DNA from: Gemmatales bacterium
GTDB taxonomy: Bacteria; Planctomycetota; Planctomycetia; Gemmatales; HRBIN36
Direction of reading: 5' to 3'
DNA length: 64,000 nucleotides
NCBI GenBank assembly: GCA_041640595.1
Contig: JBEPZY010000003.1
Location: forward strand, 116,773-180,772
Made by a program: the position numbers and the translations under genes
Shown: piece by piece, positions 1 through 64,000 of the stretch
How positions within the stretch are numbered: position 1 is the stretch's first letter
Layout: the number at the start of each line of letters is the position of its first letter
The notes under the pieces: generated by a model
The model's input: the letters and a program-made list of their open reading frames with translations, nothing else
What the model was told of the DNA's origin: nothing
The model's database searches: none

Positions 1-92
1 CTACATTTGCAAGGGAATCCCCCAGAAAACTCAGGAGCGTTTTCTAGAAAGCAATGACGGTATGAACGGGGAAGATCAGCAGAAATACCGGA

Positions 93-1454
93 TCAAGCTG
101 ACGAATTGGTCGGGGGAGTGGGGCCGGTGTCGGTGGGTGGCGGCAGGCGGTGATGAGTGTGCGGAGCGGTGCCGTCGTCTGTGACCGGGCCAGCGTCTCC
201 GAGTCGGAAATCCTGCAACGGAGCTTGCGCATCGTTGACGGAGACCTGCTCCCGTTCCGCGACACGCTGACGAACCTGCGCCATTTTCTCCAGGTACGGT
301 CGCTCACTGCGGTAGTAGAAGTACAGTGCAATCGCGGCTATCAGCACAATCCCGGCCACGATTGCCGCTACCGTGCCCAGCAGGGCCAGCCAGTTTTCCT
401 GCGGTGGCGGTGATGACAATTCCACGCGATACCCGACCAGCACCGGGAAATACAACTTTGTGGGCCGCGGTTTGGTTTGTGCACGAGGTCGCGGGTCGGG
501 AGGGGCATCTATTTCCACCACTTTCAGGTAATAGCCCACGAACGTCGTGTTGCTGAGGAAGAGCCGCGACCAGTCTTTTTCTGGCGGAAAACCGGGCGGT
601 AAATCGGTGAACAGTATCCAGACTGGGCAGTCGCGCAAACCGTCCTGCTCCAGAATGCCGTGATAGACATGTTCTGGCAACATCCCTCGCCCGCCGCGTT
701 CCAGAGCGAAACGCTTGATCCAGACCAGGGTGCCTCGCACACCGATCACCTCACCGCGAAACTGTCGCGGTTTGTCGCGCAGCAATTCGTACGGCACGCC
801 CCAGCGGGCATCCAGATGAAGCTGCTGCAGGAATGCTTCTCCGCCTCCGCGAGCCTGTTCCAGGACCAGCTCAATCAGATGGTAACGAGCATCGGCATCC
901 TGGCGAGCGGACAGAAGAAAGAGGTTATTGGGATCGGCAGGGTGTTCGATGAGGAATGGTTCGCGATCCCGAGCCCCGCGCAAAATGCTCATGTCCGGAG
1001 CCAGAGCGTGTCGAACACGGGCGGGCCGAGTGGGAGTCGGAACGGGACGCGGCACCGGTTGTGCATAGTGGAAGGCTTCGGTCTCCAGTGCTATCAAGGA
1101 AACAATCGCGGGTTGAATCGCACCGCCGTCCGTGGGGGGCACTGCGCTTCCGGCCAGAAGCAGCCCAAGCTGTCCAAGCTTATAGACCGTATCCGGGTCA
1201 AGCTCATCATCTTTCGAGCCAACAGTTTCTTCGGAGGGTATTAGCGGCTGTTTACTCTTACTCTCATCGGGAGCTTCCAGCTGGCTGGGGGTGTCTTTGG
1301 GAGTAATGTTGCGCACCCATTGCCAAGTAGCGGGGTTCCGGAAACGCACAATGGCCAGCACCAGCAGGAAAAGGAAACTGATCGCCAGCAGCAACCGCAT
1401 CAGGTCGCCGGGACGAAAACCGCTACTGGGTTCGGGCAACGGTGGGCGGGCCAT
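93..1454 (-). CDS. Hypothetical membrane-anchored protein (N- and C-terminal TM segments), last gene of the ExbB/ExbD cluster
   Basis: 453-aa ORF; hydrophobic segments LLLAISFLFLLVLAIV and LLGTVAAIVAGIVLIAAIALYFYY; co-directional with the exbD genes. Confidence 0.75.
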   Translation of the reverse strand: MARPPLPEPSSGFRPGDLMRLLLAISFLFLLVLAIVRFRNPATWQWVRNITPKDTPSQLEAPDESKSKQPLIPSEETVGSKDDELDPDTVYKLGQLGLLLAGSAVPPTDGGAIQPAIVSLIALETEAFHYAQPVPRPVPTPTRPARVRHALAPDMSILRGARDREPFLIEHPADPNNLFLLSARQDADARYHLIELVLEQARGGGEAFLQQLHLDARWGVPYELLRDKPRQFRGEVIGVRGTLVWIKRFALERGGRGMLPEHVYHGILEQDGLRDCPVWILFTDLPPGFPPEKDWSRLFLSNTTFVGYYLKVVEIDAPPDPRPRAQTKPRPTKLYFPVLVGYRVELSSPPPQENWLALLGTVAAIVAGIVLIAAIALYFYYRSERPYLEKMAQVRQRVAEREQVSVNDAQAPLQDFRLGDAGPVTDDGTAPHTHHRLPPPTDTGPTPPTNSSA

Positions 1455-1521
1455 AGCAGTGATGGCACTCCTGCGAAGAATTGGATGCCGCTACACGCTT
1501 TCAGCTCGTGGCCAGCCTGGG

Positions 1522-2085
1522 TTAGTTGTGCAGCAAATCCAGCTCCACGTTCGGGAAAAGGTCTTCGCGCTTGCCATCCACCTCGTAACGGCGGCAGGCA
1601 TCCATGATTTTCATGCACAAGCCCCAGGGCATGCGCAGCGAGCACCGCAGGACAATGCGATCCTCAGTCTCATATTGTCTTTTCAATTCGATCAGGCGTT
1701 TGTGCAGTTCGTCGAGGAAATATTCCGGGGGGACGTCGCTTTCTGCCGAAGCCGGCGGTTTGATGACAATGCGTCCGCCGGAACCGTGTACGATCTCCAG
1801 CGATTCGAGCTTGCCATCCTGGCGGGTGCGAGCAATGACCGACACGGAAGGTTTGACCCGCGTTTCCACGGGTGCCACCTTCGGATCATTGACGGGTTTG
1901 CTCTGCTCGCCACCACTTTCGCCAGCGGCCAGAGCAATAGTGAACTGACCTTCCAGCGCGGTGGGGTTGTACGTAAAGACGAAGAAGGTCAGAATTTGGA
2001 ACGCCATGTCCAGAAACGGCGTGATAAACACCGCCGTGCTATCGAAAGACATTTCTTCGCCACTGGCTCGTGTCCGTCGTGCCAT
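1522..2085 (-). CDS. Biopolymer transporter ExbD/TolR family protein
   Basis: ITPFLDMAFQILTFFVFT N-terminal TM motif with conserved Asp; C-terminal IVLRC..MPWG..KIMDAC. Confidence 0.85.
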   Translation of the reverse strand: MARRTRASGEEMSFDSTAVFITPFLDMAFQILTFFVFTYNPTALEGQFTIALAAGESGGEQSKPVNDPKVAPVETRVKPSVSVIARTRQDGKLESLEIVHGSGGRIVIKPPASAESDVPPEYFLDELHKRLIELKRQYETEDRIVLRCSLRMPWGLCMKIMDACRRYEVDGKREDLFPNVELDLLHN

Positions 2086-2173
2086 ATCCTTGCTCCGGAG
2101 TCCGTCTCCAGGTTCGGTTTTCGGTGAGGCTTCCCGACCAGCCCGACGCTGACCGGGATGTATCGGGTAGTGG

Positions 2174-2929
2174 TTATCCCCCGCCGGGCTTTTGTTGCTG
2201 AATGGTCGCCCGCAGATCCACCTTTTTGAAGCCCTCGTAGTTGCACTGGGCGATCAGGTGCGTCACGGTGCCGTAGAGTGCGTCGGTATCCGCCCGCAGA
2301 ATAACCGGTACATCAATGGTGCGTCGGTCTCCTACTTTGGTAACCTTTTTCGGGTCGGTGGCTTCGATGGCACGGGCAATGTTGGCCAGGAAGCGCTGCG
2401 CGGCTGCGATGCCGTTACCCTCCGGCAGCACACGCACCTTATCTGCTTCGGGTCGCTGATCGTTGTCTTTGGGCAGATAACCGATTGCCGTCAGGTGCTC
2501 GGTAACCTTTTTCAAATCCTCATCCGTGGCGTTTTCGACAAGAAAGACCACTTTGGGATCGAGGTTGCGGCGTTCTTCCTCGGAGATCCGCCCCTCACTG
2601 CGCTGGCGGTAGGTGAGGATGGAGACTTTCGTGGTCCTGGGAACGATAGGCTTTCGCTGCACCCTGCCGGTCGTGGGGTCGCGCAGAGGTTTGCCATCCG
2701 GGCCGATGATGTCCTCCCGCACAACTTCCATGTTGATGACAACCACCTGGACATCGGTTTTAGGTGGCAGTTCCCGAGCCGACACCGACGACGGCAGTAA
2801 CACATTCGGATCCACCTGATCCATCACGAAGTTGACGCACATCATGAAAAACATGATGAGCTGCAAAACCACATCCAGAAGCGGCGTCAGGTTCAATTCC
2901 ATCTTTTCCGAACCAACCGCAGCAGCCAT
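2174..2929 (-). CDS. Biopolymer transporter ExbD/TolR family protein (with long internal insertion)
   Basis: LNLTPLLDVVLQLIMFFMM motif; VILRADTDALYGTV C-terminal motif. Confidence 0.9.
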   Translation of the reverse strand: MAAAVGSEKMELNLTPLLDVVLQLIMFFMMCVNFVMDQVDPNVLLPSSVSARELPPKTDVQVVVINMEVVREDIIGPDGKPLRDPTTGRVQRKPIVPRTTKVSILTYRQRSEGRISEEERRNLDPKVVFLVENATDEDLKKVTEHLTAIGYLPKDNDQRPEADKVRVLPEGNGIAAAQRFLANIARAIEATDPKKVTKVGDRRTIDVPVILRADTDALYGTVTHLIAQCNYEGFKKVDLRATIQQQKPGGG

Positions 2930-3001
2930 CAGTGTACCTCCCGGGTCTCAGACGTGCGGAATTTTTGCTTGGCAGCTCGGTGCGGATCACACGCAGCGGG
3001 A

Positions 3002-3823
3002 TCAGCCATGGGTTCGCGGCTGCACTTGCGATGCAGGAGCTTCGGCTGGTCGGCTGTCAGCAGTTGCCGCAGCGGTGGCAGCTGGGCGTGCCGCTTGCGC
3101 CTGCCGACTGGCGAAATACATCTGCACCAGCAGATCGTCCACCATCAGGCTGATGTCGTTGATGATGCGGTCGAGCCGGTTGTTGAAGAACGTGTAAGCG
3201 GGAATCGCCAAGCACGACAGGAAAATACCCACCAGCGTCGCGTTGAGTGCGTGGGAAATACCGTCGGCCAGCTTGGCCGGGTCGGGCGTGCCTCCGCGTC
3301 CCAACTCCCCGAAGCTCTGAATCATACCCGAAACCGTACCGACCAAACCAATCAGCGGGCCAATGGTACCGATGATGGCAATATAGCCGACCATTCCTTT
3401 CTTCTTGGAACGCAGGTTGTCGAGCATGGCATGAACGGCGTCGCGGGCTTCTTCCAGACCATGCTGCAACCGCGTCATACCTGCCGTCAATACCCGTGCA
3501 AAGAAAGAGCTGTCCGCCTTGATCAGTTCAAAGCCCTGCTTGAACTGGCGTTTGGCGATAGCATCTTCCACAGCTTCCACCAGGTCCGTGGGCATCATGG
3601 CCGACCCGCGAACATCCATCAACAGCCAGACCATCAGACCGACAAAAGCGAAGTAAATGCCGATGAGCACCCAGCCAGTGACGCTGGTGAAAAGGAAGCT
3701 GAGGATCGAACTGGCCAAGTCAGTGCCGCCTCCTCCTTCGGCTGCCCAAACGGACACAGCAGGCCAGGCCCAGACGGCAAGCGCGATGCCCCAAATAGCC
3801 AGGTACTTCTTGCCCTGTTGCAT
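3002..3823 (-). CDS. MotA/TolQ/ExbB proton channel family protein
   Basis: IGTIGPLIGLVGTVSGMIQSF...LADGISHALNATLVGI motif; start chosen at ATG 3823 with GGGGAG RBS (ORF is open to 3964). Confidence 0.9.
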   Translation of the reverse strand: MQQGKKYLAIWGIALAVWAWPAVSVWAAEGGGGTDLASSILSFLFTSVTGWVLIGIYFAFVGLMVWLLMDVRGSAMMPTDLVEAVEDAIAKRQFKQGFELIKADSSFFARVLTAGMTRLQHGLEEARDAVHAMLDNLRSKKKGMVGYIAIIGTIGPLIGLVGTVSGMIQSFGELGRGGTPDPAKLADGISHALNATLVGIFLSCLAIPAYTFFNNRLDRIINDISLMVDDLLVQMYFASRQAQAARPAATAAATADSRPAEAPASQVQPRTHG

Positions 3824-4277
3824 GAGATGACTCCCCAGGCAGAATTGCCAGATGTTTGCACCGAACCGGCGCCGCTGATTCATGGTCTCCTCCCCGCACA
3901 ACGTTGCTCTGGTCGGCCAGGCGAAATCCGTAGCCGACACCAGCTTGCTCGTTGACGGATTCATTGTTTGTTAGACCTGCGTTGGGCGACGGAAGTTCCC
4001 GACAAAGCGACACTGCTGGATGGAAATTGGCGATACCCGCACGGGCAACATTCCCCAAGGCCGTCGACGACTGGTTAGCCGGTCGCCACAGGGTTGTGCC
4101 CATAGATAGTTTTTTAAATCCGGGGCAGAGCGTCAAGGATCGCGTCCGGCTGCGTGAACGATTAATTAGCAACCGGGGTTCCGGCGAGGTATTGACCAAG
4201 CAGTCGCAGTGGCTCAGCACCCTTTGTACCGTTTTGGTCTCGGCTGTTTTCGCGTTGTTCTTCCCGGAAATCGCTGC

Positions 4278-5570
4278 TCACGCGGTGGCGGGCATGGTAC
4301 CCAGCACCAGAGCATTGGCACGATGGCCGTCGGGCAAAAAGATGCACGATTCCGCGTGGTCCAGCAGCCGTTGCACCTCTTGCAGGGAAGTCAGCGCAGT
4401 GGCGAACATGTTTTCGACCAGCTCGTGCGGCAGGTTACCGTAGAGATACAGGTGGGCGCGACGAGCGGCGACGGCGAGGTGCCAGACCGTCTGCATATCG
4501 GCCAGTTGCTCGCGGCGAGCCCGGGTGAGTGCGGCCACCGGACTTTCAAATTGACCGAGCTGGCGAGCGGCTGGGCCCAGCGTTTCTGCACTTAGCTGAC
4601 TGAGCGCGATAATTTTGCCACCCTGCTGTACCAGCCGCGATGCCGCTGCCAGAGCCCGCGTCAGATCGTGAAAGCGATGCCAGCGGGGATCACCGCTGAC
4701 GGCGGTAACAACCACTTCCGCACGCCAAGGGAAACGATAACAGGACTGCGCATCGAGTGCCCGGCGAACCAGCGGCGCGATCGTGGCAGCCGGCCCGGCA
4801 AAGATCGCCCGTACCGTGTCGCCGGGACCCGGAACCGCCGCCAGCCAGAACGGCACACCGATCAACCAGCCCACTTCCTCGGCTTCCCGTAAGGCCGGGT
4901 TCGCAGTTTGTGCTGGCGGATCCTCGACAGTGCGTCGAAGGAACTCCTGCCGTGTAGGAGCATCCGCCAGATTCGGGAACAGATCGCCCAGCCCGCCACC
5001 GTAGCCCAGAACCGGATCATACTCGGCTGGCCCGGCCACGATAATCTGGTCTGCCTCGACCAGAGTGCGATTCAGATACAGCCGACGTCCTCCCTGCGTG
5101 CCAGCCAGATAGGCCAGGCGGGCACGATCGCCAGGGTCATGTTCCTCCACACGCACCTGAGCAAACGCCGGCGGTAATTCTTCCCGCCACGGAGGCGGTG
5201 CCACTCCCGGTATCCGCGGCGGACACAGCAACGTGATCCGCTCCAGCGACACTCCTGCCTGCTGCACGTGTTCGAGTAGCGGAATCAACAAGTCCGGCAG
5301 TCGGCGAAAATACTCGTTCACCACGATGGCCAATCGGTCATCGGGTGTCAGCGCCCGATACAGAGGCGGGAAGTCCACCGGTGCTTCCAATGCCTGGCGA
5401 ACCGCGGCACGCACATCTTCTACTGTCGCCGAATCGTCCTGGCTATCCGCGGCGCGCAGCAATTTCTGCGAATGCACGTAGAACTCGGCACTCGTCAAAC
5501 CGTAGTGCACCTGAACCTGCAAGCGATCTTGCTGCGGCACAGCAGTTCCAGCCATCACGGTCGGTCTCAA
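4278..5570 (-). CDS. Lactate racemase (LarA/DUF2088) domain protein
   Basis: ALEAPVDFPPL, EHDP, LNRTLVEADQII, GYGGG motifs typical of LarA N-terminal domain proteins. Confidence 0.75.
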   Translation of the reverse strand: MRPTVMAGTAVPQQDRLQVQVHYGLTSAEFYVHSQKLLRAADSQDDSATVEDVRAAVRQALEAPVDFPPLYRALTPDDRLAIVVNEYFRRLPDLLIPLLEHVQQAGVSLERITLLCPPRIPGVAPPPWREELPPAFAQVRVEEHDPGDRARLAYLAGTQGGRRLYLNRTLVEADQIIVAGPAEYDPVLGYGGGLGDLFPNLADAPTRQEFLRRTVEDPPAQTANPALREAEEVGWLIGVPFWLAAVPGPGDTVRAIFAGPAATIAPLVRRALDAQSCYRFPWRAEVVVTAVSGDPRWHRFHDLTRALAAASRLVQQGGKIIALSQLSAETLGPAARQLGQFESPVAALTRARREQLADMQTVWHLAVAARRAHLYLYGNLPHELVENMFATALTSLQEVQRLLDHAESCIFLPDGHRANALVLGTMPATA

Positions 5571-5654
5571 TGGGGTTGTCCCATTTCAATACGCCAGCTC
5601 TATTCGCCAGGGGCAATGGCCAGCGTCCAAATCAGTGAAGTTCTACAATCGCCG

Positions 5655-7004
5655 CTAGGGCGGGCTGAGCGGGTCACCGTTCGGCAAGTCTGCAGGTTGT
5701 GGGCAGCTGGTCGCGGTGTCGAGGCGATGTATTTGAGCGCCTCGCTGAGCCAGTTGTTCGAGTACCGGAGCGGGCAATCGGCACCGCAGCCGGGCCCGGT
5801 CGAGGTGATAAGTCTGTTGCAAAATCTCCCCGTGCGCGGCCAGGAAGGCCAGCAGGCTTCCGTTGCCGGCGTCGCATTCAATCTCGGCTTCCGCGGATTC
5901 GGCCAGGAGTGTCCGGCGAACGGCCTCCTGCAAATCGAGCAGCCCTTCGCCAGTGGCCGCGCTGATGGCGACGGCTTGCGGATGATGCCGCTTGAGCCAG
6001 ATCAGTTCCGAGCGATCCGGGAGCCGGTCAATTTTGTTGAGCACCAGGATGGTCGGCTTGTTCTGGCATCCGAGTTCGCCCAGCACGCGCTTGACGGCTT
6101 GAATTTGCTCCTCGACGAGCGGATTGCTGGCATCTGCGACATGCAGCAGCAATCGTGCCTGCCGGGCTTCCTCCAGCGTAGCACGGAACGACGCGACAAG
6201 ATGGTGAGGCAGGTCGCGGATGAAACCAACGGTATCGCTGAGCAGGACACGACCGAAGTTCGGTATCCACCATTGCCGGGTCCGCGTGTCCAACGTGGAG
6301 AAAAGTCGGTCTTCGACATAGACGCCGGCCCCGGTCAGCGCGTTCATGAGCGTGCTTTTGCCGGCATTGGTGTAGCCGACCAGAGAAACGGTGTATTCAT
6401 TTTCCCGAGCGGCGACGGTGCGTTGTTTACGGGCCTGGATCTGCTCCAATCTCCGCCGCAGGTCACGAATCCGCTGGGCCACCAGTCGGCGATCTTCTTC
6501 CAGCTGAGTTTCGCCCGGGCCACGCAAACCGATGCCGCCTCGGATTCGCGACAGGTGTCGCCACATGTTTTTGAGCCGCGGCAGACTATACTCCAGCTGG
6601 GCCAGCTCCACCTGCAAACGGGCTTCCACCGTGCGGGCGCGGGTAGCGAAAATGTCCAGGATCAACTCGCTGCGGTCCAGCACCTTGACCTGCAACGCCG
6701 TTTCCAGATTCCGCGTCTGGGCGGGAGAAAGATCGTTGTCGAAGATTACCACATCGGCATCTAGGGTGCGGCAAAGTTCGGCCAGCTCCAGAACCTTGCC
6801 CTGACCGATATAAGTCGCGGGTTCGATCCGTTGCCGTTTTTGCAACACCCGTCCCACGACCACTGCCCCGGCAGTTTCGGCCAGACCCTGGAGCTCTTCG
6901 AGGGGATCATCGCCAACCCACGGCCGTTCCGGCAGGGCAACGCTTACCAGAATCGCCCGTTCGTGTCGGACCGTCAGTTCCTCGCGGGATAAAGAAACAC
7001 TCAC
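5655..7004 (-). CDS. hflX: GTPase HflX
   Basis: GYTNAGKST P-loop, LFSTLDT, DTVGFIRDLPH, NKID, GPGETQLEEDRR; start uncertain (GTG 7004; ORF open to 7184). Confidence 0.95.
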   Translation of the reverse strand: MSVSLSREELTVRHERAILVSVALPERPWVGDDPLEELQGLAETAGAVVVGRVLQKRQRIEPATYIGQGKVLELAELCRTLDADVVIFDNDLSPAQTRNLETALQVKVLDRSELILDIFATRARTVEARLQVELAQLEYSLPRLKNMWRHLSRIRGGIGLRGPGETQLEEDRRLVAQRIRDLRRRLEQIQARKQRTVAARENEYTVSLVGYTNAGKSTLMNALTGAGVYVEDRLFSTLDTRTRQWWIPNFGRVLLSDTVGFIRDLPHHLVASFRATLEEARQARLLLHVADASNPLVEEQIQAVKRVLGELGCQNKPTILVLNKIDRLPDRSELIWLKRHHPQAVAISAATGEGLLDLQEAVRRTLLAESAEAEIECDAGNGSLLAFLAAHGEILQQTYHLDRARLRCRLPAPVLEQLAQRGAQIHRLDTATSCPQPADLPNGDPLSPP

Positions 7005-7280
7005 TGGCGCTTGTGTGAACCTCACTTTCGCTTGCCGTCGCTCCCATCTGTCGCGGGGAGCGATACGCCTGGTGAGGAATCGCGGCTCTTTTCTTGGCCG
7101 CTGTCCATCAGGCACCGGCATTGATATTCTAACGCACAGCCAACGGTCAGGCAATGCACAGGTCGCGCTGGCTAAGGGGCCCACTCAGTGTCATGGCTCG
7201 GCCAGCGCGAACGGCTTTCCCGGTGCCCGACCGGAACCTGCCTCCGCATTCCTTTTCCCCCTACCGCAAGGAGCCCGCCT

Positions 7281-8177
7281 ATGCTCAATCGTCGTGAATG
7301 GCTCACCCTGGCTGCCAACGGCCTGCTCACCGTCAGTGCGTTTCCTTTCGCACGTGCTGCCGACAAACCGACCAGGAAAAAGCGAGTCCTGATGTTTACG
7401 AAATCAAGCGGCTTCGAGCATAGCGTCATCCGCCGCAGCAAACCCGATCAACTCAGCCACGCCGAGAAAATCGTTACCGAACTCGCCAACCAGCATGGCT
7501 TCGAGGTGGTCTGCACCAAGGATGGGCGCATCTTTGTGCCGGAGGAAATCGAGAAGTTCGATGCCTTTTTCTTTTACACGACCGGCGATTTGACGCAGCC
7601 CGGCACGGATAAACATCCGCCCATGTCGCCGAGCGGCAAAAAAGCTTTCCTGGAGGCGATTCACCAGGGAAAAGGGTTTATCGGTTCCCACTGTGCCGCG
7701 GACACATTTCATTCGCCCGGCAAACGCGATGAGAACCAACCGCTGGAAAAGTGCGATCCGTACATCCAGATGCTGGGCGGAGAGTTCATTTCCCACGGAG
7801 CGCAACAAAAAGCCGCTATGCGTCTCGTCAGCCGACCGTTTCCCGCCTTGCAGAAACTGCAGGACTTTGAGTTGCATGAAGAGTGGTATGCGTTGAAAAA
7901 CTTCGCTCCCGATTTGCACGTCATTCTCGTGCAGGACACCAAAGGCATGCAGGGGGCGATGTATCAGCGTCCACCGTTCCCGGCTACCTGGGCGCGTTTT
8001 TACGGGAAAGGGCGAGTCTTTTACACTTCCATGGGCCATCGGGAGGACGTCTGGACAAACACTATCTTCCAGACCATCCTGGTGGCAGGGATTTTGTGGG
8101 CCTTGCGGGAATTCGACGCCGACATTCGCCCCAATATCCAGCAGGTAACGCCCCAGGCGAGCGTCCTGCGAAGTTGA
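7281..8177 (+). CDS. ThuA (trehalose utilisation)-like domain protein with Tat signal
   Basis: MLNRREWL twin-arginine leader after AAGGAG RBS; FTKSSGFEHS, GFIGSHCAADT, EEWY, GKGRVFYTSMGH. Confidence 0.88.
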   Translation: MLNRREWLTLAANGLLTVSAFPFARAADKPTRKKRVLMFTKSSGFEHSVIRRSKPDQLSHAEKIVTELANQHGFEVVCTKDGRIFVPEEIEKFDAFFFYTTGDLTQPGTDKHPPMSPSGKKAFLEAIHQGKGFIGSHCAADTFHSPGKRDENQPLEKCDPYIQMLGGEFISHGAQQKAAMRLVSRPFPALQKLQDFELHEEWYALKNFAPDLHVILVQDTKGMQGAMYQRPPFPATWARFYGKGRVFYTSMGHREDVWTNTIFQTILVAGILWALREFDADIRPNIQQVTPQASVLRS

Positions 8178-8703
8178 TTCGCCAGCCGTAACCCACACCG
8201 TCAACGACCCGCCCAGCGCTGCCCGAACCGCATCCGATTCGCTCCCCGGCGATAACAGAAACGAACCGGGGGCCTGCCTATAATCATTAACCCGCACTTT
8301 GGTTGCCCCCCCGATTCGCTTCGCGTTGCCAACGGGCTGTCATCGTAGGTGGCAAAATTCGCACTCGGAACCGCTCCGCGGGCCACGTGGGGCATGGGGT
8401 GCAGGCTGCGGTGCCGAAGGGCGAACACACGCGCCGCGGTTTTTCCGCATGACGGCATAGCCGTGTAATGACGGCACAGGTGCGTGGCCACCGGTGCGGA
8501 AGGCCGTTTCCTGGTTGGTGCAGGCAAACTGCCTCGCTAGACTATACTGGCGATGGGCCGTTTACCACGATATACAACCCTGGGTTCGCTCTACGACCCA
8601 CATAGCTTCTGCTTCCTGCTACAATGCTCATTCCAATCGCCCGTGTAAGATGGTGATGGAAACTGCTGCGACAAGTGCGAACATCCAGACGAAACTATCG
8701 AAT

Positions 8704-10323
8704 ATGCCACGAATCTTTGTCGCTGATAAGCTGGAAGAAGTCGGCCTGGAACTGCTGCGGCAGTCGGGAATGGAAGTGGATTACCGCCCGGGACTGAAAG
8801 GCCAGGAGTTACACGAGGCATTGCGTCAAGCCGACGGCGTGATTGTTCGCAGTGGTACGCGGATCACCGCTGATTTGCTGGAACAGCCGGGGAGGTTGCG
8901 GGCCATCGTTCGCGCGGGAGTCGGCGTGGACAACATAGATGTCGGCGCAGCTACCCGCCGCGGCATCGTGGTCATGAATACACCGGGCGGCAACACCGTC
9001 AGCACTGCCGAACATACCTGGGCGTTGCTGTTGGCGTTGGTGCGCCACGTAGCCGCAGCCGACCGCAGTGTGCGTCAGGGCAAGTGGGAGCGGAATCGGT
9101 TCATCGGCAGGCAACTGGCGGGAAAAACTCTGGGCGTGGTCGGTTTGGGTCGCATTGGCAGAGAGGTGGCTCGGCGAGCCCTGGCCTTCGACATGCAGGT
9201 TCTGGCTCACGATCCGTTTCTGACTGCGGAACGGGCTGCCCAGCTGGGCATTGAAGCTGCCCCGGGGTTGCATCAATTGTTGCCGCGCTGCGACATTGTA
9301 ACCCTGCACGTGCCCCTGATGGAACAAACTCGCCACCTGATCGGTGCGCGGGAGCTGGCCCTGATGAAACGGGGAGCGTTTCTGATTAACTGCGCCCGCG
9401 GTGGACTGGTGGACGAAACCGCTCTGGTAGCGGCGTTGCAAAGCGGACAACTGGCCGGAGCTGCTCTCGATGTTTTTGATCAGGAACCTCCGCCGCCGGA
9501 CCATCCACTGCTGGCTCTGCCTAATGTGGTTCTCACGCCGCATCTGGGGGCTTCCACGGTGGAAGCACAAACTTCGGTAGCCCGCGAAGCCGCTCAGTTG
9601 CTTGTGGATTTTCTCACACGGGGCGTGATTCAGTGCGCTGTGAACATGGCGGCAATCGAAGCCGCAGAGTTGCGGGAAATTCGACTCTACCTCGATCTCG
9701 CTCGCCGACTCGGTTTGCTATTGGCGCAGCTCAGCCCCGCTGCTATCCGCAAAGTAACGCTCACCTACCGCGGGGAAATCGCTCAGCGAAACACCCGGCT
9801 GATCACCGCCGCTTTTGCCGCGGGGCTTCTCGAACCGTTTTTGGGCGACACCGTCAACATCGTCAACGCCGAGCTGCTGGCTCGGGAACGCCAGATGGAA
9901 TTGCTCGAGCAAATCAGCTCCACCCGCGGCGATTTCAGCACCCTGTTGCGTGCCGAAATCGAAACCGAACAGGGCAACCTCCTGGCCGCTGGCACACTCT
10001 TCGGCAACCAGTACTACCGCCTGGTGCAACTCGACTCGTTCCACCTGGACGCTTACCTGGATGGCATCCTGATGATTTTCACCCACCGCGATGCTCCTGG
10101 ACTGATCGGGTTCATCGGCACCGTGCTGGGCAACCATCAGGTCAACATTGCCCAGATGAATGTCGGTCGGGTGCAACCCGGCGGCGAAGCGGTGGCCATT
10201 CTCAACCTCGATAACCTGCCGCCGGCCGAAGCGTTGGCCGAAGTCCGTCGCCATCCGCTTATCCGCAGCGTCCATGTCGTGAAGTTACCGCCGCCCGGCC
10301 AACTGCCCTCCTGGCTCGGCTAA
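8704..10323 (+). CDS. serA: D-3-phosphoglycerate dehydrogenase
   Basis: [32 protein letters not shown]-terminal ASB and ACT domains. Confidence 0.95.
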
Positions 10324-10662
10324 CCGTACCCCTCTCCCGCCAAATCCAAGCTTGCGGCTTCGGTAGCTGAGCCTGTTCGTCGACCCCGGTCGGCTAGCCG
10401 TATGCGCTTCCCACCTGAACCAGCCTACGGTTTCGGTGGCTGGGCCGACGGCCCTGGTCGGCTACCTGTACCAACCTCCCGCACGCACGCCAGAACCCCG
10501 CAGTTGTCGCCGATTAGGATCGGTCCCCGCTCCGCTCACCGTATCCGATCCCCGCCCGCACTGCGTTTGCCGGCCCGGTTCCCGAAACCCATTGCCTGGC
10601 ACTACTCAGGTCGGTGAATTCGTTTGACGCCGAGCTGCTCTGCTCCCTGCCGCAGTGATCCG

Positions 10663-10836
10663 CCCGGCCCTGTTTCGCCCTTGGCATGTTCCCAACGCCG
10701 AGATGCTCTGCTGTCCGCCGGGATGGATTTGTTCGGCGCTCCCCCGCCGTCTGCATGTTCCCAGTACTGCGCAATTCCTGTCACCTACCACGGTGATTCG
10801 CTCGGCGTTGTGTCGCCGTTTACATGTTCCCAGCAC
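10663..10836. repeat. Degenerate 69-bp-period repeat (three ~36-bp units); CRISPR-like or decayed tandem repeat
   Basis: CATGTTCCCA at 10685, 10754, 10823; units 10663-10698, 10732-10767, 10801-10836, the last two with a CGGCG-n6-CGCCG hairpin. Confidence 0.5.
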
Positions 10837-10979
10837 CCTGCGAATCCCGTCGCTTAGCGCAACGTCCCACGCCGTTCGCTGTTAGTCTGCCCTCCATCCA
10901 GGCCTGTTTTCGACAGGGCAGCTCCGTGTCTTTGTCTCTTCTTCATGAAGGCAAAACTCCCTCCAGACGATTGTCGGAG

Positions 10980-11483
10980 TTAGGCTTCTGGTGCCGAGAC
11001 CGAACCGAATAGGTTTTCTTCGGGTGGCGGAGGCTCGCTCCGACGAAACGCCTCAATAATCGCTTCTACCAGTTTCTCCGGCGGACTCGGATACGGAAGA
11101 GATATGGGTTCCTTACCCAAAGTCTGCCAGGGACTGACCTTTTTCCGCGGGTAAACTCTAATCTCGTCACCGACAACACTCACAGTGACCCCCCAGATTT
11201 GATTAAGGATCTTCCTTGTAAGCCGTTTTGCACCGGTCATCACCGAGTGCACATCTTGCGATCTAGGTCTGGGGTCATAAACGCTATAGGGCAGCTTTTT
11301 ACCAGAACACCGCAGCGCCTCATACACTAATTCCCCTTTCTTCTCCGCAGGCTCCGTCGCATCTACGGTAAACCATTCGAGACCAAGGGTTGTGAAACCC
11401 TCAGCACTGATTGCGTGGGGCACTATATACCACTTTCCCTTGTAGAGAAGAACCTTAGCAGACTGATCCCGATCCGCCTGCAT
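10980..11483 (-). CDS. Putative CdiI-type (DUF1436-like) toxin immunity protein
   Basis: 167 aa, lower GC than flanks; two internal motifs DATEPAEKKGELVYEALRCS and PYPSPPEKLVEAIIEAFRRS; lies directly downstream of a toxin-tip fragment. Confidence 0.6.
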   Translation of the reverse strand: MQADRDQSAKVLLYKGKWYIVPHAISAEGFTTLGLEWFTVDATEPAEKKGELVYEALRCSGKKLPYSVYDPRPRSQDVHSVMTGAKRLTRKILNQIWGVTVSVVGDEIRVYPRKKVSPWQTLGKEPISLPYPSPPEKLVEAIIEAFRRSEPPPPEENLFGSVSAPEA

Positions 11484-11509
11484 ACAATGTTTCCTTCTTG
11501 CTGTTCATT

Positions 11510-11688
11510 TTATTCAATTTTCTGAATAATAAAGCGTACACCTTTCTCTTTCGCATACTCCATAAGCTCTTCCAGCCACAGCACTCGCTGCTCGGGTTTT
11601 CTGTGGTGGAACTGCGTCTTTGCCACCGCATAGCATGATCGGCGATCTCCCCTCCGAATGAACAACTCTATTTTGCTGGCGATCCTGG
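11510..11688 (-). pseudogene. Start-less C-terminal fragment of a CdiA-CT-like nuclease toxin
   Basis: Frame not in the ORF track reads RIASKIELFIRRG...WLEELMEYAKEKGVRFIIQKIE*; interrupted upstream by a TGA inside the 34-bp repeat. Confidence 0.5.
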
Positions 11689-11795
11689 TTAGGATCGGTC
11701 CCCGCTCCGCTCACCGTATCCGCCTCTCACACGCATGCCGCAACCCCGCAGTTCTCCACGACTCGGATCGGTCCCTGTGCTCGGGAATGGAGTTG

Positions 11796-11897
11796 GTTCG
11801 TCGAATTGTGATCGCCCGTCGAAGGACTCGACGTCGATGCGAAGGCAAGTGCTCGTTCTGCGGATGTTCGTGGAATCGTGCTTGCCCGTCGAAGGAC
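11796..11897. CRISPR. CRISPR-like mini-array: two 32-bp repeats, one 38-bp spacer
   Basis: GTTCGTCGAATTGTGATCGCCCGTCGAAGGAC (11796-11827) and GTTCGTGGAATCGTGCTTGCCCGTCGAAGGAC (11866-11897), 28/32 identical. Confidence 0.5.
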
Positions 11898-11927
11898 CTG
11901 TCAGGTTCGATCGCCGACGGGTCTCGC

Positions 11928-12878
11928 TTAGCGGTTGGCCGGTTTGTAGGGGTAGATTTTGGCGATGCGGGCGGCTTGTTCCTCATAATCCGCCGGTGGA
12001 TCCTGGAAACCTTCGATTCGCCACAGAACGAGCGTTTGCCGACCTTCGGGGGAATCTTTCGCGGTCAATAACGCCTTGCGAAATTCCTGCACTGGTTGTT
12101 CGAGTTCCTGGCGTGGCCGATACGCCACTGCCGGCAGCGGAAATTCCGGTGAGCTTTCCAGCTCCCGTAATCGCTTGAACCGACCGGGACGTTGCTGGCG
12201 ATAGACCTCCACCTGCCCGCTGCTGACCAGGGTCAGATCGGCTTTACCTTCGATAACTGCTTCGATAGCGTCTTCGGCATTCTTGACTTCCAGCACACGG
12301 AAAAACTTATCGGCCGGCTGCGGCAGGCGGCGCTCCAGGTAGAGCCGAAGATGCTGCGGTAGCTTACTGGCCAGGGCGAGTGTCTTGCCTTGTAAATCGT
12401 CGGGCGATTTGGCCGGGTTGCCTTGCTGAACCAGGAAAACCGCCTGGAGTTTGGGCGTGCTGGCTGTGGCAATCAGTAACGGACGCAGATCGCGGCACAG
12501 GGGTTTGATCCAGCCATACTCCGGGCCATGCAAGACCAGCACCTGAATATCTCCCGCTTCCAAGGCTTTGACGGCGTGCTCAATATCCCGAATCACGACA
12601 AACCTTCCCTGCACACCGGCGCGTTTACTGACCACATCGGCGAACGGTTGCATCTGGGCCAGGATGGTTTTTTCGTCTCCCTGATCGAAAAGACTGGCCA
12701 GCATGCCGATACCCACCCGTTCTTGCAGCAGTCCGGCTGCGGTTTCACGCAGGCTGAGCCAGCCGGTCAGAACCAGGGTGAGTGCTGCCAGGCACATCCA
12801 TCCGAAGCGCCAGCCGAACCACCAGCCCCTTCTCGGCGATAACGGCGATATTTTTCGTCCACATTGAGCGGTCAGCAT
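11928..12878 (-). CDS. PhnD/SsuA-family ABC substrate-binding protein
   Basis: Signal-like N-terminus; DDLQGKTLAL, DAIEAVIEGKAD, SPEFPLPAVAY motifs. Confidence 0.8.
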   Translation of the reverse strand: MLTAQCGRKISPLSPRRGWWFGWRFGWMCLAALTLVLTGWLSLRETAAGLLQERVGIGMLASLFDQGDEKTILAQMQPFADVVSKRAGVQGRFVVIRDIEHAVKALEAGDIQVLVLHGPEYGWIKPLCRDLRPLLIATASTPKLQAVFLVQQGNPAKSPDDLQGKTLALASKLPQHLRLYLERRLPQPADKFFRVLEVKNAEDAIEAVIEGKADLTLVSSGQVEVYRQQRPGRFKRLRELESSPEFPLPAVAYRPRQELEQPVQEFRKALLTAKDSPEGRQTLVLWRIEGFQDPPADYEEQAARIAKIYPYKPANR

Positions 12879-12900
12879 GGGAGCGTCTCCATCGAGGACG

Positions 12901-13734
12901 TCATTTGATACCGAGTTTGGCGGCTACTTTGGGGTCCACGGCTTTTATCGCTTCGGCAACTTTTTGCCGCACGCTGTCGTACTGGCTGTTGTCTTCGTAG
13001 CAGCGAATCAGGGACAGAAGCGGTTCCCCTTTCGGCGGGATTTGCGGAGCCAGGTGAACCAGAGCACGAGCAGCGCCGATACGAACGATGTATTCCGAAT
13101 CGTACAAAGCACTGGCCAGGGCAGCGGCAGCTCCTTTTGCTTGCGGCCCGATTCCTGCTAAACCTTCGGTGGCAGCCCAGCGGAGCCAGGGATCAGGATC
13201 CTGCAGAGCCTTGAGCAACGTCGGAGTAGCGGCGACGGCATCGGGACCGATGTTGCCGAGAGCCACCGCGGCTGCCCATCGCACTTTATCCACTGCTCTC
13301 TGGTTCAGAATGATTTTTTCCAGTTCGGGAACCGTATCCTTGGCGGCAGGCCCAATGCGACCCAGGGCCGCGCAGGCCCACTCCTGAACGTCCGGATCGG
13401 GATCGTGGAGAAGTTTTCGCACCACCGGAACGGCTATGGCTGCCCGCGGCCCGATACCGCCGATAGCCCGTAACGCCTCTTTGCGTGCATCGGCATCTTC
13501 GGAGGCCAGTTGCGATATCCAGTGGCTTAGCGGCCGATTCTCGAAAACCGGTTCGTCCTTGACGGTCTTCGGATCGTTCGCCTGGTTGTCAACCTGTTGC
13601 TCTCGCTTGTCAGAAGGTGTACCGTTCGGATCGCGGCTGGCGAGGCGGTTCTGGCAGCCCTGCACCAGCAGGTGCAGCGCCAGCAGCAATACCATCATCC
13701 AGGCAGACAGGGATCGGGTGGTGGCTGATTTCAT
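12901..13734 (-). CDS. HEAT-repeat putative lipoprotein
   Basis: LVQGC lipobox-like sequence; repeated AAxALGxIGPxA units. Confidence 0.85.
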   Translation of the reverse strand: MKSATTRSLSAWMMVLLLALHLLVQGCQNRLASRDPNGTPSDKREQQVDNQANDPKTVKDEPVFENRPLSHWISQLASEDADARKEALRAIGGIGPRAAIAVPVVRKLLHDPDPDVQEWACAALGRIGPAAKDTVPELEKIILNQRAVDKVRWAAAVALGNIGPDAVAATPTLLKALQDPDPWLRWAATEGLAGIGPQAKGAAAALASALYDSEYIVRIGAARALVHLAPQIPPKGEPLLSLIRCYEDNSQYDSVRQKVAEAIKAVDPKVAAKLGIK

Positions 13735-13835
13735 GGGGCGCAAACTCCGTTACCGGGTTGGCTGACGTTCTTTGCGCAGACCCTCTGCGCCGATTCAGTT
13801 TCAGACTAGCAAAACGGCAACGGCAAAGCAATGGC

Positions 13836-15185
13836 CTAATCGCCGCGGAGTTTCAGGCCCAGTTCGCTGAGTTTTTCCCGCACCTCGTTGAGCGAAGTCA
13901 CGCCGAAATTCTTAACTTCCAGCAGCTGGTCGGCGGTGTAATTGATGAGGTCGCCGACGGTTTGAATTCCCAGCTTGGCCATGGCTTTGCGCGGACGGAC
14001 ACTGAAGTTCAGTTCGCTGATCGGTTTCCTGAGCAATGCCTGTTGTTGTTCGGAAAGAGCGGAAGCCTGTGCGGGCACCTCGCGGAAACGGGGATCGTAT
14101 TTGGCCCCTTCTTCCAGTGCCTGGCCAATTCGCAGCCCTTTCGATTCCATGATGGCCCGCAACTCTTTGAGAGAGGTTTCGCCGAAGTTTTTGCTGGCCA
14201 GCAGTTGCGCTTCGCTCACCCGGGTCAGATCGCCGAGCGTGCGAATGTTCATCTTTTCCAGGCAGTTGCGGACACGGACGGAAAGCTCGAAATCGGTCAC
14301 CGGCGTGTCCAGGATTTGGGCGAGTTTCTCCTGGCTGGGCTTGGGCTCTTCCTTGATGAAACTGGTGCGGGAAGCCAGGGCGTCTTTCAGGAACAACCGT
14401 GCCCGTTCATCTGTCGGAAACGCTTGCACGATTCGTTCGTAACACTGCACCGCCCGGTCGTACTGGTTGTTATCTTCGTAGAGCACGCCCAGGTTGTAGA
14501 GCGCACCGAGATGGGCGGGCGGTTGTGCGACACAGCGTTCCAGGCAGTGGATGGCTTCCTCGTCGTTGCCGGCCAGGTCGTTCAAAAATCCTAACTCGAA
14601 CCAGGCGCCGGCATGGTTGGGGTCAAGCTCGACCGCACGTTCGAAATGATGTGCGGCCTGCTCGCGCTGGCCTTCTTCCAGCAACAACTTGCCGAGCTGA
14701 TAATGGTATTCGCCGCTATGCGTGCTCAGGTCGCGGAGCTTGTCGAGGACCTCTCGAGCCTGCTGCAATCGGCCCTGTCGGCGATACACTTCTGCACGCA
14801 ACAACTGCACCTGGCTGGCGGTGTAGCCGGCTTTCTCAGCACGATCCAGCGCTTTCAGAGCATCGTCCCATTCTTGTAAACTGATCAGAGCCCGCGCCAG
14901 GTAAAAATTCGCCAGAGCTCCTTCCGCCTGTTTGAGATGTTCCACCGTATCGCGCGTGCGGCCGAGAAAGTAGGAAGCGATACCGAGCTTGAGATGCCAG
15001 CGTTTGGCTGCTGCACCGGAAGCCTGGGCGAGCTTTTGTTTCATCGCCTCCACAGTTTCCCGCAGCACCCGGTACTGAGCCGGGCTATGCGTCAGCGCTT
15101 GCCGCAACTGTTGCACCGTTCCTGCATCACACTCTTCGCGTTCCAGAAACAGCGATTTGACATCCCGCCTGAGTGTCTCGACCAT
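13836..15185 (-). CDS. TPR protein with two C-terminal RNA polymerase alpha-CTD-like domains
   Basis: TPR repeats followed by ELSVRVRNCL..NFGETSLKEL and NFSVRPRKAM..NFGVTSLNEV. Confidence 0.9.
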   Translation of the reverse strand: MVETLRRDVKSLFLEREECDAGTVQQLRQALTHSPAQYRVLRETVEAMKQKLAQASGAAAKRWHLKLGIASYFLGRTRDTVEHLKQAEGALANFYLARALISLQEWDDALKALDRAEKAGYTASQVQLLRAEVYRRQGRLQQAREVLDKLRDLSTHSGEYHYQLGKLLLEEGQREQAAHHFERAVELDPNHAGAWFELGFLNDLAGNDEEAIHCLERCVAQPPAHLGALYNLGVLYEDNNQYDRAVQCYERIVQAFPTDERARLFLKDALASRTSFIKEEPKPSQEKLAQILDTPVTDFELSVRVRNCLEKMNIRTLGDLTRVSEAQLLASKNFGETSLKELRAIMESKGLRIGQALEEGAKYDPRFREVPAQASALSEQQQALLRKPISELNFSVRPRKAMAKLGIQTVGDLINYTADQLLEVKNFGVTSLNEVREKLSELGLKLRGD

Positions 15186-16114
15186 GGTCGAATCTCCCGG
15201 ACTTGTTCGCTTTCACGCTTTTCGGTTGCCAGTAGGGCACCGCGTAGATGTTAGCGGAGACCTACACCATGCTTCGCCTGCCAGGCATTGCCATCGTGCG
15301 GCATTCGCTAAGAACGCCCATGCCTGTCCCGTATTGTACGCAGGTGCACAATACGGTCCTTTCACTGCCTTGCCGGCGATCATGCGTACTCAAATGGGCC
15401 GCCGGACACCCTACTGGAGTTCGGGCAGGCGGGAAAATGATAAACAGCAGTGAGCTTCCTGGCAAGCCAGCCCGCTACATAGACCGACCACGGGATCAAT
15501 GTCGCCCACCGCTGGTACCTGCCGGCTGGCTCGCAGTCCGTGCCGGGCAAGCTGGCGAAAACCAACCTGAAGTAGCGGCGTAGATTCCACGAAAATGTGT
15601 TTTTGCTGAGAAGTGGCCTTGACAAGTGCCCCACCTGGTTGCGTATTGTTTTATAGAGTGTGTCGCTGAAGCAGCGACCGGGAACGTCAGGGACGGCCGA
15701 CCCGCAGTCCGCGATTCAGGAAGCGAGCGAAGCGACGCAGAGAACGAGGCTGGGTCGCTGAGGCGGCTCAGGAAGATGGAATCGCAGCCGGCCTGGTTTG
15801 CATCACCGCAACCCTGGCCAAGGGTGAAGCGGTTGCCTCTCTTCGGGCCGGACGGACTATTCCCGACGATTTGACACCCGACCTAACGCCTGGCTCCCCG
15901 AGCTGGGGCACGCCAGCCTCTCTGCGAACCGCCTGCTCCTATTGAGCAGCAGCCTGCTTGCGGTTCGCCTGCTTTTCGTTCCACGCTCGCGTGGTTTGAC
16001 AAACGAATCCCCCAGATATTTTTTCCCGCCGGTGGATCGTGCGCTTCGGTCCAACGGCCCAGCCGTTTTCCCTTCCCCACGAACCACCGATCGGGATTAA
16101 GGAGGCAATACGCT

Positions 16115-18160
16115 ATGGCTTTCGGTCAGGCTATTCTCAGCGAAATCCGCCGTCTGCAGAATCTCCAGCAATACCGCAAAATCCACTGGGAAGGCTCCTT
16201 CTCGGAGTACCTCGACATTGTCAAACAGCATCCCGAGGTCACCCGCACAGCCTTCCAGCGGCTGTACGACATGATCTTGTCGCACGGCACCGAGGAAATT
16301 TTCGAGCATAAGGAAAAAATCATTCGCTACAAGTTCTTCACCGAATGGGCCTCGAAATACGGCGACGCGGTATATGGTCTGGAACGGCCATTGATGCAAT
16401 TGGTCAACACCTTCAAAGCCGCCGCCAAAGGTTTCGGTACTGAACGCCGCGTCCTGCTCCTGCACGGTCCGGTCGGGTCCGCCAAGAGCACCATTGTGCG
16501 CTTGCTCAAACGCGGCCTGGAAGAATATAGCCGCACCGATGAGGGAATGTTGTTTTCGTTCATGTGGAAAAGCGATAAATCCGGCTGGGAAAAGTGCCCC
16601 ATGCACGAAGAACCGTTGCATCTGGTGCCGGTGGAAATGCGGCCGGCGATCCTGGCCCGGCTCAACGAAGGGCGACGCGAAGATGAATTCCAGGTTACCA
16701 TTCGCGGCGAACTGTGTCCGTTCTGCCGGTTCATGTTCAACGAACGCTTGCAGCGCTATGACGGCGATTGGGCGGCCATGGTCGAAAACGAAATCAAGGT
16801 TTATCGCCTGATCCTCTCCGAACAAGACCGCGTCGGCATCGGTACCTTCCAGCCCAAGGATGAAAAGAACCAGGACTCCACAGAACTCACCGGCGATATT
16901 AACTACCGCAAAATTGCCGAATATGGTTCCGACAGTGATCCGCGGGCCTTCAATTTCGACGGCGAGCTCAACATTGCCAATCGCGGCCTGGTCGAATTTA
17001 TCGAGGTGCTCAAACTCGATGTTGCCTTCCTCTATGACCTGCTCTGCGCTTCGCAGGAACACAAAATCAAGCCGAAAAAGTTCGCCCAGTGCGACATTGA
17101 CGAAGTGATCATCGGACACACCAACGAACCGGAGTATCGCAAGCTGCAAAATAACGAATTTATGGAGGCCTTGCGCGATCGCACCGTCAAAATTGACATC
17201 CCCTACGTAACTCGCCTCCGCGACGAGATCAAGATTTACGAAAAGGACTTTAACCCCGAACGAGTCAAGGGCAAGCACATCGCTCCGCACACCATCGAAG
17301 TGGCCGCTATGTGGGCGGTCCTGACTCGCTTAGTGCCTCCGAAACATGCCAATCTCACCTTGTTGCAGAAACTCAAGCTCTATAACGGCAAGACTCTGCC
17401 CGGCTTCACCGAAGATAATATCATCGAGCTGAAGCGTGAGGCTCCGCATGAAGGCATGAGTGGCATCAGCCCACGCTATATCCAGGATAAGATCTCCAAC
17501 GCCCTGGTGGCCCATCCCGAAGAAACGTGCGTCAACCCGTTTATGGTTCTCCACGAACTGGAAGCGGGATTGCGTCATCACTCCCTGATCACCAGCGAGG
17601 AGCAGTACCGCCACTATAAAGAGCTTCTGCAAGTGGTACGCGAGGAATATGAGGACATCGTCAAGAACGAAGTCCAGCGAGCCATTGCCGCCGATGAAGA
17701 AGCTCTAAGTCGCCTCTGCGCCAACTATATTGATCACGTCAAGGCCTATACGCAGCGCGAAAAAGTTCGCAACCGCTACACTGGCGCTTTTGAAGAACCC
17801 GATGAACGCCTGATGCGTTCCATCGAGGAAAAGATTGACATTCCTGAGAGCCGCAAGGATGACTTCCGCCGTGAAATTATGAACTATATCGGCGCCCTGG
17901 CGATTGATGGCAAGAAATTTGACTATAAGACCAACGAACGCCTGCAAAAGGCCCTGGAACTCAAGCTGTTCGAGGACCAGAAGGATACCATCAAGTTGAC
18001 CAGCCTGGTCTCCAACGTCGTGGATAAGGCTACACAGGAAAAGATAGATGTCGTCAAGAGCCGACTCATTCGCAATTACGGCTACTGCGAAGTTTGCGCG
18101 ACGGATGTCTTGCAATTCGTCGCCAGCATCTTCGCTCGCGGCAGCACCAGCCGAAAATAA
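16115..18160 (+). CDS. prkA: PrkA/YeaG family AAA+ serine protein kinase
   Basis: [51 protein letters not shown]. Confidence 0.93.
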
Positions 18161-18352
18161 GATACTCACCGACAATCTCGCCATCACCAGCTGCTTAGCC
18201 TCTATGGATTTAGCAGCGCACGAGCAACGGAATCTGGCATCTATCGGCTGCAACCAGGCTTATATAAGCTGAGAAAACTTAGCGGTCTCGGCTTCCGTGA
18301 AACTATTTGGACCAACACACCGGCGATGTTTTCCAGCGAAAGTGAGCCGATC

Positions 18353-19453
18353 ATGGTACAGCGTATTCAGCGTGATTATGAACGATTCCGCAAGATCGTC
18401 CGCGGGAAAATCAAGAGCAACCTGAGCAAGTACATCACCCGCGGCGAACTAATCGGCAAGCGCGGCAACGATCTGGTTAGTATTCCCTTGCCGCAGATCG
18501 AGATTCCGCAGTTTCGTTATGGTTTGAAAGGGCGGGGCGGTGTCGGACAGGGAGATGGCGAGGTCGGTCAACCTCTTGGGCCACCGCAAACGGGCGACGG
18601 TAACCAGGCGGGAGATCAGCCAGGCGGTCATATTCTCGAAGTGGAATTAACCTTAGAAGAGCTGGCCGACATCCTCGGTGAAGAACTCGCCTTACCACGC
18701 ATCGAGCCGAAGGGGCGAAAGAACATCATCACCACGCGGGAACGTTATAGCGGGATTCGTCAGTCCGGCCCCGAATCTCTCCGCCATTTCAAACGCACGT
18801 TCAAGCGAGCGCTCAAGCGGCAAATTATTTCTGGCACCTATGATTTCGAAAAGCCGGTCATCGTTCCTATCCGCGAAGATAAGCAATACCGTAGCTGGAA
18901 AGAAATTCCGTTGCCGCAGAGCGTCGCCGTCATCATCTTGATGATGGACGTTTCCGGTTCCATGACCGATGAACAGAAGGAAATAGTCCGCATCGAGGCA
19001 TTTTGGATAGACACCTGGATTCGCGCCCATTATAAGGGAGTGCAACGGGTCTATATTATCCACGATGCCGTGGCTCAGGAGGTAGATGAACACACGTTTT
19101 ACCATACTCGCGAAAGCGGCGGTACTAAGATCAGCTCGGCTTACGAATTGGCCGACCAGATTATAGATAAGCGATTCCCACCGTCGGACTGGAACGTCTA
19201 TGCGTTCCATTTTTCCGACGGCGATAACTGGGGCGATGATATTCCTCACTGTCTCGAAATGCTGCGTAGCCGCCTGCTGCACAAAGTAAATCTTTTCGGT
19301 TACGGGCAGGTGGAAAGTCCTTATGGCAGCGGAGAATTCTTACATCACATCGAGGAGCTTACTGGCCAGTTCGACAACCTGGTGGTCAGCCACATACCTA
19401 ACCGTGAAGCCATTATTCGCTCTATCAAGGAGTTCCTCGGCAAGGGTAAATAA
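18353..19453 (+). CDS. YeaH/YhbH (DUF444) vWA-like protein
   Basis: [27 protein letters not shown]; located between prkA and spoVR. Confidence 0.92.
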
Positions 19454-19572
19454 TCGTGCTATGCCCACGACTAATCAGGCTTAGTGGCCGGCACAATGCT
19501 TAGAACCGCTCTGGCCTGCCGGTCAGCTTAGCTATCTGAACAATAAGCATAGCGGATGAAAAGGATAGACTC

Positions 19573-21150
19573 GTGCAAGACACCATGAGCCTGCTCAATA
19601 CGCCTTACGATACCTCGCTGACACCGGAATTGCGAGCCGTTCAGCAGGAAATCGAGGGGTACGCTCGCGAGTTTGGCCTCGATTTCTTCGAGGTGATTTT
19701 TGAGTTATTAGATGCCGACGACCTGAATGCGATTGCTGCCTATGGCGGCTTTCCGACGCGCTATCCCCACTGGTCGTTCGGCATGGCTTACGAAGAACTC
19801 AAGAAAACTTACGATTACGGACTGGCCAAGATTTACGAGCTGGTGATCAATAATGATCCGTGTTATGCCTATTTGATGCGAAGCAATAACCTGGTGGATC
19901 AGAAGCTGGTGATGGCACACGTGTATGGGCATTGCGACTTTTTCAAAAATAATGCGTTTTTCGCCCACACGAATCGCAAGATGATGGACGAGATGGCTAA
20001 TCATGGCATGCGTATTCGCCGCTATGCCGAAAAATACGGTGAGGATGAAGTGGAGGCGTTTCTGGATAAGTGCAAGAGTATCGAGGACCTGATTGACATT
20101 CATTCCGTGGCGATACGTCGTCGGGAAGAGCAGCCGCGTTTCGATTTCGAGGCGACACGCGAGGAAGAACCTATCCCGGTAACACGGTTCAAAACGAAGA
20201 CTTATTTAGACCCCTATATCAATCCTGAACAACTCCTGCGAGCCGAGGAAGAGCAAAAACGCAAGGAGCGGGAAGCAAGGTCCAAGAATTTTCCAGAGCA
20301 ACCCGAGCGTGATGTATTATTGTTCCTAATGCAGTATGCGCCCCTCAAACCCTGGCAGCGGGATATTCTGGGGATTATTCGTGAGGAGGCCTATTATTTC
20401 GCTCCCCAGGCTCAGACTAAGATAATGAACGAAGGCTGGGCGACTTATGTGCACAGCACGATCATGACCCGGCGGGCTCTGCATCCTTCGGAAGTGATTG
20501 ACTATTGCGATCATCACTCCGGTACGGTGGCGAGTCATGGCCCGCGGCTGAATCCTTATAAGTTAGGTCTGGAGCTCTTCCGCGACATTGAGTTTCGCTG
20601 GAACACCGGACGTTTCGGTAAGGAATATGAGGAGTGCGATGACCTGGAGAAAAAGCGAAACTGGGATTTAGGCTTAGGGCTAGGCAGGCAGAAAATTTTT
20701 GAGGTTCGTCGCACCCATAACGATATTACCTTCATTGACGAGTTTCTGACGCCGGAATTTTGCGTGGAACATAAGTATTTCACCTATGCCTGGAGTGAAC
20801 AAGCGGGTACATTTATTATCGAGTCGCGGGAATTTCAAAAAATCAAGCAGCGGCTTTTGTTCAACCTGACGAACTTTGGCAAGCCGATTATTAGCGTGGT
20901 GGATGGTAATTACCGCAACCGCGGGGAATTGTTATTGCGGCATGAGTATAATGGTGTGGACTTACGCCTGGATCATGCGATCGCCACCCTGGCTAATATC
21001 CAGGCGCTATGGACTCGACCTGTGCATTTACAAACGGTGGTCGAAGGGAAACCGACCCTGATCAGCCATGACGGAGCGGAGCACAGTATGAAGCCTCTGG
21101 GAGACAGCGATGACCCTCGGCGAGATGCTCCAGCAAAAACTCGCAGATAA
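19573..21150 (+). CDS. SpoVR family protein
   Basis: RYPHWSFG, IYELVIN, MAHVYGHCDFFKNN, TKIMNEGWA. Confidence 0.93.
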   Translation: MQDTMSLLNTPYDTSLTPELRAVQQEIEGYAREFGLDFFEVIFELLDADDLNAIAAYGGFPTRYPHWSFGMAYEELKKTYDYGLAKIYELVINNDPCYAYLMRSNNLVDQKLVMAHVYGHCDFFKNNAFFAHTNRKMMDEMANHGMRIRRYAEKYGEDEVEAFLDKCKSIEDLIDIHSVAIRRREEQPRFDFEATREEEPIPVTRFKTKTYLDPYINPEQLLRAEEEQKRKEREARSKNFPEQPERDVLLFLMQYAPLKPWQRDILGIIREEAYYFAPQAQTKIMNEGWATYVHSTIMTRRALHPSEVIDYCDHHSGTVASHGPRLNPYKLGLELFRDIEFRWNTGRFGKEYEECDDLEKKRNWDLGLGLGRQKIFEVRRTHNDITFIDEFLTPEFCVEHKYFTYAWSEQAGTFIIESREFQKIKQRLLFNLTNFGKPIISVVDGNYRNRGELLLRHEYNGVDLRLDHAIATLANIQALWTRPVHLQTVVEGKPTLISHDGAEHSMKPLGDSDDPRRDAPAKTRR

Positions 21151-21583
21151 ACCGGGTACAGCGCCGCAGACCGTTACGGTAGAAGATGCCGGCAGCGGTG
21201 CCCGCGCGGAAGCGGAAGTGGAGGCCTGCGACACGTTCGGTTGCCGACTTCGTGGCCTGCGGGTACAGCGTGGCAGCGCTGGGCAGCACGAACCGTTACC
21301 ACAATGGGCCCAGCGTGTAGCGCGACAGGCGTCCGGCTTACTGGAACCGTTAGCGGTACACGAAATCGACCCCACCCGCGGTGAGGCACGGTTACGCAGT
21401 CAGAGTCCCACGCGCAAAGGGGACGAGGTTCAGTACTACGAAGCGGTCCTGAACAATGCGGGGCAGGCGTCGTTGCATCGCTATCGCGCCAGCCACGATC
21501 CGCACCGACCGCGGGAAATGGTTCCTTTCACCGTTACCCACGAAGCTGCGGGCAAGCTGGTGGACGACCTGATCGGCACGTAG
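21110..21583 (+). CDS. Hypothetical protein coupled to the prkA-yeaH-spoVR operon
   Basis: 157-aa ORF overlapping the spoVR 3' end, GGAG RBS, protein-like composition (LLEPLAVHEID...LRS). Confidence 0.7.
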   Translation: MTLGEMLQQKLADKPGTAPQTVTVEDAGSGARAEAEVEACDTFGCRLRGLRVQRGSAGQHEPLPQWAQRVARQASGLLEPLAVHEIDPTRGEARLRSQSPTRKGDEVQYYEAVLNNAGQASLHRYRASHDPHRPREMVPFTVTHEAAGKLVDDLIGT

Positions 21584-21722
21584 TGAGTCGCGGGTAGCCT
21601 TATTCTGGCCGCGATCCGTCCTGGGATAGGTGACTGAAAAGTGCCAACCCGTTGGCAGTGCCGCTGAAGTTTTTGTTTGCGCGTTGCAGCAGGCGGTTGG
21701 TTTGCAGTCGGAGGCGACGATC

Positions 21723-23753
21723 ATGAATGACTCCCACAAGCGGACGATTCTTTTTGGTTTTCTCGACATCCACCGCCGGTTGGCGGAGATGGAAGCGATG
21801 CTTGCCGGAAGTCTCGTTTCTTCGCCGTTCAGTCAGTATGTCAACGACCTGTCACCGACGGAACGGCGAGTCATCGAGGATTACTTCAACCGCGTGCGCA
21901 GCGTGATGCTTGCCTTGCTGCAAGAGGCCGACATTGCTCTGGAGGTACGGCGGACCAGCCTGCGGTGGGCGTTGCAGTGTGGCATAACCTCGCTGTTAGT
22001 GGCGGTGGCGGAGCTTGGCCCGGAGCGTTTGCGTGCTTACGGCCCTCTGGATGCCGACAGCCAGGCGCTGGCACGGAAGGTGCAGCAGGAACTGACCCGG
22101 CTCATTGAGCGTATCGCTGCGTACCTGCGCCAGGGTGTCGGACGCGATCTGGCGCAGAGGTTAACCAGGCTCGAAGCAGAGCCGGCCAGCTTGCAGACGC
22201 TGAAACTTCTTGAGCGAATCATCACCCGCTGGGGCCTGGTCGAGTTTCGGCCGCAACTCGAACTGATCATACAACGTCTGGAAGTCCCTCGGTTTGAGAT
22301 TGCCTTTTTCGGGCGCGTCAATTCCGGCAAATCATCCCTGCTGAACCATATCGTGGGCATGAACATACTTCCTGTGGGTGTGACGCCTGTGACGGCGGTT
22401 CCTATCCGATTAGCACGAGGCGACCGGCCTGTGGCCCATATCACGTTTGCTGATCTGCCGCCGCGTAGCGTTCCTGTGGAGGAGCTAAGCGAGTATGCCT
22501 CGGAGGAAAAGAATCCTGGCAACGCAAAACACGTCACCGGTATTCTGGTGCAACTGCCGACGCCCAGACTCCGCGAGGGAATCATCCTGGTGGACACGCC
22601 GGGCGTTGGTTCGCTGGCTCGTTCGGGCAGTGCAGAAACGCTCGCTTATCTGCCCCACTGCGACCTGGGAGTGGTGCTGATTGACGCCGGTTCGATGTTC
22701 GGCCCGGAGGACGTGGATTTGCTCCGACTCCTTTACGAAGCGGGCATTCCGGCCCAGGTAGTGCTGAGCAAAGCCGACCTCTTGAAGCCACCGGACCGGC
22801 AACGGATGGTGAATTACATCCGCGAGCAACTGCGGCAGGAACTCGGACTGGATTTGCCGGTTCACCCGGTCAGCACCGTCGGGCCTGACGAGGAACTTCT
22901 AACGCGATGGTTCGAACAGGAGGTTGAGCCGAAGCTGGCTCAGCACCGTGCGCTTATGGAGGCTTCCTTACGGCGAAAAATCAATCATCTCAGGGAGTCG
23001 GTCATTGCAGTGTTGCAGACGATGCTGGCTCAGCGGGAAGGGGAGACGGGTGGAGCCAGCGACACGGCCGGGACAGGGTTGCTGCGACAGCTTCTCGACC
23101 AAACCGACGAGGTGATTCGCCAAACCGAGATTCGCTGCCGCGACTGGACTATGGACGTGCCCGCCTTGCTGGAAATGGTCCTGGACGAGGCTGCACAGGC
23201 GGTTGTGCGTACCCGAGGAGATTCGCCGATTCTCGACGCACTCCAGCGTGCTCTGGCCCAACGTGACCGGGCGGCCCAGGAGTTGCTATCGAATTTGCGG
23301 CAGACGCTGGTCGGCACTCTGCAGGGTTTGCAGCAAGCGGCACCGATCGTCGCGGCTGATGTTAGTGCCCTTCGGGATTTCGCATTTCGAGGCTTGCCTG
23401 CCTACGATCTGGTCGCGTGGCGGGCGAAATTGCGCTGGTCGCGGCCATGGTGGGCGTTTCTTTTACCTCGATTGGCGGTGTGGTTAACACGCCGTAAGCT
23501 GGAAAGACACCTGGGGACAAGCTTGCGAGAAGCGATCGAACTTCACGAACGGCAATTGCAAGCGTGGCTCAAGGCGAGTTTTGAACAGCTGGTGGAATTG
23601 TACGAAGCGCAAGCGGAGGTTTTCCGAGAACAGGCGCGGCGCAGGAGACGTATCAACGGAGAAAGTGGTGAGCCGATGACAGCAGCCGACCTGCAAAACC
23701 TGCGTGCCGATTTGCTCGAACTGGAGCAAAATACGTTACCGCAGCCGGAGTAA
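21723..23753 (+). CDS. Bacterial dynamin-like GTPase
   Basis: GRVNSGKSS P-loop, LPVGVTPVT, VDTPG, SKAD; helical N- and C-terminal regions. Confidence 0.88.
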   Translation: MNDSHKRTILFGFLDIHRRLAEMEAMLAGSLVSSPFSQYVNDLSPTERRVIEDYFNRVRSVMLALLQEADIALEVRRTSLRWALQCGITSLLVAVAELGPERLRAYGPLDADSQALARKVQQELTRLIERIAAYLRQGVGRDLAQRLTRLEAEPASLQTLKLLERIITRWGLVEFRPQLELIIQRLEVPRFEIAFFGRVNSGKSSLLNHIVGMNILPVGVTPVTAVPIRLARGDRPVAHITFADLPPRSVPVEELSEYASEEKNPGNAKHVTGILVQLPTPRLREGIILVDTPGVGSLARSGSAETLAYLPHCDLGVVLIDAGSMFGPEDVDLLRLLYEAGIPAQVVLSKADLLKPPDRQRMVNYIREQLRQELGLDLPVHPVSTVGPDEELLTRWFEQEVEPKLAQHRALMEASLRRKINHLRESVIAVLQTMLAQREGETGGASDTAGTGLLRQLLDQTDEVIRQTEIRCRDWTMDVPALLEMVLDEAAQAVVRTRGDSPILDALQRALAQRDRAAQELLSNLRQTLVGTLQGLQQAAPIVAADVSALRDFAFRGLPAYDLVAWRAKLRWSRPWWAFLLPRLAVWLTRRKLERHLGTSLREAIELHERQLQAWLKASFEQLVELYEAQAEVFREQARRRRRINGESGEPMTAADLQNLRADLLELEQNTLPQPE

Positions 23754-23790
23754 TTATGAGAAACCGAGGTCAGCAAGGGCTGGGCTGGTA

Positions 23791-25077
23791 ATGGACGAGC
23801 AAAGCGACATAAAAACGGGGATGCCGGGTGGAGAATCGCTCCTGGGTAGCGACCGTTGGCTCAACCGAAATGTGCTCGGCATGGGGTTGACCAGTTTGCT
23901 GTCCGACGCTGGGCATGAGATGGCAACCGCCATCCTGGCAGGGTTCCTGGGAGTTCTGGGGGCCCCGGCGTACGCGCTGGGAGTGATAGACGGCGTGGCC
24001 GATGGCGTGCTCAGTTTTGTCAAACTGGCTGCCGGATGGTGGAGCGACCGGTTGGGGCACCGCAAGGGTATTGCCACGGCTGGCTACTTGCTAACGGGTT
24101 GTGCCAAAGCACTGTTCGCCTTGGCTGGGAGTTGGCCGGTTGTTCTCCTAGGGCGGGTGCTGGGTTGGTTCGGGCGAGGGATCCGCAGTCCGTTGCGGGA
24201 TGCTATGCTGGCTGAGTCGGTCCCTCCCCAAGACCTGGGCAAGGCGTTCGGATTCCATCGTGCAGGCGACACGGTAGGGGCGATCGTCGGCCCACTTTTG
24301 GGTGCATCGCTACTGGCTCTTTTTCTGCCCTACGCGGCCGGCGATCCGTCGAGGCCATTCCGGCTCGTTTTCCTTTTGACGTTGCTACCCGGACTTGGGT
24401 CGGCACTGGTTTTCGCGTGGATGGTCCGTGAGCGCCCTCGCCCTTCCAACGAAAAAACTCGGCTCTGGGCCTCTGTCCGTACCCTTCCTGGCTCTTTTCG
24501 GTGGTGGTTGGTTGGGGTGGGTGTCTTTGGTATGGGAGACTTTTCGCACACGTTGTTGATCCTGGCGGCTATGGAACTGCTGACCCCGACTTACGGAGCC
24601 ATGCAAGCTGCCCAGCTGGGTGCACTGTTGTACGCACTTCGGAACGTGCTCTATGCCCTTACCAGCTACCCCATTGGAGCATTGAGTGACCGGGTGGGTC
24701 GGCGGAAGGTACTGGCGGCGGGCTACGCCCTGGCGGTACTGGTTATGCTCGGGTTCGGTGTTTTATTTATGCTGGGTGTGGTCAGGCTCTGGATTCTGGC
24801 GATTTTCTTTGCACTCGCAGGGGTTTTCATCGCCGTGGAGGATGCCCTGGAAGGGACATTGACCGCTGAACTGGTCCCGGAGCTAACGCTGCGCGGGACT
24901 GCTTACGGCGTTTTGGGCGCGGTCAATGGGATTGGCGATCTCTTTTCCAGCGTCATTGTCGGGTGGCTCTGGTTCCAGTTCGGGTTCACCAGCGGATTTT
25001 TGTTCGCGGCGGGCGTAATGGCAACCGGGTTGTTGCTTCTGTGCCTGATCCGGACACCACTTCACCAGGGCGGATGA
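23791..25077 (+). CDS. MFS transporter
   Basis: About 12 TM segments; GWWSDRLGHRK and GALSDRVGRRK MFS motif A. Confidence 0.9.
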   Translation: MDEQSDIKTGMPGGESLLGSDRWLNRNVLGMGLTSLLSDAGHEMATAILAGFLGVLGAPAYALGVIDGVADGVLSFVKLAAGWWSDRLGHRKGIATAGYLLTGCAKALFALAGSWPVVLLGRVLGWFGRGIRSPLRDAMLAESVPPQDLGKAFGFHRAGDTVGAIVGPLLGASLLALFLPYAAGDPSRPFRLVFLLTLLPGLGSALVFAWMVRERPRPSNEKTRLWASVRTLPGSFRWWLVGVGVFGMGDFSHTLLILAAMELLTPTYGAMQAAQLGALLYALRNVLYALTSYPIGALSDRVGRRKVLAAGYALAVLVMLGFGVLFMLGVVRLWILAIFFALAGVFIAVEDALEGTLTAELVPELTLRGTAYGVLGAVNGIGDLFSSVIVGWLWFQFGFTSGFLFAAGVMATGLLLLCLIRTPLHQGG

Positions 25078-25185
25078 ATCTAACCTGCTGACACAGCGTC
25101 TTGCGAAAATACTGCGTGAGCCCGTGAGGCTAGCTGCTGGCAGGTGGCTGACCCTGGCGGTCAAAATCGTACCGAAACGCTGGCC

Positions 25186-25214
25186 TTGATTTGGACGAAG
25201 CTGGATTGTACAAT
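25186..25214 (+). promoter_or_regulatory. Sigma70-type promoter of the fluoride riboswitch operon
   Basis: TTGATT-17 bp-TACAAT, ending 7 nt before the riboswitch. Confidence 0.65.
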
Positions 25215-25221
25215 CTAACGC

Positions 25222-25285
25222 GGCGATGGGGTTCGCCGTGAACCGCAGCGGTTCCCTTGCGGAACCGTTGCTGATGACCCCTACC
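25222..25285 (+). ncRNA. Fluoride riboswitch (crcB motif)
   Basis: GGCGATGGGGTTCGCC...AACCGC...GCTGATGACCCCTAC matches the consensus, including GGGGT/ACCCC pseudoknot complementarity. Confidence 0.92.
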
Positions 25286-25330
25286 TTGCTGGGTTCTCCC
25301 CGGAAGGTGGGGGTCGCATCGGCGAATGGT

Positions 25331-25377
25331 CAGGCCCCACCGGGAAGGACCCAGTTCCCGGTGGGGCCTTCTTTTTT
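25331..25377 (+). terminator. Intrinsic terminator (riboswitch expression platform)
   Basis: AGGCCCCACCGGGAA/TTCCCGGTGGGGCCT stem followed by TCTTTTTT. Confidence 0.85.
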
Positions 25378-25399
25378 GGCCTGCGCTGGAGCATCGCGC

Positions 25400-26584
25400 A
25401 TGAACGTCATCACCATCTTACGGGAGTACGGCGCAGGAGGCGGCGAAGTAGCACGCCGACTGGCTGATATTCTCGGCTGGGAATTGCTCGACCAGGCATT
25501 GCTTCACGAGGCCGCTGCTATCGAAAATCTCCCCGACGCGGAACTGGAACGCCTGGACGAAAAGGAACTGACTCTGGCGGAGCGGTTTCGTCTTCGTCCG
25601 ACGCATCAGAAATACATCCACGGGCTCACCGAGGCAGCCCGGCGAGCGGTGGCTCGAGGCAACGTGATTCTTGTCGGACGCGGTACCCGTTTCCTGGTGG
25701 GCGACTTACCCAACGCCTTTCATCTCCGGCTGGTCGCTCCGAGTGCCTGGCGTGCCGAACGGATGGCTCGATTGGAACGCTGGTCGGTGGAACAGGCGCT
25801 GGTGCGTTGCCGGGAAGTGGATCGCACGCGGGAACGTTTTACCCGCTACTTTTTCGGGCCGCACGCTCTTGAACCGGAGCAATACGACCTGATCGTCAAC
25901 ACCGGTCGCTTTCCCCTCGAGGAGGTGGTCGCCTGCGTGGTGGCGCTCGTCCGGAATGATTGGGCAACGGATGCCCGGCAAGGTTCGGTCAGTCCCCGGG
26001 TGTTGACGCTGGCTCGCCAGTTAGGGGCCGGGGACACAGGATTTGCTCCGACCCTGGCCGATCGGCTGGGACTGAAAGTGTACGACCGCGCGTTGCTGGA
26101 GCAGGCGGTCATCCAGCTGGGCGTGCGCGAGTCGGAGCTGGAAAAGATTGACGAACAACCAGCCAGCATTTTTCAGCGATTCCGGCCGGGGAGTCTCTAC
26201 CAGCGCTATTTCGAGGCCCTGAAGAACCTGATGCATGAACTGGCGCGGCAGGGCGATGTGCTGATCGTCGGGCGGGGCGGTAGTCGCTTCCTCCGCGACC
26301 ATCCTTCCGCTCTGCATGTGCGTCTGGTGGCAACGATGCCGGTGCGGATTCGGCGGGTCATGGAGCATCGCTGGCTGCGGGAAGAAGCAGCTCAACAACT
26401 CATCGCCGAAAGCGACGAACAGCGTCGCCGTTTTTATCAGGACTATTTCGGAGCCGACTGGGCCGATCCGCTGGAGTATCACCTGACAGTCAACACCGGG
26501 CGGCTGGGACCGACCGCCGTGGACCTCATCGCTTTTGCCGCCCAACGCTACTGGCAGCAACCAGGCCCGCGAACAGCGACCTGA
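25400..26584 (+). CDS. Tandem cytidylate-kinase-like (Cytidylate_kin2) double-domain protein
   Basis: Two repeats: VITILREYGAGG..VILVGRG..YDLIVNTG and VLTLARQLGAG..VLIVGRG..YHLTVNTG. Confidence 0.85.
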   Translation: MNVITILREYGAGGGEVARRLADILGWELLDQALLHEAAAIENLPDAELERLDEKELTLAERFRLRPTHQKYIHGLTEAARRAVARGNVILVGRGTRFLVGDLPNAFHLRLVAPSAWRAERMARLERWSVEQALVRCREVDRTRERFTRYFFGPHALEPEQYDLIVNTGRFPLEEVVACVVALVRNDWATDARQGSVSPRVLTLARQLGAGDTGFAPTLADRLGLKVYDRALLEQAVIQLGVRESELEKIDEQPASIFQRFRPGSLYQRYFEALKNLMHELARQGDVLIVGRGGSRFLRDHPSALHVRLVATMPVRIRRVMEHRWLREEAAQQLIAESDEQRRRFYQDYFGADWADPLEYHLTVNTGRLGPTAVDLIAFAAQRYWQQPGPRTAT

Positions 26585-26620
26585 GCTTACGAAGGAGCCG
26601 ATTGAACGAGGGGAACGGTC

Positions 26621-27919
26621 ATGGAACACGCATGGGCAACGGCTGCACTCTGGATGGGACTGGCACTACTGGCCAGCTACCTTTCCATTCGCTACAAGGT
26701 AAGCGTGGCGCTGGTGGAAATCGTTGTCGGCATCGTCGCCGGCAACCTGGCGCTGCTGCTGAATCATTACCAGGTGTTCGGCTGGCACTGGCAACTCAAG
26801 GCCAATGAGTGGATCACTTTCCTGGCAGGGTTCGGCAGCATCCTGTTGACCTTCATGGCCGGTGCGGAGATAGAGCCGGCCGTGCTGCGCAAGTTCCTGA
26901 AAGAAAGCCTGGCTATCGGCGTGGCCAGTTTTGCTGCACCGTTCTTCGGGGCCATGCTCTTTGCTCGCTGGGTCAGTGGCTGGGATTGGAACGCGGCGAT
27001 GATCTGCGGCATCGCCCTGTCCACCACATCGGTCGCCGTCGTTTATGCCGTGATGGTAGAAACCGGATTGAACGAGACCGACTTCGGCAAACTGATCCTG
27101 GCTGCCTGCTTCGTCACCGATCTGGGTACGGTGCTGGCTCTGGGCATCTGCTTCGCCAATTACGACTGGAGCCTGGTGTCGTTTGTGGCCATTACTGCCG
27201 CAGCTTTGTGGCTGGTGCCGGGGTTTGTCCGCTGGTTCTTCAGCCGCTATGCCACGCATGTCAGCGAGCCAGGGGTCAAGATGGTCTTCTTTGTGCTGTT
27301 CGGTCTGGGAGCGCTGGCGGCACTGTCCAGAAGCGAAGCTGTGCTGCCCGCTTATCTGGTAGGATTAGTCCTGGCGGGAATATTCGCTCACCAGCGCGAC
27401 ACGGTGCGTCGCCTGCGTACCACGGTGTTCGCCTTCCTGACACCGTTTTACTTCCTCAACGCCGGGATGAAAGTTTATACCCCCGCCTTGTGGACGGGTC
27501 TGGGATTAGTCATCATCCTTTTGCTGGTCAAGCTGGTGACCAAGATGATCGGTGTTTGGCCAATAACTCGCTGGTTCCGTTTCGGCGTGCGTGAAAGCAA
27601 CTACACGACGTTACTCATGTCCACCGGCCTCACCTTCGGCACCATCAGCGCCTTATTCGGTCTCAACAACGGTTACATCACCCAGGAACAGTACTCCATC
27701 CTGGTCACGGTGGTCATCGCCAGTGCCATCGTGCCGACCATGATCGCCCAGGCCTTTTTCAGACCGGATATCGAACCAGCCGTGGCAGCCACCATCTCGG
27801 CGTCGCCTCCGGTACCTGCTGGCACCGCGGCGAGCAAAATGGCAGGCACAGATGGTGCGGTGTCTTCCACCGCCCCGGCTGTCCACGCAGCGAAGCAGGG
27901 CGAAACCAAACAAGCCTAG
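26621..27919 (+). CDS. Cation:proton antiporter (CPA2/Na+/H+ exchanger family)
   Basis: Highly hydrophobic; ALSTTSVAVV, GKLILAACFVTDL motifs. Confidence 0.9.
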   Translation: MEHAWATAALWMGLALLASYLSIRYKVSVALVEIVVGIVAGNLALLLNHYQVFGWHWQLKANEWITFLAGFGSILLTFMAGAEIEPAVLRKFLKESLAIGVASFAAPFFGAMLFARWVSGWDWNAAMICGIALSTTSVAVVYAVMVETGLNETDFGKLILAACFVTDLGTVLALGICFANYDWSLVSFVAITAAALWLVPGFVRWFFSRYATHVSEPGVKMVFFVLFGLGALAALSRSEAVLPAYLVGLVLAGIFAHQRDTVRRLRTTVFAFLTPFYFLNAGMKVYTPALWTGLGLVIILLLVKLVTKMIGVWPITRWFRFGVRESNYTTLLMSTGLTFGTISALFGLNNGYITQEQYSILVTVVIASAIVPTMIAQAFFRPDIEPAVAATISASPPVPAGTAASKMAGTDGAVSSTAPAVHAAKQGETKQA

Positions 27920-27991
27920 AGTGATCACCGACGCGACCTACACCGATACCGGCGTGTATCAGCAAAAACCATCCGATACGAGGGTACGACC

Positions 27992-28411
27992 ATGTTTCAC
28001 AAGATTCTGGTAGGGATTGATGGCTCCCCGGCCAGCGAAAAAGCACTGGCTGCGGCAGTGGACCTGGCCGCGCATTATCAAGCCGACTTGATCGCCATCA
28101 GTGTCGCCGAGGTACCACAGGTCGTCGGCCTGGTGGACGAAGTGGACGAGCTGCGACAAAGTGCCGAGGCACAACTGCGCGAAATCGGCGCAGCAGCAGT
28201 CGAGTATGCTCGCAGTCGGGGTGTGGTCATGCGTTCCGTTGTTGTGCGCGGGCACGCCGCCGACGCCATCGTCCGCTATGCCGAGAGCGAAGGGGTCAAT
28301 TTGATTGTCCTGGGCCAGCACGGTCACTCGCGGATTTCTCGCTTCTTCCTGGGAAGCACCACCGATCGCGTCAGCGAACACAGCCCTTGCTCGGTGATGA
28401 TCGTCAAGTGA
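27992..28411 (+). CDS. Universal stress protein
   Basis: KILVGIDGS..LIVLGQHG..LGSTTDRV..CSVMIVK. Confidence 0.93.
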   Translation: MFHKILVGIDGSPASEKALAAAVDLAAHYQADLIAISVAEVPQVVGLVDEVDELRQSAEAQLREIGAAAVEYARSRGVVMRSVVVRGHAADAIVRYAESEGVNLIVLGQHGHSRISRFFLGSTTDRVSEHSPCSVMIVK

Positions 28412-28496
28412 GCGAAGCCGACACCTTCAGCAAAAATCAAAGCAGTACGACGATGATGTTACCGCGGACGTTTGCTCCGAACGGGGCCGTACTGAG

Positions 28497-28883
28497 ATGA
28501 TCACCTTTTTCTGCCCGAACTGCTGGAAAGAAGTGAAGGAAACGGATACGGTTTGTCCTCATTGCCTGGCGAACATTGCCGAGCTGCTGCAGCAGCGAGA
28601 CTATGTCGCCAAACTGATTGCCGCGTTGTCCCATCCGGAGCCTGGCGTTCCGATTCGTGCTGCCTGGATTCTGGGCAAACTCCGTGCCCGAACAGCGGTA
28701 CAGCCCCTGCTCGCATTACTGCAAGGGGATGCCGACCAGTTCGTGAAAGCCGCGGCTGTGGAAGCCCTCGGCCAGATCGGCGACACCACTGCCCGACCAG
28801 TTTTGTTGGAACTCGCCCAGAAAGGCCCGGTCTTGCTACGCAACAAAGCGATCGAAGCACTCCGTCTCCTGCAGGACTCGTAA
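28497..28883 (+). CDS. Zinc-ribbon plus HEAT-repeat protein
   Basis: CPNC-x10-CPHC followed by RAAWILGKL and AAVEALGQIG HEAT units. Confidence 0.8.
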   Translation: MITFFCPNCWKEVKETDTVCPHCLANIAELLQQRDYVAKLIAALSHPEPGVPIRAAWILGKLRARTAVQPLLALLQGDADQFVKAAAVEALGQIGDTTARPVLLELAQKGPVLLRNKAIEALRLLQDS

Positions 28884-28976
28884 TTTCTGCCGAGCGACAC
28901 AGCTCATACCTTGCGACGTGCAAACCACCTGGCAGAGCTCAACGCATCTCGGCTCAAACTCGGCATAAGTGATTCA

Positions 28977-29074
28977 CTGAGACGAACAACGCAGCTGAGG
29001 CGATGACGTGGCAGGGATGCTGGTACGATAGCAAGACATTTGCCTCAGACGAAAAATGTAGCTGAGGCGATGAC
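28977..29074. CRISPR. CRISPR-like mini-array E: two 31-bp repeats, one 36-bp spacer
   Basis: CTGAGACGAACAACGCAGCTGAGGCGATGAC (28977-29007) and CTCAGACGAAAAATGTAGCTGAGGCGATGAC (29044-29074), 27/31 identical. Confidence 0.5.
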
Positions 29075-29354
29075 CCTCACCGCGAAATGACGCTGATTCG
29101 TGGCAATCGCCTGGAAGATGGCCGACCAACCTGGCCAGGGCGATGAGCATGACCGCGAAGGTGATGACCAATCTTCCCGCAACACCCGCACCCTCCAGGC
29201 TATGAGCCAGGCGAGCTGCCACAGGACACTGTGAAGGTAATGAGCGACCTTCCAGCAAGACACCGAACAGCACGCGGCAAGCCGACAATTGAACACACGC
29301 CAGGGCGACGAGTAGTCTGAATTGCGCAGCAAAACTCGGCCAACACGATTGTGC

Positions 29355-29726
29355 TTGGCTTGTCCCCAGCTTTGGCAGGAGCGGGCGACTTCACGGCACC
29401 TCGCCAGACAATTCGACTGGAAAAAATCCTTTCTTCTCGCCGAGAACGCCGGCATACTAATTCAGCAGCACCTGGCCAGTTACTGGTGTATGAAAACCTC
29501 GATTTTTGGTCTGGAGGGTCGCACGTCCATATTAGCCGGCGTTCGGCCAAGGCGATCGCAGACAACTGTGCGCGTGGTGATCGGAGACTGTTTTCAAAAC
29601 CTGAGGAAGCTCAGGCGGGCCTTGCATGTTTCACGTGCCCCCGAAAAACAAACCATCCGGCGTAACCAGCATCATGCGTAAGCCTTACATCCAACGTAGC
29701 CTCCGCGAAAACTTGGGATAAGTCAG
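29355..29726. mobile_element. MITE/IS remnant, diverged copy 1
   Basis: Ends TTGGCTTGTCCCCAGCTTTGG and AAAACTTGGGATAAGTCAG; alignable by eye with 30356-30659 at both ends and in the middle. Confidence 0.7.
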
Positions 29727-29727
29727 A

Positions 29728-29871
29728 TCGTACAGACCTCGACACTGTGCGCGTTGGATGCTGCAGGGGTGCTATATTGGTCTAAGCTGCGTCTTCGTAC
29801 AAACTGTCTTCCGGTTGTTGCGCATAGTCCAGCAAGATAGGTATTGGTCTAAGCTGTGTCTTCGTACAAAC
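29728..29871. CRISPR. CRISPR-like mini-array A: 30-bp repeats, 37-bp spacers
   Basis: TATTGGTCTAAGCTG(C/T)GTCTTCGTACAAAC at 29775-29804 and 29842-29871; in-phase remnant TCGTACAGAC ending at 29737 (period 67). Confidence 0.65.
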
Positions 29872-29920
29872 CTTGATGCTATGGGCGGTAAACTTACCGC
29901 CGGTTACTCTATCGCCGGTT

Positions 29921-30034
29921 GCTCACGACCAGCCGTTAGTTGCTGAAGAACTTGCAACAAAGTACCAGCCTCTGCCGTCTTCCGTCTCAATGTAAAGGCT
30001 CACGACCAGCCGTTAGTTGCTGAAGAACTTGCAA
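29921..30034. CRISPR. CRISPR-like mini-array B: two identical 37-bp repeats, one 40-bp spacer
   Basis: GCTCACGACCAGCCGTTAGTTGCTGAAGAACTTGCAA at 29921-29957 and 29998-30034. Confidence 0.6.
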
Positions 30035-30203
30035 TCCAGGAAGCGGTTAGCCAATCGCCTGCTGCCGAGGACCTACATCCTTGGCACATTCGTCCAGCGG
30101 AAGCAGGACTCGAACATCCTGCGAATTTCCTGGGAAAATGCGAGATTGGCGATTCCGCCGCAGCAAAAAGCGCAGCACCAAACGGCGTTATCAGTCGCCC
30201 TCG

Positions 30204-30703
30204 GGCGTACTTGACCGAAGCGCGAACCGACCATTGCAGCGCTTCGCGGACGCGAGGACGGCAAGGGGACGGACGGCGGCGTACTTGACCGGACGCGAAC
30301 GGAGCCATTGCAGCCCCGCCGGGAAACTGGCAGTGTCCTGGCCTCCCCTACGCCGCTGACCTATCCCCCGTTTTGGCAGTGGTGGGCGACTTCGCAACAC
30401 AGGGCTGGACAATGGCTTACGAAAAGTCTTGTTTTTTCAGCCTCGTGCACCGGACGTTCACATCGTTGCAGCGTTCAGCTGAGCCCATTGCAGCCAACCG
30501 TGTGCTTAGCGATCTGCGCCCCATTTCCAGGCCCCAAAGCAACTCGGTCAGGTTCCCCGTGGTCCACGAGCCCTTGAAAAACAGCCCCATCGGACGTAAC
30601 GAGCATCATCCCAGGGCCTTACGTCCAGGGGAGCCCCCTCAAAACTGGGGATAGGTCAGCCCTACGGCGTACTTGACCGAAACGCAAACGGAGCCATTGC
30701 AGC
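30204..30703 (+). CRISPR. CRISPR-like array C: three 37-38 bp repeats ending CCATTGCAGC, interrupted by a MITE
   Basis: Repeats at 30204-30240, 30278-30314, 30666-30703; removing the MITE restores a 74-bp period with 37-bp spacers. Confidence 0.7.
30356..30659. mobile_element. 304-bp MITE, IS4/IS10-like ends, copy 2
   Basis: 20-bp terminal inverted repeats CTGACCTATCCCCCGTTTTG / CAAAACTGGGGATAGGTCAG (1 mismatch); 10-bp target duplication CCCTACG(C/G)CG; no transposase. Confidence 0.85.
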
Positions 30704-30958
30704 ACTGCGAGGGCCACTCTCCTTTTTCAAGCGTCTGGACGAGTATTCTTCCGATTGTCAGCCCATTGACAATTACCTGGGCACCCTCCTTCTTCTTTTT
30801 CATGCAAGCCTGGACGAGATGTGCATGAGCCATTGCTGTGCTGGAGACACCGAGCCAGAACTTGGTGTTGGGGTATAACCGCCAAAACAGCCCCCAACCG
30901 CAAGTTACGTCCGTATCACTACTTAGCACTTCGTGCCACTTAGTGTACAATCGTCCAG

Positions 30959-31030
30959 TGGGCCCGGCAGGATTCGAACCTGCAACCGACGGATTATGAG
31001 TCCGCTGCTCTGCCGTTGAGCTACGGGCCC
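30959..31030 (-). tRNA. tRNA with CAU anticodon, most likely tRNA-Ile2 (lysidine-modified); CCA not encoded
   Basis: GGGCCCG acceptor stem, GCGGA-CTCATAA-TCCGT anticodon arm, GCAGG-TTCGAAT-CCTGC T arm; C4-G69/C5-G68 pairs favour Ile2 over Met. Confidence 0.93.
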
Positions 31031-31489
31031 AAAAGCAATTTCCCAGCGACCATGCGGAATCCCCGTCAGGCTAGCCGTCGCTGCTTATGCATTATAGGAG
31101 GCCGATTCAAATCGCGGCAGGTACTACACGTTTCGCCCGAAGCAACAAGCGGACGCGTAGTTACAGCTCCTTTTCACCGGGCTGGTATTTCTGCATCGGA
31201 AGGGGTAAGCAAATCCCCGTGGTTGCCCATAAGCATTTCAGTCCGACCGTCCCGTGTCATTTTCGCTGATTCGTCTCGCGCCGTTCCTGTCGGCCAACTC
31301 GCCATAACAAACGCTCTCGTGGGCATGCTCACTGTTGTCGGTCGCAGGACGGGTATGAGATACAAAGTGCGGACCTTGCAGCGTAAACGGGACCATCGAG
31401 CGAGTGCGGTCAGCTTGGGCCGACTGTGGGAGATGAACCATTCTTCCGAGTGCGTGTCCGGCACACCGCGGAGAATATCCGAGCGACCT

Positions 31490-34220
31490 GACACAGGCGG
31501 GCTGACGGTCGCTACTCTTGTTCGTCTGTTGCATGGTCGCCGAATAGTGCGCGGTTTTCGCCGGACAGCGTGCGGTTCACCGAGCCACGGCGGGCTGACG
31601 GTCGCCGCTCCTGGTGGCCGCGCGAAGATTCTCCGAACTGTGCCACGTCGCCGTTGCAAGTGCGTTTCCTGAACCCACGGGGGGCTTACGCCCCCCGCTC
31701 TTGTGTAGCAGTCGATCGCCGCGGGTGTGTGGGCGATTGCGGCTGCCGATGCGGTTCTGAGCCACGGCGGGCTGACGGTCGCCGCTCTTGGTGCCCGCGC
31801 GAAGATTCTCCGAACTGTGCCACGTCGCCGTTGCAAGTGCGGTTCCCGAACCCACGGGGGGCTGACGCCCGCCGCTCTTGTTTGGGCTGACGGTCGCCGC
31901 TCCTGTGAACATGCGTTTGTGCATCGCGGATGGGGCTATTCTCCGGCCGGGCGTAGCGTCGTGCGCCAAGAGCGGTCGGCGTGAGCCAACCGTCGGAAAC
32001 TTTCACGCTCGCACCGGCGTTGGTTAAACCACGGGGGGCTTACGCCCGCCAGCAGCCATCCGGCAACCTTTGCCACTAGCTGTAAGTGCGGTTCCTGAAC
32101 CCACGGGGGGCTTACGCTCGCCAGCAGCCATCCGGCAACCTTCGCCACTAGTCGCAAGTGCGTTTTCCGAACCCACACTTGGTTGCTCAGTCGGTCGGGT
32201 GTGTGAGCGATTGCGGCTGCCGATGCGGTTCTGAGCCACGGCGGGCTGACGCCCGCCGCTCCTGGTGCCCGCGCGAAGATTCTCCGAACTGTGCCACGTC
32301 GCCGTTGCAAGTGCTTTTCCCGAACCCACGGGGGGCTTACGCCCCCCGCTCTTGTTTGGGCTGACGCCCGCCGCTCTTGTGAATGGTCGTTTGTGCATCG
32401 CAGATGGCGCTATTCTCCGGCCGGGCGTAGCGTCGTGCGCCAAGAGCAGTCGGCGTGAGCCGACCGTCGGAAACGTTCACGCTCGCACCGGCGTTGGTTA
32501 AACCCCGGGGGGCTTACGCTCGCCAGCAGCCATCCGGCAACCTTCGCCACTAGTTGGAAGTGCGGTTCCTGAACCCACGGGGGCTGACGCCCGCCGCTCT
32601 TGTGTAGCAGTCGATCGTCGCGGGTGTGTGGGCGAATGCGGCTGCCGATGCGGTTCCGACCCACGGCGGGCTGACGGTCGCCGCTCTTGGTGCGTGTGCG
32701 ACTCCGGATTGGAAGACACGACTTCCCGGCGAACGAACGTCGTGCACCAGGAGCGGCTGGCGTAAGCCAGCCGTGGTTCCCCAAACGCAACTGCATAGCA
32801 TTCACGGTACACTACGGAGACCCGTGCACCTACCAACCCACGGCGGGCTGAGGGTCGCCGCTCCTGGTGGCCGCGCGAAGATTCTCCGAACTGTGCCACG
32901 TCGCCGTTGCAAGTGCGTTTCCTGAACTCACGGGGGGCTTACGCCCCCCGCTCTTGTCTAGCAGTCGGTCGTCGCGGGTATGTGGGCGATTGCGGTTGCC
33001 GATGCGGTTCTGACCCACGGCGGGCTGACGGTCGCTACTCTTGTTCGTCCGTTGCAAGGTCGCCGAATAGTGCGCGGTTTTCGCCGGGCAGCGTGCGGTT
33101 TACCGAACCACGGCGGGCTGACGGTCGCCGCTCCTGTGAACGTGCGTTCGGATCTCGGAAAAACCGTCATTTCCTCGGCGATCGAACACGGTGCAACCAG
33201 GAGCGGCTGGCGTAAGCCAGCCGTGGTTCCCGAAACGCAACTGCATAGCATTCACGGTACACTACAGAGAACCCTCCACCTACCAACCCACGGAGGGCTT
33301 ACGCTCGCCAGAAGCCATCCGGCAACCTTCGCCACTGGCTGTAAGTGCGTTTCCCGAAACCACGGGGGGCTTACGCCCCCCGCTCTTGTCTAGCCAGTCG
33401 GTCGTTGCGGGTGTGTGGGCTATTGCGGTTCCCGATGCGGTTCTGAGCCACGACGGGCTGACGGTCACCGCCTTGTTCGTCCGTTGCAGGGTCGCCGAAT
33501 AGTGCGCGGTTTTCTCCGGACAGCGTGCGGTTCACCGAACCACGGCGGGCTGACGCCCGCCGCTCTTGGTGCCCGCGCGAAGATTCTCCGAACTGTGCCA
33601 CGTCGCCGTTGCAAGTGCGGTTCCTGAACCCACGGGGGGCTTACGTCCCCCGCTCTTGTGTAGCAGTCGAACGCCGCGGGGGTGTGGGCGATTGCGGTTG
33701 CCGATGCGGTTGTGAGCTACGGGTGGCTTACGCCCCCCGCCCTAGTTTGGACTGACGCCCGCCGCTCTTGGTACGGGTTCGACCCCGCATTGTAAGAAAT
33801 GATTTCCCGGCGAACGAGCGTCGTGCAGCAGGAGCGGCTGGCGTAAGCCAGCCGTGGTTCCCGAAACGCAACTGCAAGTGATTTACGGCACGCCATGCAG
33901 AACGTTCTACCGATCGAACCCACGGCGGGCTGACGCACGCCAGCAGCCATCCGGCAACCTTCGCCGCTAGCTGTAAGTGCGCTTCCTGAACCCACGGGGG
34001 GCTTACGCCCCCCGCTCTTGTTTGGGCTGACGGTCGTCGCGGGTATGTGGGCGATTGCGGTTGCCGATGCGGTTCTGAGCCACGGCGGGCTGACGCCCGC
34101 CGCTCTTGTTTAAGCTGACGGTCGTCGCTCCTGGTAATGACGTTCTACGCTCTCGAGGAAGTCGTCTCCTGTTGCAAGGCGTCGCTGAAACACGCATGCC
34201 CGGCTGAGGGTCGCCGCTGT
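31490..34220. repeat. REP/BIME-like mosaic repeat cluster (roughly 35-40 hairpin cores)
   Basis: Core CCACGGCGGGCTGACG(G/C)(T/C)CGCCGCTC and CCACGGGGGGCTTACGCCCCCCGCTC repeated, inverted copies near 31967, 32441, 32748, 33198, 33828, with a small set of recurring linkers. Confidence 0.88.
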
Positions 34221-34320
34221 TGGTAACGATGATCGTCGCTCGTGGCAATGGTGCTCGCCGCTTCCGGTTGTGTGGGCGGATGGCGTCGCGGGTGCGCGTT
34301 TTCGATTTGCGGGGACGCGC

Positions 34321-34933
34321 GGTTTTGCAAGGTGGGTTCATGCGCTGGCACTGCGCATTGTCGCCCAGCACACCGCCAGGACACTAGGTTTTGCAAGGTG
34401 GGTTCATGCGCTGGCACTGCGTATCGTCGCCCAGCACACCGCCAGGGCGCCAGGTTTTGCACGGTGGGTTCATGCGCTGGCACTGCGTATCGTCGCCCAG
34501 CACACCGCCAGGGCGCCAGGGTTTGCACAGCGGGTTCATGCGCCGGTATCGCGTATCGTCGCACAGCACACCGCCAGGGCGCCGGGTTTTGGACGGTGGG
34601 TTCATGCGGTGGCACTGCGTATCGTCGCCCAGCACACCGCCAGGGCGCCAGGTTTTGCACGGCGGGTTCATGCGCCGGTATCGCGTATCGTCGCACTGCA
34701 CACCGCCAGGGCGCCAGGGTTTGCACAGCGGGTTCATGCGCTGGCATCGCGTATCGTCGCCCAGCACACCGCCAGGGCGCCAGGGTTTGCACAGCGGGTT
34801 CATGCGCCGGTATCGCGTATCGTCGCACTGCACACCGTCGGGGCGCCAGGTTTTGCACGGCGGGTTTATGCGCTGGCACTGCGCATTGTCGCACAGCACA
34901 CCGCCAGGGCGCCAGGTTTTGCACGGCGGGTTA
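34321..34933. repeat. 66-bp tandem repeat, nine full copies plus a partial
   Basis: Unit GGTTTTGCACGGTGGGTTCATGCGCTGGCACTGCGTATCGTCGCCCAGCACACCGCCAGGGCGCCA starting at 34321, 34387, 34453 ... 34915. Confidence 0.95.
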
Positions 34934-35141
34934 ACGCGAGCCACGGGTAGCCGGAACTCATAGCACTGGCATGGTCGCCTTGGCCAGGGTTTGCAGCGAC
35001 CACCAGCGCCTGTTCTTGTGCTGGCTTCGTGCCTGAGCGCAAGCATTGTCTCAGTGCTGGTTGGGTGAGCCTGTGCGGGCACGGAAACATACAATCTTGC
35101 GGAGACGCACCAGGCAATCATTCAGCAGGAGATAACCAGCA

Positions 35142-37019
35142 ATGGCCAGCGGATATGCGGGGAAGATTTTGCGGATTGATTTGAGCGAGCGGACGACTCG
35201 CGTGGAAAGCGTGGATGATCTGACGTTGCGGCGATATTTGGGCGGGGGATTGCTCGGGGCATATTTTCTGCTGAAAGAGACGCCGGCTGGCTTGAGTCCG
35301 TTTGATCCGCGTTCGCCGTTGATGTTTTTCACCAGTGCGATGAACGGCTCGGCGTTATCGGGAGCGAATCGCTACGTGGCGGTAGCGAAAAGTCCGTTGA
35401 CCGGCGGGTACGGGGAATCGGAAGCGGGTGGTTACTGGGGTCCAGCGTTGCGCCAGGCGGGTTTCGATGGCCTGATCATCACGGGCCGGGCTGAATCTCC
35501 GACCTGGCTGCTGATTTACGATGGCCGATGTGAGTTCCGCGATGCTCGCCGATACTGGGGCCAACTCGCCGGCAATGTGGATGACGGCATCAAAGCCGAG
35601 TGCAAGGATCAGCGGGTGGTAGTGCTGCAGACAGGCATAGCTGGGGAAAGACGGGTGCGGTTCGCGGCGATGGTGAACAATTGCCGGCATTTTCACGGGC
35701 GTTGCGGACTGGGTGCGGTGATGGGTTCGAAGAATCTCAAAGCGATCGCTGTGGGCGGTCACGATAAACCGGTTGCTGCCGAGCCGCAAATCACTCAGGA
35801 TGTGTTGCTGTGGTTCAAGCGGAATTACGACCGCAGCCAGGACACCATGCACCTGTACGGTACGGCACGCGGGGTCAAGAACCTGCAGGCGATGGGTATC
35901 CTGCCGAGTCGCCATTTCCGCGACGGTGCGTTCGAGCAATTTCAGGAGGTTACGGGCGAGCGCATGGCGCAAACGATTCTCACGCGGCGAGGAACCTGTT
36001 ATGCCTGTGCGGTGGCCTGCAAACGCGAGGTGACCGTGCCGGAGCTGGGCGTTACTCCCAAATATGGCGGCCCGGAATACGAGACCATCGCTGCTATCGG
36101 CACCATGAATGGCATCGCCGACCTCAAGCGCATCGCCCTGGCCAATCAGTTATGCAGTCAGTATGTGCTGGACACGATTTCCACCGGGGTGGTGATTTCC
36201 TTTGCCATCGAGGCGTACAATCTGGGCATCCTGACCCGCGAGGAGGTTGGTTTTCCGCTGGTTTACGGTGATCCGGAAGTGCCGATCCGTCTGATTCCGA
36301 TGATTGCCCGGCGGGAAGGAATCGGCGATTTACTGGCCGAAGGCGTGATGCGAGCGGCCCGGCGGCTGGGTCGGGGTGCGGAAGCCATCGCCCTGCATGT
36401 TCGCGGTCAGGAAGTGCCCATGCACGAACCAAGAGGCAAGAAAAGCCTGGCGCTGGCTTATTCCACCAGTCCCACCGGGGCCGACCACATGGAGGCGCCG
36501 CACGACCCGATTTATGAGGGCTTTTATCCGGGCAAGCATCCCCTGGCGGCGCTGGGGCTGATCGAACCGGTGCCGATGCTCGATTTCGGTCCCCGCAAGG
36601 TTCGGGCCTTCACTTACCTGCAGAAACTCTGGACGCTGTACAACATTGTCGGCATGTGTTGCTTTGTGGGCGTGCCGATTGGTAAACTGGAGTTAGAGCA
36701 ACTCGTCCGCTACTTCAACGGGATGACCGGCTGGGATGTGAGTCTGTGGGAGCTGCTCAAGGCTTCGGATCGGGCCAACGCTTTGTATCGGCTCTACAAT
36801 CACCGCGAAGGTCTGGGAGCAGTCGCGGACACCTTGCCCGATCGCTTCTTCCAGCCACTGGAAGCGGGTGCATTGAAAGGCGAGAAACTCGACCGCGAGC
36901 AATTTCACCAGGCGCTACGGACTTACTACCGCATGATGGGCTGGGATGTCGAACGCGGCATTCCCACGCCGGAATTGTGTGCGGAACTGGAAATCGAATG
37001 GGCGCTGGCAGCGGTGTGA
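35142..37019 (+). CDS. Aldehyde:ferredoxin oxidoreductase family (W/Mo-pterin) protein
   Basis: GYAGKILRIDLS, KSPLTGGYGES, GRCGLGAVMGSKNLKAI, CYACAVAC, GPEYET, LDTISTG. Confidence 0.93.
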   Translation: MASGYAGKILRIDLSERTTRVESVDDLTLRRYLGGGLLGAYFLLKETPAGLSPFDPRSPLMFFTSAMNGSALSGANRYVAVAKSPLTGGYGESEAGGYWGPALRQAGFDGLIITGRAESPTWLLIYDGRCEFRDARRYWGQLAGNVDDGIKAECKDQRVVVLQTGIAGERRVRFAAMVNNCRHFHGRCGLGAVMGSKNLKAIAVGGHDKPVAAEPQITQDVLLWFKRNYDRSQDTMHLYGTARGVKNLQAMGILPSRHFRDGAFEQFQEVTGERMAQTILTRRGTCYACAVACKREVTVPELGVTPKYGGPEYETIAAIGTMNGIADLKRIALANQLCSQYVLDTISTGVVISFAIEAYNLGILTREEVGFPLVYGDPEVPIRLIPMIARREGIGDLLAEGVMRAARRLGRGAEAIALHVRGQEVPMHEPRGKKSLALAYSTSPTGADHMEAPHDPIYEGFYPGKHPLAALGLIEPVPMLDFGPRKVRAFTYLQKLWTLYNIVGMCCFVGVPIGKLELEQLVRYFNGMTGWDVSLWELLKASDRANALYRLYNHREGLGAVADTLPDRFFQPLEAGALKGEKLDREQFHQALRTYYRMMGWDVERGIPTPELCAELEIEWALAAV

Positions 37020-37269
37020 TTGGGGCTGACGCTGCCATGTGAGCCAGCATGCGAAACGCGGTCCAGCCCAGTGCATGCCGCGAAGCTGTGCCATTGGCGC
37101 TGGTGCTATCAGCCAGGCCAGTGGGTTGCTCATCTGGGTCTGGTTTCGGTCATTTGCGAGGGGGAATGGTGACTACAGGCAGTGAATTCGTCCGCATTCC
37201 TGGCGGCGACCATACTAAAATTGGTCGGGGATTGGCTTTGTCTAAGGGGGATTCACAAGGAGAGCGGTC

Positions 37270-38295
37270 ATGATTCGTGTGCGTTGTCCTGGTTGCCAGC
37301 GGCCCGTCGAATTCGAGAACGACAAGGCTGGGAAAGCGGTCTGGTGCCCGGAATGTGGCAAGGGCTTTCGCTTGCCCAATATTAAGCCGGCCAAAACTGC
37401 GGTCAAACCAGCCGGCCCGGTGCTGGAAAAAAGTGCCAAAGGGCAAGCAGCCAGTCCACCGGTGGGGGTCAAGCAAAACGATGAATGGGACGATCGGTCT
37501 CCGTATGCGGTAAAAGAGGAGCCGGCTCCGCAGCAGAAAGAGGAGGAGGAAAACCGTGTTTCCGAATTAGTTCGGCGAGCGGAGCGGCTCAAGGCGCGAG
37601 AACGGGCCCTGGCTGCCGTTGCTAAGCCCGGTTTCTTTTTCAAAGCGCTGGCCACGTATTGTGCGGTCATCACAGTCATTACGTTTCTGGTGCTCAGCGG
37701 CGACGCCATACTGGCCGCGTTCAAACGCAAGATGCACGCTGAAGAAATCGCCAGACAAAACGCCGACGCTTTTAAACAAGGTGGTGCTCCCGTGGCCGGG
37801 AAAGAGCGCGACTGGCCACTTTCCATCACCGAGCGGATTTTCGGCGAGAAGACCCCTTACGTGGTCGTACAACTGGCACTGGTGGGAATAACCGCCGTGC
37901 ATCTCGTCCTGCTTGGCATTGTCATCACGGGTGCGGAAAAATTCCGCAAGTTCGACTCCTACAACTGGGTGGTAGCCGGTTGTATTGTCGGAACCCTGGT
38001 GGGGCTGGCTTCAGCAGGGGCTCCTGTAAGTTTGTTTTACCAGATTATGAGCGACAGCGGTATGGATGTATATCAGTACCTCGGCAAATTCCTCGGCGCG
38101 TTGCTCACGCTGCCGTTTCCGCTCATGGGCCTGGCGTCGTTGCTCGTGCTCTCCATGGCTATGCGCAAGGACATCAAAAGGGAATTCTTCTGGCGGCCAG
38201 GACAGCCGATTACTGACATGGACGAGGAGGAAGAGGAAGAAGAAGCGGAAGAAGACGAGGAGGCCGAAGACGAGGACGACGAGGAAGAGGACTAA
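37270..38295 (+). CDS. Zinc-ribbon membrane protein with acidic C-terminal tail
   Basis: CPGC-x16-CPEC, four TM segments, poly-E/D tail; AAGGAG RBS. Confidence 0.8.
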   Translation: MIRVRCPGCQRPVEFENDKAGKAVWCPECGKGFRLPNIKPAKTAVKPAGPVLEKSAKGQAASPPVGVKQNDEWDDRSPYAVKEEPAPQQKEEEENRVSELVRRAERLKARERALAAVAKPGFFFKALATYCAVITVITFLVLSGDAILAAFKRKMHAEEIARQNADAFKQGGAPVAGKERDWPLSITERIFGEKTPYVVVQLALVGITAVHLVLLGIVITGAEKFRKFDSYNWVVAGCIVGTLVGLASAGAPVSLFYQIMSDSGMDVYQYLGKFLGALLTLPFPLMGLASLLVLSMAMRKDIKREFFWRPGQPITDMDEEEEEEEAEEDEEAEDEDDEEED

Positions 38296-39303
38296 CCGTT
38301 TGCCCAACGCTTGCATTTTTCCCGGCAGCACACGCCGCGTAGTTTGTAAACCGAACTTGGCTTTACCCATCTCCCCATAAAGTCCACATCTCCCGATAAA
38401 AACACCCCAGGCGACGCACGCCGCGTCGTTTGCAGGCAAACCCACCGCACCTCATCGAGCCAACGCGACTGCCGTCAACCCAATGGACAAACGTAGGGGA
38501 CCAGGGTTGGCAGCGGGCAGCTTGTATAACCCAGACCGCAGAGGGCGTGAGCAGCACCAGCGCGGGGCGTAGAAAGTTAACACCGGGCAGCGGTGTAAAG
38601 TCTCCCTGGCTGGCGGTGTTAACCGAGAATTGATTTGCCGCAGGATATTTATGTTCGGGCCAGGAAAATCCCGTCGCTCGCGGGTGGGACAATTTTCGTT
38701 CCGCTGTGAATTTTCACACCTGCGTACACTAACACACGTCTGGGAAAACCGAAACCCGGCCTTCTCGTCCGATTCGGTGCTGAAAGCGCAGTTTCGCACG
38801 CAAACAGGCATGGGCTTTGCGACCTGACTGCGTTACCGCATGGCCAGACCCCGGAGCGCGGCAGTGAATGGAAGTGGCGCGGCTGCCGCGCTCCTCCTCC
38901 CGTTGCCGTGAGCCACTCCGTATGGGTTCGCAATACTGCTCACCCAGAGCCTCGCTCATGATACTTGGAGCACCTGCCAATCCGGGCAATTGCCAACGAT
39001 GCTGGGCGCTTATCGGATTCGATGGCAGCCGCCGGGTAATTGCCGTTGCGGAAACGTCATGGACAGGCGGAGTAGAACGGCCCGGGACGGAGCACGTTGT
39101 GGAACAAAACACGCGATTATCGCCGCCAAGTTACCAGTACGGTGCGTCCCTTTCGTATCCCGGCATTCCTTGCGACACCTCGACGGGCTGGCAGTTGCTG
39201 GACAGGCTATGGGCAGAATTGCGCTGGTTGCAGCGGCAAGCGAACCGTTTGCGGCGAAGCCGTTTGCATGTCCGATAATCCGGTTTTGTTCGCGGGCAAC
39301 CGG

Positions 39304-42300
39304 TTAGCCATGATGGCCAAACTGGGGCTTGCCTGACGGTTTGTCCGACGCAGATGGTGGCGGAATGGACCAGAACCAGACCACGCCGGCACCATCTACG
39401 CAGTGCAAACCCTGGTCGGTAGCGACGAGCTCCTTACAACCGGTCGGCAGAATCGCCGCAGACAGAACAGGGCTGGCCAGTTCGGTATCCCAGAGCATCA
39501 CCTGTCCTGTAGCATCGGCAGTAGCAAACCATTCCCCGTCGGCAGATGCGGCAAGATGAAGGATCGGGGAGGCACACGCGATCTCCTGCCAGGTCCACGT
39601 CGAGCCATCACTGGCAAATTTACCGAGCATCAGCGTATTTTCCGCGCAGGCAACCAGCAGGACTTTTCGGGAGTCGCACCAGGCCAGGGAAGTGGGCGTT
39701 TTTCCGGCAAGTGAGCACTCTTCGCAGTCCTGCACTTCCCTATCAGAACCAGCGGGCAGCGTGCCTGTCAGCAGTTTGCGATCCTTGGTCAGAGCGCACA
39801 CCTTACCAATCGCTGGAGCGGTAATTGTGCGGATAACGTGTCGGTCAGCGGGCCAGGTGAAATCCCCTGTCGCGGGTGAGTGTTTTCGTTGCGGCGGGGC
39901 TGGCGGGTCGGCAACTGCGCGATGGACGATTCGGCGGGCCAGCGTTACGGGAATGAGAAAAACCTCGCCCCTGGAGGTACGGCAGGCCAGTTCGTCCAGA
40001 CCCGCAGCAAAGTGCATGTCCACGATAGATAGCTTTCGGGGCAACTGCCAGCGACAAAGCGGGCTACCTTTCCGCTGGTAATAAACGGACCCATCTTCGG
40101 CAGCCAGAACGACCATCGAACCATCGTCGCTCAGCGCACAGGCTTTCGCGGGCTCTGGCAATGTCTGGGGATCCTCCAGCCACAACCGGTCCCAGCCGGG
40201 CTGCCAGCGACCGGTTCGCCAGCTACGATCCGGCTGCACAAGCAGCAGATAGCCACGGCGGTTGATTACCGCACGCTGAATCGGTGCGGGAAGTTGTGCA
40301 AGCCAGTAATCGCTTTGCTCGGCTCGCGTCTCGAGGACACCGTGGCTTGAGTCGTCCCGATTCAGAGGCCACACGTATAGCTTGCCGGTAGCAGTAAGTG
40401 CCAGCAGATGATCGGAGCCGACGAACTCACATGCACGTAATTCTTCGGCCGGAAGGCTGATCGTTCGCGGAAACGCATTCGGTTCCGGAAACAGGCCGAT
40501 TTGCCAGGAAGCGGTCGCGTTCGGGCGATAAATTACCGCGATGGTCTTTCTTTCGGCATCCAGACGCACACCGAACAGAGTTTCGGCTTGCCCTTCCCAG
40601 GTCCAGAAAGGCACGGGCGAATCTCCGGCCAAACCGCTAGCCCCACCACCACCCCAGACCGCAAGGAGGCGTTGTCCCACTGAGAGAAGACCAGCCGAAC
40701 CGCTCTGAAGACCATCCCGGCCAAAAGGTACCTTGTACAGCGTCCTGGCGGTAACCGATGCCGCTTCGGTGCGCCGAAGGAAAATCACCTGGCCATCAGC
40801 GGTCAGGCCAGCCCAGCCGTCTTCCCATTGGGTCAGGGCTAACACCGGCGGATGTTGCCAGCTCGGCTGTTGTATAAGCTGCAAACGGGCCTGCAAGAGC
40901 CGCCACTCCCATCGCCGTTGCTCGACCGGTATTTGTTCCAGTAGCGTCACCGCGGAACGATAGTCCCCTTGCTGGAAGGAATGGAAAGCGTCCTGGACCT
41001 GGCGAAGGGTTTGTTGTCTTTGCTGGCGAGCGCGTGCCTGGCGAAGTTGCTCGCGTTCGCGGAGCAGCGCCAGTTCCGCCGACCAGGCTCGCTCGGCCTG
41101 GGAATGAGCGAGTCGCGCCTGCCAGGTCACGCCGGCCAAGCCCAGGCCGGTAACGATTGCCGTAGCGGTAACCAGAGCCGCCATCGTCGGCCTGCGCTTC
41201 ACCCATTTCAGCGTGCGATACCACCAGGGTCGCGGCGCTGCCAAGATCGGTTCGCCGGCCAACCAGCGTTCCAAATCTTCAGCGAGGGCTTCTGCGGAGG
41301 GATAACGATTTTGCGGTTCGCGTTCCAGGCACTTCAGACAGATACTTTCGAGGTCGCGGTCAATCCGTGGGTTGAGCTGGCGGGGTGGAATGGGGCGCTC
41401 GGTCAGCACCTGACGAACCGTCGCCATGCGGGTCGGGCCTTTGAAAGGCGGTCGTCCCGTGAGCATTTCATACAGAATGGCTCCCAAACTGTAGATGTCC
41501 GCCGCAACGGTGACCACTCCTTTCTTGCCGGAAGCCTGTTCGGGAGCCATATAGCTGGGGGTGCCGACGATCTCTCCCACCTGGGTCAGGTCGAGTTCGC
41601 GCGAACCCGGCCGAGATCGCTGGCTGTCCGAGGCCGGGTCGGCGCTGGCATCCCGCGGCGCCGATGCCGCCGAATGCGGTGGCGATGCTTCACTGGCATC
41701 GGTAGTTACTTCGCCGCGCAGGTTTTTCGCCACGCCGAAATCGGCCACATGGGGTCGGCCATCTTTGTCGAGCAGAATGTTGGCCGGCTTCAGGTCGCGG
41801 TGCAGAATACCGCGCTGGTGGGCGTAATGGATACCACGGGCGGCGGAGATAATCAAACGGGCAGCAGCACGGTGATCGTCACGGTATCGGGCCATGTGCT
41901 GCGCCAGGTTGCCACCTTCAATCAACCGCATGCTGTAAAAGTAATAACCGTCATGTTCGCCCACTTCGTAAATGGGAACAATCCGCGGATGATCAATACT
42001 GGCGGCCGCTTCCACTTCAATGCGAAACCGTTGCCGTTCCACCGGGTTCGCCAGTTCGCTGCCCGGAATAATTTTCAACGCTACCAGTCGGTTGAGACTG
42101 ATTTGCCGGGCTTTGTACACCACGCCCATCCCGCCGCGGGCGATCCGTTCGAGGATTTCATAATCCCCGAAGATGCGGCCCGGAAACGGGTCAAGCGGTT
42201 CCTGCACCGGAACCTGCGGCGTGGTGCTATACTCGGCAGAATGCGTCTCTGCCGGGCGTTTGCGCAGTGAACCCGGTGGTGGCCCGGGATCGCTTTTGCC

Positions 42301-42360
42301 GCTTGGGTCAGGCATAGCTGGTGTGGTGTGGCTGGATTGCGTCGAGACCGATCCTGACAA
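39304..42360 (-). CDS. Hanks-type Ser/Thr protein kinase with C-terminal WD40-like region
   Basis: IARGGMGVVY, VALK, HRDLKPAN, DFG, GTPSYMAPE, TM segment, beta-propeller-like tail. Confidence 0.92.
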   Translation of the reverse strand: MSGSVSTQSSHTTPAMPDPSGKSDPGPPPGSLRKRPAETHSAEYSTTPQVPVQEPLDPFPGRIFGDYEILERIARGGMGVVYKARQISLNRLVALKIIPGSELANPVERQRFRIEVEAAASIDHPRIVPIYEVGEHDGYYFYSMRLIEGGNLAQHMARYRDDHRAAARLIISAARGIHYAHQRGILHRDLKPANILLDKDGRPHVADFGVAKNLRGEVTTDASEASPPHSAASAPRDASADPASDSQRSRPGSRELDLTQVGEIVGTPSYMAPEQASGKKGVVTVAADIYSLGAILYEMLTGRPPFKGPTRMATVRQVLTERPIPPRQLNPRIDRDLESICLKCLEREPQNRYPSAEALAEDLERWLAGEPILAAPRPWWYRTLKWVKRRPTMAALVTATAIVTGLGLAGVTWQARLAHSQAERAWSAELALLREREQLRQARARQQRQQTLRQVQDAFHSFQQGDYRSAVTLLEQIPVEQRRWEWRLLQARLQLIQQPSWQHPPVLALTQWEDGWAGLTADGQVIFLRRTEAASVTARTLYKVPFGRDGLQSGSAGLLSVGQRLLAVWGGGGASGLAGDSPVPFWTWEGQAETLFGVRLDAERKTIAVIYRPNATASWQIGLFPEPNAFPRTISLPAEELRACEFVGSDHLLALTATGKLYVWPLNRDDSSHGVLETRAEQSDYWLAQLPAPIQRAVINRRGYLLLVQPDRSWRTGRWQPGWDRLWLEDPQTLPEPAKACALSDDGSMVVLAAEDGSVYYQRKGSPLCRWQLPRKLSIVDMHFAAGLDELACRTSRGEVFLIPVTLARRIVHRAVADPPAPPQRKHSPATGDFTWPADRHVIRTITAPAIGKVCALTKDRKLLTGTLPAGSDREVQDCEECSLAGKTPTSLAWCDSRKVLLVACAENTLMLGKFASDGSTWTWQEIACASPILHLAASADGEWFATADATGQVMLWDTELASPVLSAAILPTGCKELVATDQGLHCVDGAGVVWFWSIPPPSASDKPSGKPQFGHHG

Positions 42361-42420
42361 ACCCGCCAGACTGCGTCAGGCTCCCGCACAAGTATAGCTC
42401 ACACCAGCACCACCAGCCGA

Positions 42421-43035
42421 TCAGGGCAACCGGCGAATGCCAATGTTGCGGTATTCGAATTTCCCCGATTCAGCCTGCAAACCGATCGGCCCCTTTTCCG
42501 GCACTTTGAATCTGTCGGTCAACACTTCGCCGTTACACTGGCATACCGCATTGGTTCCGCGGACGACGATGTCCAGGACATTCCAATCGCCGCTTTTGAA
42601 CGATTTTGGCTTGTATGGACCGACGGTCGGATAATCGCGCACCTGCAACTGCACCCCGCGGATGTACACGCCGCTATCCGCACGCGGAGCGGCGCGAAAC
42701 TCCAGCCGCAGATGAAAATCGCCGTCGAAACTCTGGGCGGTGTACAGATCGCGAATGCCGCCTTTACCCTGTTTATCCTTGGCCTCGATGACGATGACGC
42801 CATCCTGCACCCGGATGCGACCATCCGGCGTTTCTGTTTGCCCGTCCATAGGCTTCCCCTTCTGGCCGGGATACACCCAACCGGTCAAATCCTTGCCGTT
42901 GAATAACGGTTCAAACTTGAACTCGGCCTTTTCGTTGGTCGGTTTGGTCTGGCCGTAAAAGTCGGGCACACCACCAAGCATGGCGGCCAGCATGGTGGCC
43001 ACCGTTACGGCCACAGTCAGCGACACCTGGCGCAT
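42421..43035 (-). CDS. DUF1080 (3-keto-disaccharide hydrolase) protein
   Basis: LFNGKDLTGW, DSGVYIR, GPIGLQ, YRNIGIR. Confidence 0.9.
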   Translation of the reverse strand: MRQVSLTVAVTVATMLAAMLGGVPDFYGQTKPTNEKAEFKFEPLFNGKDLTGWVYPGQKGKPMDGQTETPDGRIRVQDGVIVIEAKDKQGKGGIRDLYTAQSFDGDFHLRLEFRAAPRADSGVYIRGVQLQVRDYPTVGPYKPKSFKSGDWNVLDIVVRGTNAVCQCNGEVLTDRFKVPEKGPIGLQAESGKFEYRNIGIRRLP

Positions 43036-43236
43036 GGGCTTCTCCTTGTGCAGATGGCTTTACCGGAAACATGGGCCAGCGGCCTTACCGAGACGGCACG
43101 ACTGGCCGAGACGCTGGGCATGGCTAATTTCGCAGTTCGTGAGGCAGGTTATCGGGTGGGATAAATCGGCGGGAAAATCATCGCCATTTCGGCGGATTCG
43201 GTTTTCACAAGCAGTGTATTTGCACCACTGGTCGCG

Positions 43237-44046
43237 TCAAGGGTGAGCGCTGCGATGTTGATCTACAGCATCCGGCAAAATGTCCGTGTCGGAGAAGGAT
43301 ATGCTGGGTGCGAATGGCTCCCGACGAAGTTGCTGTTCGAGACGGGAGACTTCCAGGCGTTTTTCCAGACGATCCAGCAGGGAACGCAGTTCCGCCAATT
43401 CCGCAGAGGCAACGTGGCTGCCCTCTGGTAGCGAGGACTGTGCCAGCTGCAGCAGTTCGCATTGCGTATGGAGTTTTTGAATTCGTGCGGCCAACTCGGC
43501 TTGTTGCATCTGCAATTGCCTGCGCTGTTCGGCAAGATTTTCCAGCACTCGTTGCTGCTCGGCCAGAAGTAGCTCACGCTGCTGGATCAGCTCCTGCCGG
43601 GCCTGATAAAGCTGGAATCGCCGTCGCAATTCTGCCAGAATCCGGCTGCGTGCGGAACCGGCTGGCGTATCGTTATCGGCTGGGGCGTCGCTCCGCAAAC
43701 GCTCTCGCAGTTCCTGCAATTGTTGCCGCTCCCAATCGAGTTCCTGGCGATGGCGTTGCAACTCGTGCTCCAGTTCGCGCACCGAAACCAGCAAACTCGC
43801 CTGATAGCAAATGAGACGATCTTCCACCTGGGCTAACTGTGCCAGCATCGTTTCCGCACGGCGAATTTCCGAGGCCAGCGGCAAGGATTCCTCTGTACGC
43901 GGGCTGGTCGTCTTCATCAATGTCGCAAGGTAACTGCGCAAAATGCCGGCGGAATGCAGGCCAATCACGAATAAAAATCCGGCGGCCAGTACGGCAATTT
44001 TCTGCCACACCGCAGCTCCTCCTGCCGGGTATTTCGCTTTCCGCAT
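43237..44046 (-). CDS. Membrane-anchored coiled-coil hypothetical protein
   Basis: N-terminal hydrophobic segment, long E/Q/L/R heptad-rich region. Confidence 0.7.
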   Translation of the reverse strand: MRKAKYPAGGAAVWQKIAVLAAGFLFVIGLHSAGILRSYLATLMKTTSPRTEESLPLASEIRRAETMLAQLAQVEDRLICYQASLLVSVRELEHELQRHRQELDWERQQLQELRERLRSDAPADNDTPAGSARSRILAELRRRFQLYQARQELIQQRELLLAEQQRVLENLAEQRRQLQMQQAELAARIQKLHTQCELLQLAQSSLPEGSHVASAELAELRSLLDRLEKRLEVSRLEQQLRREPFAPSISFSDTDILPDAVDQHRSAHP

Positions 44047-44276
44047 CCTTTTCGCTCCCGGTGCACACGCTCCAACAGATCATTCGCAATCAAACCCGCA
44101 AAATTGCGAAACTGCCACCACGCACGCCGGGCATCGAAACCACGTTGCCTGCAAAATCCCAGCGAAAATTGCCGGGCGACTCCAACAGAAACCAGGCAGA
44201 GGAGTTCCGCAGCTCGCTCGCGTCTCAGACCGAAAAACTGCAAAACCGCCCCAAGGCAGATTCCGTCTCTGTGTCA

Positions 44277-44390
44277 GTAGCAGCTTTGGGAGCAATTCCA
44301 GAACTGCAAAACCACGCTCAAGGCCGTTTGGACGTCTTGGCACCAGGTACGGGCGTAGCAGCTTTGGGAGCAATTCCAGAACTGCAAAAC
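44277..44390. CRISPR. CRISPR-like mini-array D: two identical 36-bp repeats, 42-bp spacer
   Basis: GTAGCAGCTTTGGGAGCAATTCCAGAACTGCAAAAC at 44277-44312 and 44355-44390; palindromic; partial third copy AACTGCAAAAC ends at 44246. Confidence 0.72.
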
Positions 44391-44785
44391 CGCTCCGGCG
44401 CGGGCATCCAGGTGGGCCTGGGGTTCACGGCGGGACCCAGGTAAGCGAATGCCCCTAATGACACCGCCGATTTCTGCGGGCACAGAGGGCGTTGATGAAT
44501 CGAGGTTACGAACATCTGGCCGAGACGGGGTCCGACACCTGGCAACCGAGGATAATCCCAGCCGCCGCTTGTTACACTGGTGCAGGAATGGCGACAGCGG
44601 GTGTGCGTGCGTTGTTCCTGCCGCAGAACCTGACCCTACCGGTTCCGTTGCAGGAATGGCCGCCATTTTGAAAGCTGCGGCTCGAATCGTCGGGTCGGAG
44701 GTTAAGGCTGAGCCGGCGACAGTTGCGGTACTGGCAGCAGGACTTTGGACAGTTGCGGATGGGTCGGAAGCTATCGCGGAGGCGA

Positions 44786-46363
44786 TTACAGTTCCCGCTC
44801 GATCAGTTGCAGTAATTCACAGGCTCGCCAGGAGTTGCCGCTCAGTTGCAGAGTAGCATTGTCGCGAAGCCAGGCGGAGACTTTGCGTTCGGCAGCGATG
44901 ACGGTGCTGTGATTGCGACCGCCAAAGTACCGCCCAATTTCGCCGTAGGGCAGGCCGGTATGTTTGCGGGCCAGGTACATGGCAATCATCCGCGGGTAGC
45001 TTGCCGAGCGCACTTTTTCCCTTCCTCGCAGCAAACCGGGCCGCAGATGCAGAACACGACTGACAGCTCGTTCCACATCCCGCAGGGTTACCTGACCACA
45101 CCGCGGTCGCATCCAGTGATTGAGTGCTGCCTGAGCCAGCTCCGGCGTTACTGCCTTTTGCTGGACAGTGGCGTAATGGTGTACGGCGTAAAGTGCCCCT
45201 TCGAGTTCGCGAACGTTGCCCCGCACGGTTTGGGCAAGGTAATCCAGCACAGGGGCAGGGAAATCGCAAGCCAGCCGTTCCGCTTTCACTGCCAGCAATC
45301 GCCGCCGCAAGTCCTGGTCTGGCAAATCCATAGACCAAACCGCTCCGCCCAGCAAGCGGTCTGTAAGCTGCGGCAACCAGCGGAGCAGTCGGGGATGGCG
45401 ATCACTGGTGGCCACCAGCACACGCTGGCCGCGACTCAGCGCCTCGATGGTGTGCAGCAGTTCTTCCTGCGTAGCCCGTTTGCCTTCGAGAAATTGCAAA
45501 TCGTCCAGCAGCAGGGCTTGCAGAGAGCGAAAGCGTTTGCGAAACTCCACGAGCTTTCCCTGGCGGAGAGCTTGCAAAAACTGGTTGGTGAAATCTTCCG
45601 CCGTCAGATACGCGACGCGACTGGTTCCGAAGGTTGCCACCAGGCGTTCCGCCAAGCCCTGCAAAAGATGTGATTTGCCGACGCCGTGCGGGCCAAATAG
45701 CGTCAATGGTACGCCAAGCGGTCGCCTGGCAGCACCAAACCAGGCGGTATCCTGACGCACCGCTTCGAGAATGCGCATCACCGCCGCATAGGCCAGACGG
45801 TTCGACTCACCCACCAGGAATTCGTCCAGTCTGGTCGTCGCCCTCAGCTGGTGGCATGCCGCCAAGCCCGCGAGAGGCGTTTCGTGCTGGGTGATTGCTT
45901 CAACGTCCGGTCGAACCGGCGAAGAATCACCCGAAGCCGATTCGGAATATCGGAGGCGAAACTCGTCGCGGCAAGCGGCATCGGGCAAGTCACCATCCGT
46001 GGCTCCCGAACCGGATTGTTCTATCGCGGCGGGATTGACGGCATTGCTCGTCCGTTCTCCCTGACGCTGCGCCTGAAACAGAGCGGGATCGATGACAAAG
46101 CGAACCTGGACGGGATGCCCGGCCACGGATTCTGCTGCCGATTGGATGGACCGGGCAAACGTGGTTTGAAGCCACTCCAGCAGAAAGCGATTAGGCACGC
46201 CGATCAGGAGTTGTTCGTCCTGCCAGTGAAAGCGTGTTTGCTGTGCGAACCAGAGGCGATAGCGCTTCTCCCCAATGCGTTGAGCCAGTTCCTGCGCAAA
46301 GGAAGCGACCCAATCCGTCAGTGTCGGCACGGGTGTCCTCCCGGTGCGGCATCCTGTAGCCAT
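44786..46363 (-). CDS. dnaA: Chromosomal replication initiator DnaA (or DnaA paralogue)
   Basis: Domain I YRLWF..VPNRF, GPHGVGKSHL, LLLDDLQF, NVRELEGAL, domain IV RMIAMYLARK..IGRYFGGRNHSTVI. Confidence 0.92.
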   Translation of the reverse strand: MATGCRTGRTPVPTLTDWVASFAQELAQRIGEKRYRLWFAQQTRFHWQDEQLLIGVPNRFLLEWLQTTFARSIQSAAESVAGHPVQVRFVIDPALFQAQRQGERTSNAVNPAAIEQSGSGATDGDLPDAACRDEFRLRYSESASGDSSPVRPDVEAITQHETPLAGLAACHQLRATTRLDEFLVGESNRLAYAAVMRILEAVRQDTAWFGAARRPLGVPLTLFGPHGVGKSHLLQGLAERLVATFGTSRVAYLTAEDFTNQFLQALRQGKLVEFRKRFRSLQALLLDDLQFLEGKRATQEELLHTIEALSRGQRVLVATSDRHPRLLRWLPQLTDRLLGGAVWSMDLPDQDLRRRLLAVKAERLACDFPAPVLDYLAQTVRGNVRELEGALYAVHHYATVQQKAVTPELAQAALNHWMRPRCGQVTLRDVERAVSRVLHLRPGLLRGREKVRSASYPRMIAMYLARKHTGLPYGEIGRYFGGRNHSTVIAAERKVSAWLRDNATLQLSGNSWRACELLQLIEREL

Positions 46364-46862
46364 CCGTGAAAAGAGGGCAACAGACCGGAACCACTTCCTG
46401 GCCGGTCACCTCGACTACCTCCCGAGCGGCTGGGTGCTAGGGAAGGACGATTGTAACCAAACCGGGTGAGTCTGGCCAAGAGAAAAATTTTCGTGCCAAT
46501 CTTCGCCCACAGGGTCGGTTGACCGAAGTTGCCGATTGGGGAAGTTTTGTTTCCCGGTATCAACAAAGAAAATTCACAAAAAATTTTCCAACCGGCCAAC
46601 CGCAGCTGTTAGCGTAGCGGCGAAGTTTGCAGCTGAAATCTGCGTAGCGCTCTCGCTTGTCGCCGCAACTCTTTTCGGATATGGCGATTATGGATTGCCA
46701 GCCGATTGGCGGATTCCAGCTGTCAATTCACCATCTCTTCCGGACATCCCCGCTGACACCCAACCCTGCTGCGGGCGATTTTGTGTAGTAAGCCGTGCGG
46801 GCCAGGCGTAGCAAGTTCCCCTTGCGGAAAGCAAGCCCGTTGGTTACACATGCTTGCTCCAG

Positions 46863-46958
46863 GGACGGCAGCCGAAGGTGAAACAGGCACGCGACAAGAC
46901 AAGCGGAGCAAAGACAAGCGTCCTGAAGAAGGACGGCCGCCGAAGGTGAAACAGGCAC
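46863..46958. repeat. 28-bp direct repeat pair with 40-bp spacer
   Basis: GGACGGC(A/C)GCCGAAGGTGAAACAGGCAC at 46863-46890 and 46931-46958. Confidence 0.7.
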
Positions 46959-47248
46959 CTTTTCTTTCCGCGATGACGGGTGAAACGCCGATCCAGCCAG
47001 GGCTGCGGGAACCGACATTCGTCCAGGTGCAGCTCCATCGTGTCGCAGCATGCACCGCACCGACTACAGCTGCCGGACGTCCAACGGGTCAACGCAGGTG
47101 TTCAGCCATGAGCAGCCCCGATCTGCTCCGGTATCGCTAAAGGCTTGAAACGCCTCGACTTGCTTTCGAGGAGAAAGCGCGGCCAGGCAACCAATGGCCG
47201 GCCGCATGGCATGAACGCTTCCATTGCTATCCTGCTAGCGGGGAACGT

Positions 47249-48472
47249 ATGGCTTTACTGGAAGTCCACGGATTGGTCAAAAGCTACGGCAAACGCCGGG
47301 TGGTCAACGGCGTGAGCTTCCATGTGGATCGCGGTGAAGTAGTCGGTCTGCTTGGGCCTAACGGTGCGGGCAAAACCACCACGTTCCGCATGACCATCGG
47401 CATGGTTGTCCCGGACGAAGGGCGGGTCGTTTTTGCCGGCCAGGATGTCACCAGCTGGCCCATGTACAAACGAGCCCGGCTGGGCATGGGCTATCTTTCG
47501 CAAGAATCTTCCGTCTTCCGCCGACTCACCGTCGAGCAAAACATTCTGGCCATACTCGAAGCCATGCCGCCCTTGCGTTCGCTGGGACGTCGGCTCACTC
47601 GCCAGGAACGCTGGCAATTGACCCTGCGTATGCTCGAAAAATTTAACCTGTTGCGGGTACGGAAAACCCGGGCCTGGTCGCTTTCCGGTGGCGAAAAACG
47701 CCGACTGGAAGTCGCTCGCTGCCTGGTCACCGAACCGTTACTCATCTTGCTCGACGAACCCTTTACCGGCATAGACCCCATCACCATCGCCGATATCCAG
47801 AACATCGTCCGTCAGCTTCGCGATCAGGGCATAGGCATTCTCCTGACCGACCATAACGTCCGCGAGGCGCTCAAAATTACCGACCGCAGTTACGTGATCA
47901 CTGACGGGGTCGTGGAGGCTCACGGTTCGCCCGAGGAAATTATCCGCCACCCCAAAGTGATCGCCAAATACCTCGGCCAGTCTTTTGCTGAATCGGAAAC
48001 GCTTCCCAGGGCGGTGAAAGCGAATGCAGCCAGGCCCGGCGACTCTGCTGGCGTCGTGGAGTCGGTGCATGATCCAGGCAAGTCCGCGGATTCGTCAGCC
48101 GAGCCCACCGCTGGGGGCCTGACGAACCGTGTCCAGGTCGTTCAGGAAACTTCTCCGGCAAAACCTTCGTCCACCGATTCCCCGGCGGTGCTGGCAGTGT
48201 TACGTCAGGAAAGATTGCGCCAGATGCTCGACTGGCTGCTGGATGACCGTCGCCAGCAGGCCGAGCAGGAGTTTCTCCAGGTCGGCCATGCTTCGATACC
48301 GGTTTTGCTGGAAGCTCTGGAACGCCGCAACCCCGACTTGCGAAAGCAGGCGCATGCCCTCCTGGAACGCCTCCTCGCCAGGAAGGTTCCTTACGACCCG
48401 TTTGCTCCGGAAGCCGAGCGTCGGCGAGCTCTGGCACGGTTACGGGAACAATTTTTTCGCTTAGCGGGCTGA
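47249..48472 (+). CDS. lptB: LPS export ABC transporter ATP-binding protein LptB with C-terminal extension
   Basis: GPNGAGKTT, YLSQESSVF, LSGGEKRRLE, LDEPFTGIDP, TDHNVRE. Confidence 0.88.
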   Translation: MALLEVHGLVKSYGKRRVVNGVSFHVDRGEVVGLLGPNGAGKTTTFRMTIGMVVPDEGRVVFAGQDVTSWPMYKRARLGMGYLSQESSVFRRLTVEQNILAILEAMPPLRSLGRRLTRQERWQLTLRMLEKFNLLRVRKTRAWSLSGGEKRRLEVARCLVTEPLLILLDEPFTGIDPITIADIQNIVRQLRDQGIGILLTDHNVREALKITDRSYVITDGVVEAHGSPEEIIRHPKVIAKYLGQSFAESETLPRAVKANAARPGDSAGVVESVHDPGKSADSSAEPTAGGLTNRVQVVQETSPAKPSSTDSPAVLAVLRQERLRQMLDWLLDDRRQQAEQEFLQVGHASIPVLLEALERRNPDLRKQAHALLERLLARKVPYDPFAPEAERRRALARLREQFFRLAG

Positions 48473-48546
48473 ACCATGTACGAATTCATCCGCACAGAAC
48501 GAGGCTGGCGAGTTGTCTTCGGGCCGGTCGCGCCTGCCGACACGGA

Positions 48547-49668
48547 TCACCGCCCCAGATCGTTGAATCGCCCCGAAGGTGGCGGAGGGGGTACCAGCCA
48601 GATCGGTTTGCCCCCATCGAGGTCAGGCAACGGCCCGGAGATCGCGGGACAGCGGATGCCTAAAAGCACATGCACATCGAAAATTTCGGTTACTCCGGAG
48701 TGGAATCGCAAACTGGCCACGCTGCGCCCGGAAGCCAGTTCGATAACCTCGACGCCGCATTTAAGCTGCTCCCGCCGCTCTGCGATCGGTATGCCGCCGA
48801 ATACCGAGGTTTCCCGGATTCGCGACAATCCGACGAACGCATAGGGACCGAAAAGCGCCAGACCCCGCGTGTATCCTTCGACATGAGCCACGGGTTCGAC
48901 ATGACCGGTCTTGCGATCCACCCAGGAAATCCGTCCGTAGCCGGAATCCAGAACCCATAACTGTCCCTGGTGCAAACGCGGAGAATGGGCCATGGCCAGC
49001 CCTCGCGCAAGCGTCTGGCCGCTGGGCACGTCTATCACGCAGCCACTCGTTGCTTTCGTCGGTCGCCATCCTGCCGGAGTATCCACCTCCGCCAGAGCGG
49101 TAACGTATCGCGGTTTGCCCTCTTCCAAGCACAGGCCGTTCAGGTGACAGCGATCCTCCGCCGCCAGGCTCGAAATGAACGGCGGTTGCCAGCGGGGCAC
49201 AAAGCTGTAATCCTCGCTCAACGTGCACAGGCACGAAAACAGCGTGTTCACCACCCACAACTCCGAACCCGACCAGGCCAGCTCGTGGACGTGAATCGGC
49301 CCGGTGTAATGGCACGAACGCGTCAGGTAGCAGGCATCAAACTTCCCAGGCGGTTCGAGACGCCGAGCCAGGTCGGGAGCGTTTTTCAGAAACCAGATTT
49401 GCCTCCGCGTCCCGACTGCCATCCGCCTGCCATCCACCGCCACTCCCATGGCCTGTTCAAAATTAGACACCTGAAACTCCAGCTTCCCCTCATACGTGCC
49501 GATGGCCAGCACTTTCCCGGCCTGATAGGTCGAGACTACCAGACTTATGCCGAGTTGTTGCAACAAATACGGCAGGTTACCGGTGTATTCAAAATGCACC
49601 GGAGTAACTGCCGGTTGCTCTGCCCCTACCGGAGTTGCTGCGGGTTGTGGCTGGTCGTTCTGGCTCAT
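48547..49668 (-). CDS. TIGR03032 (DUF4915) family protein
   Basis: STYQAGK, VNTLFSCL, EDRCHLNG, HSPR, GYTRGL, GLSRIRE. Confidence 0.88.
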   Translation of the reverse strand: MSQNDQPQPAATPVGAEQPAVTPVHFEYTGNLPYLLQQLGISLVVSTYQAGKVLAIGTYEGKLEFQVSNFEQAMGVAVDGRRMAVGTRRQIWFLKNAPDLARRLEPPGKFDACYLTRSCHYTGPIHVHELAWSGSELWVVNTLFSCLCTLSEDYSFVPRWQPPFISSLAAEDRCHLNGLCLEEGKPRYVTALAEVDTPAGWRPTKATSGCVIDVPSGQTLARGLAMAHSPRLHQGQLWVLDSGYGRISWVDRKTGHVEPVAHVEGYTRGLALFGPYAFVGLSRIRETSVFGGIPIAERREQLKCGVEVIELASGRSVASLRFHSGVTEIFDVHVLLGIRCPAISGPLPDLDGGKPIWLVPPPPPSGRFNDLGR

Positions 49669-49856
49669 AGTTTAGTCCCTCCAAACTACCAGCATAAGCG
49701 CAAGCGACCGGTACGCCAAGACGATTAGCGCTTTGCGTCCTCAGCTGCCAGTTCTCGCCTGCCTCAGTCTTCGCTAAGCTAGCTTCCCTGCCGATAAGAT
49801 TGTGTGGACTGCCAGATTTTCCTTTTGCAGTGGAATCGGGCTTCAGGAGTTGCGTC

Positions 49857-52800
49857 GTGAATGCCGAACACTGGGTCGAACAGGGCCGGAAACATCACAC
49901 CGCCGGCCGCTGGCGAGATGCCGAAATTTGCTACCGACAGGCTCTCGCTCTGGATCCTCGCCATGTCGAGGCGCTGCACTTGCTTGGTTTGCTTGCCCAT
50001 CAAGCCGGCCACTCGGAGGACGCTATCCAGTTGATTCGCCAGGCTCTCGATATTCAGCCCCATTACGCCATCGCCTGGAACAACCTGGCTACTATCTACC
50101 ACGACCGGCAGCAACTTCGTTTCGCTCACGAATGTCTCGAACGGGCATTGCAACTCCAACCCGACTACGCTACCGCGCATAACAACCTGGGGGAGATCTA
50201 TAAAGCACTTGGTCACGTTCGCAAAGCCCTGGATTGTTATCGCCGCGCTCTGGCCTGCGATCCTAATTTCTTAGCAGCTCGCAGTAACTATCTCATGACG
50301 CTTCTTTATGATCCTGACCAGGAGCTAAGTTCCTTTCTCGAGGAAGTGCAGCGCTGGGGAAACTATCCTGTCCCGCGCCATTTAGCCAGCCAAAAAAGAT
50401 GGTCGCTAAATACAAATCCCCACCGCCGCCTGCGAATCGGTTATGTCTCACCGGATTTCCGTAAGCATGCCGTCATGCGGTTCTTCCTCCCTATCTTAGA
50501 AGCGCACGATCCGGATCAGGTCGAGGTTTACCTCTATGCCCAGATTCCAGCCGCGGATGCCGTTTCTGAACGCTTGCGAAAGTTAGCTTCCGGCTGGCGT
50601 GTGATTTCGCTGCTCTCGGCAGCAGAAGTGGCCCGCCTTATTCAGCAAGACCATATAGACATCCTCGTGGACTTAGCCGGCCACACTCGCCGTAACCGCC
50701 TGGATGTTTTTGCCCTGCAACCAGCACCTGTACAGTGTACCTATTTAGGATACCCAGGACCAACAGGACTTCCCACTATCCGTTTCCGTTTCGGAGACGC
50801 TTATCTTTTTCCTGACGCTGCTCCCACCTGGCACACCGAGGAAATTGTGCGACTAAACAGCGGCTTCTTCGCATTTGCTCCACCGGATAACGCTCCCGAA
50901 GTAAGTTCGCTTCCGTGTCTGGACAACGGATATATAACTTTCGGCTCGCACCACCCACTAATCAAGCTAAACGATCGTGTGCTGAGGCTATATAAGCAAG
51001 TCCTTGATGCCGTCCCCCACTCTAAACTTCTTTTCTTCCGCGATCAGTTGCGCGACTGGGCGCTGGAAGATTTCCAGAAGCGGCTGGCAGCGATCGGGCT
51101 TTCACCAGACCGACTTATCATTGCTTCGCCAACCGCTGAGGAAATTGACTACCTCCGTACCTATCACCGTGTGGATATCGTATTAGATGCGTTTCCGTTT
51201 ACCGGGCACACGATGACCTGCGAGTCGCTGTGGATGGGCGTGCCTGTGCTGACCTTGTCGGGAGATCGGCCCTGGTCGCGTCTTTCCCGGAGTGTGCTGG
51301 AACGGCTTGGTTTGCAGGAATGGATTACCTATACGCCTGATGAGTTTGTTGAGCGGGCTCGAGAGCTGGCAGCACAATCAGAGCGACTCGCCTCCCTCCG
51401 TGCGCGATTGCGTTCGCTCATTCTGCAACGCCTTACTAATGGCAGCACGGTGGCACGTGATTTAGAGGATGCTTATCGCAGGTTATGGCAGGAGTGGTGT
51501 GCTCAGCACGAACCTCGGGCCACACAAACAATAAGCGTTCCTTCGCAGGAAACACCTGACGCGACAACCGTGGTTACGCCCGAACCTGAAAACGTGACTA
51601 ATGTTGTTGTCTCGGATATACCGAACACAGCTGAGACCTGGCATGAACGCGGCCTGGCACTCGCGGAGGAAAAAAAGTTTTCTGAAGCGATCGAATGTTT
51701 CCGCCAGGCACTATCACTGCGCCCTAACTATCTTATTGCTGAGCTCAATCTGGGCATGTGTTATAAGAATCTCGGCTACCTGGATGAGGCAGCTCGCATA
51801 TTCAGGAATTGCATAGACAAGTACCCAGGCGATCCCGCTCCTCTTATTCAGCTGGCCGCGACTTATAAACAGCTCAACCGACTGGACGACGGTTTGACAT
51901 GCTTACGTCAAGCCTGTCGAATCAGTCCGCCATTCGGTCCCGCCTGGCACAATTATCTTGTCTATCTGAACTATCATCCCAGGAGCAAACCGGAAGAGAT
52001 TTACCAGGCTCACCGGCAATGGGGCGAGCGAGCCGCTGTACCATTAGTTCGCAAATTCACTAATGCCCTCGACCCGGAACGCCCCTTGCGCATCGGTTAT
52101 GTTTCCCCGGATTTATACGAACATCCGGTCAGTCGCTTCATCGAACCGATACTGCGGCACCACAACAAGGCAGAGTTTGCCGTCTATGTTTATGCAGGGG
52201 TGCGCCGACCAGACCGGGTAACTCGTCGCTTGCAGGAATTAGCTGATTGCTGGAGAGATATTGTCCGCTTAAGTACCGAGCAAATAGCTGATCAGATTCG
52301 TGCAGATCGCATTGACATTCTCGTGGACCTGACCGGTCATTATGCGGACAATTATTTAGCGGTGTTTGCGCAACAACCGGCCCCGGTTCAGGTGACCTGG
52401 TTAGGATATCCCCATACCACAGGGCTGAGCACGATTCATTATCGGTTGACCGATCGAGTCTTAAATCCCCACGAAGAGCCGCCATACGCAACAGAACGTC
52501 TGGTGTACTTAGAGGGCGGTTTTTCATGTTTTCAACCACCCCAGCCGGCCCCGGAAATTAGTCCCCCGCCGTGTTTAGAAACAGGTATGATCACGTTCGG
52601 CTCGCATCACGATCTTAAGAAACTAAACGATGACGTTTACTGGGTCTGGAGCAAAATTCTCAAACGAGTGCCGAATTCCCGATTATTGTTTTTCCGAAGC
52701 TCGCATATGCCCCCAATTCAGGATCACCTGCGACGTAAATTTCGAGCTTACGGCATCGAACCGGAACGGATTGTCGTTCGTCAGCCTCCTTTTGGCGACT

Positions 52801-55211
52801 TAGTTTACCTGCCGACGTTCTCGGAGGTGGATATCATCCTGGATACGTTTCCTTTCGGCGGGCACACCATGACCTGCGAGGCTTTGTGGATGGGCGTGCC
52901 TCTGGTTACTTATTACGGGAAATGGCCATGTGGTCGGCTCTCGGCCAGCGTATTGACCAGCATTGGAGCGACCGATTGGATCGCGCGAAGTTTCGAGCAA
53001 TATATAGATATTGCTTGCTCACTAGCAGGTAACCCGCAAGAGCTGGCAAAACACAGACGGCAATTAAGACAGCGTGTGGAGCAGGCCTTATGCAACGGGG
53101 AAAAGTTTGTGCGGCAGCTGGAAGAGATTTATCGCCGCATGTGGCGGGAATATTGTCGGACACAGGGACTGCGCATTTCGGCAGATCAAGGGATTCGCCC
53201 ATTTCTGCACCCGCAACAGATTCAAGAGAACCGCGAAACCTTCGCTAGCTTAGATCGTGTATTAGCTGAAGCTGAGCAATTCCTCCAGCAAGGGCGATAC
53301 GCAGACGCGGAAGCTGCTTATCGGCGAATTCTGAATAGCGAACCCCGTTGCCCATCTGCCTGGCGCGGTTTAGGCCATCTCGCCGCGTTAGCCGGTCATC
53401 TTCAAGGTGCGGCGGAATGCTTAGCCCGGGCCATTCAGGGTGCTGTGGATAATCCGTTTTTCGCGGCCCAGTGTCATTTCGAACTGGCGCAACTTTATCG
53501 CCGGGCTGGACGACTTCCCGAAGCACTCGAACATGTCCGTCAGGCACTCGCACTCAGCCCTAATCAACCCCCGTTGCTTCGCTTTCTAGGCTCGGTCTGT
53601 TTTGATTTAGGGCTCTCTGCCCAGGCGGTGGAAGCTTATCGCGCTTATTTAGAACAACGCCCACACGATGCCGAAACGTGGAATGATCTGGGCAACGCAT
53701 TTCGACAGATGGAGCGCAATGAGGAGGCCATCGCGGCTTATCGTCGAGCCTTGGATATTAAACCTAATCTGAGCCCGGCTCTGGCGAACATTGCCAACCT
53801 GCTTGCCGAAGAGGGCCACACCGAGGAAGCACGGGAACATTATCGTCGCGCTTATGTGCATCAGCCACTGAACCGCCTGCGTTTCTTATCCGAGACCACG
53901 TTGCCGGTGATCTATACTTCAATGGAACACCTGTATGAAACGCGAGCCGCCCTGGAAAAATCTATCCGCCAGCTTATCGAGGAACGTGTATTTATAGACC
54001 CCACGCAAGAGCTGTTTCCGACTCACTTTTACCTTGCCTATCAGGGGATGAATGACCGTGAGCTGCACCAGCTAATCGCGCGTTTAGGAAATGGCCCACG
54101 AAAATTACAACTGCCGGAACCCCATCGGCCAGGACGAAACAGGAAAATCAAGATCGGCTTTTTGTCGCGTTACTTGCAAACGCACACCATCGGGCAGCTC
54201 AATATAGGTCTTATCAGCCACCTCGATCGCAGTCGCTTCGATGTGTATGTGCTATCGTTGTCTCCGCCGGATAAATATCTTGGCCAGCGGTTCCGCGAGG
54301 TAGCGGATTATTATTTAGTGCTGCCGCCGCAAATTCCGTCTGCATTGCAACAGCTAGTGCAGCTAGGGCTGGATATCCTTTATTATCCCGATATCGGCAT
54401 GGATGCGATGAGCTACACGCTGGCGTTCAGCCGACTTGCTCCGGTGCAGTGTTGCAGTTGGGGACATCCGGTGACGACGGGTTTGCCGACCATGGATTAC
54501 TTTGTTTCCAGCGCTACTGCGGAGACTGCTGAAGCGGATGATCATTACAGCGAAAAGTTGTTGCGCCTGAGCCGGCTAAACGTCGTGTATGAGAGACCGA
54601 AGCTCGTGGGCCGGCAACCTGACCGCCAGGAATTTGGTTTACCCCAGCACGGGCACATTTACCTGTGCCCGCAAACGCTGTTCAAGTTCCATCCGGAGTT
54701 CGACAACCTCCTGGCGGAAATTTTGCGACGTGATCCGGCCGGCTGGCTGGTGTTGATTGAGGGCAAGTTCAAAAACTGGACGGAGCTGCTGCTGGCGCGA
54801 TTTCGCCGAACTATGCCGGACGTGGTGGAGCGTGTGCATTTTGTCTCCAAGCTCCCGCGGGACGATTTCCTTCGCCTGCTGACACTGGCCGACGTGATGA
54901 TTGACCCAATTCATTTCGGCGGTGGCAACACCAGCTACGAGGCTCTGGCGCTGGCGGTGCCGATCGTCACCTGGCCTTCACCATTTCTGCGATGTCGGCT
55001 CACTCTGGCCATGTACCGGCAGATGGATTTCATGGATTTGGTGGCGACCAGCGCAGCGGAGTATGTAGAAAAAGCGGTACGGATCGCGACGGATGCGGAA
55101 TATCGGGAGCATGTTCGTCAGGCTATCCGCGAACGAGCCGATGTCCTTTACGACGACCGTGCCGTGGTTCGTGAACTGGAAGGCTATTTCGAACAGTGGG
55201 TACGCGGCTGA
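49857..55211 (+). CDS. TPR protein with three tandem GT41 (SPINDLY/OGT-like) glycosyltransferase modules
   Basis: Three TPR+catalytic units: RLRIGYVSPDF..WMGVPV, PLRIGYVSPDL..WMGVPL, KIKIGFLS..WGHPVTTG..GGNTSYEAL; GTG start with AGGAG RBS. Confidence 0.9.
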   Translation: MNAEHWVEQGRKHHTAGRWRDAEICYRQALALDPRHVEALHLLGLLAHQAGHSEDAIQLIRQALDIQPHYAIAWNNLATIYHDRQQLRFAHECLERALQLQPDYATAHNNLGEIYKALGHVRKALDCYRRALACDPNFLAARSNYLMTLLYDPDQELSSFLEEVQRWGNYPVPRHLASQKRWSLNTNPHRRLRIGYVSPDFRKHAVMRFFLPILEAHDPDQVEVYLYAQIPAADAVSERLRKLASGWRVISLLSAAEVARLIQQDHIDILVDLAGHTRRNRLDVFALQPAPVQCTYLGYPGPTGLPTIRFRFGDAYLFPDAAPTWHTEEIVRLNSGFFAFAPPDNAPEVSSLPCLDNGYITFGSHHPLIKLNDRVLRLYKQVLDAVPHSKLLFFRDQLRDWALEDFQKRLAAIGLSPDRLIIASPTAEEIDYLRTYHRVDIVLDAFPFTGHTMTCESLWMGVPVLTLSGDRPWSRLSRSVLERLGLQEWITYTPDEFVERARELAAQSERLASLRARLRSLILQRLTNGSTVARDLEDAYRRLWQEWCAQHEPRATQTISVPSQETPDATTVVTPEPENVTNVVVSDIPNTAETWHERGLALAEEKKFSEAIECFRQALSLRPNYLIAELNLGMCYKNLGYLDEAARIFRNCIDKYPGDPAPLIQLAATYKQLNRLDDGLTCLRQACRISPPFGPAWHNYLVYLNYHPRSKPEEIYQAHRQWGERAAVPLVRKFTNALDPERPLRIGYVSPDLYEHPVSRFIEPILRHHNKAEFAVYVYAGVRRPDRVTRRLQELADCWRDIVRLSTEQIADQIRADRIDILVDLTGHYADNYLAVFAQQPAPVQVTWLGYPHTTGLSTIHYRLTDRVLNPHEEPPYATERLVYLEGGFSCFQPPQPAPEISPPPCLETGMITFGSHHDLKKLNDDVYWVWSKILKRVPNSRLLFFRSSHMPPIQDHLRRKFRAYGIEPERIVVRQPPFGDLVYLPTFSEVDIILDTFPFGGHTMTCEALWMGVPLVTYYGKWPCGRLSASVLTSIGATDWIARSFEQYIDIACSLAGNPQELAKHRRQLRQRVEQALCNGEKFVRQLEEIYRRMWREYCRTQGLRISADQGIRPFLHPQQIQENRETFASLDRVLAEAEQFLQQGRYADAEAAYRRILNSEPRCPSAWRGLGHLAALAGHLQGAAECLARAIQGAVDNPFFAAQCHFELAQLYRRAGRLPEALEHVRQALALSPNQPPLLRFLGSVCFDLGLSAQAVEAYRAYLEQRPHDAETWNDLGNAFRQMERNEEAIAAYRRALDIKPNLSPALANIANLLAEEGHTEEAREHYRRAYVHQPLNRLRFLSETTLPVIYTSMEHLYETRAALEKSIRQLIEERVFIDPTQELFPTHFYLAYQGMNDRELHQLIARLGNGPRKLQLPEPHRPGRNRKIKIGFLSRYLQTHTIGQLNIGLISHLDRSRFDVYVLSLSPPDKYLGQRFREVADYYLVLPPQIPSALQQLVQLGLDILYYPDIGMDAMSYTLAFSRLAPVQCCSWGHPVTTGLPTMDYFVSSATAETAEADDHYSEKLLRLSRLNVVYERPKLVGRQPDRQEFGLPQHGHIYLCPQTLFKFHPEFDNLLAEILRRDPAGWLVLIEGKFKNWTELLLARFRRTMPDVVERVHFVSKLPRDDFLRLLTLADVMIDPIHFGGGNTSYEALALAVPIVTWPSPFLRCRLTLAMYRQMDFMDLVATSAAEYVEKAVRIATDAEYREHVRQAIRERADVLYDDRAVVRELEGYFEQWVRG

Positions 55212-55427
55212 ACTTGCTTGGAGCAGCGTATTTTAGGTACGAACGAAGGCCCGCCGAGTGCTCAGGTACGCGGCTAAACTGGCTTAGAGAAACCCCGAGT
55301 GGTTTGGGAGATGCGCCTGTGCACATGGCTGCGCACGCAGTAAAGCTTGCTTCGAGCAACGGCGGAGGCTTCGTTGGGACTAAGCTCGTCTGCCGCCAAG
55401 TGTACAGCCAATTTTGCTTCGAGCAAC
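55199..55427. CRISPR. Degenerate CRISPR-like array F: four ~29-bp repeats, 37-38 bp spacers
   Basis: Copies at 55199-55227, 55265-55293, 55332-55360, 55399-55427 (period 66/67/67), consensus GGTACGCGGCTAAACTTGCTTCGAGCAAC. Confidence 0.62.
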
Positions 55428-55972
55428 GCCCGGAAATTGTGCAACGTTGCCAGCGGTTGTGGCAAGCAGAAACCGCCTGTCCATTGTTAGCGACTGGGTG
55501 ATTTGGTGGAAGAAGCAGGACTGGAGAATGTAACGTAATAAGCAGGAAAGCCGAAGTGTTCTATCTTCGTCGTGGAAGAGGCAATTTTCGAAGGATTTAC
55601 GGCGGCTCGGTCTTGAGGAAGGCTGCAATGTCAGGCATTCCCTAGCGACCAGGGGTCGGGCTCGCGCATACGGCCAAACACGCTTACAGCGCGAATAATA
55701 CAGCTTTTGGCCTGCCAAATCTTATGTTTGCCGCGGGTCAGGCACTCGTGCATGGTGAGAGACTTGTTTGCGCAGACGGAGGGAAAATTGACGAGACCCA
55801 GCGGAGCTTAGCCGTGTCAGGTTCGAAGAATTGGCGTGTGTAGGCAACATGGCTGAAAGAAAGGATATAGGAAAGTGCCATTTCATCGAACGCGGCCAGA
55901 AATTTTGTTGAAGGCAGAGTTCGGCACGATAAGTGCGACTTGCTTAGAATGCGACTTGGGGAGGTTACGGCC

Positions 55973-56224
55973 ATGTGGAGTGCAACGGAAGCAGCGACGG
56001 TGTATGCTTTTCCAGAAGTCAGCGAAGAGGAATTGGAGGCATTGCAAACGCGCCTGCAGGCTTTGCTGGGCCATGCTGTGCGGGAGTTGCGTCTCAGCTG
56101 GGAAGGAAACGGGGTTGTGCTGCAAGGAAGGGCGAAACGCTTTTACGCCAAGCAATTGGCCCAAACGATGTTACAACGACTGTGCGAACATCCCATTCTG
56201 GCGAACCGCATCGAGGTGGATTAG
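55973..56224 (+). CDS. Small BON-domain-like protein
   Basis: VVLQGRAKRFYAKQLAQ..LANRIEV pattern; GGAGG RBS. Confidence 0.7.
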   Translation: MWSATEAATVYAFPEVSEEELEALQTRLQALLGHAVRELRLSWEGNGVVLQGRAKRFYAKQLAQTMLQRLCEHPILANRIEVD

Positions 56225-56225
56225 C

Positions 56226-57068
56226 TTACGCGGTTTGGCAAAATTCTCGTATGAGCGTGCTGAACTCGCTCTCTTTCTCAAACATGGGAAGGTGCCCGCA
56301 TTCGGGGAGAATTTCGACCCGGGCTTGCGGCAAATGTCGAGCGAAAAGCTGAGCGTAAACCGGCGGGATGAGTCGATCATCTGCCCCCCAGAGGATCAGA
56401 ACGGGACAGCGAATCCGGTGCAATCGTGCGGCTAGTTTCGGGTTATACGGGCGTTCCCACACCAGGCGTGCCAAAGTCCGCAGAGCACGGTAGGCGGCGA
56501 TAAGTGTCTCTTCGTTTACCTCTTTCAGGTCGCGCAGGATGAGCCTGGCCATGGGGCCGTCCGGATCGTGGAAAAGAAGCTGGCGAAGTTTCGGCGTGTC
56601 CTGCACATAGCGAAACAGGTCAGCGTAAGGATGCTCGTCCAGCCACAATCCTGGCGAGTCAGCAAACCAGAGCCGGCGAACACGTTCGGGCCAGCGCAGG
56701 GCAAATTCGATAGCGATCCAGCCACCAAGACTGACGCCGCCGAGATTGATTTCGCGCAGTCCAAGCTGGTCGAACAGTTCCGCGTAGTGCAGGGCAAAAT
56801 CCTCGATGCAATCCATGCCGTCCAGGCCAGTGCTTTCCGCGAACCCTGGATGAGCCGGGGCGTAAACGTGAAACTCGCGAGCCCAGTTATCGAGAAAAGG
56901 CAGCCAGGTAGTTTCGCCGAGGGCACTGTGAAGGTAAACCAGCGGGGGCCCGGTTCCGCCATGCCACAACTGCACCTGTCGGCCGGGAAGCTCGACCATT
57001 TCTTTTTTGCCACGGCGTGACAGTAAGACGCGGGCTCCGTAAGCCAGTTGCTGGAGTTTGTCGAACAT
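56226..57068 (-). CDS. Alpha/beta hydrolase
   Basis: GVSLGG nucleophile elbow, WGADD, CGHLP. Confidence 0.9.
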   Translation of the reverse strand: MFDKLQQLAYGARVLLSRRGKKEMVELPGRQVQLWHGGTGPPLVYLHSALGETTWLPFLDNWAREFHVYAPAHPGFAESTGLDGMDCIEDFALHYAELFDQLGLREINLGGVSLGGWIAIEFALRWPERVRRLWFADSPGLWLDEHPYADLFRYVQDTPKLRQLLFHDPDGPMARLILRDLKEVNEETLIAAYRALRTLARLVWERPYNPKLAARLHRIRCPVLILWGADDRLIPPVYAQLFARHLPQARVEILPECGHLPMFEKESEFSTLIREFCQTA

Positions 57069-57071
57069 GGT

Positions 57072-58442
57072 CTAAGGCTTGGCGGGGGTCGGCGTGCCGA
57101 CGATCTGCATTTGTGTGGAAAGCCAGAATGGCTGGTCGCCGTCACGAAATTCCAGTTCGCCGAACAAAGCCCGGCAGCCCGTCTTGGGGACATCCACCTG
57201 GCTGATGAGGCGATGCTGATTGGCTGGAAGCGGAAGGCCGCGGGAAGTCCAGGTTGCGTTGCGAAAATCCCGGGTAGGAGCGTCGGCTACCCAGAGTCGA
57301 GCCGCCACCGGAACGGCAGCTGTTCTGCCAGCGGCGTCCGTTGCGGTTATTTCCCAGGTAATTTCCAGGGTAGCGGTGCTGGCATCGGCAGTGTGTTTCC
57401 AGGTGAATTTCGGCATGGGTTGGCCATTGGCCTGCTTTCGTACAAACGCGCTGAGCGTGTACACCGATCGCCGCAACTGTGCGGTGGGGTCCAGGGCTTT
57501 GCGGTCGCGCAAATCGTGGCCGGCATTGGGAACGTAAAGCACCCATTTCTCTCCGGGCAAACCATCCCAATAAAGGTTCAGGGCATCGCTGGCCCAGTAC
57601 GGATCGTTGCTACCGAGCACGATTAACTTGGGTACGGTAAATTTTTGCCGGTACACATAAGGGTCCACCATGCTCCAGAGCTTTTTGGCGCGCTCGGTCT
57701 GCGGCATGGGGATCAGGCCGGCGTCAATGTAATCGCGGAGCATGGTGCTATAACCGCCGAGACTTTTGACCTGCCAGGCGAGCTGTTCGGGCATGTTGAG
57801 CACATCAATCACCATGGGAGCAATCGCAACCACGCGGGGGTCTTGCAAACTTGCCGTCAGCCAGGTTGTCCAACCACGCTTGGAGGCACCGGATACGACA
57901 AAGTGTCGCACCTCGGTTTTCCATTCCTGGCGGGCGAAGGCTTGCAAAGCGTCCATAGCCCGCACCACGCTTTTTACCATGGGGAACAGAAGAGGCCAGT
58001 TTTCGTCCCCGCTCTGCAAATAGCGCACGAAAGTTTCCGCGATCAGGGCATCTTCCCGTTTATTGCCGAGCAGTGGCTGATTAGGAATGTCGTAGAGGAA
58101 TGCCACCGGTACCTGTGCCAGACGGGAAATTTCCAATCCTGCGATGATGGCGACCGGATTTGGTTTGCCACCAGTCACCCAGATCAACATGGTCGGTTTC
58201 GGCGGAACATTTTTGGCCAGGTACACTTGCACGGCGTGCTCCCAGACAATGTCTTGCCACTTCTGCGAAGTGAGATGGAGCGTAAACACGGTGCCCGTTT
58301 CGTTGCTGGTATGGTTGACCGATCGCCAGGCAAACTCGGCATCCGGTTTTCGGACGTAATCCGCCAGGTCGGCAGATGAAGGCGCGACCGACCACCAGAA
58401 CATAGCCCCGGCGACAATTGCACCGCCAAACCACCATCGCAT
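57072..58442 (-). CDS. PhoPQ-activated pathogenicity-related (PqaA) family protein
   Basis: LTSQKW, EDALIA, PMVKS, SGASKRGWTTW, VPNAGH. Confidence 0.88.
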   Translation of the reverse strand: MRWWFGGAIVAGAMFWWSVAPSSADLADYVRKPDAEFAWRSVNHTSNETGTVFTLHLTSQKWQDIVWEHAVQVYLAKNVPPKPTMLIWVTGGKPNPVAIIAGLEISRLAQVPVAFLYDIPNQPLLGNKREDALIAETFVRYLQSGDENWPLLFPMVKSVVRAMDALQAFARQEWKTEVRHFVVSGASKRGWTTWLTASLQDPRVVAIAPMVIDVLNMPEQLAWQVKSLGGYSTMLRDYIDAGLIPMPQTERAKKLWSMVDPYVYRQKFTVPKLIVLGSNDPYWASDALNLYWDGLPGEKWVLYVPNAGHDLRDRKALDPTAQLRRSVYTLSAFVRKQANGQPMPKFTWKHTADASTATLEITWEITATDAAGRTAAVPVAARLWVADAPTRDFRNATWTSRGLPLPANQHRLISQVDVPKTGCRALFGELEFRDGDQPFWLSTQMQIVGTPTPAKP

Positions 58443-58627
58443 AGCTTGCTCCTGTTGCTGGCTGGGAAGATGCACCTGCGACGTCCGGTCAGCTCGGCAT
58501 TTTCAGCAAATACGTTTGCCCGCCGAGCTACCACCCCTTTCCTATACCCTACTGGCACCGGCCCGGTTTTGCCAGACTGTACCGGTTCGCGGCCGGTCGA
58601 ACGGAATTGCCGCGTTTCGAGCCCGCG

Positions 58628-59077
58628 TCAGGAAGTCAACACTTTCTCAAAAATCACCAGGTTGTCGCCGCGGTCGGGGTCCCAGCGAATGCCGACGATG
58701 TCGTATTCCTTGGCGATAGCCAGATGGAGCATGGCGCGATGCTGATTATGGCATTCCATGCGCACCGACTCGTAACCTTGCTGCCGGGCGAATTCGTGCA
58801 CTGTTTCCATCAACCGCGAGCCAATGCCCAACCCGCGATATTCAGGAAGCACGCCGTAAAACCACGAAAAGAAGACCGTGGGTTTCAATTCAAAGCCCAG
58901 GAAGAAGCCTACCGGTTCGCGGCGAATGCGTGCAACCAACCGCAAAACGTTCCAGCGTCCCCGAAATCGCCGCTCAAACGATTGCAGGTCGCGGGGCGGG
59001 CGAAAAATGCGGTTGTACAGCTCCACAATCACTGGCATCTCTTCCGGGCTGACAATATCAATTTCTGCATGGGTCAT
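58628..59077 (-). CDS. GNAT family N-acetyltransferase
   Basis: VLPEYRGLGIGSRLM acetyl-CoA binding motif A. Confidence 0.88.
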   Translation of the reverse strand: MTHAEIDIVSPEEMPVIVELYNRIFRPPRDLQSFERRFRGRWNVLRLVARIRREPVGFFLGFELKPTVFFSWFYGVLPEYRGLGIGSRLMETVHEFARQQGYESVRMECHNQHRAMLHLAIAKEYDIVGIRWDPDRGDNLVIFEKVLTS

Positions 59078-59154
59078 GTTTCCGCCCTCGCTTAAAGTGC
59101 CCTCAGGAACTCAGCGCTCGCCACGACGGACATCCGATTGATAATACGTCGGCA

Positions 59155-59250
59155 CTCGGTTCCGGACAATGCGAACCGAGCACTCGGTATGCTGGCTGCC
59201 AGCGCGTGTCAGTCCGTCTCGTTTCCGCACAATGCGAACCAAGCACCCGG
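59155..59250. repeat. 33-bp direct repeat pair with 30-bp spacer
   Basis: CTCGGTTCCGGACAATGCGAACCGAGCACTCGG (59155-59187) and CTCGTTTCCGCACAATGCGAACCAAGCACCCGG (59218-59250). Confidence 0.6.
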
Positions 59251-59527
59251 CAGGTCAGCGAAGCCGATTATCGGCTGCGTCCGGCCCAGGCTTTCGGCTA
59301 AACAAGCGTTGCGGACTGTATTGAAAGCGGCGAGGCTATTCGCTGGCCCAACCGGTACCGGACATGTGACCGACTCATCCACTGCAAGCTCTTTGCGAAG
59401 CCCCCGCAGCACACCTGCGAGCAAAACCGGGCGATCGCGAGTGCCGGGCACCATCTGAACGGATTTGCCGTTTCATTTTAGAGCGTGCCTCCTGCCTGCG
59501 ATTGGCGTCCATGCAAGTAACTTACCT

Positions 59528-59717
59528 GCATCAAACTCCGCGGGCAAGCTCGGTTCAGCAAGCTGAAGAAATAACTACGACGGGTTACGCCAGGGCGAGC
59601 CGTTTCCAACTCCACCGGCACTTCCAGTTCAGCAAGGCGACCCGGTAGCGGCGGAGATAAGCGCACTGCCAGCGCGAGCCGCTTCAATCACCGCGACCGA
59701 TCTCGCGTCAGCAAGAC
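59528..59717 (-). CRISPR. Degenerate CRISPR-like array G: three 37-bp repeats
   Basis: Minus-strand copies GTCTTGCTGACGCGAGATCGGTCGCGGTGATTGAAGC (59681-59717), GCCTTGCTGAACTGGAAGTGCCGGTGGAGTTGGAAAC (59602-59638), AGCTTGCTGAACCGAGCTTGCCCGCGGAGTTTGATGC (59528-59564); spacers 42 and 37 bp. Confidence 0.6.
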
Positions 59718-59726
59718 ATCGGAAGC

Positions 59727-61448
59727 TTACTTGCGGAACAAACTGGCGAGCAGTTCGTAAATTTGGCCGCCCATCATGCCCGGTTCATGGTAGTACAGGG
59801 CGCTGCGGACTAATTCAAACAGGAGCAGCCCGGCGAAAACCAGCACCAGCGTCGTGGGCACGTGCACCAGCGCCCATAATCCCCAATCGGCTGGGGCTAC
59901 CTCCACATAGCGCACCACCGGGCCTTCTTCAGGCACAGCAACGACTTCTGCTTCTGGCTCTTCCACGATCAGCTGGCTTGGTTCTTCAAACGCGGAGTCC
60001 GCATCAACGACTTCGCTCAACTCTTCCAAATCGCCGGCACCTTCGACCAGAAGCGTCTGCTCATCCGCACCGGCTTCTTCATCAATAACCACTTCGGTGG
60101 GACGATCATTTTCCGAATCGCCCGCGGGTTGTTCCTCGTCCACCAGTTGCAGATCGTAGTCGGAAGTTTCTTCGAGTTCGGTGTCCGATTCCTGCAGCGA
60201 CTTCGAGGCTCCACTTTTAGCCGCTGTGCCCAACAATTCCGTGTCCACTTCCGAATCGTCCTCTTGAACGCTCAACTCAAATTCGCTGCTGGAGTCGGGC
60301 GTGCGTTTGGCGGATTCTGGTCGCGGAGTTACTTCGGTGGATTCCTCGTCGAGGGAAAGCTCGAACGAGAGCTCTTCCGTACCCTCGGCTTCGGTCTCGC
60401 CGGACTCCAGTGCCAGCGATTGATTGCTGGAGCTGTCCGCGGCGGGGCCAGTGCCTGCCTCGGCAGGTTCCTCTTCCTTGATGCGGAAGGTGCTGCCTTC
60501 CGGATCTTGCTCATCCAATTTCAGCTCAAATTCGCTCCCCTGGCCCTCAAATTCGGTGCTCTCATCCTGCAAGGCTTTTGCCGCTACTTGTTCCTCGCTG
60601 CTCTCAGACACGGCTGCGGCAGCTTCTTCAGCCTTGCGCAACTCGGCATCGAGGTCCACTTCCAGCTGCAAAGTGGACTCCGAACCTTCGGGCGAACGTT
60701 GCTCGGCCTGCACACCGCTGTCCGGTTTGGCGCCGGAGCGGCGATCCGGTTCGAGGCGAATTTGACTGTCTCGCCTGGCGCTTACCTGTTGCACCACCTC
60801 GGGCGGTGCTTCCACATCCACCAGCCGCACATCACTGTCGCTTTCCACATCCAATCGTGAAAGCCGGGGTTGTGGCCGCTGTTCTGCAGGAGCAGCAGGT
60901 TCCAGACGCACCTGACTTTCCGGTTTTTGTTTGCCGCTGCTCGGTTTAGACGGTGGTTTGTCTCCTTCGAGAGGCAATACTTCGAGGTTGATGTCGCTGC
61001 CTTCCGGCACCAGCCGAACATCGCTATCGGAGCCTGGAGCTTTGGGTCCTTGGGCCAGAAGACTCATCAAATCCACCTGACCGCCACCGGGCTGTTCCGG
61101 TGTGATGTCGAAGGGGAAAACATCCGCTCCCGCTAGCATGGTGGCTCGACTCTCCGGTGACCCGGAGGCAGGAGGACGCGGCGATTGGCCGGGTGCGGGA
61201 GTCCGGGGGCCGTTTTTATCGGCTGGAACGGATGGTTTCGGCGTCTTCGGTCCCTGAGCTTCCAGTTCGGAGGAACTGGCCAATCCTAAGCGCCGTGCCA
61301 GGTCATCTACTTCGCTCGCTCGGAAACGCCAGGTGCCGCGGTCCATGAACGCTCGCACTTCGCCCCGCTGGGCCATCTGTCGCAATTTGTCCGGCGTAAC
61401 ATTCAGCTTCGCCGCCGCTTCTTCCAGCGTATAAAACGTTTCTGGCAT
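59727..61448 (-). CDS. Excisionase-type HTH protein with long acidic disordered region and C-terminal TM helix
   Basis: FYTLEEAAAKL..RAFMDRGTWRFR; repeated SDSDVRL motifs; hydrophobic C-terminus. Confidence 0.85.
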   Translation of the reverse strand: MPETFYTLEEAAAKLNVTPDKLRQMAQRGEVRAFMDRGTWRFRASEVDDLARRLGLASSSELEAQGPKTPKPSVPADKNGPRTPAPGQSPRPPASGSPESRATMLAGADVFPFDITPEQPGGGQVDLMSLLAQGPKAPGSDSDVRLVPEGSDINLEVLPLEGDKPPSKPSSGKQKPESQVRLEPAAPAEQRPQPRLSRLDVESDSDVRLVDVEAPPEVVQQVSARRDSQIRLEPDRRSGAKPDSGVQAEQRSPEGSESTLQLEVDLDAELRKAEEAAAAVSESSEEQVAAKALQDESTEFEGQGSEFELKLDEQDPEGSTFRIKEEEPAEAGTGPAADSSSNQSLALESGETEAEGTEELSFELSLDEESTEVTPRPESAKRTPDSSSEFELSVQEDDSEVDTELLGTAAKSGASKSLQESDTELEETSDYDLQLVDEEQPAGDSENDRPTEVVIDEEAGADEQTLLVEGAGDLEELSEVVDADSAFEEPSQLIVEEPEAEVVAVPEEGPVVRYVEVAPADWGLWALVHVPTTLVLVFAGLLLFELVRSALYYHEPGMMGGQIYELLASLFRK

Positions 61449-61742
61449 GATTTGTTCCCCCCGCTGCTGTCGTCCTGATTCAGATAGCCAATCGCCTCCA
61501 GCCGCGCGGACTCTTTACACACTCAGTGACACCAGCCATATCCCGCGCAGAGGCTTCACAGGTATTGTAACTGCCCCATTTCTACTAGCAAGAGCCTTAG
61601 CACAGGCTGGCATTCACAAAACTTCTCTCACTTTGGCAAGATTTAGCAAATGCGCACTGTGTAGCGACTTTGCTACAGCTTGCCCGGACGTTTGCCGTGT
61701 CGCAGCAATGGATGCTCAACGGGCGACCGGGCTTATGACGGC

Positions 61743-63068
61743 CTAGCCCACCAGTTCCCGGACCGGTTTGCCTGTTGGCACCAGCTCAATGGGTCGGCCA
61801 TCGTAAGAGCGGTACCAGCGGTCTAAAGGCACACCCAGGGCGTAGTAAATCGTAGCGGCCAGGTCCTGAGGCGTTACCGGGCTATCCACAATGTATTCGC
61901 CCAGAGCATTGGTGCGACCGACGATGACTCCGGTCTTCACTCCACCGCCGCCGATGCAAACCACCGAGGCAGTTCCCCAGTGATCACGCCCTGCCGATGA
62001 ATTGATTTTCGGTGTCCGGCCAAAATCGCCCATCCAGACCACCAGCGTACTGTCCAACAGCCCGCGTGCTTTCAGGTCACGCAGCAGGGCTGAGTAACCC
62101 TGGTCAATACGCGGCAGCAATCGCTCCTTCAAGCTGCGGAAGTTGTTCTGATGCGTATCCCAGCCGCCATCGGTGATGGTGACGAAATGCACCCCCGCCT
62201 CGATGAGCCGACGTGCCAGCAGGCACGACTGCCCAAAGGTGTTCCGCCCGTATTCATCGCGGAGCTTGTCCGGTTCCTGGCTCAGATCAAATGCCTTCTT
62301 GGCGGCCGGTGAGGTGATCAGACTGAACGCCTTCTCCCAGAACGCATCGCGGGTCTGTACCACGCCTGCTGCTTCTTCCTGCACCTGGCGCTGGAACTGT
62401 TCCAGAGTTTGCAGCATTCGCTGTCGGCGGGTCAAACGTTGCTCATCCAGACCGGGTGGCGGCGTCAAATCGCGAACGCGGAAATTCGGAGAATTCGGGT
62501 CCTCCAGCACTTCAAACGGGTTGTACTGGTCGCCGAGAAATCCGGCGATCCCGCCTCCAAATCGCCTGTCCACGTACCGATTCAACTGCACAAACGGGAA
62601 CATGCCATTCTTGTAGCCCCGCTCTTTCGCAATGACCGAACCGTAGCACGGATAAATCAGAGACGGATTGAATCGATGCCCGGACATCATCAGATGGTCG
62701 GCCACGCCGTGGCTGGAGTTTTGCGGGTCGCAGCTGCGAATCACACTGAACTTGTCCAATTCTCTGGCCAGCTTCGGCAGATGTTCGCAGAACTTTACAC
62801 CGGGGATGGTCGTATCCACCACGCCAAATTCGCCGCGAATCTCCGGCGGTGCCTCCGGTTTTGGATCGAACGTGTCAATATGACTGGGGCCTCCCTGCAT
62901 CCACATGAGAATGCAGCTGACCGTCTTGCGGTCGCGCCCGCCCTGGGCCTGAGCACGCAGCCATTCCGGGAGCGTCAACGCGAACGCCGACAGGCCGCCA
63001 ATCTCCAGAAACTGACGACGATTCAGCAGTTCGCAATCCCGCGTTGTTCCGACCGGCAACTTCAGCAT
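61743..63068 (-). CDS. DUF1501 family protein
   Basis: RRQFL, GGPSHIDTFDPKP, LLARRLIEAGV, WDTH, GDFGRTP, GRDHW. Confidence 0.93.
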   Translation of the reverse strand: MLKLPVGTTRDCELLNRRQFLEIGGLSAFALTLPEWLRAQAQGGRDRKTVSCILMWMQGGPSHIDTFDPKPEAPPEIRGEFGVVDTTIPGVKFCEHLPKLARELDKFSVIRSCDPQNSSHGVADHLMMSGHRFNPSLIYPCYGSVIAKERGYKNGMFPFVQLNRYVDRRFGGGIAGFLGDQYNPFEVLEDPNSPNFRVRDLTPPPGLDEQRLTRRQRMLQTLEQFQRQVQEEAAGVVQTRDAFWEKAFSLITSPAAKKAFDLSQEPDKLRDEYGRNTFGQSCLLARRLIEAGVHFVTITDGGWDTHQNNFRSLKERLLPRIDQGYSALLRDLKARGLLDSTLVVWMGDFGRTPKINSSAGRDHWGTASVVCIGGGGVKTGVIVGRTNALGEYIVDSPVTPQDLAATIYYALGVPLDRWYRSYDGRPIELVPTGKPVRELVG

Positions 63069-63368
63069 GGCAGGTCTCCTCTGGCAGGTCTATTGCGGTG
63101 GGAAATAGTTGGCAGGCTACTGCAATTATAATAATCGCCCGTTTGAGCGTCCAGAGAAAAAAGTTTCCGCACGCCTCCGTTGGCAAATCACTTTTCACAT
63201 GCTGACCCTGGCAATGTTCCAAGCCGCACCACCCTTCGTTTCCGTCCCTGCCTTCGGTCTTAAACAACGGCTTCCGGAAAGTCACAGGCCCAGTTTGGCC
63301 AGGCGTTACCGAACGTCCATCAGGCTCAGCCAGTTGGCCACCAGATACGTTTGCAACCCGGGGGCCGG

Positions 63369-63477
63369 CTTTCGTCCACGCTCAACGTCCCTGGCAGCGG
63401 CGACTATGTCCTTGTTAGTAATCGCCACGGCGTTGGTGCCGATTTCGTCCACGCTCAAAACACATGGCAGGAGCAAG
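63369..63477 (-). CRISPR. Degenerate CRISPR-like mini-array H: two 36-bp repeats, 37-bp spacer
   Basis: Minus-strand GTCGCCGCTGCCAGGGACGTTGAGCGTGGACGAAAG (63369-63404) and CTTGCTCCTGCCATGTGTTTTGAGCGTGGACGAAAT (63442-63477). Confidence 0.5.
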
Positions 63478-63687
63478 CCTCGCGCGCTCTGGCTTACGTC
63501 CAGCTATCCGGATCACCGGCTATCCGCAACCTGAAGGGACTGCCCGGCGACGATGAGTGTTGCAGCCCGACTTTCCGATTACCTGATAACCAGATGCAGG
63601 CGTAGCGGTGCCCCGTAACCAGCACACGGTCGGCTCGGCCAACTTTTGCAAACGTCCTCCGGTGCAGGTGAAAACTTGTACCGAGCT

Positions 63688-64000
63688 TCAAGCCACTGTC
63701 CCAAGCCCGATTCCCACGCTGTCCAGCCCGGGAATCGCTCCTGTTCGCTCTAAACTGACAGCCTCGGGTCGAATGGCCTGGAAAGCCTCGAATAACGTCC
63801 GCAATACTTGCAAGGCACCAGCAAGTGAGTCCACCCGGCGTTGTTCCAGAACGTGCAGCACAAACTCGTACAAACGCCAGCATAACCAGCCCGGCTCGCT
63901 GCTTTCGGGATACACGCCACTAAGCAACGCGCCCACCAGCAACCGCCCACGTTGCCATAATGCTTCCGTTTGGGCTTCGCGTTGTGCCTGATCGCCCTGC
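63688..64000 (-). CDS. 3' part of a small helical protein, possibly FliS-like (runs off the window)
   Basis: Open frame ..LLVGALLSGV..LCWRLYEFVLHVL..ALQVLRTLFEAFQAIRPEAVSLERTGAIP*. Confidence 0.5.
   Translation of the reverse strand, partial: QGDQAQREAQTEALWQRGRLLVGALLSGVYPESSEPGWLCWRLYEFVLHVLEQRRVDSLAGALQVLRTLFEAFQAIRPEAVSLERTGAIPGLDSVGIGLGTVA

Follow-up and report, generated by a model that had tools for sequence, protein, structure and literature searches.

Scattered through the window (the whole 64,000-nt stretch of a Gemmatales bacterium genome analysed here) are short loci in which copies of a direct repeat enclose an insert. The initial annotation had listed twelve such loci: six have the clear form of a repeat-spacer-repeat unit, another five are weaker or older, and the last is an ordinary tandem repeat. 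Its observation that the repeat sequence is specific to each locus was borne out for the window loci. Nor was any cas gene found in the window, in agreement with that annotation: the only two Cas1 matches in the genome are on contigs C8 and C1, outside the window, and none of its 45 large ORFs has a Pfam match to a Cas family.

Three clear loci follow a 30-nt ruler (class A) and read on the forward strand. The locus at 28977-29074 has a repeat of 28-31 nt (87% identity) ending in ...GATGAC and a period of 67. The one at 29775-29871, probably the locus originally recorded at 29728, consists of a 30-nt repeat (29/30 identical, 97%) ending in ...CAAAC around a 37-nt insert, again with a period of 67. 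The third, at 46863-46958, is intergenic, lying upstream of dnaA, and has a 28-nt repeat (27/28, 96%) ending in ...GGCAC and a period of 68. Two other clear loci follow a 37-nt ruler (class B), each with a perfect (100%) 37-nt repeat: 29921-30034 has a 40-nt insert and a period of 77, and 44277-44391, on the reverse strand, has a 41-nt insert and a period of 78. The repeat of the latter begins with GT on the forward strand and therefore has an AC end on the reverse strand. Canonical spacers reach 40 nt at most, a limit that the inserts of these two perfect class B loci (40-41 nt) equal or exceed. At 11796-11897, also on the forward strand, a 32-nt repeat (28/32 identical, 88%) ending in ...GGAC on that strand flanks a 38-nt unique insert with a period of 70.

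Among the weaker loci, 55199-55289 (25-nt repeat with 3 mismatches, period 66) resembles an older class A locus, and 63370-63470 (16-28-nt repeat, the 28 nt at 82%, period 73) an old class B locus. At 59531-59715, a 32-nt sequence occurs in three diverged copies (75%) with periods of 74 and 79, possibly as another old class B locus. The 33-nt repeat (88%) at 59155-59250 has a period of 63, which falls outside both period peaks of the genome, so its origin is uncertain. At 30204-30315, a locus of uncertain class, GGCGTACTTGACCG... is repeated with indels at a period of 74; the exact repeat is just 14 nt long and the locus sits within a dispersed repeat family. The segment at 30355-30660 has paralogs on contigs C12, C8 and C9. 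The tandem repeat is a degenerate array of a ~69-nt unit at 10646-10856, in which the entire unit is alike, "spacers" included; it was ruled out as a repeat-spacer-repeat locus because its successive "spacers" resemble each other. A full tandem repeat of 66 nt is also present at 34313-34972.

Two CRISPR systems reside in the genome. A 30-nt-repeat array (317 + 27 repeats) adjoins cas4, cas1b and cas2, together with cas3/5/7 and cmr1-6, and was typed as I-B, with III-B. A 37-nt-repeat array (247 repeats) adjoins cas2, a reverse transcriptase (RT) gene and cas1. The presence of cas1 and cas2 in this lineage, which the initial annotation had singled out as a point to verify, thus takes the form of two cas1-cas2 modules, each beside an array. 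Both canonical repeats terminate in ...GAAAC, and the canonical leader-repeat junction reads ...CTGG/GTAC (the slash marking the boundary).

The genome (4.45 Mb in 42 contigs) was scanned for interspaced direct repeats with the canonical arrays excluded. The resulting period histogram, which had been proposed as a check against shuffled DNA, contains exactly two peaks, with 133 pairs at 65-68 nt and 159 pairs at 72-76 nt, each matching the arrays of one resident system; flanking periods hold about 1.2-1.7 pairs per period value, and the block-shuffled genome holds 0, which puts the pattern well outside chance expectation. Across periods of 64-77, the scan yielded 316 pairs in 266 loci, with two repeats in 229 loci, three in 28, four in 7 and six in 2; in 10 of the loci the repeats are perfect. 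With only two repeats in 229 of the 266, most belong to a class that standard CRISPR finders miss, as had been anticipated. For pairs with a score of at least 24, the median duplicated length is 30 (n=48) at periods of 65-68 and 37 (n=86) at periods of 72-76 (Mann-Whitney p 2e-12). Canonical arrays measured in the same way give duplicated lengths of 30/31 and 37/38, and the duplicated target lengths of the mini-loci (mode/median 30 and 37) equal the canonical repeat lengths of 30 and 37 nt.

The inserts agree with canonical spacers in length as well. Lengths of 35, 36, 37, 38 and 39 nt are represented by 36, 165, 108, 26 and 5 canonical class A spacers and by 23, 54, 39, 17 and 6 class A mini-locus inserts; for class B, the corresponding counts are 12, 81, 99, 38 and 11 for canonical spacers and 23, 41, 45, 43 and 7 for mini-locus inserts. 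The modes are alike in canonical and mini-loci, at 36 for class A and 36-38 for class B. At locus M253, a period-75 duplication (34+ nt) and a period-67 duplication (28 nt) share one start base.

The repeats themselves are unrelated to the canonical ones. In-register identity to the canonical repeat is near random (11.6 vs 10.6 of 30, and 13.6 vs 13.0 of 37), the sole exception being M135 (C3:328836), an orphan array whose repeat is near-canonical. A few class B repeats resemble the canonical handle at their ends, which read ...TTGAAAC or ...GAAAC. Identity of the loci as canonical CRISPR arrays was rejected on these near-random repeats, on the two-repeat form of 229/266 loci and on the lack of a leader beyond a weak GG; no shared leader motif was found across the mini-loci other than this GG. 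Repeat pairs gather mismatches, with counts climbing up to the detection limit, as in neutral DNA. Of the 266 loci, perhaps 5-10% have nothing to do with this pattern, being LRR-type coding repeats (period 72), Met-rich repeats or heptad low-complexity DNA. Two loci, M230 and M264, are true tandem duplications with "spacers" that are alike.

The choice of target is weakly dependent on sequence. AC stands at one or both repeat ends in 25/61 class A pairs and 26/64 class B pairs, compared with a fraction of 0.107 in random genomic windows (p ~1e-9 for each class), and class A sites tend to be preceded by GG and to begin with G, resembling the canonical junction. The total information of the target sites is 8.2 bits for class A against 6.1+-0.36 for the control, and 9.45 against 6.79+-0.44 for class B; a strong target motif was rejected, because expectation-maximisation with free orientation yields only weak information above control. 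Statistically, the description of the loci as intergenic is sound: open frames of at least 600 nt contain 31% of the 266 loci, compared with 82% of 3000 random positions. They concentrate in junk-like non-coding DNA and dispersed repeats, and are enriched 2-3 times within 200-1000 nt of a hairpin belonging to a ~1000-copy repeat family. In view of the absence of a fixed offset, a structural tie to this family was rejected, and the enrichment is read as common residence in non-coding DNA. Long open frames show a slight excess of periods divisible by 3 (0.48 vs 0.36), which is confounded by real 24-aa coding repeats; an in-gene frame filter was accordingly rejected.

Empty single-repeat sites, another predicted feature, were obtained in paralogous copies of dispersed repeats within this genome; no orthologous one was obtained, the relatives being too diverged. 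For 24 of the 229 single-pair loci, a paralog is contiguous across the site. When 16 of these were aligned, 13 showed one in-register gap of 64-75 nt and 2 a gap split in two, and the remaining case (M35) was broken up into four shorter gaps. Nothing corresponding to the 35-38-nt inserts is present in the empty paralogs, where the duplicated sequence occurs once. In one four-copy family, a 67-nt unit (M14) is present in 1/4 copies, a 73-nt unit (M147) in 2/4 and a 66-nt unit (M15) in 1/4; the family's copy at C2:80.2-80.5 kb is an empty paralog. An empty paralog could in principle represent a deletion between direct repeats.

The spacers proved mostly unique: 275 of the 316 mini-spacers have no other match in the genome, and identity between spacers (~0.4-0.6 in global alignment) is at the level of unrelated sequence. 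The other 41 match elsewhere in the genome, mostly in duplicated segments bearing the same locus (M170 and M229 excepted, and M249 partly), which explains most of these matches and led to the rejection of self-derived spacers. Mini-spacer M57 overlaps canonical spacer C8:12370 over 30/31 nt (E 2e-11), and M94/M163 match contig C15 over 28/30 nt at a protospacer that has no CCN PAM. A spacer of the orphan array, M135_1, matches C15 with a 5'-CCG flank. In all, 3 independent mini-spacers among the 316 are linked to C15 or a canonical spacer. This contig is matched by 36 canonical class A spacers, with an NGG (= CCN) flank in 28 and a single strand in 32/36, and appears virus- or plasmid-like. 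Its nine ORFs have no PHROG matches, its Pfam matches are just a matrixin-like peptidase and a sub-threshold protein-primed PolB, and its 657-aa protein has no relative in IMG/VR.

Same-genus genomes are ~75-80% identical in genes. Pairs with periods of 64-77 number 0 in a 400-kb sample of G002 and 2 in 376 kb of G003, a near absence in two same-genus genomes that have the same repeat type. There is 1 such pair in 396 kb of G004 and none in 400 kb of G027, a genome in which no Cas1 was found; in G019, outside its own arrays, two coding-type period-72 pairs are the only ones. For locus 46863, no orthologous empty site was callable in G001-G003: only the upstream part of the dnaA-upstream region aligns, and the segment with the locus is absent or unalignable, so that no precise empty site was called. 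Among strains ~98-99% identical, represented by contigs of runs X3, X4, X5 and X8 from four studies, the loci at 28977, 29775 and 46863 are present. Gap-free contigs from runs X3 and X8 cross 28977-29074, and contig record 31 of run X8 crosses 46863-46958. A SNP at 29824, within the insert of the locus at 29775-29871, is present in X3, X4 and X5. Among the joints and gaps listed, which are dominated by the hairpin-repeat region, no empty allele was found in these strain contigs, which cannot bridge perfect 37-nt repeats; to this extent, the loci appear common to the strains and not polymorphic.

Taken as a whole, the sequence data make it very probable that the mini-arrays were left behind as scars when the two Cas1-Cas2 integrases of this genome inserted spacers off target (ectopically). 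This reading draws on the geometry of the repeat pairs, the cas genes found in the genome, the empty sites in paralogs and the shared spacer targets. One of the two explanations offered in the initial annotation, namely that ectopic acquisition by one or more Cas1-Cas2 integrases left a fossil record throughout the genome, is therefore upheld by the period peaks, the cas1-cas2 modules, the unique spacers and the paralogous empty sites. Detectable events across the genome would number about 270.

The order of enzymatic steps in Cas1-Cas2 integration is established, and by analogy the following course may be envisaged. Staggered cuts would be made in ordinary DNA one repeat-length apart, 30 nt by the type I-B module and 37 nt by the RT-linked module, an assignment of classes to modules suggested by the matching lengths. 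A prespacer of ~36-38 nt would be ligated into the cut target, and gap repair would then duplicate the target, leaving a target copy, the spacer and a second target copy at a period of 65-68 or 72-76 nt. Sequence would have a weak influence on where this happens, AC being favoured at the spacer-side end of the repeat and, in class A, GG/G at the opposite boundary, which matches the genuine leader-repeat junction. Such insertions would persist chiefly in non-coding DNA and later decay by mutation, and a few sites would be targeted again and grow to 3-4 repeats. The loci themselves presumably have no function.

The alternative raised in the initial annotation, that the loci are functional mini-CRISPR arrays dispersed as a library (of guide RNAs, regulators or RNA anti-CRISPRs), transcribed and employed by cas systems elsewhere, is very improbable. 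Cas systems including a type III-B effector are indeed present in the genome, a few class B repeats carry the canonical-like ...TTGAAAC or ...GAAAC end, and M135, with its near-canonical repeat and its C15-matching spacer with a CCG flank, could work as an orphan array. Against this, nearly every locus has a repeat of its own, which bears no relation to the canonical repeats as Cas6 and the effectors would require; the repeat pairs accumulate mismatches in a neutral-like manner; the loci are almost missing from the two same-genus genomes sampled; and they gather in junk-like non-coding DNA and dispersed repeats. The proposal of a guide-RNA library was consequently set aside on the unlike repeats, the neutral decay and the near absence in the two same-genus genomes.

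Even less credit can be given to two explanations that dispense with a CRISPR integrase acting on ordinary DNA. Replication slippage, or a lineage-specific copying error producing fixed-step local duplications of a minisatellite-like kind, would account for the true tandem duplications at 10646-10856, M230 and M264 and for the 66-nt full tandem repeat in the window; similarity over the whole unit, the mark of a minisatellite, is confined to the first three. However, slippage copies local sequence, whereas the 35-38-nt inserts are missing from the empty paralogs and mutually unrelated, and it predicts neither two discrete duplication lengths equal to both canonical repeat lengths nor inserts that match a canonical spacer and the invader contig C15. 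Equally doubtful are insertions of a small mobile element whose target-site duplication is unusually long, or a scattering of decayed canonical-array fragments by recombination. Target-site duplication is a hallmark of transposition, Cas1 descends from casposon integrases, and one orphan canonical-like array (M135) does exist. Yet the inserts all differ from one another and 275/316 have no second genomic copy, so there is no element to move; and the duplicated sequences are local DNA, single in the paralogs, rather than canonical repeats.

If the ectopic-integration reading holds, it is conceivable, although this wider picture is tentative, that two Cas1-Cas2 modules of low fidelity, one of them RT-linked, maintain a chronic genome-wide insertional process in this hot-spring planctomycete, which may have fed its repeat-rich intergenic DNA and may seed new arrays. 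Detectable insertions would have contributed 22 kb of DNA or more, beside a probably much larger amount that has since decayed; several loci have already reached three or four repeats, and their spacers are unique. On this view, the virtual absence of scars in two same-genus genomes sharing the repeat type would suggest that a factor ensuring fidelity was lost recently, for example a host protein that binds the leader or a motif within the leader. Sister species of the same repeat type without scars also allow the question of what normally enforces fidelity to be asked. The loci provide a natural data set of several hundred events by two integrases with different rulers in one cell, which could reveal the minimal target rules of type I-B and RT-linked adaptation modules, and the depletion of events in genes could gauge the cost of integrase infidelity. 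They also open the first steps of array birth to view and indicate that such scars can form a visible share of intergenic DNA.

In the literature consulted, off-target integration is documented mainly by over-expression and in vitro assays, and natural evidence is described as "circumstantial" (10.1101/148544); the present loci are best read as a natural record, unusual in its richness, of a reaction otherwise studied chiefly in the laboratory. No report of hundreds of natural off-target integrations in one genome was found in the literature searched; Nivala 2018, Shmakov 2020 and any supplements may bear on this point. The closest precedent is the formation of neo-CRISPR loci by non-canonical Cas1-Cas2 integration (Nivala, Shipman and Church, Nat Microbiol 2018, as cited in 10.1101/148544 and PMC6698737), which, according to 10.1101/148544, was observed in E. 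coli with artificially up-regulated acquisition machinery, with "circumstantial evidence" in two other species. As far as these citing papers describe it, both cases share a repeat-length duplication of ordinary DNA flanking a spacer-length insert, a probable dependence on the cell's own Cas1-Cas2 in the present loci as in that work, and a product that can be targeted again and thus seed an array. In contrast to E. coli, the record here is a natural one of ~270 detectable events, and two modules (type I-B and RT-linked) would have acted at once, each with its own ruler.

For isolated or orphan arrays, off-target acquisition has been proposed by Shmakov et al. (CRISPR J 2020, as cited in PMC13142298 and PMC8616872). 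By these accounts, such arrays are likewise distant from cas genes and ascribed to integration outside an array; however, they were found by standard finders, whereas 229/266 loci here have two repeats, and these repeats are unlike those of any cas-adjacent array. In Streptococcus thermophilus CRISPR1/CRISPR3, ectopic spacer acquisition within the array is described in PMC7999890, where native machinery also integrates away from the leader-proximal repeat, although the target there is a genuine CRISPR repeat inside an array and here is non-CRISPR DNA. With regard to Pyrococcus furiosus Cas1-Cas2, off-target sites of in vitro integration, as presented in PMC6698737, reveal minimal sequence elements and a ruler. 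The AC-end and GG/G preferences found here are comparable in kind to those rules, which come from a biochemical assay on plasmid substrates, whereas the present sites are genomic scars filtered by selection. Finally, viral mini-arrays and solitary repeat units (Faure 2019 and Medvedeva 2019, as summarised in PMC8616872) similarly have one spacer between two repeats, with cas genes not nearby. In that summary, their repeats are identical or very similar to host canonical repeats and are carried in mobile elements, whereas the repeats of the loci described here are locus-specific chromosomal DNA, M135 being the sole exception.

The repeat-spacer-repeat units (mini-loci) that the initial annotation had scattered through the window were recovered in place by a repeat search as two-copy direct repeats, each with a sequence of its own. 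Among the twelve claimed, six are clear, with geometry taken from a second, lower-threshold repeat listing of the window: 11796 (32-nt repeat, period 70), 28977 (28-31 nt, period 67), 29775 (30 nt, period 67), 29921 (37 nt, perfect, period 77), 44277 (37 nt, perfect, period 78) and 46863 (28 nt, period 68). Five more, at 30204, 55199, 59155, 59531 and 63370, are weaker or older. The remaining one (10646-10856) was rejected, being a degenerate tandem repeat of about 69 nt; its supposed spacers also resemble one another, and it is therefore not of the repeat-spacer-repeat kind. The absence of cas genes from the window was likewise upheld, as Cas1 is absent and none of 45 large ORFs matches a Cas family in Pfam. 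Since strains about 98-99% identical, represented by public metagenome contigs from four studies, also carry the loci at 28977, 29775 and 46863, these are real rather than assembly artefacts, and not very recent.

The window corresponds to C3:116773-180772 of the assembly (4.45 Mb, 42 contigs), every contig of which was scanned for interspaced direct repeats, using seed 10, ungapped extension, score >= 18, length <= 48 and gap >= 12. Outside the canonical arrays, two sharp period peaks emerged, with 133 pairs at 65-68 nt (class A) and 159 pairs at 72-76 nt (class B), over a background per period value of about 1.2 pairs (periods 40-62) or 1.7 pairs (periods 95-125). Block-wise Markov shuffling of the genome left 0 pairs at any period, in line with the predicted departure from shuffled DNA, and an earlier seed-12 scan agrees. 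Chaining of pairs with periods 64-77 gave 316 pairs in 266 loci, of which 229 have two repeats, 28 three, seven four and two six. Unrelated repeats, such as LRR-type coding sequence (period 72), Met-rich sequence and heptad low-complexity DNA, are estimated to account for 5-10% of these loci.

A third period peak, at 87-93 nt, is due to an unrelated hairpin repeat family, explained by the 87-93 nt spacing of its two alternating subtypes. A dense array of this GC-rich repeat (CCACGGCGGGCTGACGCCCGCCGCTC and variants) occupies 31489-34262 of the window, where metagenome depth exceeds that of the flanks 10- to 100-fold; genome-wide, allowing 5 mismatches gives about 986 copies, mostly on contigs C2, C3, C4 and C12, and the family looks like a REP/BIME-type intergenic repeat. 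Positions 34313-34972, where ORFs have no Pfam match, were rejected as a repeat-spacer array: although the period is that of class A units, all 66 nt of the unit are repeated in tandem (9.3 copies, 89% matches).

Two duplication lengths accompany the two periods. Among well-preserved pairs (score >= 24), the 48 at periods 65-68 have a median duplicated length of 30 nt and the 86 at periods 72-76 one of 37 nt (Mann-Whitney p 2e-12), and the two-dimensional length/period table has modes at 29-31 and 36-38; the same code returns 30/31 and 37/38 for the canonical arrays. Insert lengths (period minus repeat length) mirror the canonical spacer-length distributions in both classes. At 35, 36, 37, 38 and 39 nt, respectively, canonical A spacers number 36, 165, 108, 26 and 5, and class A inserts 23, 54, 39, 17 and 6; the corresponding counts are 12, 81, 99, 38 and 11 for canonical B spacers and 23, 41, 45, 43 and 7 for class B inserts. 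At locus M253 (C10:38659), two duplications share a start base, one with period 75 spanning at least 34 nt and the other with period 67 spanning 28 nt, which gives the impression that the site served both modules with their respective rulers.

Exactly two Cas1 matches exist in the genome, each adjoining one array. The canonical A array (317 repeats, 30-nt unit, C8:2-21080) looks like a single array broken by a contig end, with 27 further repeats at the end of C10 in the same scan; beside it on C8, NCBIfam and Pfam identify type I-B Cas4, Cas1b, Cas2, Cas3, Cas5 and Cas7, followed by type III-B Cmr1-6. The canonical B array (247 repeats, 37-nt unit, C1:359749-377935) accompanies separate ORFs for Cas2, a group-II-intron-type reverse transcriptase (RVT_1) and Cas1, identified in the same databases. 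Oriented by protospacer flanks, the repeats of both arrays end in ...GGGATTGAAAC. The cas1b gene (L003:1941-3317, on C8) has a 458-aa frame with about 155 aa before the Cas1 domain, which may form an N-terminal extension of the integrase; cas4 lies only 76 nt away, and the cas1b frame of the same-genus genome G003 is comparable (477 aa).

Such units might also arise by replication slippage or represent degenerate canonical repeats. The latter was rejected, given in-register identities to the canonical repeats that are close to random, 11.6 vs 10.6 of 30 and 13.6 vs 13.0 of 37. Slippage was weighed against unoccupied sites. Same-genus genomes, with gene identity of 75-80%, are too distant for intergenic alignment; many mini-loci lie inside dispersed repeat families, however, so paralogs could serve, and flank, single repeat copy and flank were joined as a query against the genome. 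The empty single-repeat sites anticipated in relatives were thereby found within this genome, a paralog running contiguously across the site for 24 of 229 single-pair loci. Thirteen of 16 aligned pairs show a single 64-75 nt gap in register with repeat plus insert; in two the gap is split in two, and in one (M35) it is fragmented into four shorter gaps. One four-copy family (C1:321.5 kb, C1:329.5 kb, C3:419.0 kb and C2:80.5 kb) carries M14 (67-nt unit) in a single copy, the other three holding one target copy and no insert, while M147 (73-nt unit) occupies two copies and M15 (66-nt unit) one. Nothing corresponding to the inserted 35-37 nt is present in the empty copies, which excludes slippage.

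The spacers had been called unique, and 275 of 316 inserts indeed match nothing else in the genome, the other 41 mostly lying in duplicated segments. In a comparison with 587 canonical spacers, the sole match was class A locus M57 (C2:174386), whose 31-nt overlap with spacer C8:12370 includes one mismatch and is shifted by about 2 nt (E 2e-11). Contig C15 (L142; 9585 nt, low GC of 0.50) is matched by 36 canonical A spacers, 32 of them on one strand and 28 with an NGG flank (CCN on the opposite strand), and perfect matches concentrate at the cas-proximal array end; this pattern is that of recent adaptation, probably primed, directed at a small mobile element. The proteins encoded by C15 include a matrixin-like peptidase and, as a weak hit below threshold, one resembling protein-primed PolB; PHROG gave no hits and IMG/VR no relatives, and the contig probably represents a small virus or plasmid, novel in kind, hosted by this species. 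C15 is also matched by M94 and by M163, the inverted duplicate of M94 (28/30 nt, no CCN flank), and by M135_1, whose match does have a CCG flank; M135_1 is a spacer of an orphan array in which the repeat is close to canonical. Together with M57, these matches suggest that at least some inserts share an invader pool with canonical spacers. The class B insert of M249 (C9:139927) matches cas1b of the type I-B module at 26/27 nt, and may have been taken from the cell's own DNA or RNA, or else from a close relative.

AC stands at one or both repeat ends in 25/61 class A and 26/64 class B pairs, against 0.107 in random windows (p about 1e-9 in each class). Class B repeats often end in [GC]AAC or ...TTGAAAC. 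In AC-oriented class A sites, the two bases immediately upstream tend to be GG and the first base tends to be G, resembling this genome's canonical junction ...GCGCTGG|GTAC, and M57 supports this orientation; free-orientation EM on target sites added only weak information.

The proposed intergenic placement holds statistically, open frames >= 600 nt containing 31% of loci vs 82% of random positions. Mean density is 6 loci per 100 kb, reaching 19 per 100 kb on C2; the contrast between C1 and C6 and C2-C4 is only partly explained by non-coding fraction (Spearman 0.49). The more diverged the repeats, the higher the counts, as far as detection reaches, and perfect pairs number only 6 in class A and 4 in class B; insertion has therefore gone on for a long time and still continues, and many decayed events must escape detection. 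Detectable units sum to 22,233 nt. Some sites were also reused: four repeats and three unrelated spacers are found at M17, and three repeats each at M1, M26, M50, M61 and M243. By the identical procedure on sampled DNA (periods 64-77), the same-genus genomes G002 and G003, which have the same 37-nt repeat type as this genome, gave 0 pairs in 400 kb and 2 pairs (both period 74) in 376 kb, respectively. Among further genomes, G004 gave 1 pair (period 75) in 396 kb, G027, where Cas1 was not found, 0 in 400 kb, and G019 only two coding-type period-72 pairs outside its arrays. The contrast with G002 is strong but not absolute, because density here is uneven, with 0 loci across 500 kb (C1:400-900 kb).

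Other window features include dnaA (44786-46363, minus strand; DnaA_N, Bac_DnaA and Bac_DnaA_C domains). The intergenic DNA upstream (46364-47248) contains a genus-conserved block with a TGTCCACA-type box and may be oriC; mini-locus 46863 lies in its non-conserved part. A fluoride riboswitch (25213-25290; Rfam RF01734, 46.7 bits) precedes genes for a cytidylate-kinase-like protein and a Na+/H+ exchanger, a conserved prkA/DUF444 (yeaH-like)/spoVR-like trio spans 16115-21150, and ORF 37270-38295 ends in a Glu/Asp-rich acidic tail of GAG/GAA/GAC repeats (38212-38295).

The mini-loci are thus very probably scars of ectopic Cas1-Cas2 integration; the fossil record of spacer acquisition envisaged by the initial annotation is supported by period peaks, rulers, empty sites and cas1-cas2 modules. 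No literature report of hundreds of off-target integrations in one natural genome was found, and Nivala et al. 2018, Shmakov et al. 2020 or their supplements might qualify this. According to 10.1101/148544, Nivala et al. 2018 demonstrated such integration in E. coli whose acquisition machinery had been up-regulated, the evidence from two further species being circumstantial; in vitro off-target sites are discussed in PMC6698737, and off-target acquisition is one origin of isolated arrays (Shmakov et al. 2020, as cited by PMC13142298). In mechanism, the present loci match the off-target integration that gives neo-CRISPR loci (Nivala et al. 2018); the kind of event is already known, and what is exceptional here is its natural scale, the action of two integrases at once and the internal empty-site controls.

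Follow-up and report, generated by a model that had tools for sequence, protein, structure and literature searches.

Four mini-arrays beside a planctomycete tRNA-Met gene as probable products of off-target spacer integration

Four mini-arrays (E, A, B and C) lie close to a tRNA-Met gene in a 64,000-nt stretch of a Gemmatales bacterium contig (hereafter the window). We propose, with a probability of roughly 85%, that they arose by off-target Cas1-Cas2 spacer integration ('neo-CRISPR' formation) carried out by the genome's own two adaptation modules. Off-target integration is accepted as a hidden cost of CRISPR adaptation and has been proposed as a source of new arrays. The proposal builds on the geometry of the units, the uniqueness of their repeats, insertion with duplication at other loci, a border preference, the origins of some inserts and covariation with Cas1 type in a relative (G001).

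The initial annotation had described arrays E (31/36), A (30/37), B (37/40) and C (37/37), two MITE copies and a tRNA-Met(CAT), and each was recovered where it had been placed. The arrays and MITEs are given without strand; similarity to the canonical repeats was too weak for orienting the units. Array E consists of two 31-nt repeats (28977-29007 and 29044-29074; 27/31 identical) around a 36-nt insert (29008-29043), with a period of 67 that corresponds to the geometry of a 30-nt-repeat (type I-B) array. A third, degenerate copy was sought, and only the two copies exceeded the shuffled control. Array A has the same period of 67, with 30-nt repeats at 29775-29804 and 29842-29871 (29/30 identical) and a 37-nt insert (29805-29841); its repeat terminates in AC, a GT end on the other strand, as does that of array E. 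The 37-nt repeats of array B (29921-29957 and 29998-30034) are identical, which makes it the youngest of the four, and enclose a 40-nt insert (29958-29997) with a period of 77, the geometry of a 37-nt-repeat (RT-Cas1) array. Just one of 246 canonical spacers is as long, which puts this insert at the top of the canonical range; a 27-nt core of it, the sole insert sequence searched against viral contigs, gave no exact match there.

Pairwise alignments bore out three neo-repeats of 37-38 nt in array C (30204-30240, 30278-30314 and 30666-30703), the second and third being the closest pair. Its first insert is 37 nt long (30241-30277); the second (30315-30354 and 30661-30665) is interrupted by MITE2 (30355-30660), so that the array is split as the initial annotation had it. 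MITE2 has terminal inverted repeats of 21 nt (95% complementary) and near full-length copies at C8:175559-175863, C12:1706-1997, C9:102804-103107 and C3:409154-409459. MITE1 (about 29352-29731) is a diverged copy from a non-coding mobile-element family of roughly 300-380 nt, with matches at 72-84% identity on contigs C12, C9, C2, C3, C4 and C1 and ORFs that gave no Pfam hit. MITE1 and MITE2 are members of a single family, for which the genome holds about 14 more matches at 70-80% identity. Inverted repeats of 21 nt, multiple copies and the lack of a Pfam hit fit the MITE designation; no clean target-site duplication was found.

The tRNA-Met gene (anticodon CAT) occupies 30958-31030 on the minus strand. 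Directly 3' of it lies the proximal piece of a conserved tRNA-trailer module (30878-30957, minus), common to three tRNA-Val genes and one tRNA-Ile gene; the distal piece (30159-30193, minus) is found 15-19 nt from the proximal piece in paralogous copies. The earlier statement that the segment holds no credible gene agreed with a crude codon-usage gene finder, which called window positions 28884-35141 non-coding, and with Pfam matches (E<=0.01) for 0 of 14 ORFs of at least 60 aa in 28974-30950. Rfam at E<=1 returned the tRNA and two sub-threshold matches overlapping it, and nothing else. Chance repetition is excluded by calculation, with about 0.06 exact 16-mer pairs expected at distances of 45-100 nt in 4.4 Mb.

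The genome holds two giant canonical arrays and two Cas1 genes above the family cut-off. One array, beside RT+Cas1, has 247 repeats of 37 nt and spacers of 33-40 nt (mode 37); the other, beside a type I-B/III-B locus, has 317+27 repeats of 30 nt and spacers of 35-40 nt (mode 36). Contig C15 of this assembly is the target of 30 canonical spacers, and 28 spacers matching it lie in the 30-nt array at its cas-proximal end (ordinals 262-315 of about 316); an adaptation module is thus present and has been active. Eight ORFs of C15, which may be of viral or plasmid nature, had no hits in PHROGs. Arrays E and A (30+36/37) share the geometry of the type I-B/III-B array, and arrays B and C (37+37) that of the RT-Cas1 array: the duplicated segments measure 31 nt in E and 30 nt in A, against a canonical 30, and 37 nt in B and 37-38 nt in C, against a canonical 37. 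The insert lengths (36, 37, 40 and 37 nt in E, A, B and C) fall inside the canonical spacer ranges of 35-40 and 33-40 nt.

These dimensions suggest a mechanism. In the canonical reaction, Cas1-Cas2 attacks the leader-proximal repeat at each of its two borders, in a staggered manner and at a distance of 30 or 37 bp; a 36-37-nt prespacer is joined there, and gap repair duplicates the repeat. The same reaction on ordinary DNA would duplicate the 30 or 37 bp between the attack points around the insert, giving a repeat-spacer-repeat unit in which an arbitrary local sequence serves as repeat. Arrays E and A would stem from the type I-B-type module (Cas1b and Cas4; 30-nt repeat) and arrays B and C from the RT-associated Cas1 module (37-nt repeat), with C struck twice. 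Insertions in genes would be purged, whereas those in long non-coding tracts would be kept while their copies drift apart and are later cut by MITEs; the units themselves are probably neutral and without function. Transposons and casposons likewise end up between target-site duplications, because the target is cut in a staggered way and the gaps are then repaired, but here the duplication is 30 or 37 bp, the insert only 36-40 bp and different every time, and terminal inverted repeats are lacking. Cas1 is related to casposon integrases.

Units of this kind were found throughout the genome. A more sensitive census gave about 322 mini-loci, of which the 30-nt class accounts for 140 and the 37-nt class for 182. 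Two repeats are present at 298 of them, three at 19, four at 4 and six at 1; array C is among the 24 with three to six. The gene finder and the census filters were crude scripts of our own, and some census loci are false, such as a 66-nt tandem repeat at window position 34466 and protein repeats. Among 224 near-unique short repeat pairs at distances of 60-96 nt, 92 were spaced by 65-68 nt and 93 by 72-76 nt, with just 39 in the other 28 distance bins, and the duplicated length had its mode at 30-31 and 37 nt for the respective classes. The repeats were mostly peculiar to their locus, as 396 pairs fell into 209 similarity clusters, 194 of them singletons. Identity to the canonical repeat was near random (10.0/30 against 8.3 in the control; 12.95/37 against 10.7), with values of 6.5-18 for arrays E, A, B and C. 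In most pairs the copies have diverged by 1-5 positions, and most events are therefore old, a record of past rather than demonstrated present-day activity; the unit at window positions 44277-44391, like array B, has identical copies. Non-coding DNA, roughly 20% of the genome, wholly contained 283 of 353 pairs, and 36 pairs lay in predicted coding DNA. The segment beside the tRNA, singled out in the initial annotation, is accordingly no special place: long non-coding intervals hold about 0.4 mini-loci per kb, and intervals other than this one are denser.

To look for the state before insertion, the spacer and second repeat were deleted in silico and paralogues of the resulting sequence were sought. 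At six of nine aligned loci elsewhere in the genome, drawn from both classes, a paralogue was found with a single gap equal to the exact period. Examples are C10:64665 against C1:12266-12456, C3:417921 against C8:38203-38400 (97% identity) and C3:419213 against C2:80253-80446. Some of the empty sites adjoin a gene end that by eye resembles a transposase. For arrays E, A, B and C themselves no empty site was found, as 40 relatives share only the tRNA with window positions 27900-31100; the case for these four consequently rests on their membership of the class. A metagenome search with the neighbouring HEAT/zinc-ribbon protein returned a strain (L057) at 97.9% identity besides a single locus that equals the window in sequence, the remaining hits being 51% identical or less. 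Strain L057 already has E, A and the covered part of B, and array E is ungapped in related strains (two contig records and L057).

Contigs of four runs compared with the region showed no one-period indel among the matches listed. RNA-library contigs span the region, although contigs cannot show transcription. A contig joint from 30193 to 30877 (X3, X5), which skips 683 nt, was considered as a strain variant and rejected; its sides match over just 28 and 23 nt, and it fits paralogous copies of the tRNA trailer.

The borders of the units were not random. The first neo-repeat base, read inward, was G in 56% of cases in the 30-nt class, and in the 37-nt class it was G or C in 82%. GT stood at 29 of 124 neo-repeat ends, compared with a control frequency of 6.1% (p=3e-10), and both ends of the canonical 30-nt repeat carry GT. 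In a study of Pyrococcus furiosus Cas1-Cas2 in vitro (PMC6698737), paired non-CRISPR integration sites lie 30 bp apart and the attacked nucleotide is preferentially G, then C, with G1 and T2 enriched; further motifs inside the repeat are also reported there. The one-repeat-length (30 bp) spacing and the G/GT border signature are thus shared with that system, whose products, as described there, were half-site and full-site integrations into plasmid, whereas those reported here are fixed chromosomal insertions. In the 30-nt class C was enriched three bases outside the neo-repeat (49%), a feature with no counterpart in canonical spacers.

The inserts resembled canonical spacers in composition, with GC contents of 0.549 and 0.570 for the two classes (0.551 and 0.570 in canonical spacers), below those of the local flanks (0.587 and 0.590). 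Three inserts match contig C15, one 36-nt insert matches a canonical spacer over 30 of 31 aligned nt (97%), and for three or four a protospacer lies at another place in the chromosome.

In the relative G001, about 72% identical in alignable DNA, the 37-nt type was the only Cas1 type found. Among 31 non-canonical pairs in 669 kb sampled from it, 26 were spaced by 69-78 nt and none by 64-68 nt. This covariation is the nearest proxy for a probable dependence of the units on Cas1-Cas2. Two members of the same genus, G002 and G003, have homologous Cas1 genes yet contained 0 mini-loci in 364 kb and 2 in 376 kb, respectively, and possession of the systems is therefore not sufficient. The excess in the genome studied here over G002 and G003 might, as a rather unlikely possibility, reflect the loss or weakening of a fidelity factor that normally restricts integration to the leader, in this genome and in G001 but not in G002 or G003.

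A rival reading takes the units, which are non-coding and decaying, as products of replication slippage or of minisatellite-like miscopying whose step is fixed within the lineage, and some census loci are real tandem repeats (for example window positions 34321-34932). We regard this explanation as highly improbable for the class. The duplication covers only 30 or 37 nt of a 66- or 74-nt step, and the remainder is unrelated inserted DNA that is missing from the empty paralogues; slippage cannot create such DNA. Both step sizes and both duplicated lengths are moreover those of the two CRISPR systems, G001 has just the step size of its single Cas1 type, and some inserts match a canonical spacer or the contig that canonical spacers target. 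A minisatellite (VNTR) origin of the four arrays was rejected likewise, as they contain no head-to-tail copies of the whole period, the repeated part being 30-37 of 67-77 nt.

A slightly less probable alternative, and a decidedly unlikely one, is that the units are functional mini-CRISPR arrays, possibly delivered by a mobile element at the tRNA, that guide host Cas effectors. Their geometry is CRISPR-like, and there are mini-arrays and solitary repeat units borne by viruses or other mobile elements (e.g. PMC6858448) which, like those here, have 1-2 spacers and 2-3 repeats and lie away from cas genes. The genome also has one true orphan mini-array, at C3:328836, with near-canonical 30-nt repeats (26/30) and a spacer matching C15. 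Mini-arrays borne by viruses or mobile elements use the host's canonical repeat and so are usable by host Cas proteins, whereas about 200 loci here each have their own, unrelated repeat, which pre-exists in paralogues as single-copy ordinary DNA. The initial annotation had suggested that the segment offers guides to more than one CRISPR subtype; the CRISPR geometry and the involvement of two systems stand, and the guide function does not fit repeats so unlike the canonical ones. The repeats of E, A, B and C resemble neither the canonical repeats nor any Rfam family, an outcome that on sequence grounds speaks against that annotation, and processing into guides is for this reason unlikely. The geometry nevertheless ties the units to the Cas1-Cas2 machinery despite their unrelated repeats.

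Nor did the tRNA prove to be an integration hotspot, as had been supposed, since 13 of 322 mini-loci lay within 1 kb of a tRNA against 5.3% of control positions. The integrated element inferred earlier found no support either: there was no integrase among the flanking genes examined, the ORFs of the segment had no Pfam hit, and a second copy of the tRNA 3' end, expected of an att site, was absent nearby in the contig. Other copies of the tRNA flank are trailers of different tRNAs on other contigs.

Least probable of all is that the units are decayed remnants of old genuine CRISPR arrays, or of a multitude of arrays that differ in their repeats and came in by horizontal transfer. Prokaryotes commonly have orphan arrays and the copies here have diverged, but some 200 repeat families would then have had to shrink to two copies apiece, all at exactly the lengths of the resident systems, and the empty paralogous sites show the 'repeat' to be host DNA.

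Off-target spacer integration has an experimental precedent. Nivala, Shipman & Church (2018, Nat Microbiol 3:310), as represented in bioRxiv 10.1101/148544, PMC7054753, PMC6698737 and PMC9456107, reported that it creates 'neo-CRISPR' loci in E. coli over-producing Cas1-Cas2. In those accounts, as here, a spacer-sized insert is flanked by duplicated, repeat-length ordinary DNA through the resident Cas1-Cas2, and repeated strikes are possible. The present loci differ from the E. coli loci described in these sources in being about 300 fixed natural events, mostly old and confined to non-coding DNA, and in coming from two different adaptation modules that share a genome, one of type I-B with Cas4 and the other RT-associated. 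Evidence from nature beyond over-expression experiments is thin in the literature searched; bioRxiv 10.1101/148544, a citing preprint, credits the E. coli study with only circumstantial evidence, in two other species.

The genome of this hot-spring planctomycete would be a record, kept in nature, of an error that has until now been seen mainly in the laboratory. It would show which off-target sites a type I-B module and an RT-associated module prefer under natural conditions, and would give a measure of the selection that filters insertions, with about 80% of them in 20% of the genome. Software that searches for arrays may list such units as numerous tiny arrays, each with another repeat. Within the genus, the contrast between the genomes rich in units (this genome, G000, and G001) and those poor in them (G002 and G003) could point to an integration-fidelity factor. 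More speculatively, the lineage may be a natural nursery of new arrays, in which two promiscuous modules seed hundreds of neo-repeats, some are struck again, and a few could be transcribed and become guides or regulators. We think this rather unlikely; if it is true, arrays born from ordinary DNA would be seen here.

Four sets of short direct repeats lie between tRNA-Met(CAT) (30958-31030, reverse strand) and the zinc-ribbon/HEAT protein gene that ends at 28883, which follows a fluoride riboswitch (25213-25290) and genes for a cytidylate-kinase-like protein, a Na+/H+ exchanger and a universal stress protein. Each set is a mini-array in which copies of a duplicated segment (the neo-repeat) flank an insert, repeat and insert together making one period. 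Mini-array E (28977-29007 and 29044-29074) has 31-nt copies, 27/31 identical, around a 36-nt insert; mini-array A (29775-29804 and 29842-29871) has 30-nt copies, 29/30 identical, and a 37-nt insert; mini-array B (29921-29957 and 29998-30034) has identical 37-nt copies and a 40-nt insert. Mini-array C has three copies of 37-38 nt (30204-30240, 30278-30314 and 30666-30703), with a first insert of 37 nt and a second broken by the mobile element MITE2 (30355-30660, 21-nt terminal inverted repeats). MITE1 (about 29352-29731) belongs to the same family, which has ~14 further matches in the genome at 70-80% identity. These coordinates and lengths bear out the initial annotation, which had placed four mini-arrays, two MITEs and a tRNA here and seen no credible gene before the tRNA: none of the 14 ORFs of at least 60 aa in the segment matched Pfam at E<=0.01, and a crude codon-usage gene finder left 28884-35141 non-coding. 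Rfam at E<=1 returned only the tRNA and two sub-threshold matches overlapping it.

The CCA end of tRNA-Met(CAT) abuts a tRNA-trailer module, present in the window as 30878-30957 and 30159-30193 (~115 nt). Its copies at C2:26160-26290, C5:76391-76521, C9:74850-74980 and C9:103234-103312, with a relic at C4:216758-216902, span ~115-150 nt at 82-94% identity, and five tRNA genes (three tRNA-Val, one tRNA-Ile and tRNA-Met(CAT)) have the module at their CCA end. The module might act in processing or termination, or be an RNA transcribed together with the tRNA. Several copies have MITE copies close by. Since 684 nt carrying mini-array C and MITE2 separate its two parts in the window, the tract grew by successive insertions. 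Their order is partly readable, and would run from the trailer module through the events of array C to the entry of MITE2 into the second insert of C. Mini-array B is the youngest unit at the locus, because its copies are identical.

The assembly (4.45 Mb in 42 contigs, C1 onwards, the window being C3:116773-180772) contains two Cas1 genes; the sequencing runs in which the window is found are labelled hot-spring and microbial-mat metagenomes. System 1, on C1, comprises a reverse transcriptase (Pfam RVT_1; the nearest NCBIfam model is a group II intron RT, scoring below that model's cut-off) and a 342-aa Cas1, directly ahead of an array of 247 repeats with the 37-nt unit CTCGCAACTTAGACCCCAACCAATAGGGGATTGAAAC and spacers of 33-40 nt (mode 37). 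At the start of this array (C1:359749-360500) adjacent spacers overlap in sequence; two share 21 nt and three others tile one target, a pattern suggesting that the RT-associated module took spacers more than once from a single short region. System 2 lies on C8, continues on C10 and comprises Cas1 (type I-B model, 425 bits), Cas4, Cas3, Cas5, Cas7 and a type III-B set Cmr1-6, its numbering interpreted from family matches; in its array, 317+27 copies of the 30-nt repeat GTTTCAATCCCACCGTGGTTCGATTAGTAC are separated by spacers of 35-40 nt (mode 36). Contig C15 (9585 nt, ~50% G+C) has matches to 30 canonical spacers; one belongs to the 37-nt array and 29 to the 30-nt array, where 28 lie in the cas-proximal part. 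System 2 has therefore been taking up spacers against an element that occurs alongside it. The eight largest ORFs of C15 had no match in PHROGs, and it is probably a virus or plasmid of this organism, of no recognised type. About 1.4 kb past the system-2 cas genes lie six 36-nt repeats with a period of 74 (C8:39397-39766), whose inserts recur in alternate units; the set is thus a tandem duplication of a two-unit block. A solitary repeat-like site was also seen at C3:427281.

A census with purpose-written scripts, which also served for the filters, gene finding and statistics, was performed across the genome. Exact 14-mers recurring 40-130 nt downstream, canonical arrays excluded, gave 805 pairs with pile-ups at 65-68, 72-76 and 88-93 nt and a spike at 126. 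Retaining pairs of 20-48 nt at distances of 60-96 nt (n=396) and clustering them by sequence yielded 209 clusters, 194 of them singletons. One family of 161 pairs, a G+C-rich hairpin repeat, was the source of the 88-93 peak, and one of 11 pairs was low-complexity; the remaining 224 pairs fell in clusters of three or fewer. The distances of these near-unique pairs were sharply distributed, with 92 at 65-68 nt, 93 at 72-76 nt and 39 across the other 28 bins, and duplicated lengths peaked at 30-31 nt for the pairs at 65-68 nt and at 36-37 nt for those at 72-76 nt. Duplicated length and distance coincide exactly with the repeat and repeat-plus-spacer lengths, respectively, of system 2 in the first class and system 1 in the second. 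A census of higher sensitivity (at least 24/28 matches, distances 45-110, then filtering) gave 322 mini-loci, 140 in the 30-nt class and 182 in the 37-nt class, with two (298), three (19), four (4) or six (1) copies; the total is approximate, as array C was missed (its copies differ by indels) and a piece of a 66-nt tandem repeat at window position 34466 was counted.

Other units in the window are 44277-44391 (identical 37-nt copies, 41-nt insert), 46861-46958 (30 nt, period 68), 11796-11897 (32 nt, period 70) and 59155-59250 (33-nt pair, period 63). A G+C-rich hairpin unit of 33 nt (consensus about ACCCACGGCGGGCTGACGCCCGCCGCTCTTG) recurs densely across 31490-34224, in 18 copies spaced ~87-93 nt apart, and the segments between them themselves fall into a few repeat families; this hairpin family, the source of the 161 pairs in the census, resembles a REP/BIME-like element or composite repeat. 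The tract at 34321-34932, just upstream of an aldehyde ferredoxin oxidoreductase gene (35142), repeats a 66-nt unit 9.3 times with 89% matches. It was rejected as a mini-array because the whole period is repeated, making it a true tandem repeat, though its period equals that of system 2.

Insertion together with duplication is directly visible at paralogous loci. The insert and second copy of each mini-locus were deleted in silico and the genome was searched for paralogues of the resulting models; 44 models had a partner across both junctions, many being tandem or family repeats. In six of nine aligned cases the paralogue was continuous with the filled locus save one gap of exactly one period: C10:64665 (period 65) against C1:12266-12456, C3:417921 (75) against C8:38203-38400 (97% identical), C1:321599 (67) against C3:419065-419238, C1:321766 (66) against C3:419281-419413, C3:419213 (73) against C2:80253-80446, and C2:462500 (67) against C4:332529-332705. 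The other three were unclean: at C2:227641 and C2:26367 the alignment ran on across the insert, and an array starts in the partner of C1:329453. Several of the six loci closely follow the 3′ end of a repeated gene; by eye, the terminal motif of the gene product looks transposase-like. The insertions and their positions vary from one paralogue copy to the next, as expected of independent events.

By sequence, the duplicated segments are ordinary DNA. In identity to the canonical repeat, canonical-length neo-repeats score only slightly above random genomic 30- and 37-mers (means of 10.0 versus 8.3 and 12.95 versus 10.7), and those of E, A, B and C have 6.5-18 matches to either canonical repeat in either orientation. 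The exception, at C3:328836-328932, is a genuine orphan pair whose repeats are near-canonical for system 2 (26/30). The borders of neo-repeats are biased. Counted inward from both ends, neo-repeats of the 30-nt class open with G in 56% of cases, and those of the 37-nt class with G or C in 82%. GT stands at 29/124 ends in the 30-nt class, where random non-coding 30-mers give 6.1% (p=3e-10), and at 14/92 in the 37-nt class, against 6.2% (p=1.5e-3); mini-arrays A and E both end in AC. Among the canonical repeats, the 30-nt unit starts with GT whichever strand is read, and the 37-nt unit with CT on one strand and GT on the other. According to PMC6698737, P. furiosus Cas1-Cas2 in vitro attacks non-CRISPR sites at paired positions 30 bp apart, strongly preferring G, then C, with G1 and T2 enriched; repeat-length pairing and G/C and GT borders are shared with the loci described here.

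The inserts behave like spacers. When 293 of them were searched against the genome, most matches came from tandem repeats or from paralogues of the locus itself. Three inserts match C15 (C2:407730, its paralogue C3:561456, and the orphan-pair insert C3:328866), and the 36-nt insert at C2:174418 matches a canonical system-2 spacer over 30/31 aligned nt (97%). Other chromosomal matches were found for C3:643300 (33/33 aligned nt), C3:484615 (33/34; this match is also conserved in G001, a relative of the same genus) and C2:136265 (34/36), and more weakly for C3:554067, which matches C5:168063-168089 (27 nt, 93%) near the C5 site matched by C3:484615. Insert G+C (0.549 and 0.570 in the two classes) equals that of canonical spacers (0.551 and 0.570) and is below that of the adjoining 120 nt (0.587 and 0.590; paired t, p=3e-4 and 0.013). 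For E, A, B and C, no insert had a match elsewhere in the genome, and a 27-nt core of the B insert had no exact match in a viral contig collection.

The two classes were also compared in relatives. Cas1 was present in 13 of 21 genomes searched, this one included. In G001 (87% complete, ~72% identical in alignable DNA) the system-1 type was the only Cas1 found, beside a 37-nt repeat array, and a search for the system-2 repeat found none. The 669 kb sampled held 31 non-canonical pairs, 26 at 69-78 nt, with duplicated lengths mostly of 34-38, and none at 64-68; at the 140:182 ratio seen here, 0/26 has a probability of ~4e-7, the events not being strictly independent. Apart from its own canonical array, G002 (system-1-type Cas1 and array) had no pairs in these distance classes in 364 kb, G003 (both Cas1 types) had two in 376 kb, and G004 gave one in 396 kb; the counts in G002 and G004 also serve as a control of the census method. 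As G002 and G003 have Cas1 but so few pairs, the two systems appear necessary but not sufficient for mini-loci.

Mini-loci lie mostly in non-coding DNA. With 79.5% of the genome called coding by the crude gene finder, 283 of 353 pairs fell entirely outside coding DNA, 36 entirely within it and 34 partly so, and density was ~0.4 mini-loci per kb in non-coding intervals of at least 500 nt. The 6.3-kb interval holding E, A, B and C has four detected loci; others are denser, C5:155299-156786 for example having seven in 1.5 kb. Copies in most pairs differ at 1-5 positions, a strain 97.9% identical across 26138-30056 shows only four gaps there and carries E, A and the first part of B, and contigs of other runs span E without gaps; most insertion events are therefore old.

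Off-target Cas1-Cas2 integration is the best explanation of the mini-loci as judged from these sequence features, and would be so for E, A, B and C by their membership of the class. The initial annotation had instead proposed arrays supplying guides; this reading was rejected, since the repeats of E, A, B and C, set against the genome's canonical repeats and Rfam, resemble no Cas-associated repeat. Its other proposals, an element integrated at the tRNA or a hotspot at the tRNA 3′ end, fared no better, with no integrase in the flanking genes examined, no nearby duplicate of the tRNA-Met(CAT) end, and no enrichment of mini-loci near tRNAs (13/322 within 1 kb versus 5.3% of control positions). 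Slippage minisatellites were dismissed, as the repetition covers just one part of each period and the remainder is foreign.

Off-target integration by Cas1-Cas2 has been described in E. coli over-producing these proteins (Nivala et al. 2018, as cited in bioRxiv 10.1101/148544, PMC7054753, PMC6698737 and PMC9456107), with circumstantial evidence in two further species according to bioRxiv 10.1101/148544. Whereas those E. coli neo-CRISPR loci arose under over-production, the loci here are many and lie in a natural genome. In the non-subscription literature searched, the term 'neo-CRISPR' occurs in one paper. No natural genome with many such loci was described in the listed titles and abstract openings of that literature on off-target or non-CRISPR integration, and the matches listed for Planctomycetes, CRISPR mini-arrays and hot springs included nothing relevant. 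As far as these searches reach, the kind of event is already known, and its scale and setting are new. In our view, the mini-loci would be neutral scars.

Follow-up and report, generated by a model that had tools for sequence, protein, structure and literature searches.

Why does a long glycosyltransferase gene of a Gemmatales bacterium end inside the first of a row of degenerate, regularly spaced repeats? The window analysed here is a stretch of 64,000 nt of contig JBEPZY010000003.1 (assembly GCA_041640595.1), and it contains both the GT41 gene and the array that overlaps its end (Table 1). The initial annotation offered two explanations, a native gene end that was used as an integration target and repeatedly expanded, or an array that is co-transcribed as a 3' UTR source of guides. 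Our results favor the former, which fits the geometry of the array, its second copy, the related genomes and the PAM-flanked viral inserts described below. Most likely, the bacterium's own spacer-inserting enzymes once placed three spacers in the gene's end rather than in a CRISPR array, and the array seen here is the old scar of those insertions. In the terms of earlier work, it is very probably a fossil product of off-target CRISPR adaptation, a 'neo-CRISPR' mini-array.

Table 1. The GT41 gene and the repeats and spacers at its 3' end (positions in the window).
Feature	Position	Strand	Remarks
GT41/TPR glycosyltransferase gene	49800-55211	+	1803 aa; PF13844 (E 4.5e-112) and many TPR families (Pfam)
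Repeat copy 1	55199-55228	+	gene-proximal ('leader-side') copy; Trp (part)-Val-Arg-Gly-stop codons and 17 nt downstream
Spacer 1	55229-55264	+	36 nt; viral match in register 55230-55265
Repeat copy 2	55265-55294	+	Val-Arg-Gly-stop (GTA CGC GGC TAA) in the register of copy 1, which it matches at 24/30 positions
Spacer 2	55295-55331	+	37 nt; no supported source match
Repeat copy 3	55332-55361	+	
Spacer 3	55362-55398	+	37 nt; no supported source match
Repeat copy 4	55399-55428	+	distal, most diverged

The four degenerate repeats are 30 nt long and start 66, 67 and 67 nt apart. The chained-window periodicity score of the array is 55, compared with 36.3 +/- 1.7 (maximum 43) in 300 dinucleotide-preserving shuffles, which places it about 11 standard deviations above them. 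The coordinates and this test bear out the four copies every 66-67 bp that had been reported. Pairwise, the copies are identical at 24, 21, 19, 20, 18 and 21 of 30 positions (60-80%). Identity to copy 1 declines along the array (24 > 21 > 19 of 30), in agreement with the progressive divergence noted earlier. Averaged over columns, pairwise identity is 0.68 for the repeats and 0.31 for the spacers. No pair of spacers resembled each other above chance (every p > 0.13 by local alignment with 1000 shuffles), so that the description of the spacers as unrelated stands; their alignment with each other had been named as the sign of a decayed VNTR. Two details of the initial annotation had to be changed. 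With a 30-nt repeat the spacers measure 36, 37 and 37 nt instead of 37-38 bp, and the possible fifth copy ending at 55494 is not supported, since one period further on no stretch agrees with the consensus at more than 13 of 30 positions, against a null mean of 12.8. The repeat has no second site in the genome by blastn-short, and a whole-genome search for the repeat pattern with up to three mismatches returned one unrelated three-mismatch site only. When the array was read as coding sequence, Pfam matches had E values of at least 0.069, below the cut-offs. An intrinsic terminator or REP-like hairpin was also considered and rejected, since 55000-56100 contains no terminator-like site and the four copies fold no better than their shuffles (z-scores +0.15 to +0.82).

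The stop codon of the GT41 gene (TGA, 55209-55211) and its last four codons lie within copy 1, which confirms the reported overlap. The direction implied by the claim that the first repeat supplies the stop codon does not hold, because the gene end gave rise to the repeat. Copy 2 keeps Val-Arg-Gly-stop in register, and the gene's own end was therefore duplicated. Orthologues of GT41 end at the same Trp followed by 2-5 residues; their C-terminal tails, each up to the stop, read WVRG, WLQ, WLA, WLE and WVEERR. The in-register copy 2, together with the unit size of the resident CRISPR system, the relatives that lack the array and the viral inserts, argues that the gene end supplied the repeat and not the reverse.

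A comparison with orthologues lacking the array had been proposed as a check, and five such relatives were found, comprising three genomes of the same genus and two metagenome contigs (79% amino acid identity). All five keep the GT41 gene, the small gene downstream and its promoter-like motif, and their periodicity scores at the site are 38-41, against 55 here. No exact 'empty site' allele was found among them. The nearest relatives share 72% DNA and 79% amino acid identity, and at this distance a single-copy pre-integration block is unrecognisable base for base. Within the species, four other strains have this array, likewise of four units, and no unit was gained or lost. The four runs contained no joints indicative of unit-number variation and no intermediate alleles. 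A contig of run X6 covers 54800-55695 in full and differs by 23 substitutions and one gap. In strains X3 and X5, the stop codon TGA has become TAA, the stop of copy 2, through 55210 G>A; a second change, 55215 T>G, likewise makes copy 1 more like copy 2. The change 55286 A>C, found in all four runs of other strains, brings copy 2 nearer to copies 3 and 4, which have C at this position. Strain SNPs occur in repeats and spacers alike.

The duplicated block, although the duplication is now degenerate, has the length of the resident type I-B repeat (30 nt). Canonical type I-B array A (contigs C8 and C10) consists of 344 such repeats, and its spacers measure 36 nt (165 spacers), 37 nt (108), 35 nt (36) and 38 nt (26). 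The inserts of 36, 37 and 37 nt at GT41 fall on the peak of this distribution. The genome also encodes an adaptation module: type I-B cas1, cas4, cas3, cas5 and cas7 and a type III-B cmr module adjoin array A. The type I-B cas1 (TIGR03641, 425 bits) and cas4 adjoin a 317-repeat array, and an RT-linked cas1 adjoins a 247-repeat array. Block length, insert length and the resident module are what would be expected of a neo-CRISPR locus. Measured against a canonical CRISPR, the GT41 array has the regular spacing and the unique spacers of similar length, but its copies (18-24 of 30 identical) are far from the near-identical repeats of 23-50 nt, and it has neither a leader or cas gene nearby nor a shared repeat. 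Cas1 genes lie on contigs C8 and C1 only.

In sequence, the copies match canonical repeat A at 12-16 of 30 positions (ungapped, shifts allowed), which is not significant; the best of them is within the top 6.5% of random 30-mers. This lack of significant similarity speaks against the scar reading. Similarity to repeat A is weak among the blocks of the genome-wide class described below (Mann-Whitney p = 0.024 gapped, 0.096 ungapped). The heptamer TGG/GTAC is found both at the junction of GT41 and copy 1 and at the canonical type I-B leader-repeat junction; this match is only anecdotal, because a 7-mer such as TGGGTAC is expected hundreds of times in 4.4 Mb.

The GT41 array is not alone in its geometry. 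About 170 other loci in the genome share it, each with its own repeat sequence. Outside the canonical arrays, near-exact direct-repeat pairs number 94 at offsets 65-68 and 163 at offsets 72-76, compared with a mean of 1.8 at each control offset (50-63 and 78-86). Block lengths top out near 30 nt in the 65-68 class and near 37 nt in the 72-76 class. The distribution over offsets 65-68 (11/44/27/12) corresponds to 30 nt plus the canonical spacer length, from which it does not differ (chi-square p = 0.47). A period-unbiased genome scan gave a similar result: at scores of 50 or more, 30 loci have periods of 64-68 and 33 have periods of 72-77, one locus falls in the 14 periods 50-63, and there are nearly none at 78-86. 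Relatives serve as weak controls for these scars, since scar density is patchy even in the present genome (G000), where 6 of 27 130-kb windows are empty and 60% of 20-kb pieces contain no scar; the probability that 11 random 20-kb pieces of G000 are all empty is 0.005. With this restriction, 480 kb of the congener G002, which has only an RT-type Cas1, contained one scar (d = 76, 36-nt block, 37+39 geometry) and no pair at 65-68, and 680 kb of G027, which has no Cas1 and a GC content of 70-72%, contained no pair at 64-68 and one coding-like pair at offset 72. The window also harbors a whole-unit tandem array at 34321-34932 (66 nt x 9.3 copies, 89% matches), which as a 660-nt query has a weak viral match (24/26, E 7.7e-4); no claim is drawn from it.

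The inserts of the 66-67 class are in part of viral origin. At E <= 1e-4, 8 of 75 match a single virus family, compared with 0 of 127 in the 72-76 class (Fisher p = 2.8e-4). Canonical A spacers hit this family too (121 of 341), whereas B spacers do not (0 of 244). Protospacers of the canonical spacers carry a 5' CCN PAM (n = 103), and CCN lies directly upstream for three of the eight virus-matching scar inserts, and for a fourth after a 3-nt shift of the boundary. At the GT41 array, spacer 1 (register 55230-55265) matches a viral contig at 25 of 36 positions ungapped, and CCA precedes the match. The orientation is the one predicted if the gene end is the leader side; the best score in reverse orientation is 20. 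With the PAM required, a match of 25/36 was reached by none of 400 shuffles (maximum 22) and none of 1500 random genomic 36-mers (maximum 24), a p-value that is to be multiplied by about 6, because register 55230 was picked over 55229 after the PAM had been seen and three spacers were tried. No closer viral variant of this protospacer came up in a search, which returned the same contig only, and neither a virus nor any other source could be supported for spacers 2 and 3. In BLAST against phage and plasmid collections, the array (55195-55470) had no match at E <= 1. Among the canonical spacers of this genome, the only match to the array spacers was one of 13 nt to spacer 1, which is at chance level, as its E of 0.005 per query was obtained among 205 queries.

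We propose the following origin. The type I-B Cas1-Cas2(-Cas4) complex would have placed a prespacer at the 3' end of GT41 and not at the leader-repeat junction of its own array. Strand transfer would have cut at two points 30 bp apart, so that gap repair duplicated the 30-bp target on either side of a 36-37-bp insert. The duplicated target would comprise the last four codons, the stop codon and 17 bp downstream. Since the upstream copy would have retained the reading frame and the stop, the GT41 gene would have been left undamaged. The same site was presumably re-used twice, the gene-proximal copy being the most likely target, which would have left four repeats with three unrelated spacers. 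Declining identity to copy 1 (24 > 21 > 19) is what would be expected if units were added at this copy. The array would then have drifted by point mutation, and it would now be fixed in the species. Fresh integration gives exact duplicates and the copies are only 60-80% alike, and a long decay must therefore be assumed. The uneven divergence of copies 3 and 4, with their 3' 15 nt exactly alike and only 6 of 15 positions shared in the 5' half, counts against neutral decay. The identity of the acting enzyme and the order of the three events are best regarded as probable reconstructions.

Going one step further, the locus may be a naturally born CRISPR array that has passed through three rounds of growth, in which a gene end mimicking the TGG/GTAC leader-repeat junction was adopted, the type I-B integrase re-used the site with its normal polarity and loaded it with PAM-selected viral spacers, and read-through transcription from GT41 may for a time have given usable guides. 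Taken as a whole, this extended reading is unlikely. Other origins have to be weighed against the proposed one. A decayed minisatellite (VNTR), in which slippage or unequal recombination multiplied a 66-67-bp unit before its spacer part diverged and its repeat part was kept, could be imagined in a genome that has whole-unit tandem arrays of equal unit length, such as that at 34321-34932. However, spacer similarity does not exceed chance (p > 0.13), in contrast to the 60-80% identity of the repeats, and the period varies (66, 67, 67). The minisatellite reading leaves unexplained why only 30 nt, with no fold or motif beyond shuffles, should be conserved, and slippage cannot produce viral inserts with a PAM at the level of the class. 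We consider it quite improbable. Bacterial intergenic minisatellites do resemble the array, being non-coding and built head to tail from units some tens of bases long, but their units are alike throughout, whereas here the resemblance is confined to 30 of 66-67 nt. The weakness of the repeats, which Tandem Repeats Finder leaves unreported even at a minimum score of 30, might suggest a chance periodicity of intergenic sequence. Chance periodicity is counted as refuted, with practically no probability left to it, by the score of 55 against 36.3 +/- 1.7 and by the genome-wide clustering at 64-68 and 72-77.

The remaining two explanations take the array to be a genuine CRISPR or a working element. 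A remnant of a true CRISPR array with another repeat family could have recombined onto the gene end, the repeat replacing the C-terminus and supplying the stop. The orthologue tails differ, which makes a replaced tail compatible with the sequence, and the repeats begin with GTAC and copy 2 ends in GAAAC plus one base, like many CRISPR repeats. Against this, the genome holds no further copy of the repeat, the paired-core pattern had no match in a search of about 185,000 species, each represented by a single genome, and cas genes and a leader are missing nearby. Moreover, some 170 loci of the same geometry with a repeat of their own each fit target duplication better than many lost families. We judge such a remnant very improbable, and we give just as little credence to a working element, be it a 3' UTR array that yields guide-like RNAs or a set of palindromic protein-binding sites that regulate neighboring genes. 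The array does lie in sense orientation directly behind a long gene, read-through into it is plausible since no terminator-like site was found, and its four units recur in four other strains. Parts of it are covered by contigs from an RNA library (run X5), but such contigs show neither transcription nor RNA ends or processing. On the other side, the copies are degenerate, and only half of them, copies 3 and 4, have the palindrome TTGCT-N3-AGCAA intact. Folding does not exceed that of shuffles, Rfam gave no match to the array at E <= 1, and the canonical 3' repeat end ATTGAAAC is absent. The array is also missing in all five relatives that have both flanking genes, and strain SNPs fall in its repeats as well as its spacers. 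The guide-source half of the initial annotation is therefore unsupported. There is no sign of any present function, and the array probably has none.

Off-target spacer integration by Cas1-Cas2 has been described as the formation of neo-CRISPR loci (Nivala, Shipman and Church 2018, Nat Microbiol 3:310; via PMC6698737, bioRxiv 10.1101/148544 and PMC7054753). In the portions of these sources available to us, the work concerns E. coli type I-E with over-produced Cas1-Cas2 (bioRxiv 10.1101/148544, PMC7054753), and the evidence for natural events, from two other species, is called 'circumstantial' (bioRxiv 10.1101/148544). As far as those portions go, the GT41 locus resembles these loci in that a spacer-sized insert lies between direct duplications of a repeat-length non-CRISPR target, and in that the site is re-used and a small array grows. 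It differs from them in belonging to a native type I-B system (30 + 36/37) of a hot-spring planctomycete. In further contrast to that work, as excerpted, the array is old, degenerate and fixed, overlaps a stop codon and belongs to a set of about 170 loci in one genome. For Cas1-Cas2 of Pyrococcus furiosus, another system with 30-bp repeats, the repeat sequences and their relative spacing are reported to set the two integration sites, and off-target integration products occur in vitro (PMC6698737). That study, in the part available, is biochemical and uses minimal CRISPR substrates, with no natural genomic scars. Compared with the bacterium's own canonical type I-B array, the GT41 array shares the 30-nt repeat, the 36-37-nt spacers and the leader-side TGG/GTAC; the match of spacer 1, in a register picked after the PAM had been seen, is to the heavily targeted virus family next to CCN. 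It is unlike that array in its unrelated repeat, its degenerate copies, its lack of a leader or cas gene nearby and its missing 3' end.

Read as an off-target scar, the locus provides a natural multi-spacer example from a native type I-B system, where the cases known from the source excerpts are over-production in E. coli and circumstantial natural evidence. It would indicate that an ectopic site can be used repeatedly, that a hit in the last 30 bp of a gene can be tolerated because the duplication regenerates the gene's end, and that off-target arrays persist long enough to be fixed and to decay. It also carries a warning for annotation, as degenerate 'mini-CRISPRs' with odd repeats need not belong to some unknown system. 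Together with the genome-wide class and its viral inserts, the array offers a substrate for testing how new CRISPR arrays originate and at what cost to the genome adaptation comes. If the reading as a naturally born array were true, the roughly 170 loci of this genome would be a natural record of the de novo origin of CRISPR arrays.

The initial annotation described repeats recurring every 66-67 bp from the end of the GT41/TPR gene, the first overlapping the final codons and TGA of that gene, and both observations were borne out: the stop codon (55209-55211) lies inside copy 1, and the spacing is as listed in the Table. The periodicity is significant, since chained 24-nt windows over three steps scored 55 versus 36.3 +/- 1.7 (maximum 43) in 300 dinucleotide-preserving shuffles. 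Identity between copies, out of 30 positions, is 20 for copies 2 and 3, 18 for 2 and 4, and 21 for 3 and 4; identity to copy 1 falls from 24 through 21 to 19 in copies 2 to 4, a weak hint, from only 30 sites, that units were added at the gene-proximal copy. The spacers measure 36, 37 and 37 nt rather than the proposed 37-38 bp. They are unrelated, as claimed: a decayed VNTR would have spacers that align with each other, and mutual alignment of the three spacers and the 37 nt past copy 4 gave nothing above shuffles (six pairs, all p > 0.13). The suggested fifth copy ending at 55494 did not hold up, because the position one period past copy 4 scores 13/30, close to the null mean (12.8). Directly downstream of the array, a 12-nt pair (11/12; 55506-55517 and 55572-55583) lies exactly 66 nt apart; it could reflect chance or another scar in a later stage of decay.

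Copy 1 reads in frame (T)GG GTA CGC GGC TGA, and copy 2 in the same register reads (C)AG GTA CGC GGC TAA, a second Val-Arg-Gly-stop. The repeated unit is therefore the native gene end plus 17 nt downstream, and with the upstream copy in place the protein is unaltered. Folding of the copies was not better than that of shuffles, no terminator-like sites were found in 55000-56100, Pfam and Rfam searches of the array gave no fitting family, and the repeat was not found elsewhere in the 4.45-Mb genome. Nothing points to a present function of the array.

Features of the window (G000:C3:116773-180772) and canonical CRISPR arrays of the source genome, G000
Feature	Location	Strand	Details
Fluoride riboswitch	25213-25290		46.7 bits
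tRNA gene	30959-31030
GT41/TPR gene	49800-55211	+	ORF, 1803 aa; PF13844 E 4.5e-112, many TPR matches
Repeat copies 1-4	starts 55199, 55265, 55332, 55399		~30 nt; spacing 66, 67, 67
Downstream small gene	55975-56352		125 aa, no Pfam family
CRISPR array A	C8:1-21080 and C10:65236-66999		317 + 27 repeats, 30 nt each
CRISPR array B	C1		247 repeats, 37 nt each; spacers mostly 36-38 nt

Orthologues lacking the array were examined in three genomes of the same genus, in which the last ~870 nt of the gene are 72% identical at the DNA level, and in two contigs from metagenomes, at 79% amino acid identity. All five keep the GT41 gene, which ends in the same Trp plus 2-5 residues, and the downstream small gene with a conserved promoter-like motif, GGCAC-N5/6-TGC (window ~55920-55945), which we take to resemble a sigma-54 -24/-12 promoter. 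Behind the gene, none shows a periodicity of 55-85 nt (scores of 38-41 versus 55 here). The intergenic region spans roughly 365-590 bp in these relatives versus about 760 bp here, and no base-exact empty site was found among them. In one metagenome contig (L015) the orthologue ends WVEERR-TGA; the other (L014) has TTA at that codon, and its frame stays open for some 20 codons more.

Across the array, contigs from four public runs (four studies) align mostly at 95-99% identity and without a joint, so the array is fixed with four units; a 4239-nt contig covers 54800-55695, differing by 23 substitutions and a single gap. Three strain differences raise the likeness of the copies. In two runs 55210 G>A (making the stop TAA) and 55215 T>G bring copy 1 nearer copy 2, and in all four 55286 A>C brings copy 2 nearer copies 3 and 4, which fits one ancestral repeat sequence followed by drift.

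Canonical array A adjoins type I-B cas1 (TIGR03641, 425 bits), cas4, cas3, cas5 and cas7 and a type III-B cmr1-6 module; array B adjoins a stand-alone reverse transcriptase (RT) and cas1. Spacers of array A are chiefly 36 nt (165) or 37 nt (108), then 35 (36) and 38 (26). In repeat and spacer length the array under study thus matches the unit of array A exactly. When array A is oriented so that its repeat ends ATTGAAAC, the leader ends TGG and the repeat begins GTAC; the gene end has the same TGG|GTAC where copy 1 starts, a single 7-mer and thus anecdotal. Overall, the four copies do not resemble repeat A significantly. Elsewhere, a 4.7-kb contig (C20:1215-1590) carries a third CRISPR-like array, six copies of a different 30-nt repeat at a spacing of 67-70, which may derive from another replicon or a contaminant. 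At C3:328836-328932, distant from cas genes, two repeat copies lie 37 nt apart, each 4-5 positions off canonical repeat A.

The array is not alone in its geometry. A period-unbiased genome scan (periods 30-160, four chained copies per locus, canonical arrays excluded) returned 200 loci, of which 30 fall in a peak at periods 64-68 and 33 in another at 72-77; the 14 periods 50-63 together held one. In most such loci repeat columns have 0.5-0.8 identity and spacer columns 0.21-0.35, which is chance. Offsets 65-68 held 94 near-exact direct-repeat pairs (blocks of at least 20 nt) from 77 loci, and offsets 72-76 held 163 from 96 loci, versus a mean of 1.8 per control offset, and block lengths top out near 30 and 37 nt, respectively. 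Many are clean 30 + 36 + 30 scars with a sequence particular to each, and the distribution over offsets 65-68 (11/44/27/12) agrees with 30 nt plus a canonical spacer length (chi-square p = 0.47). Rough gene prediction, with a coding fraction of 0.84, places 38 of the 63 loci in the 66-67 class between genes and 8 of the 63 across a stop codon, as with the array under study. A genome without Cas1 (G027) has no pairs at offsets 64-68 in 680 kb, and in a congener with only an RT-type Cas1 (G002), 480 kb yielded a single scar, of its own geometry; both are thin controls because scars are patchy in the source genome.

Two clean scars also lie in the window, at 29775-29871 (30-nt block + 37 nt) and 46863-46958 (28-nt block + 40 nt), the second block carrying one mismatch in each. 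At 34321-34932, 66-nt tandem units (x 9.3, 89% matches) are conserved over the whole unit, which is as long as the type I-B CRISPR unit and in one part weakly matches the targeted virus (24/26, E 7.7e-4). This tandem array may be an amplified scar and, with all frames open, may also be coding. A third genome-wide peak (periods 87-95) consists of 88-93-nt repeats around a GC-rich hairpin (GGGCTGACGCCCGCC core), found at 31570-32380 and many other sites; these look like REP or MITE elements, unrelated to CRISPR unit lengths.

Some inserts of the 66-67 class match a virus family. All spacers were compared at E <= 1e-4 with a 92-kb set of related viral loci from one IMG/VR family, L171-L183, which was matched by 121/341 spacers of array A and 0/244 of array B, and by 8/75 inserts of the 66-67 class versus 0/127 of the 72-76 class (Fisher p = 2.8e-4). 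The insert at C2:174386 matches a canonical A spacer at 30/31, and the protospacer of that spacer is on IMG/VR contigs. The 103 canonical protospacers with long matches have a 5' CCN PAM (C at -3 in 94, at -2 in 90). Of the eight inserts, three have CCG or CCA immediately upstream, one more has CCT once its boundary is moved by 3 nt, and the rest are shifted or unclear. The 66-67 class is thus tied, by its viral matches and upstream CCN, to type I-B adaptation and the PAM selection of that machinery.

However, the repeats under study are far from identical for an integration scar, copies 3 and 4 are alike only in their 3' halves, and for two of the three spacers, 2 and 3, searches gave no supported match. 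Spacer 1 (register 55230-55265, repeat starting GTAC) aligns ungapped at 25/36 to a 34-kb viral contig with CCA upstream, in a register picked after the PAM was seen and among three spacers tried; with a PAM required, 25 was reached by 0/400 shuffles (maximum 22) and 0/1500 random genomic 36-mers (maximum 24). After correction, this match is moderate evidence for a viral origin of spacer 1. Its orientation (the reverse reached at best 20) agrees with the gene end as the leader side.

Among known phenomena, the nearest is off-target integration yielding neo-CRISPR loci (Nivala et al. 2018). Citing papers describe it in E. coli over-producing Cas1-Cas2, with events elsewhere in the genome being rarer (PMC6698737, bioRxiv 10.1101/148544, PMC7054753), and give "circumstantial evidence" for two other species (bioRxiv 10.1101/148544). 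By this route, a type I-B integrase would have attacked the gene end, cutting 30 bp apart, and repair would have left a copy of the 30-bp target on either side of a 36-37-nt prespacer. Three such events in total would have hit the site, with drift later degrading the repeats. Off-target type I-B integration is the most likely origin of the array.
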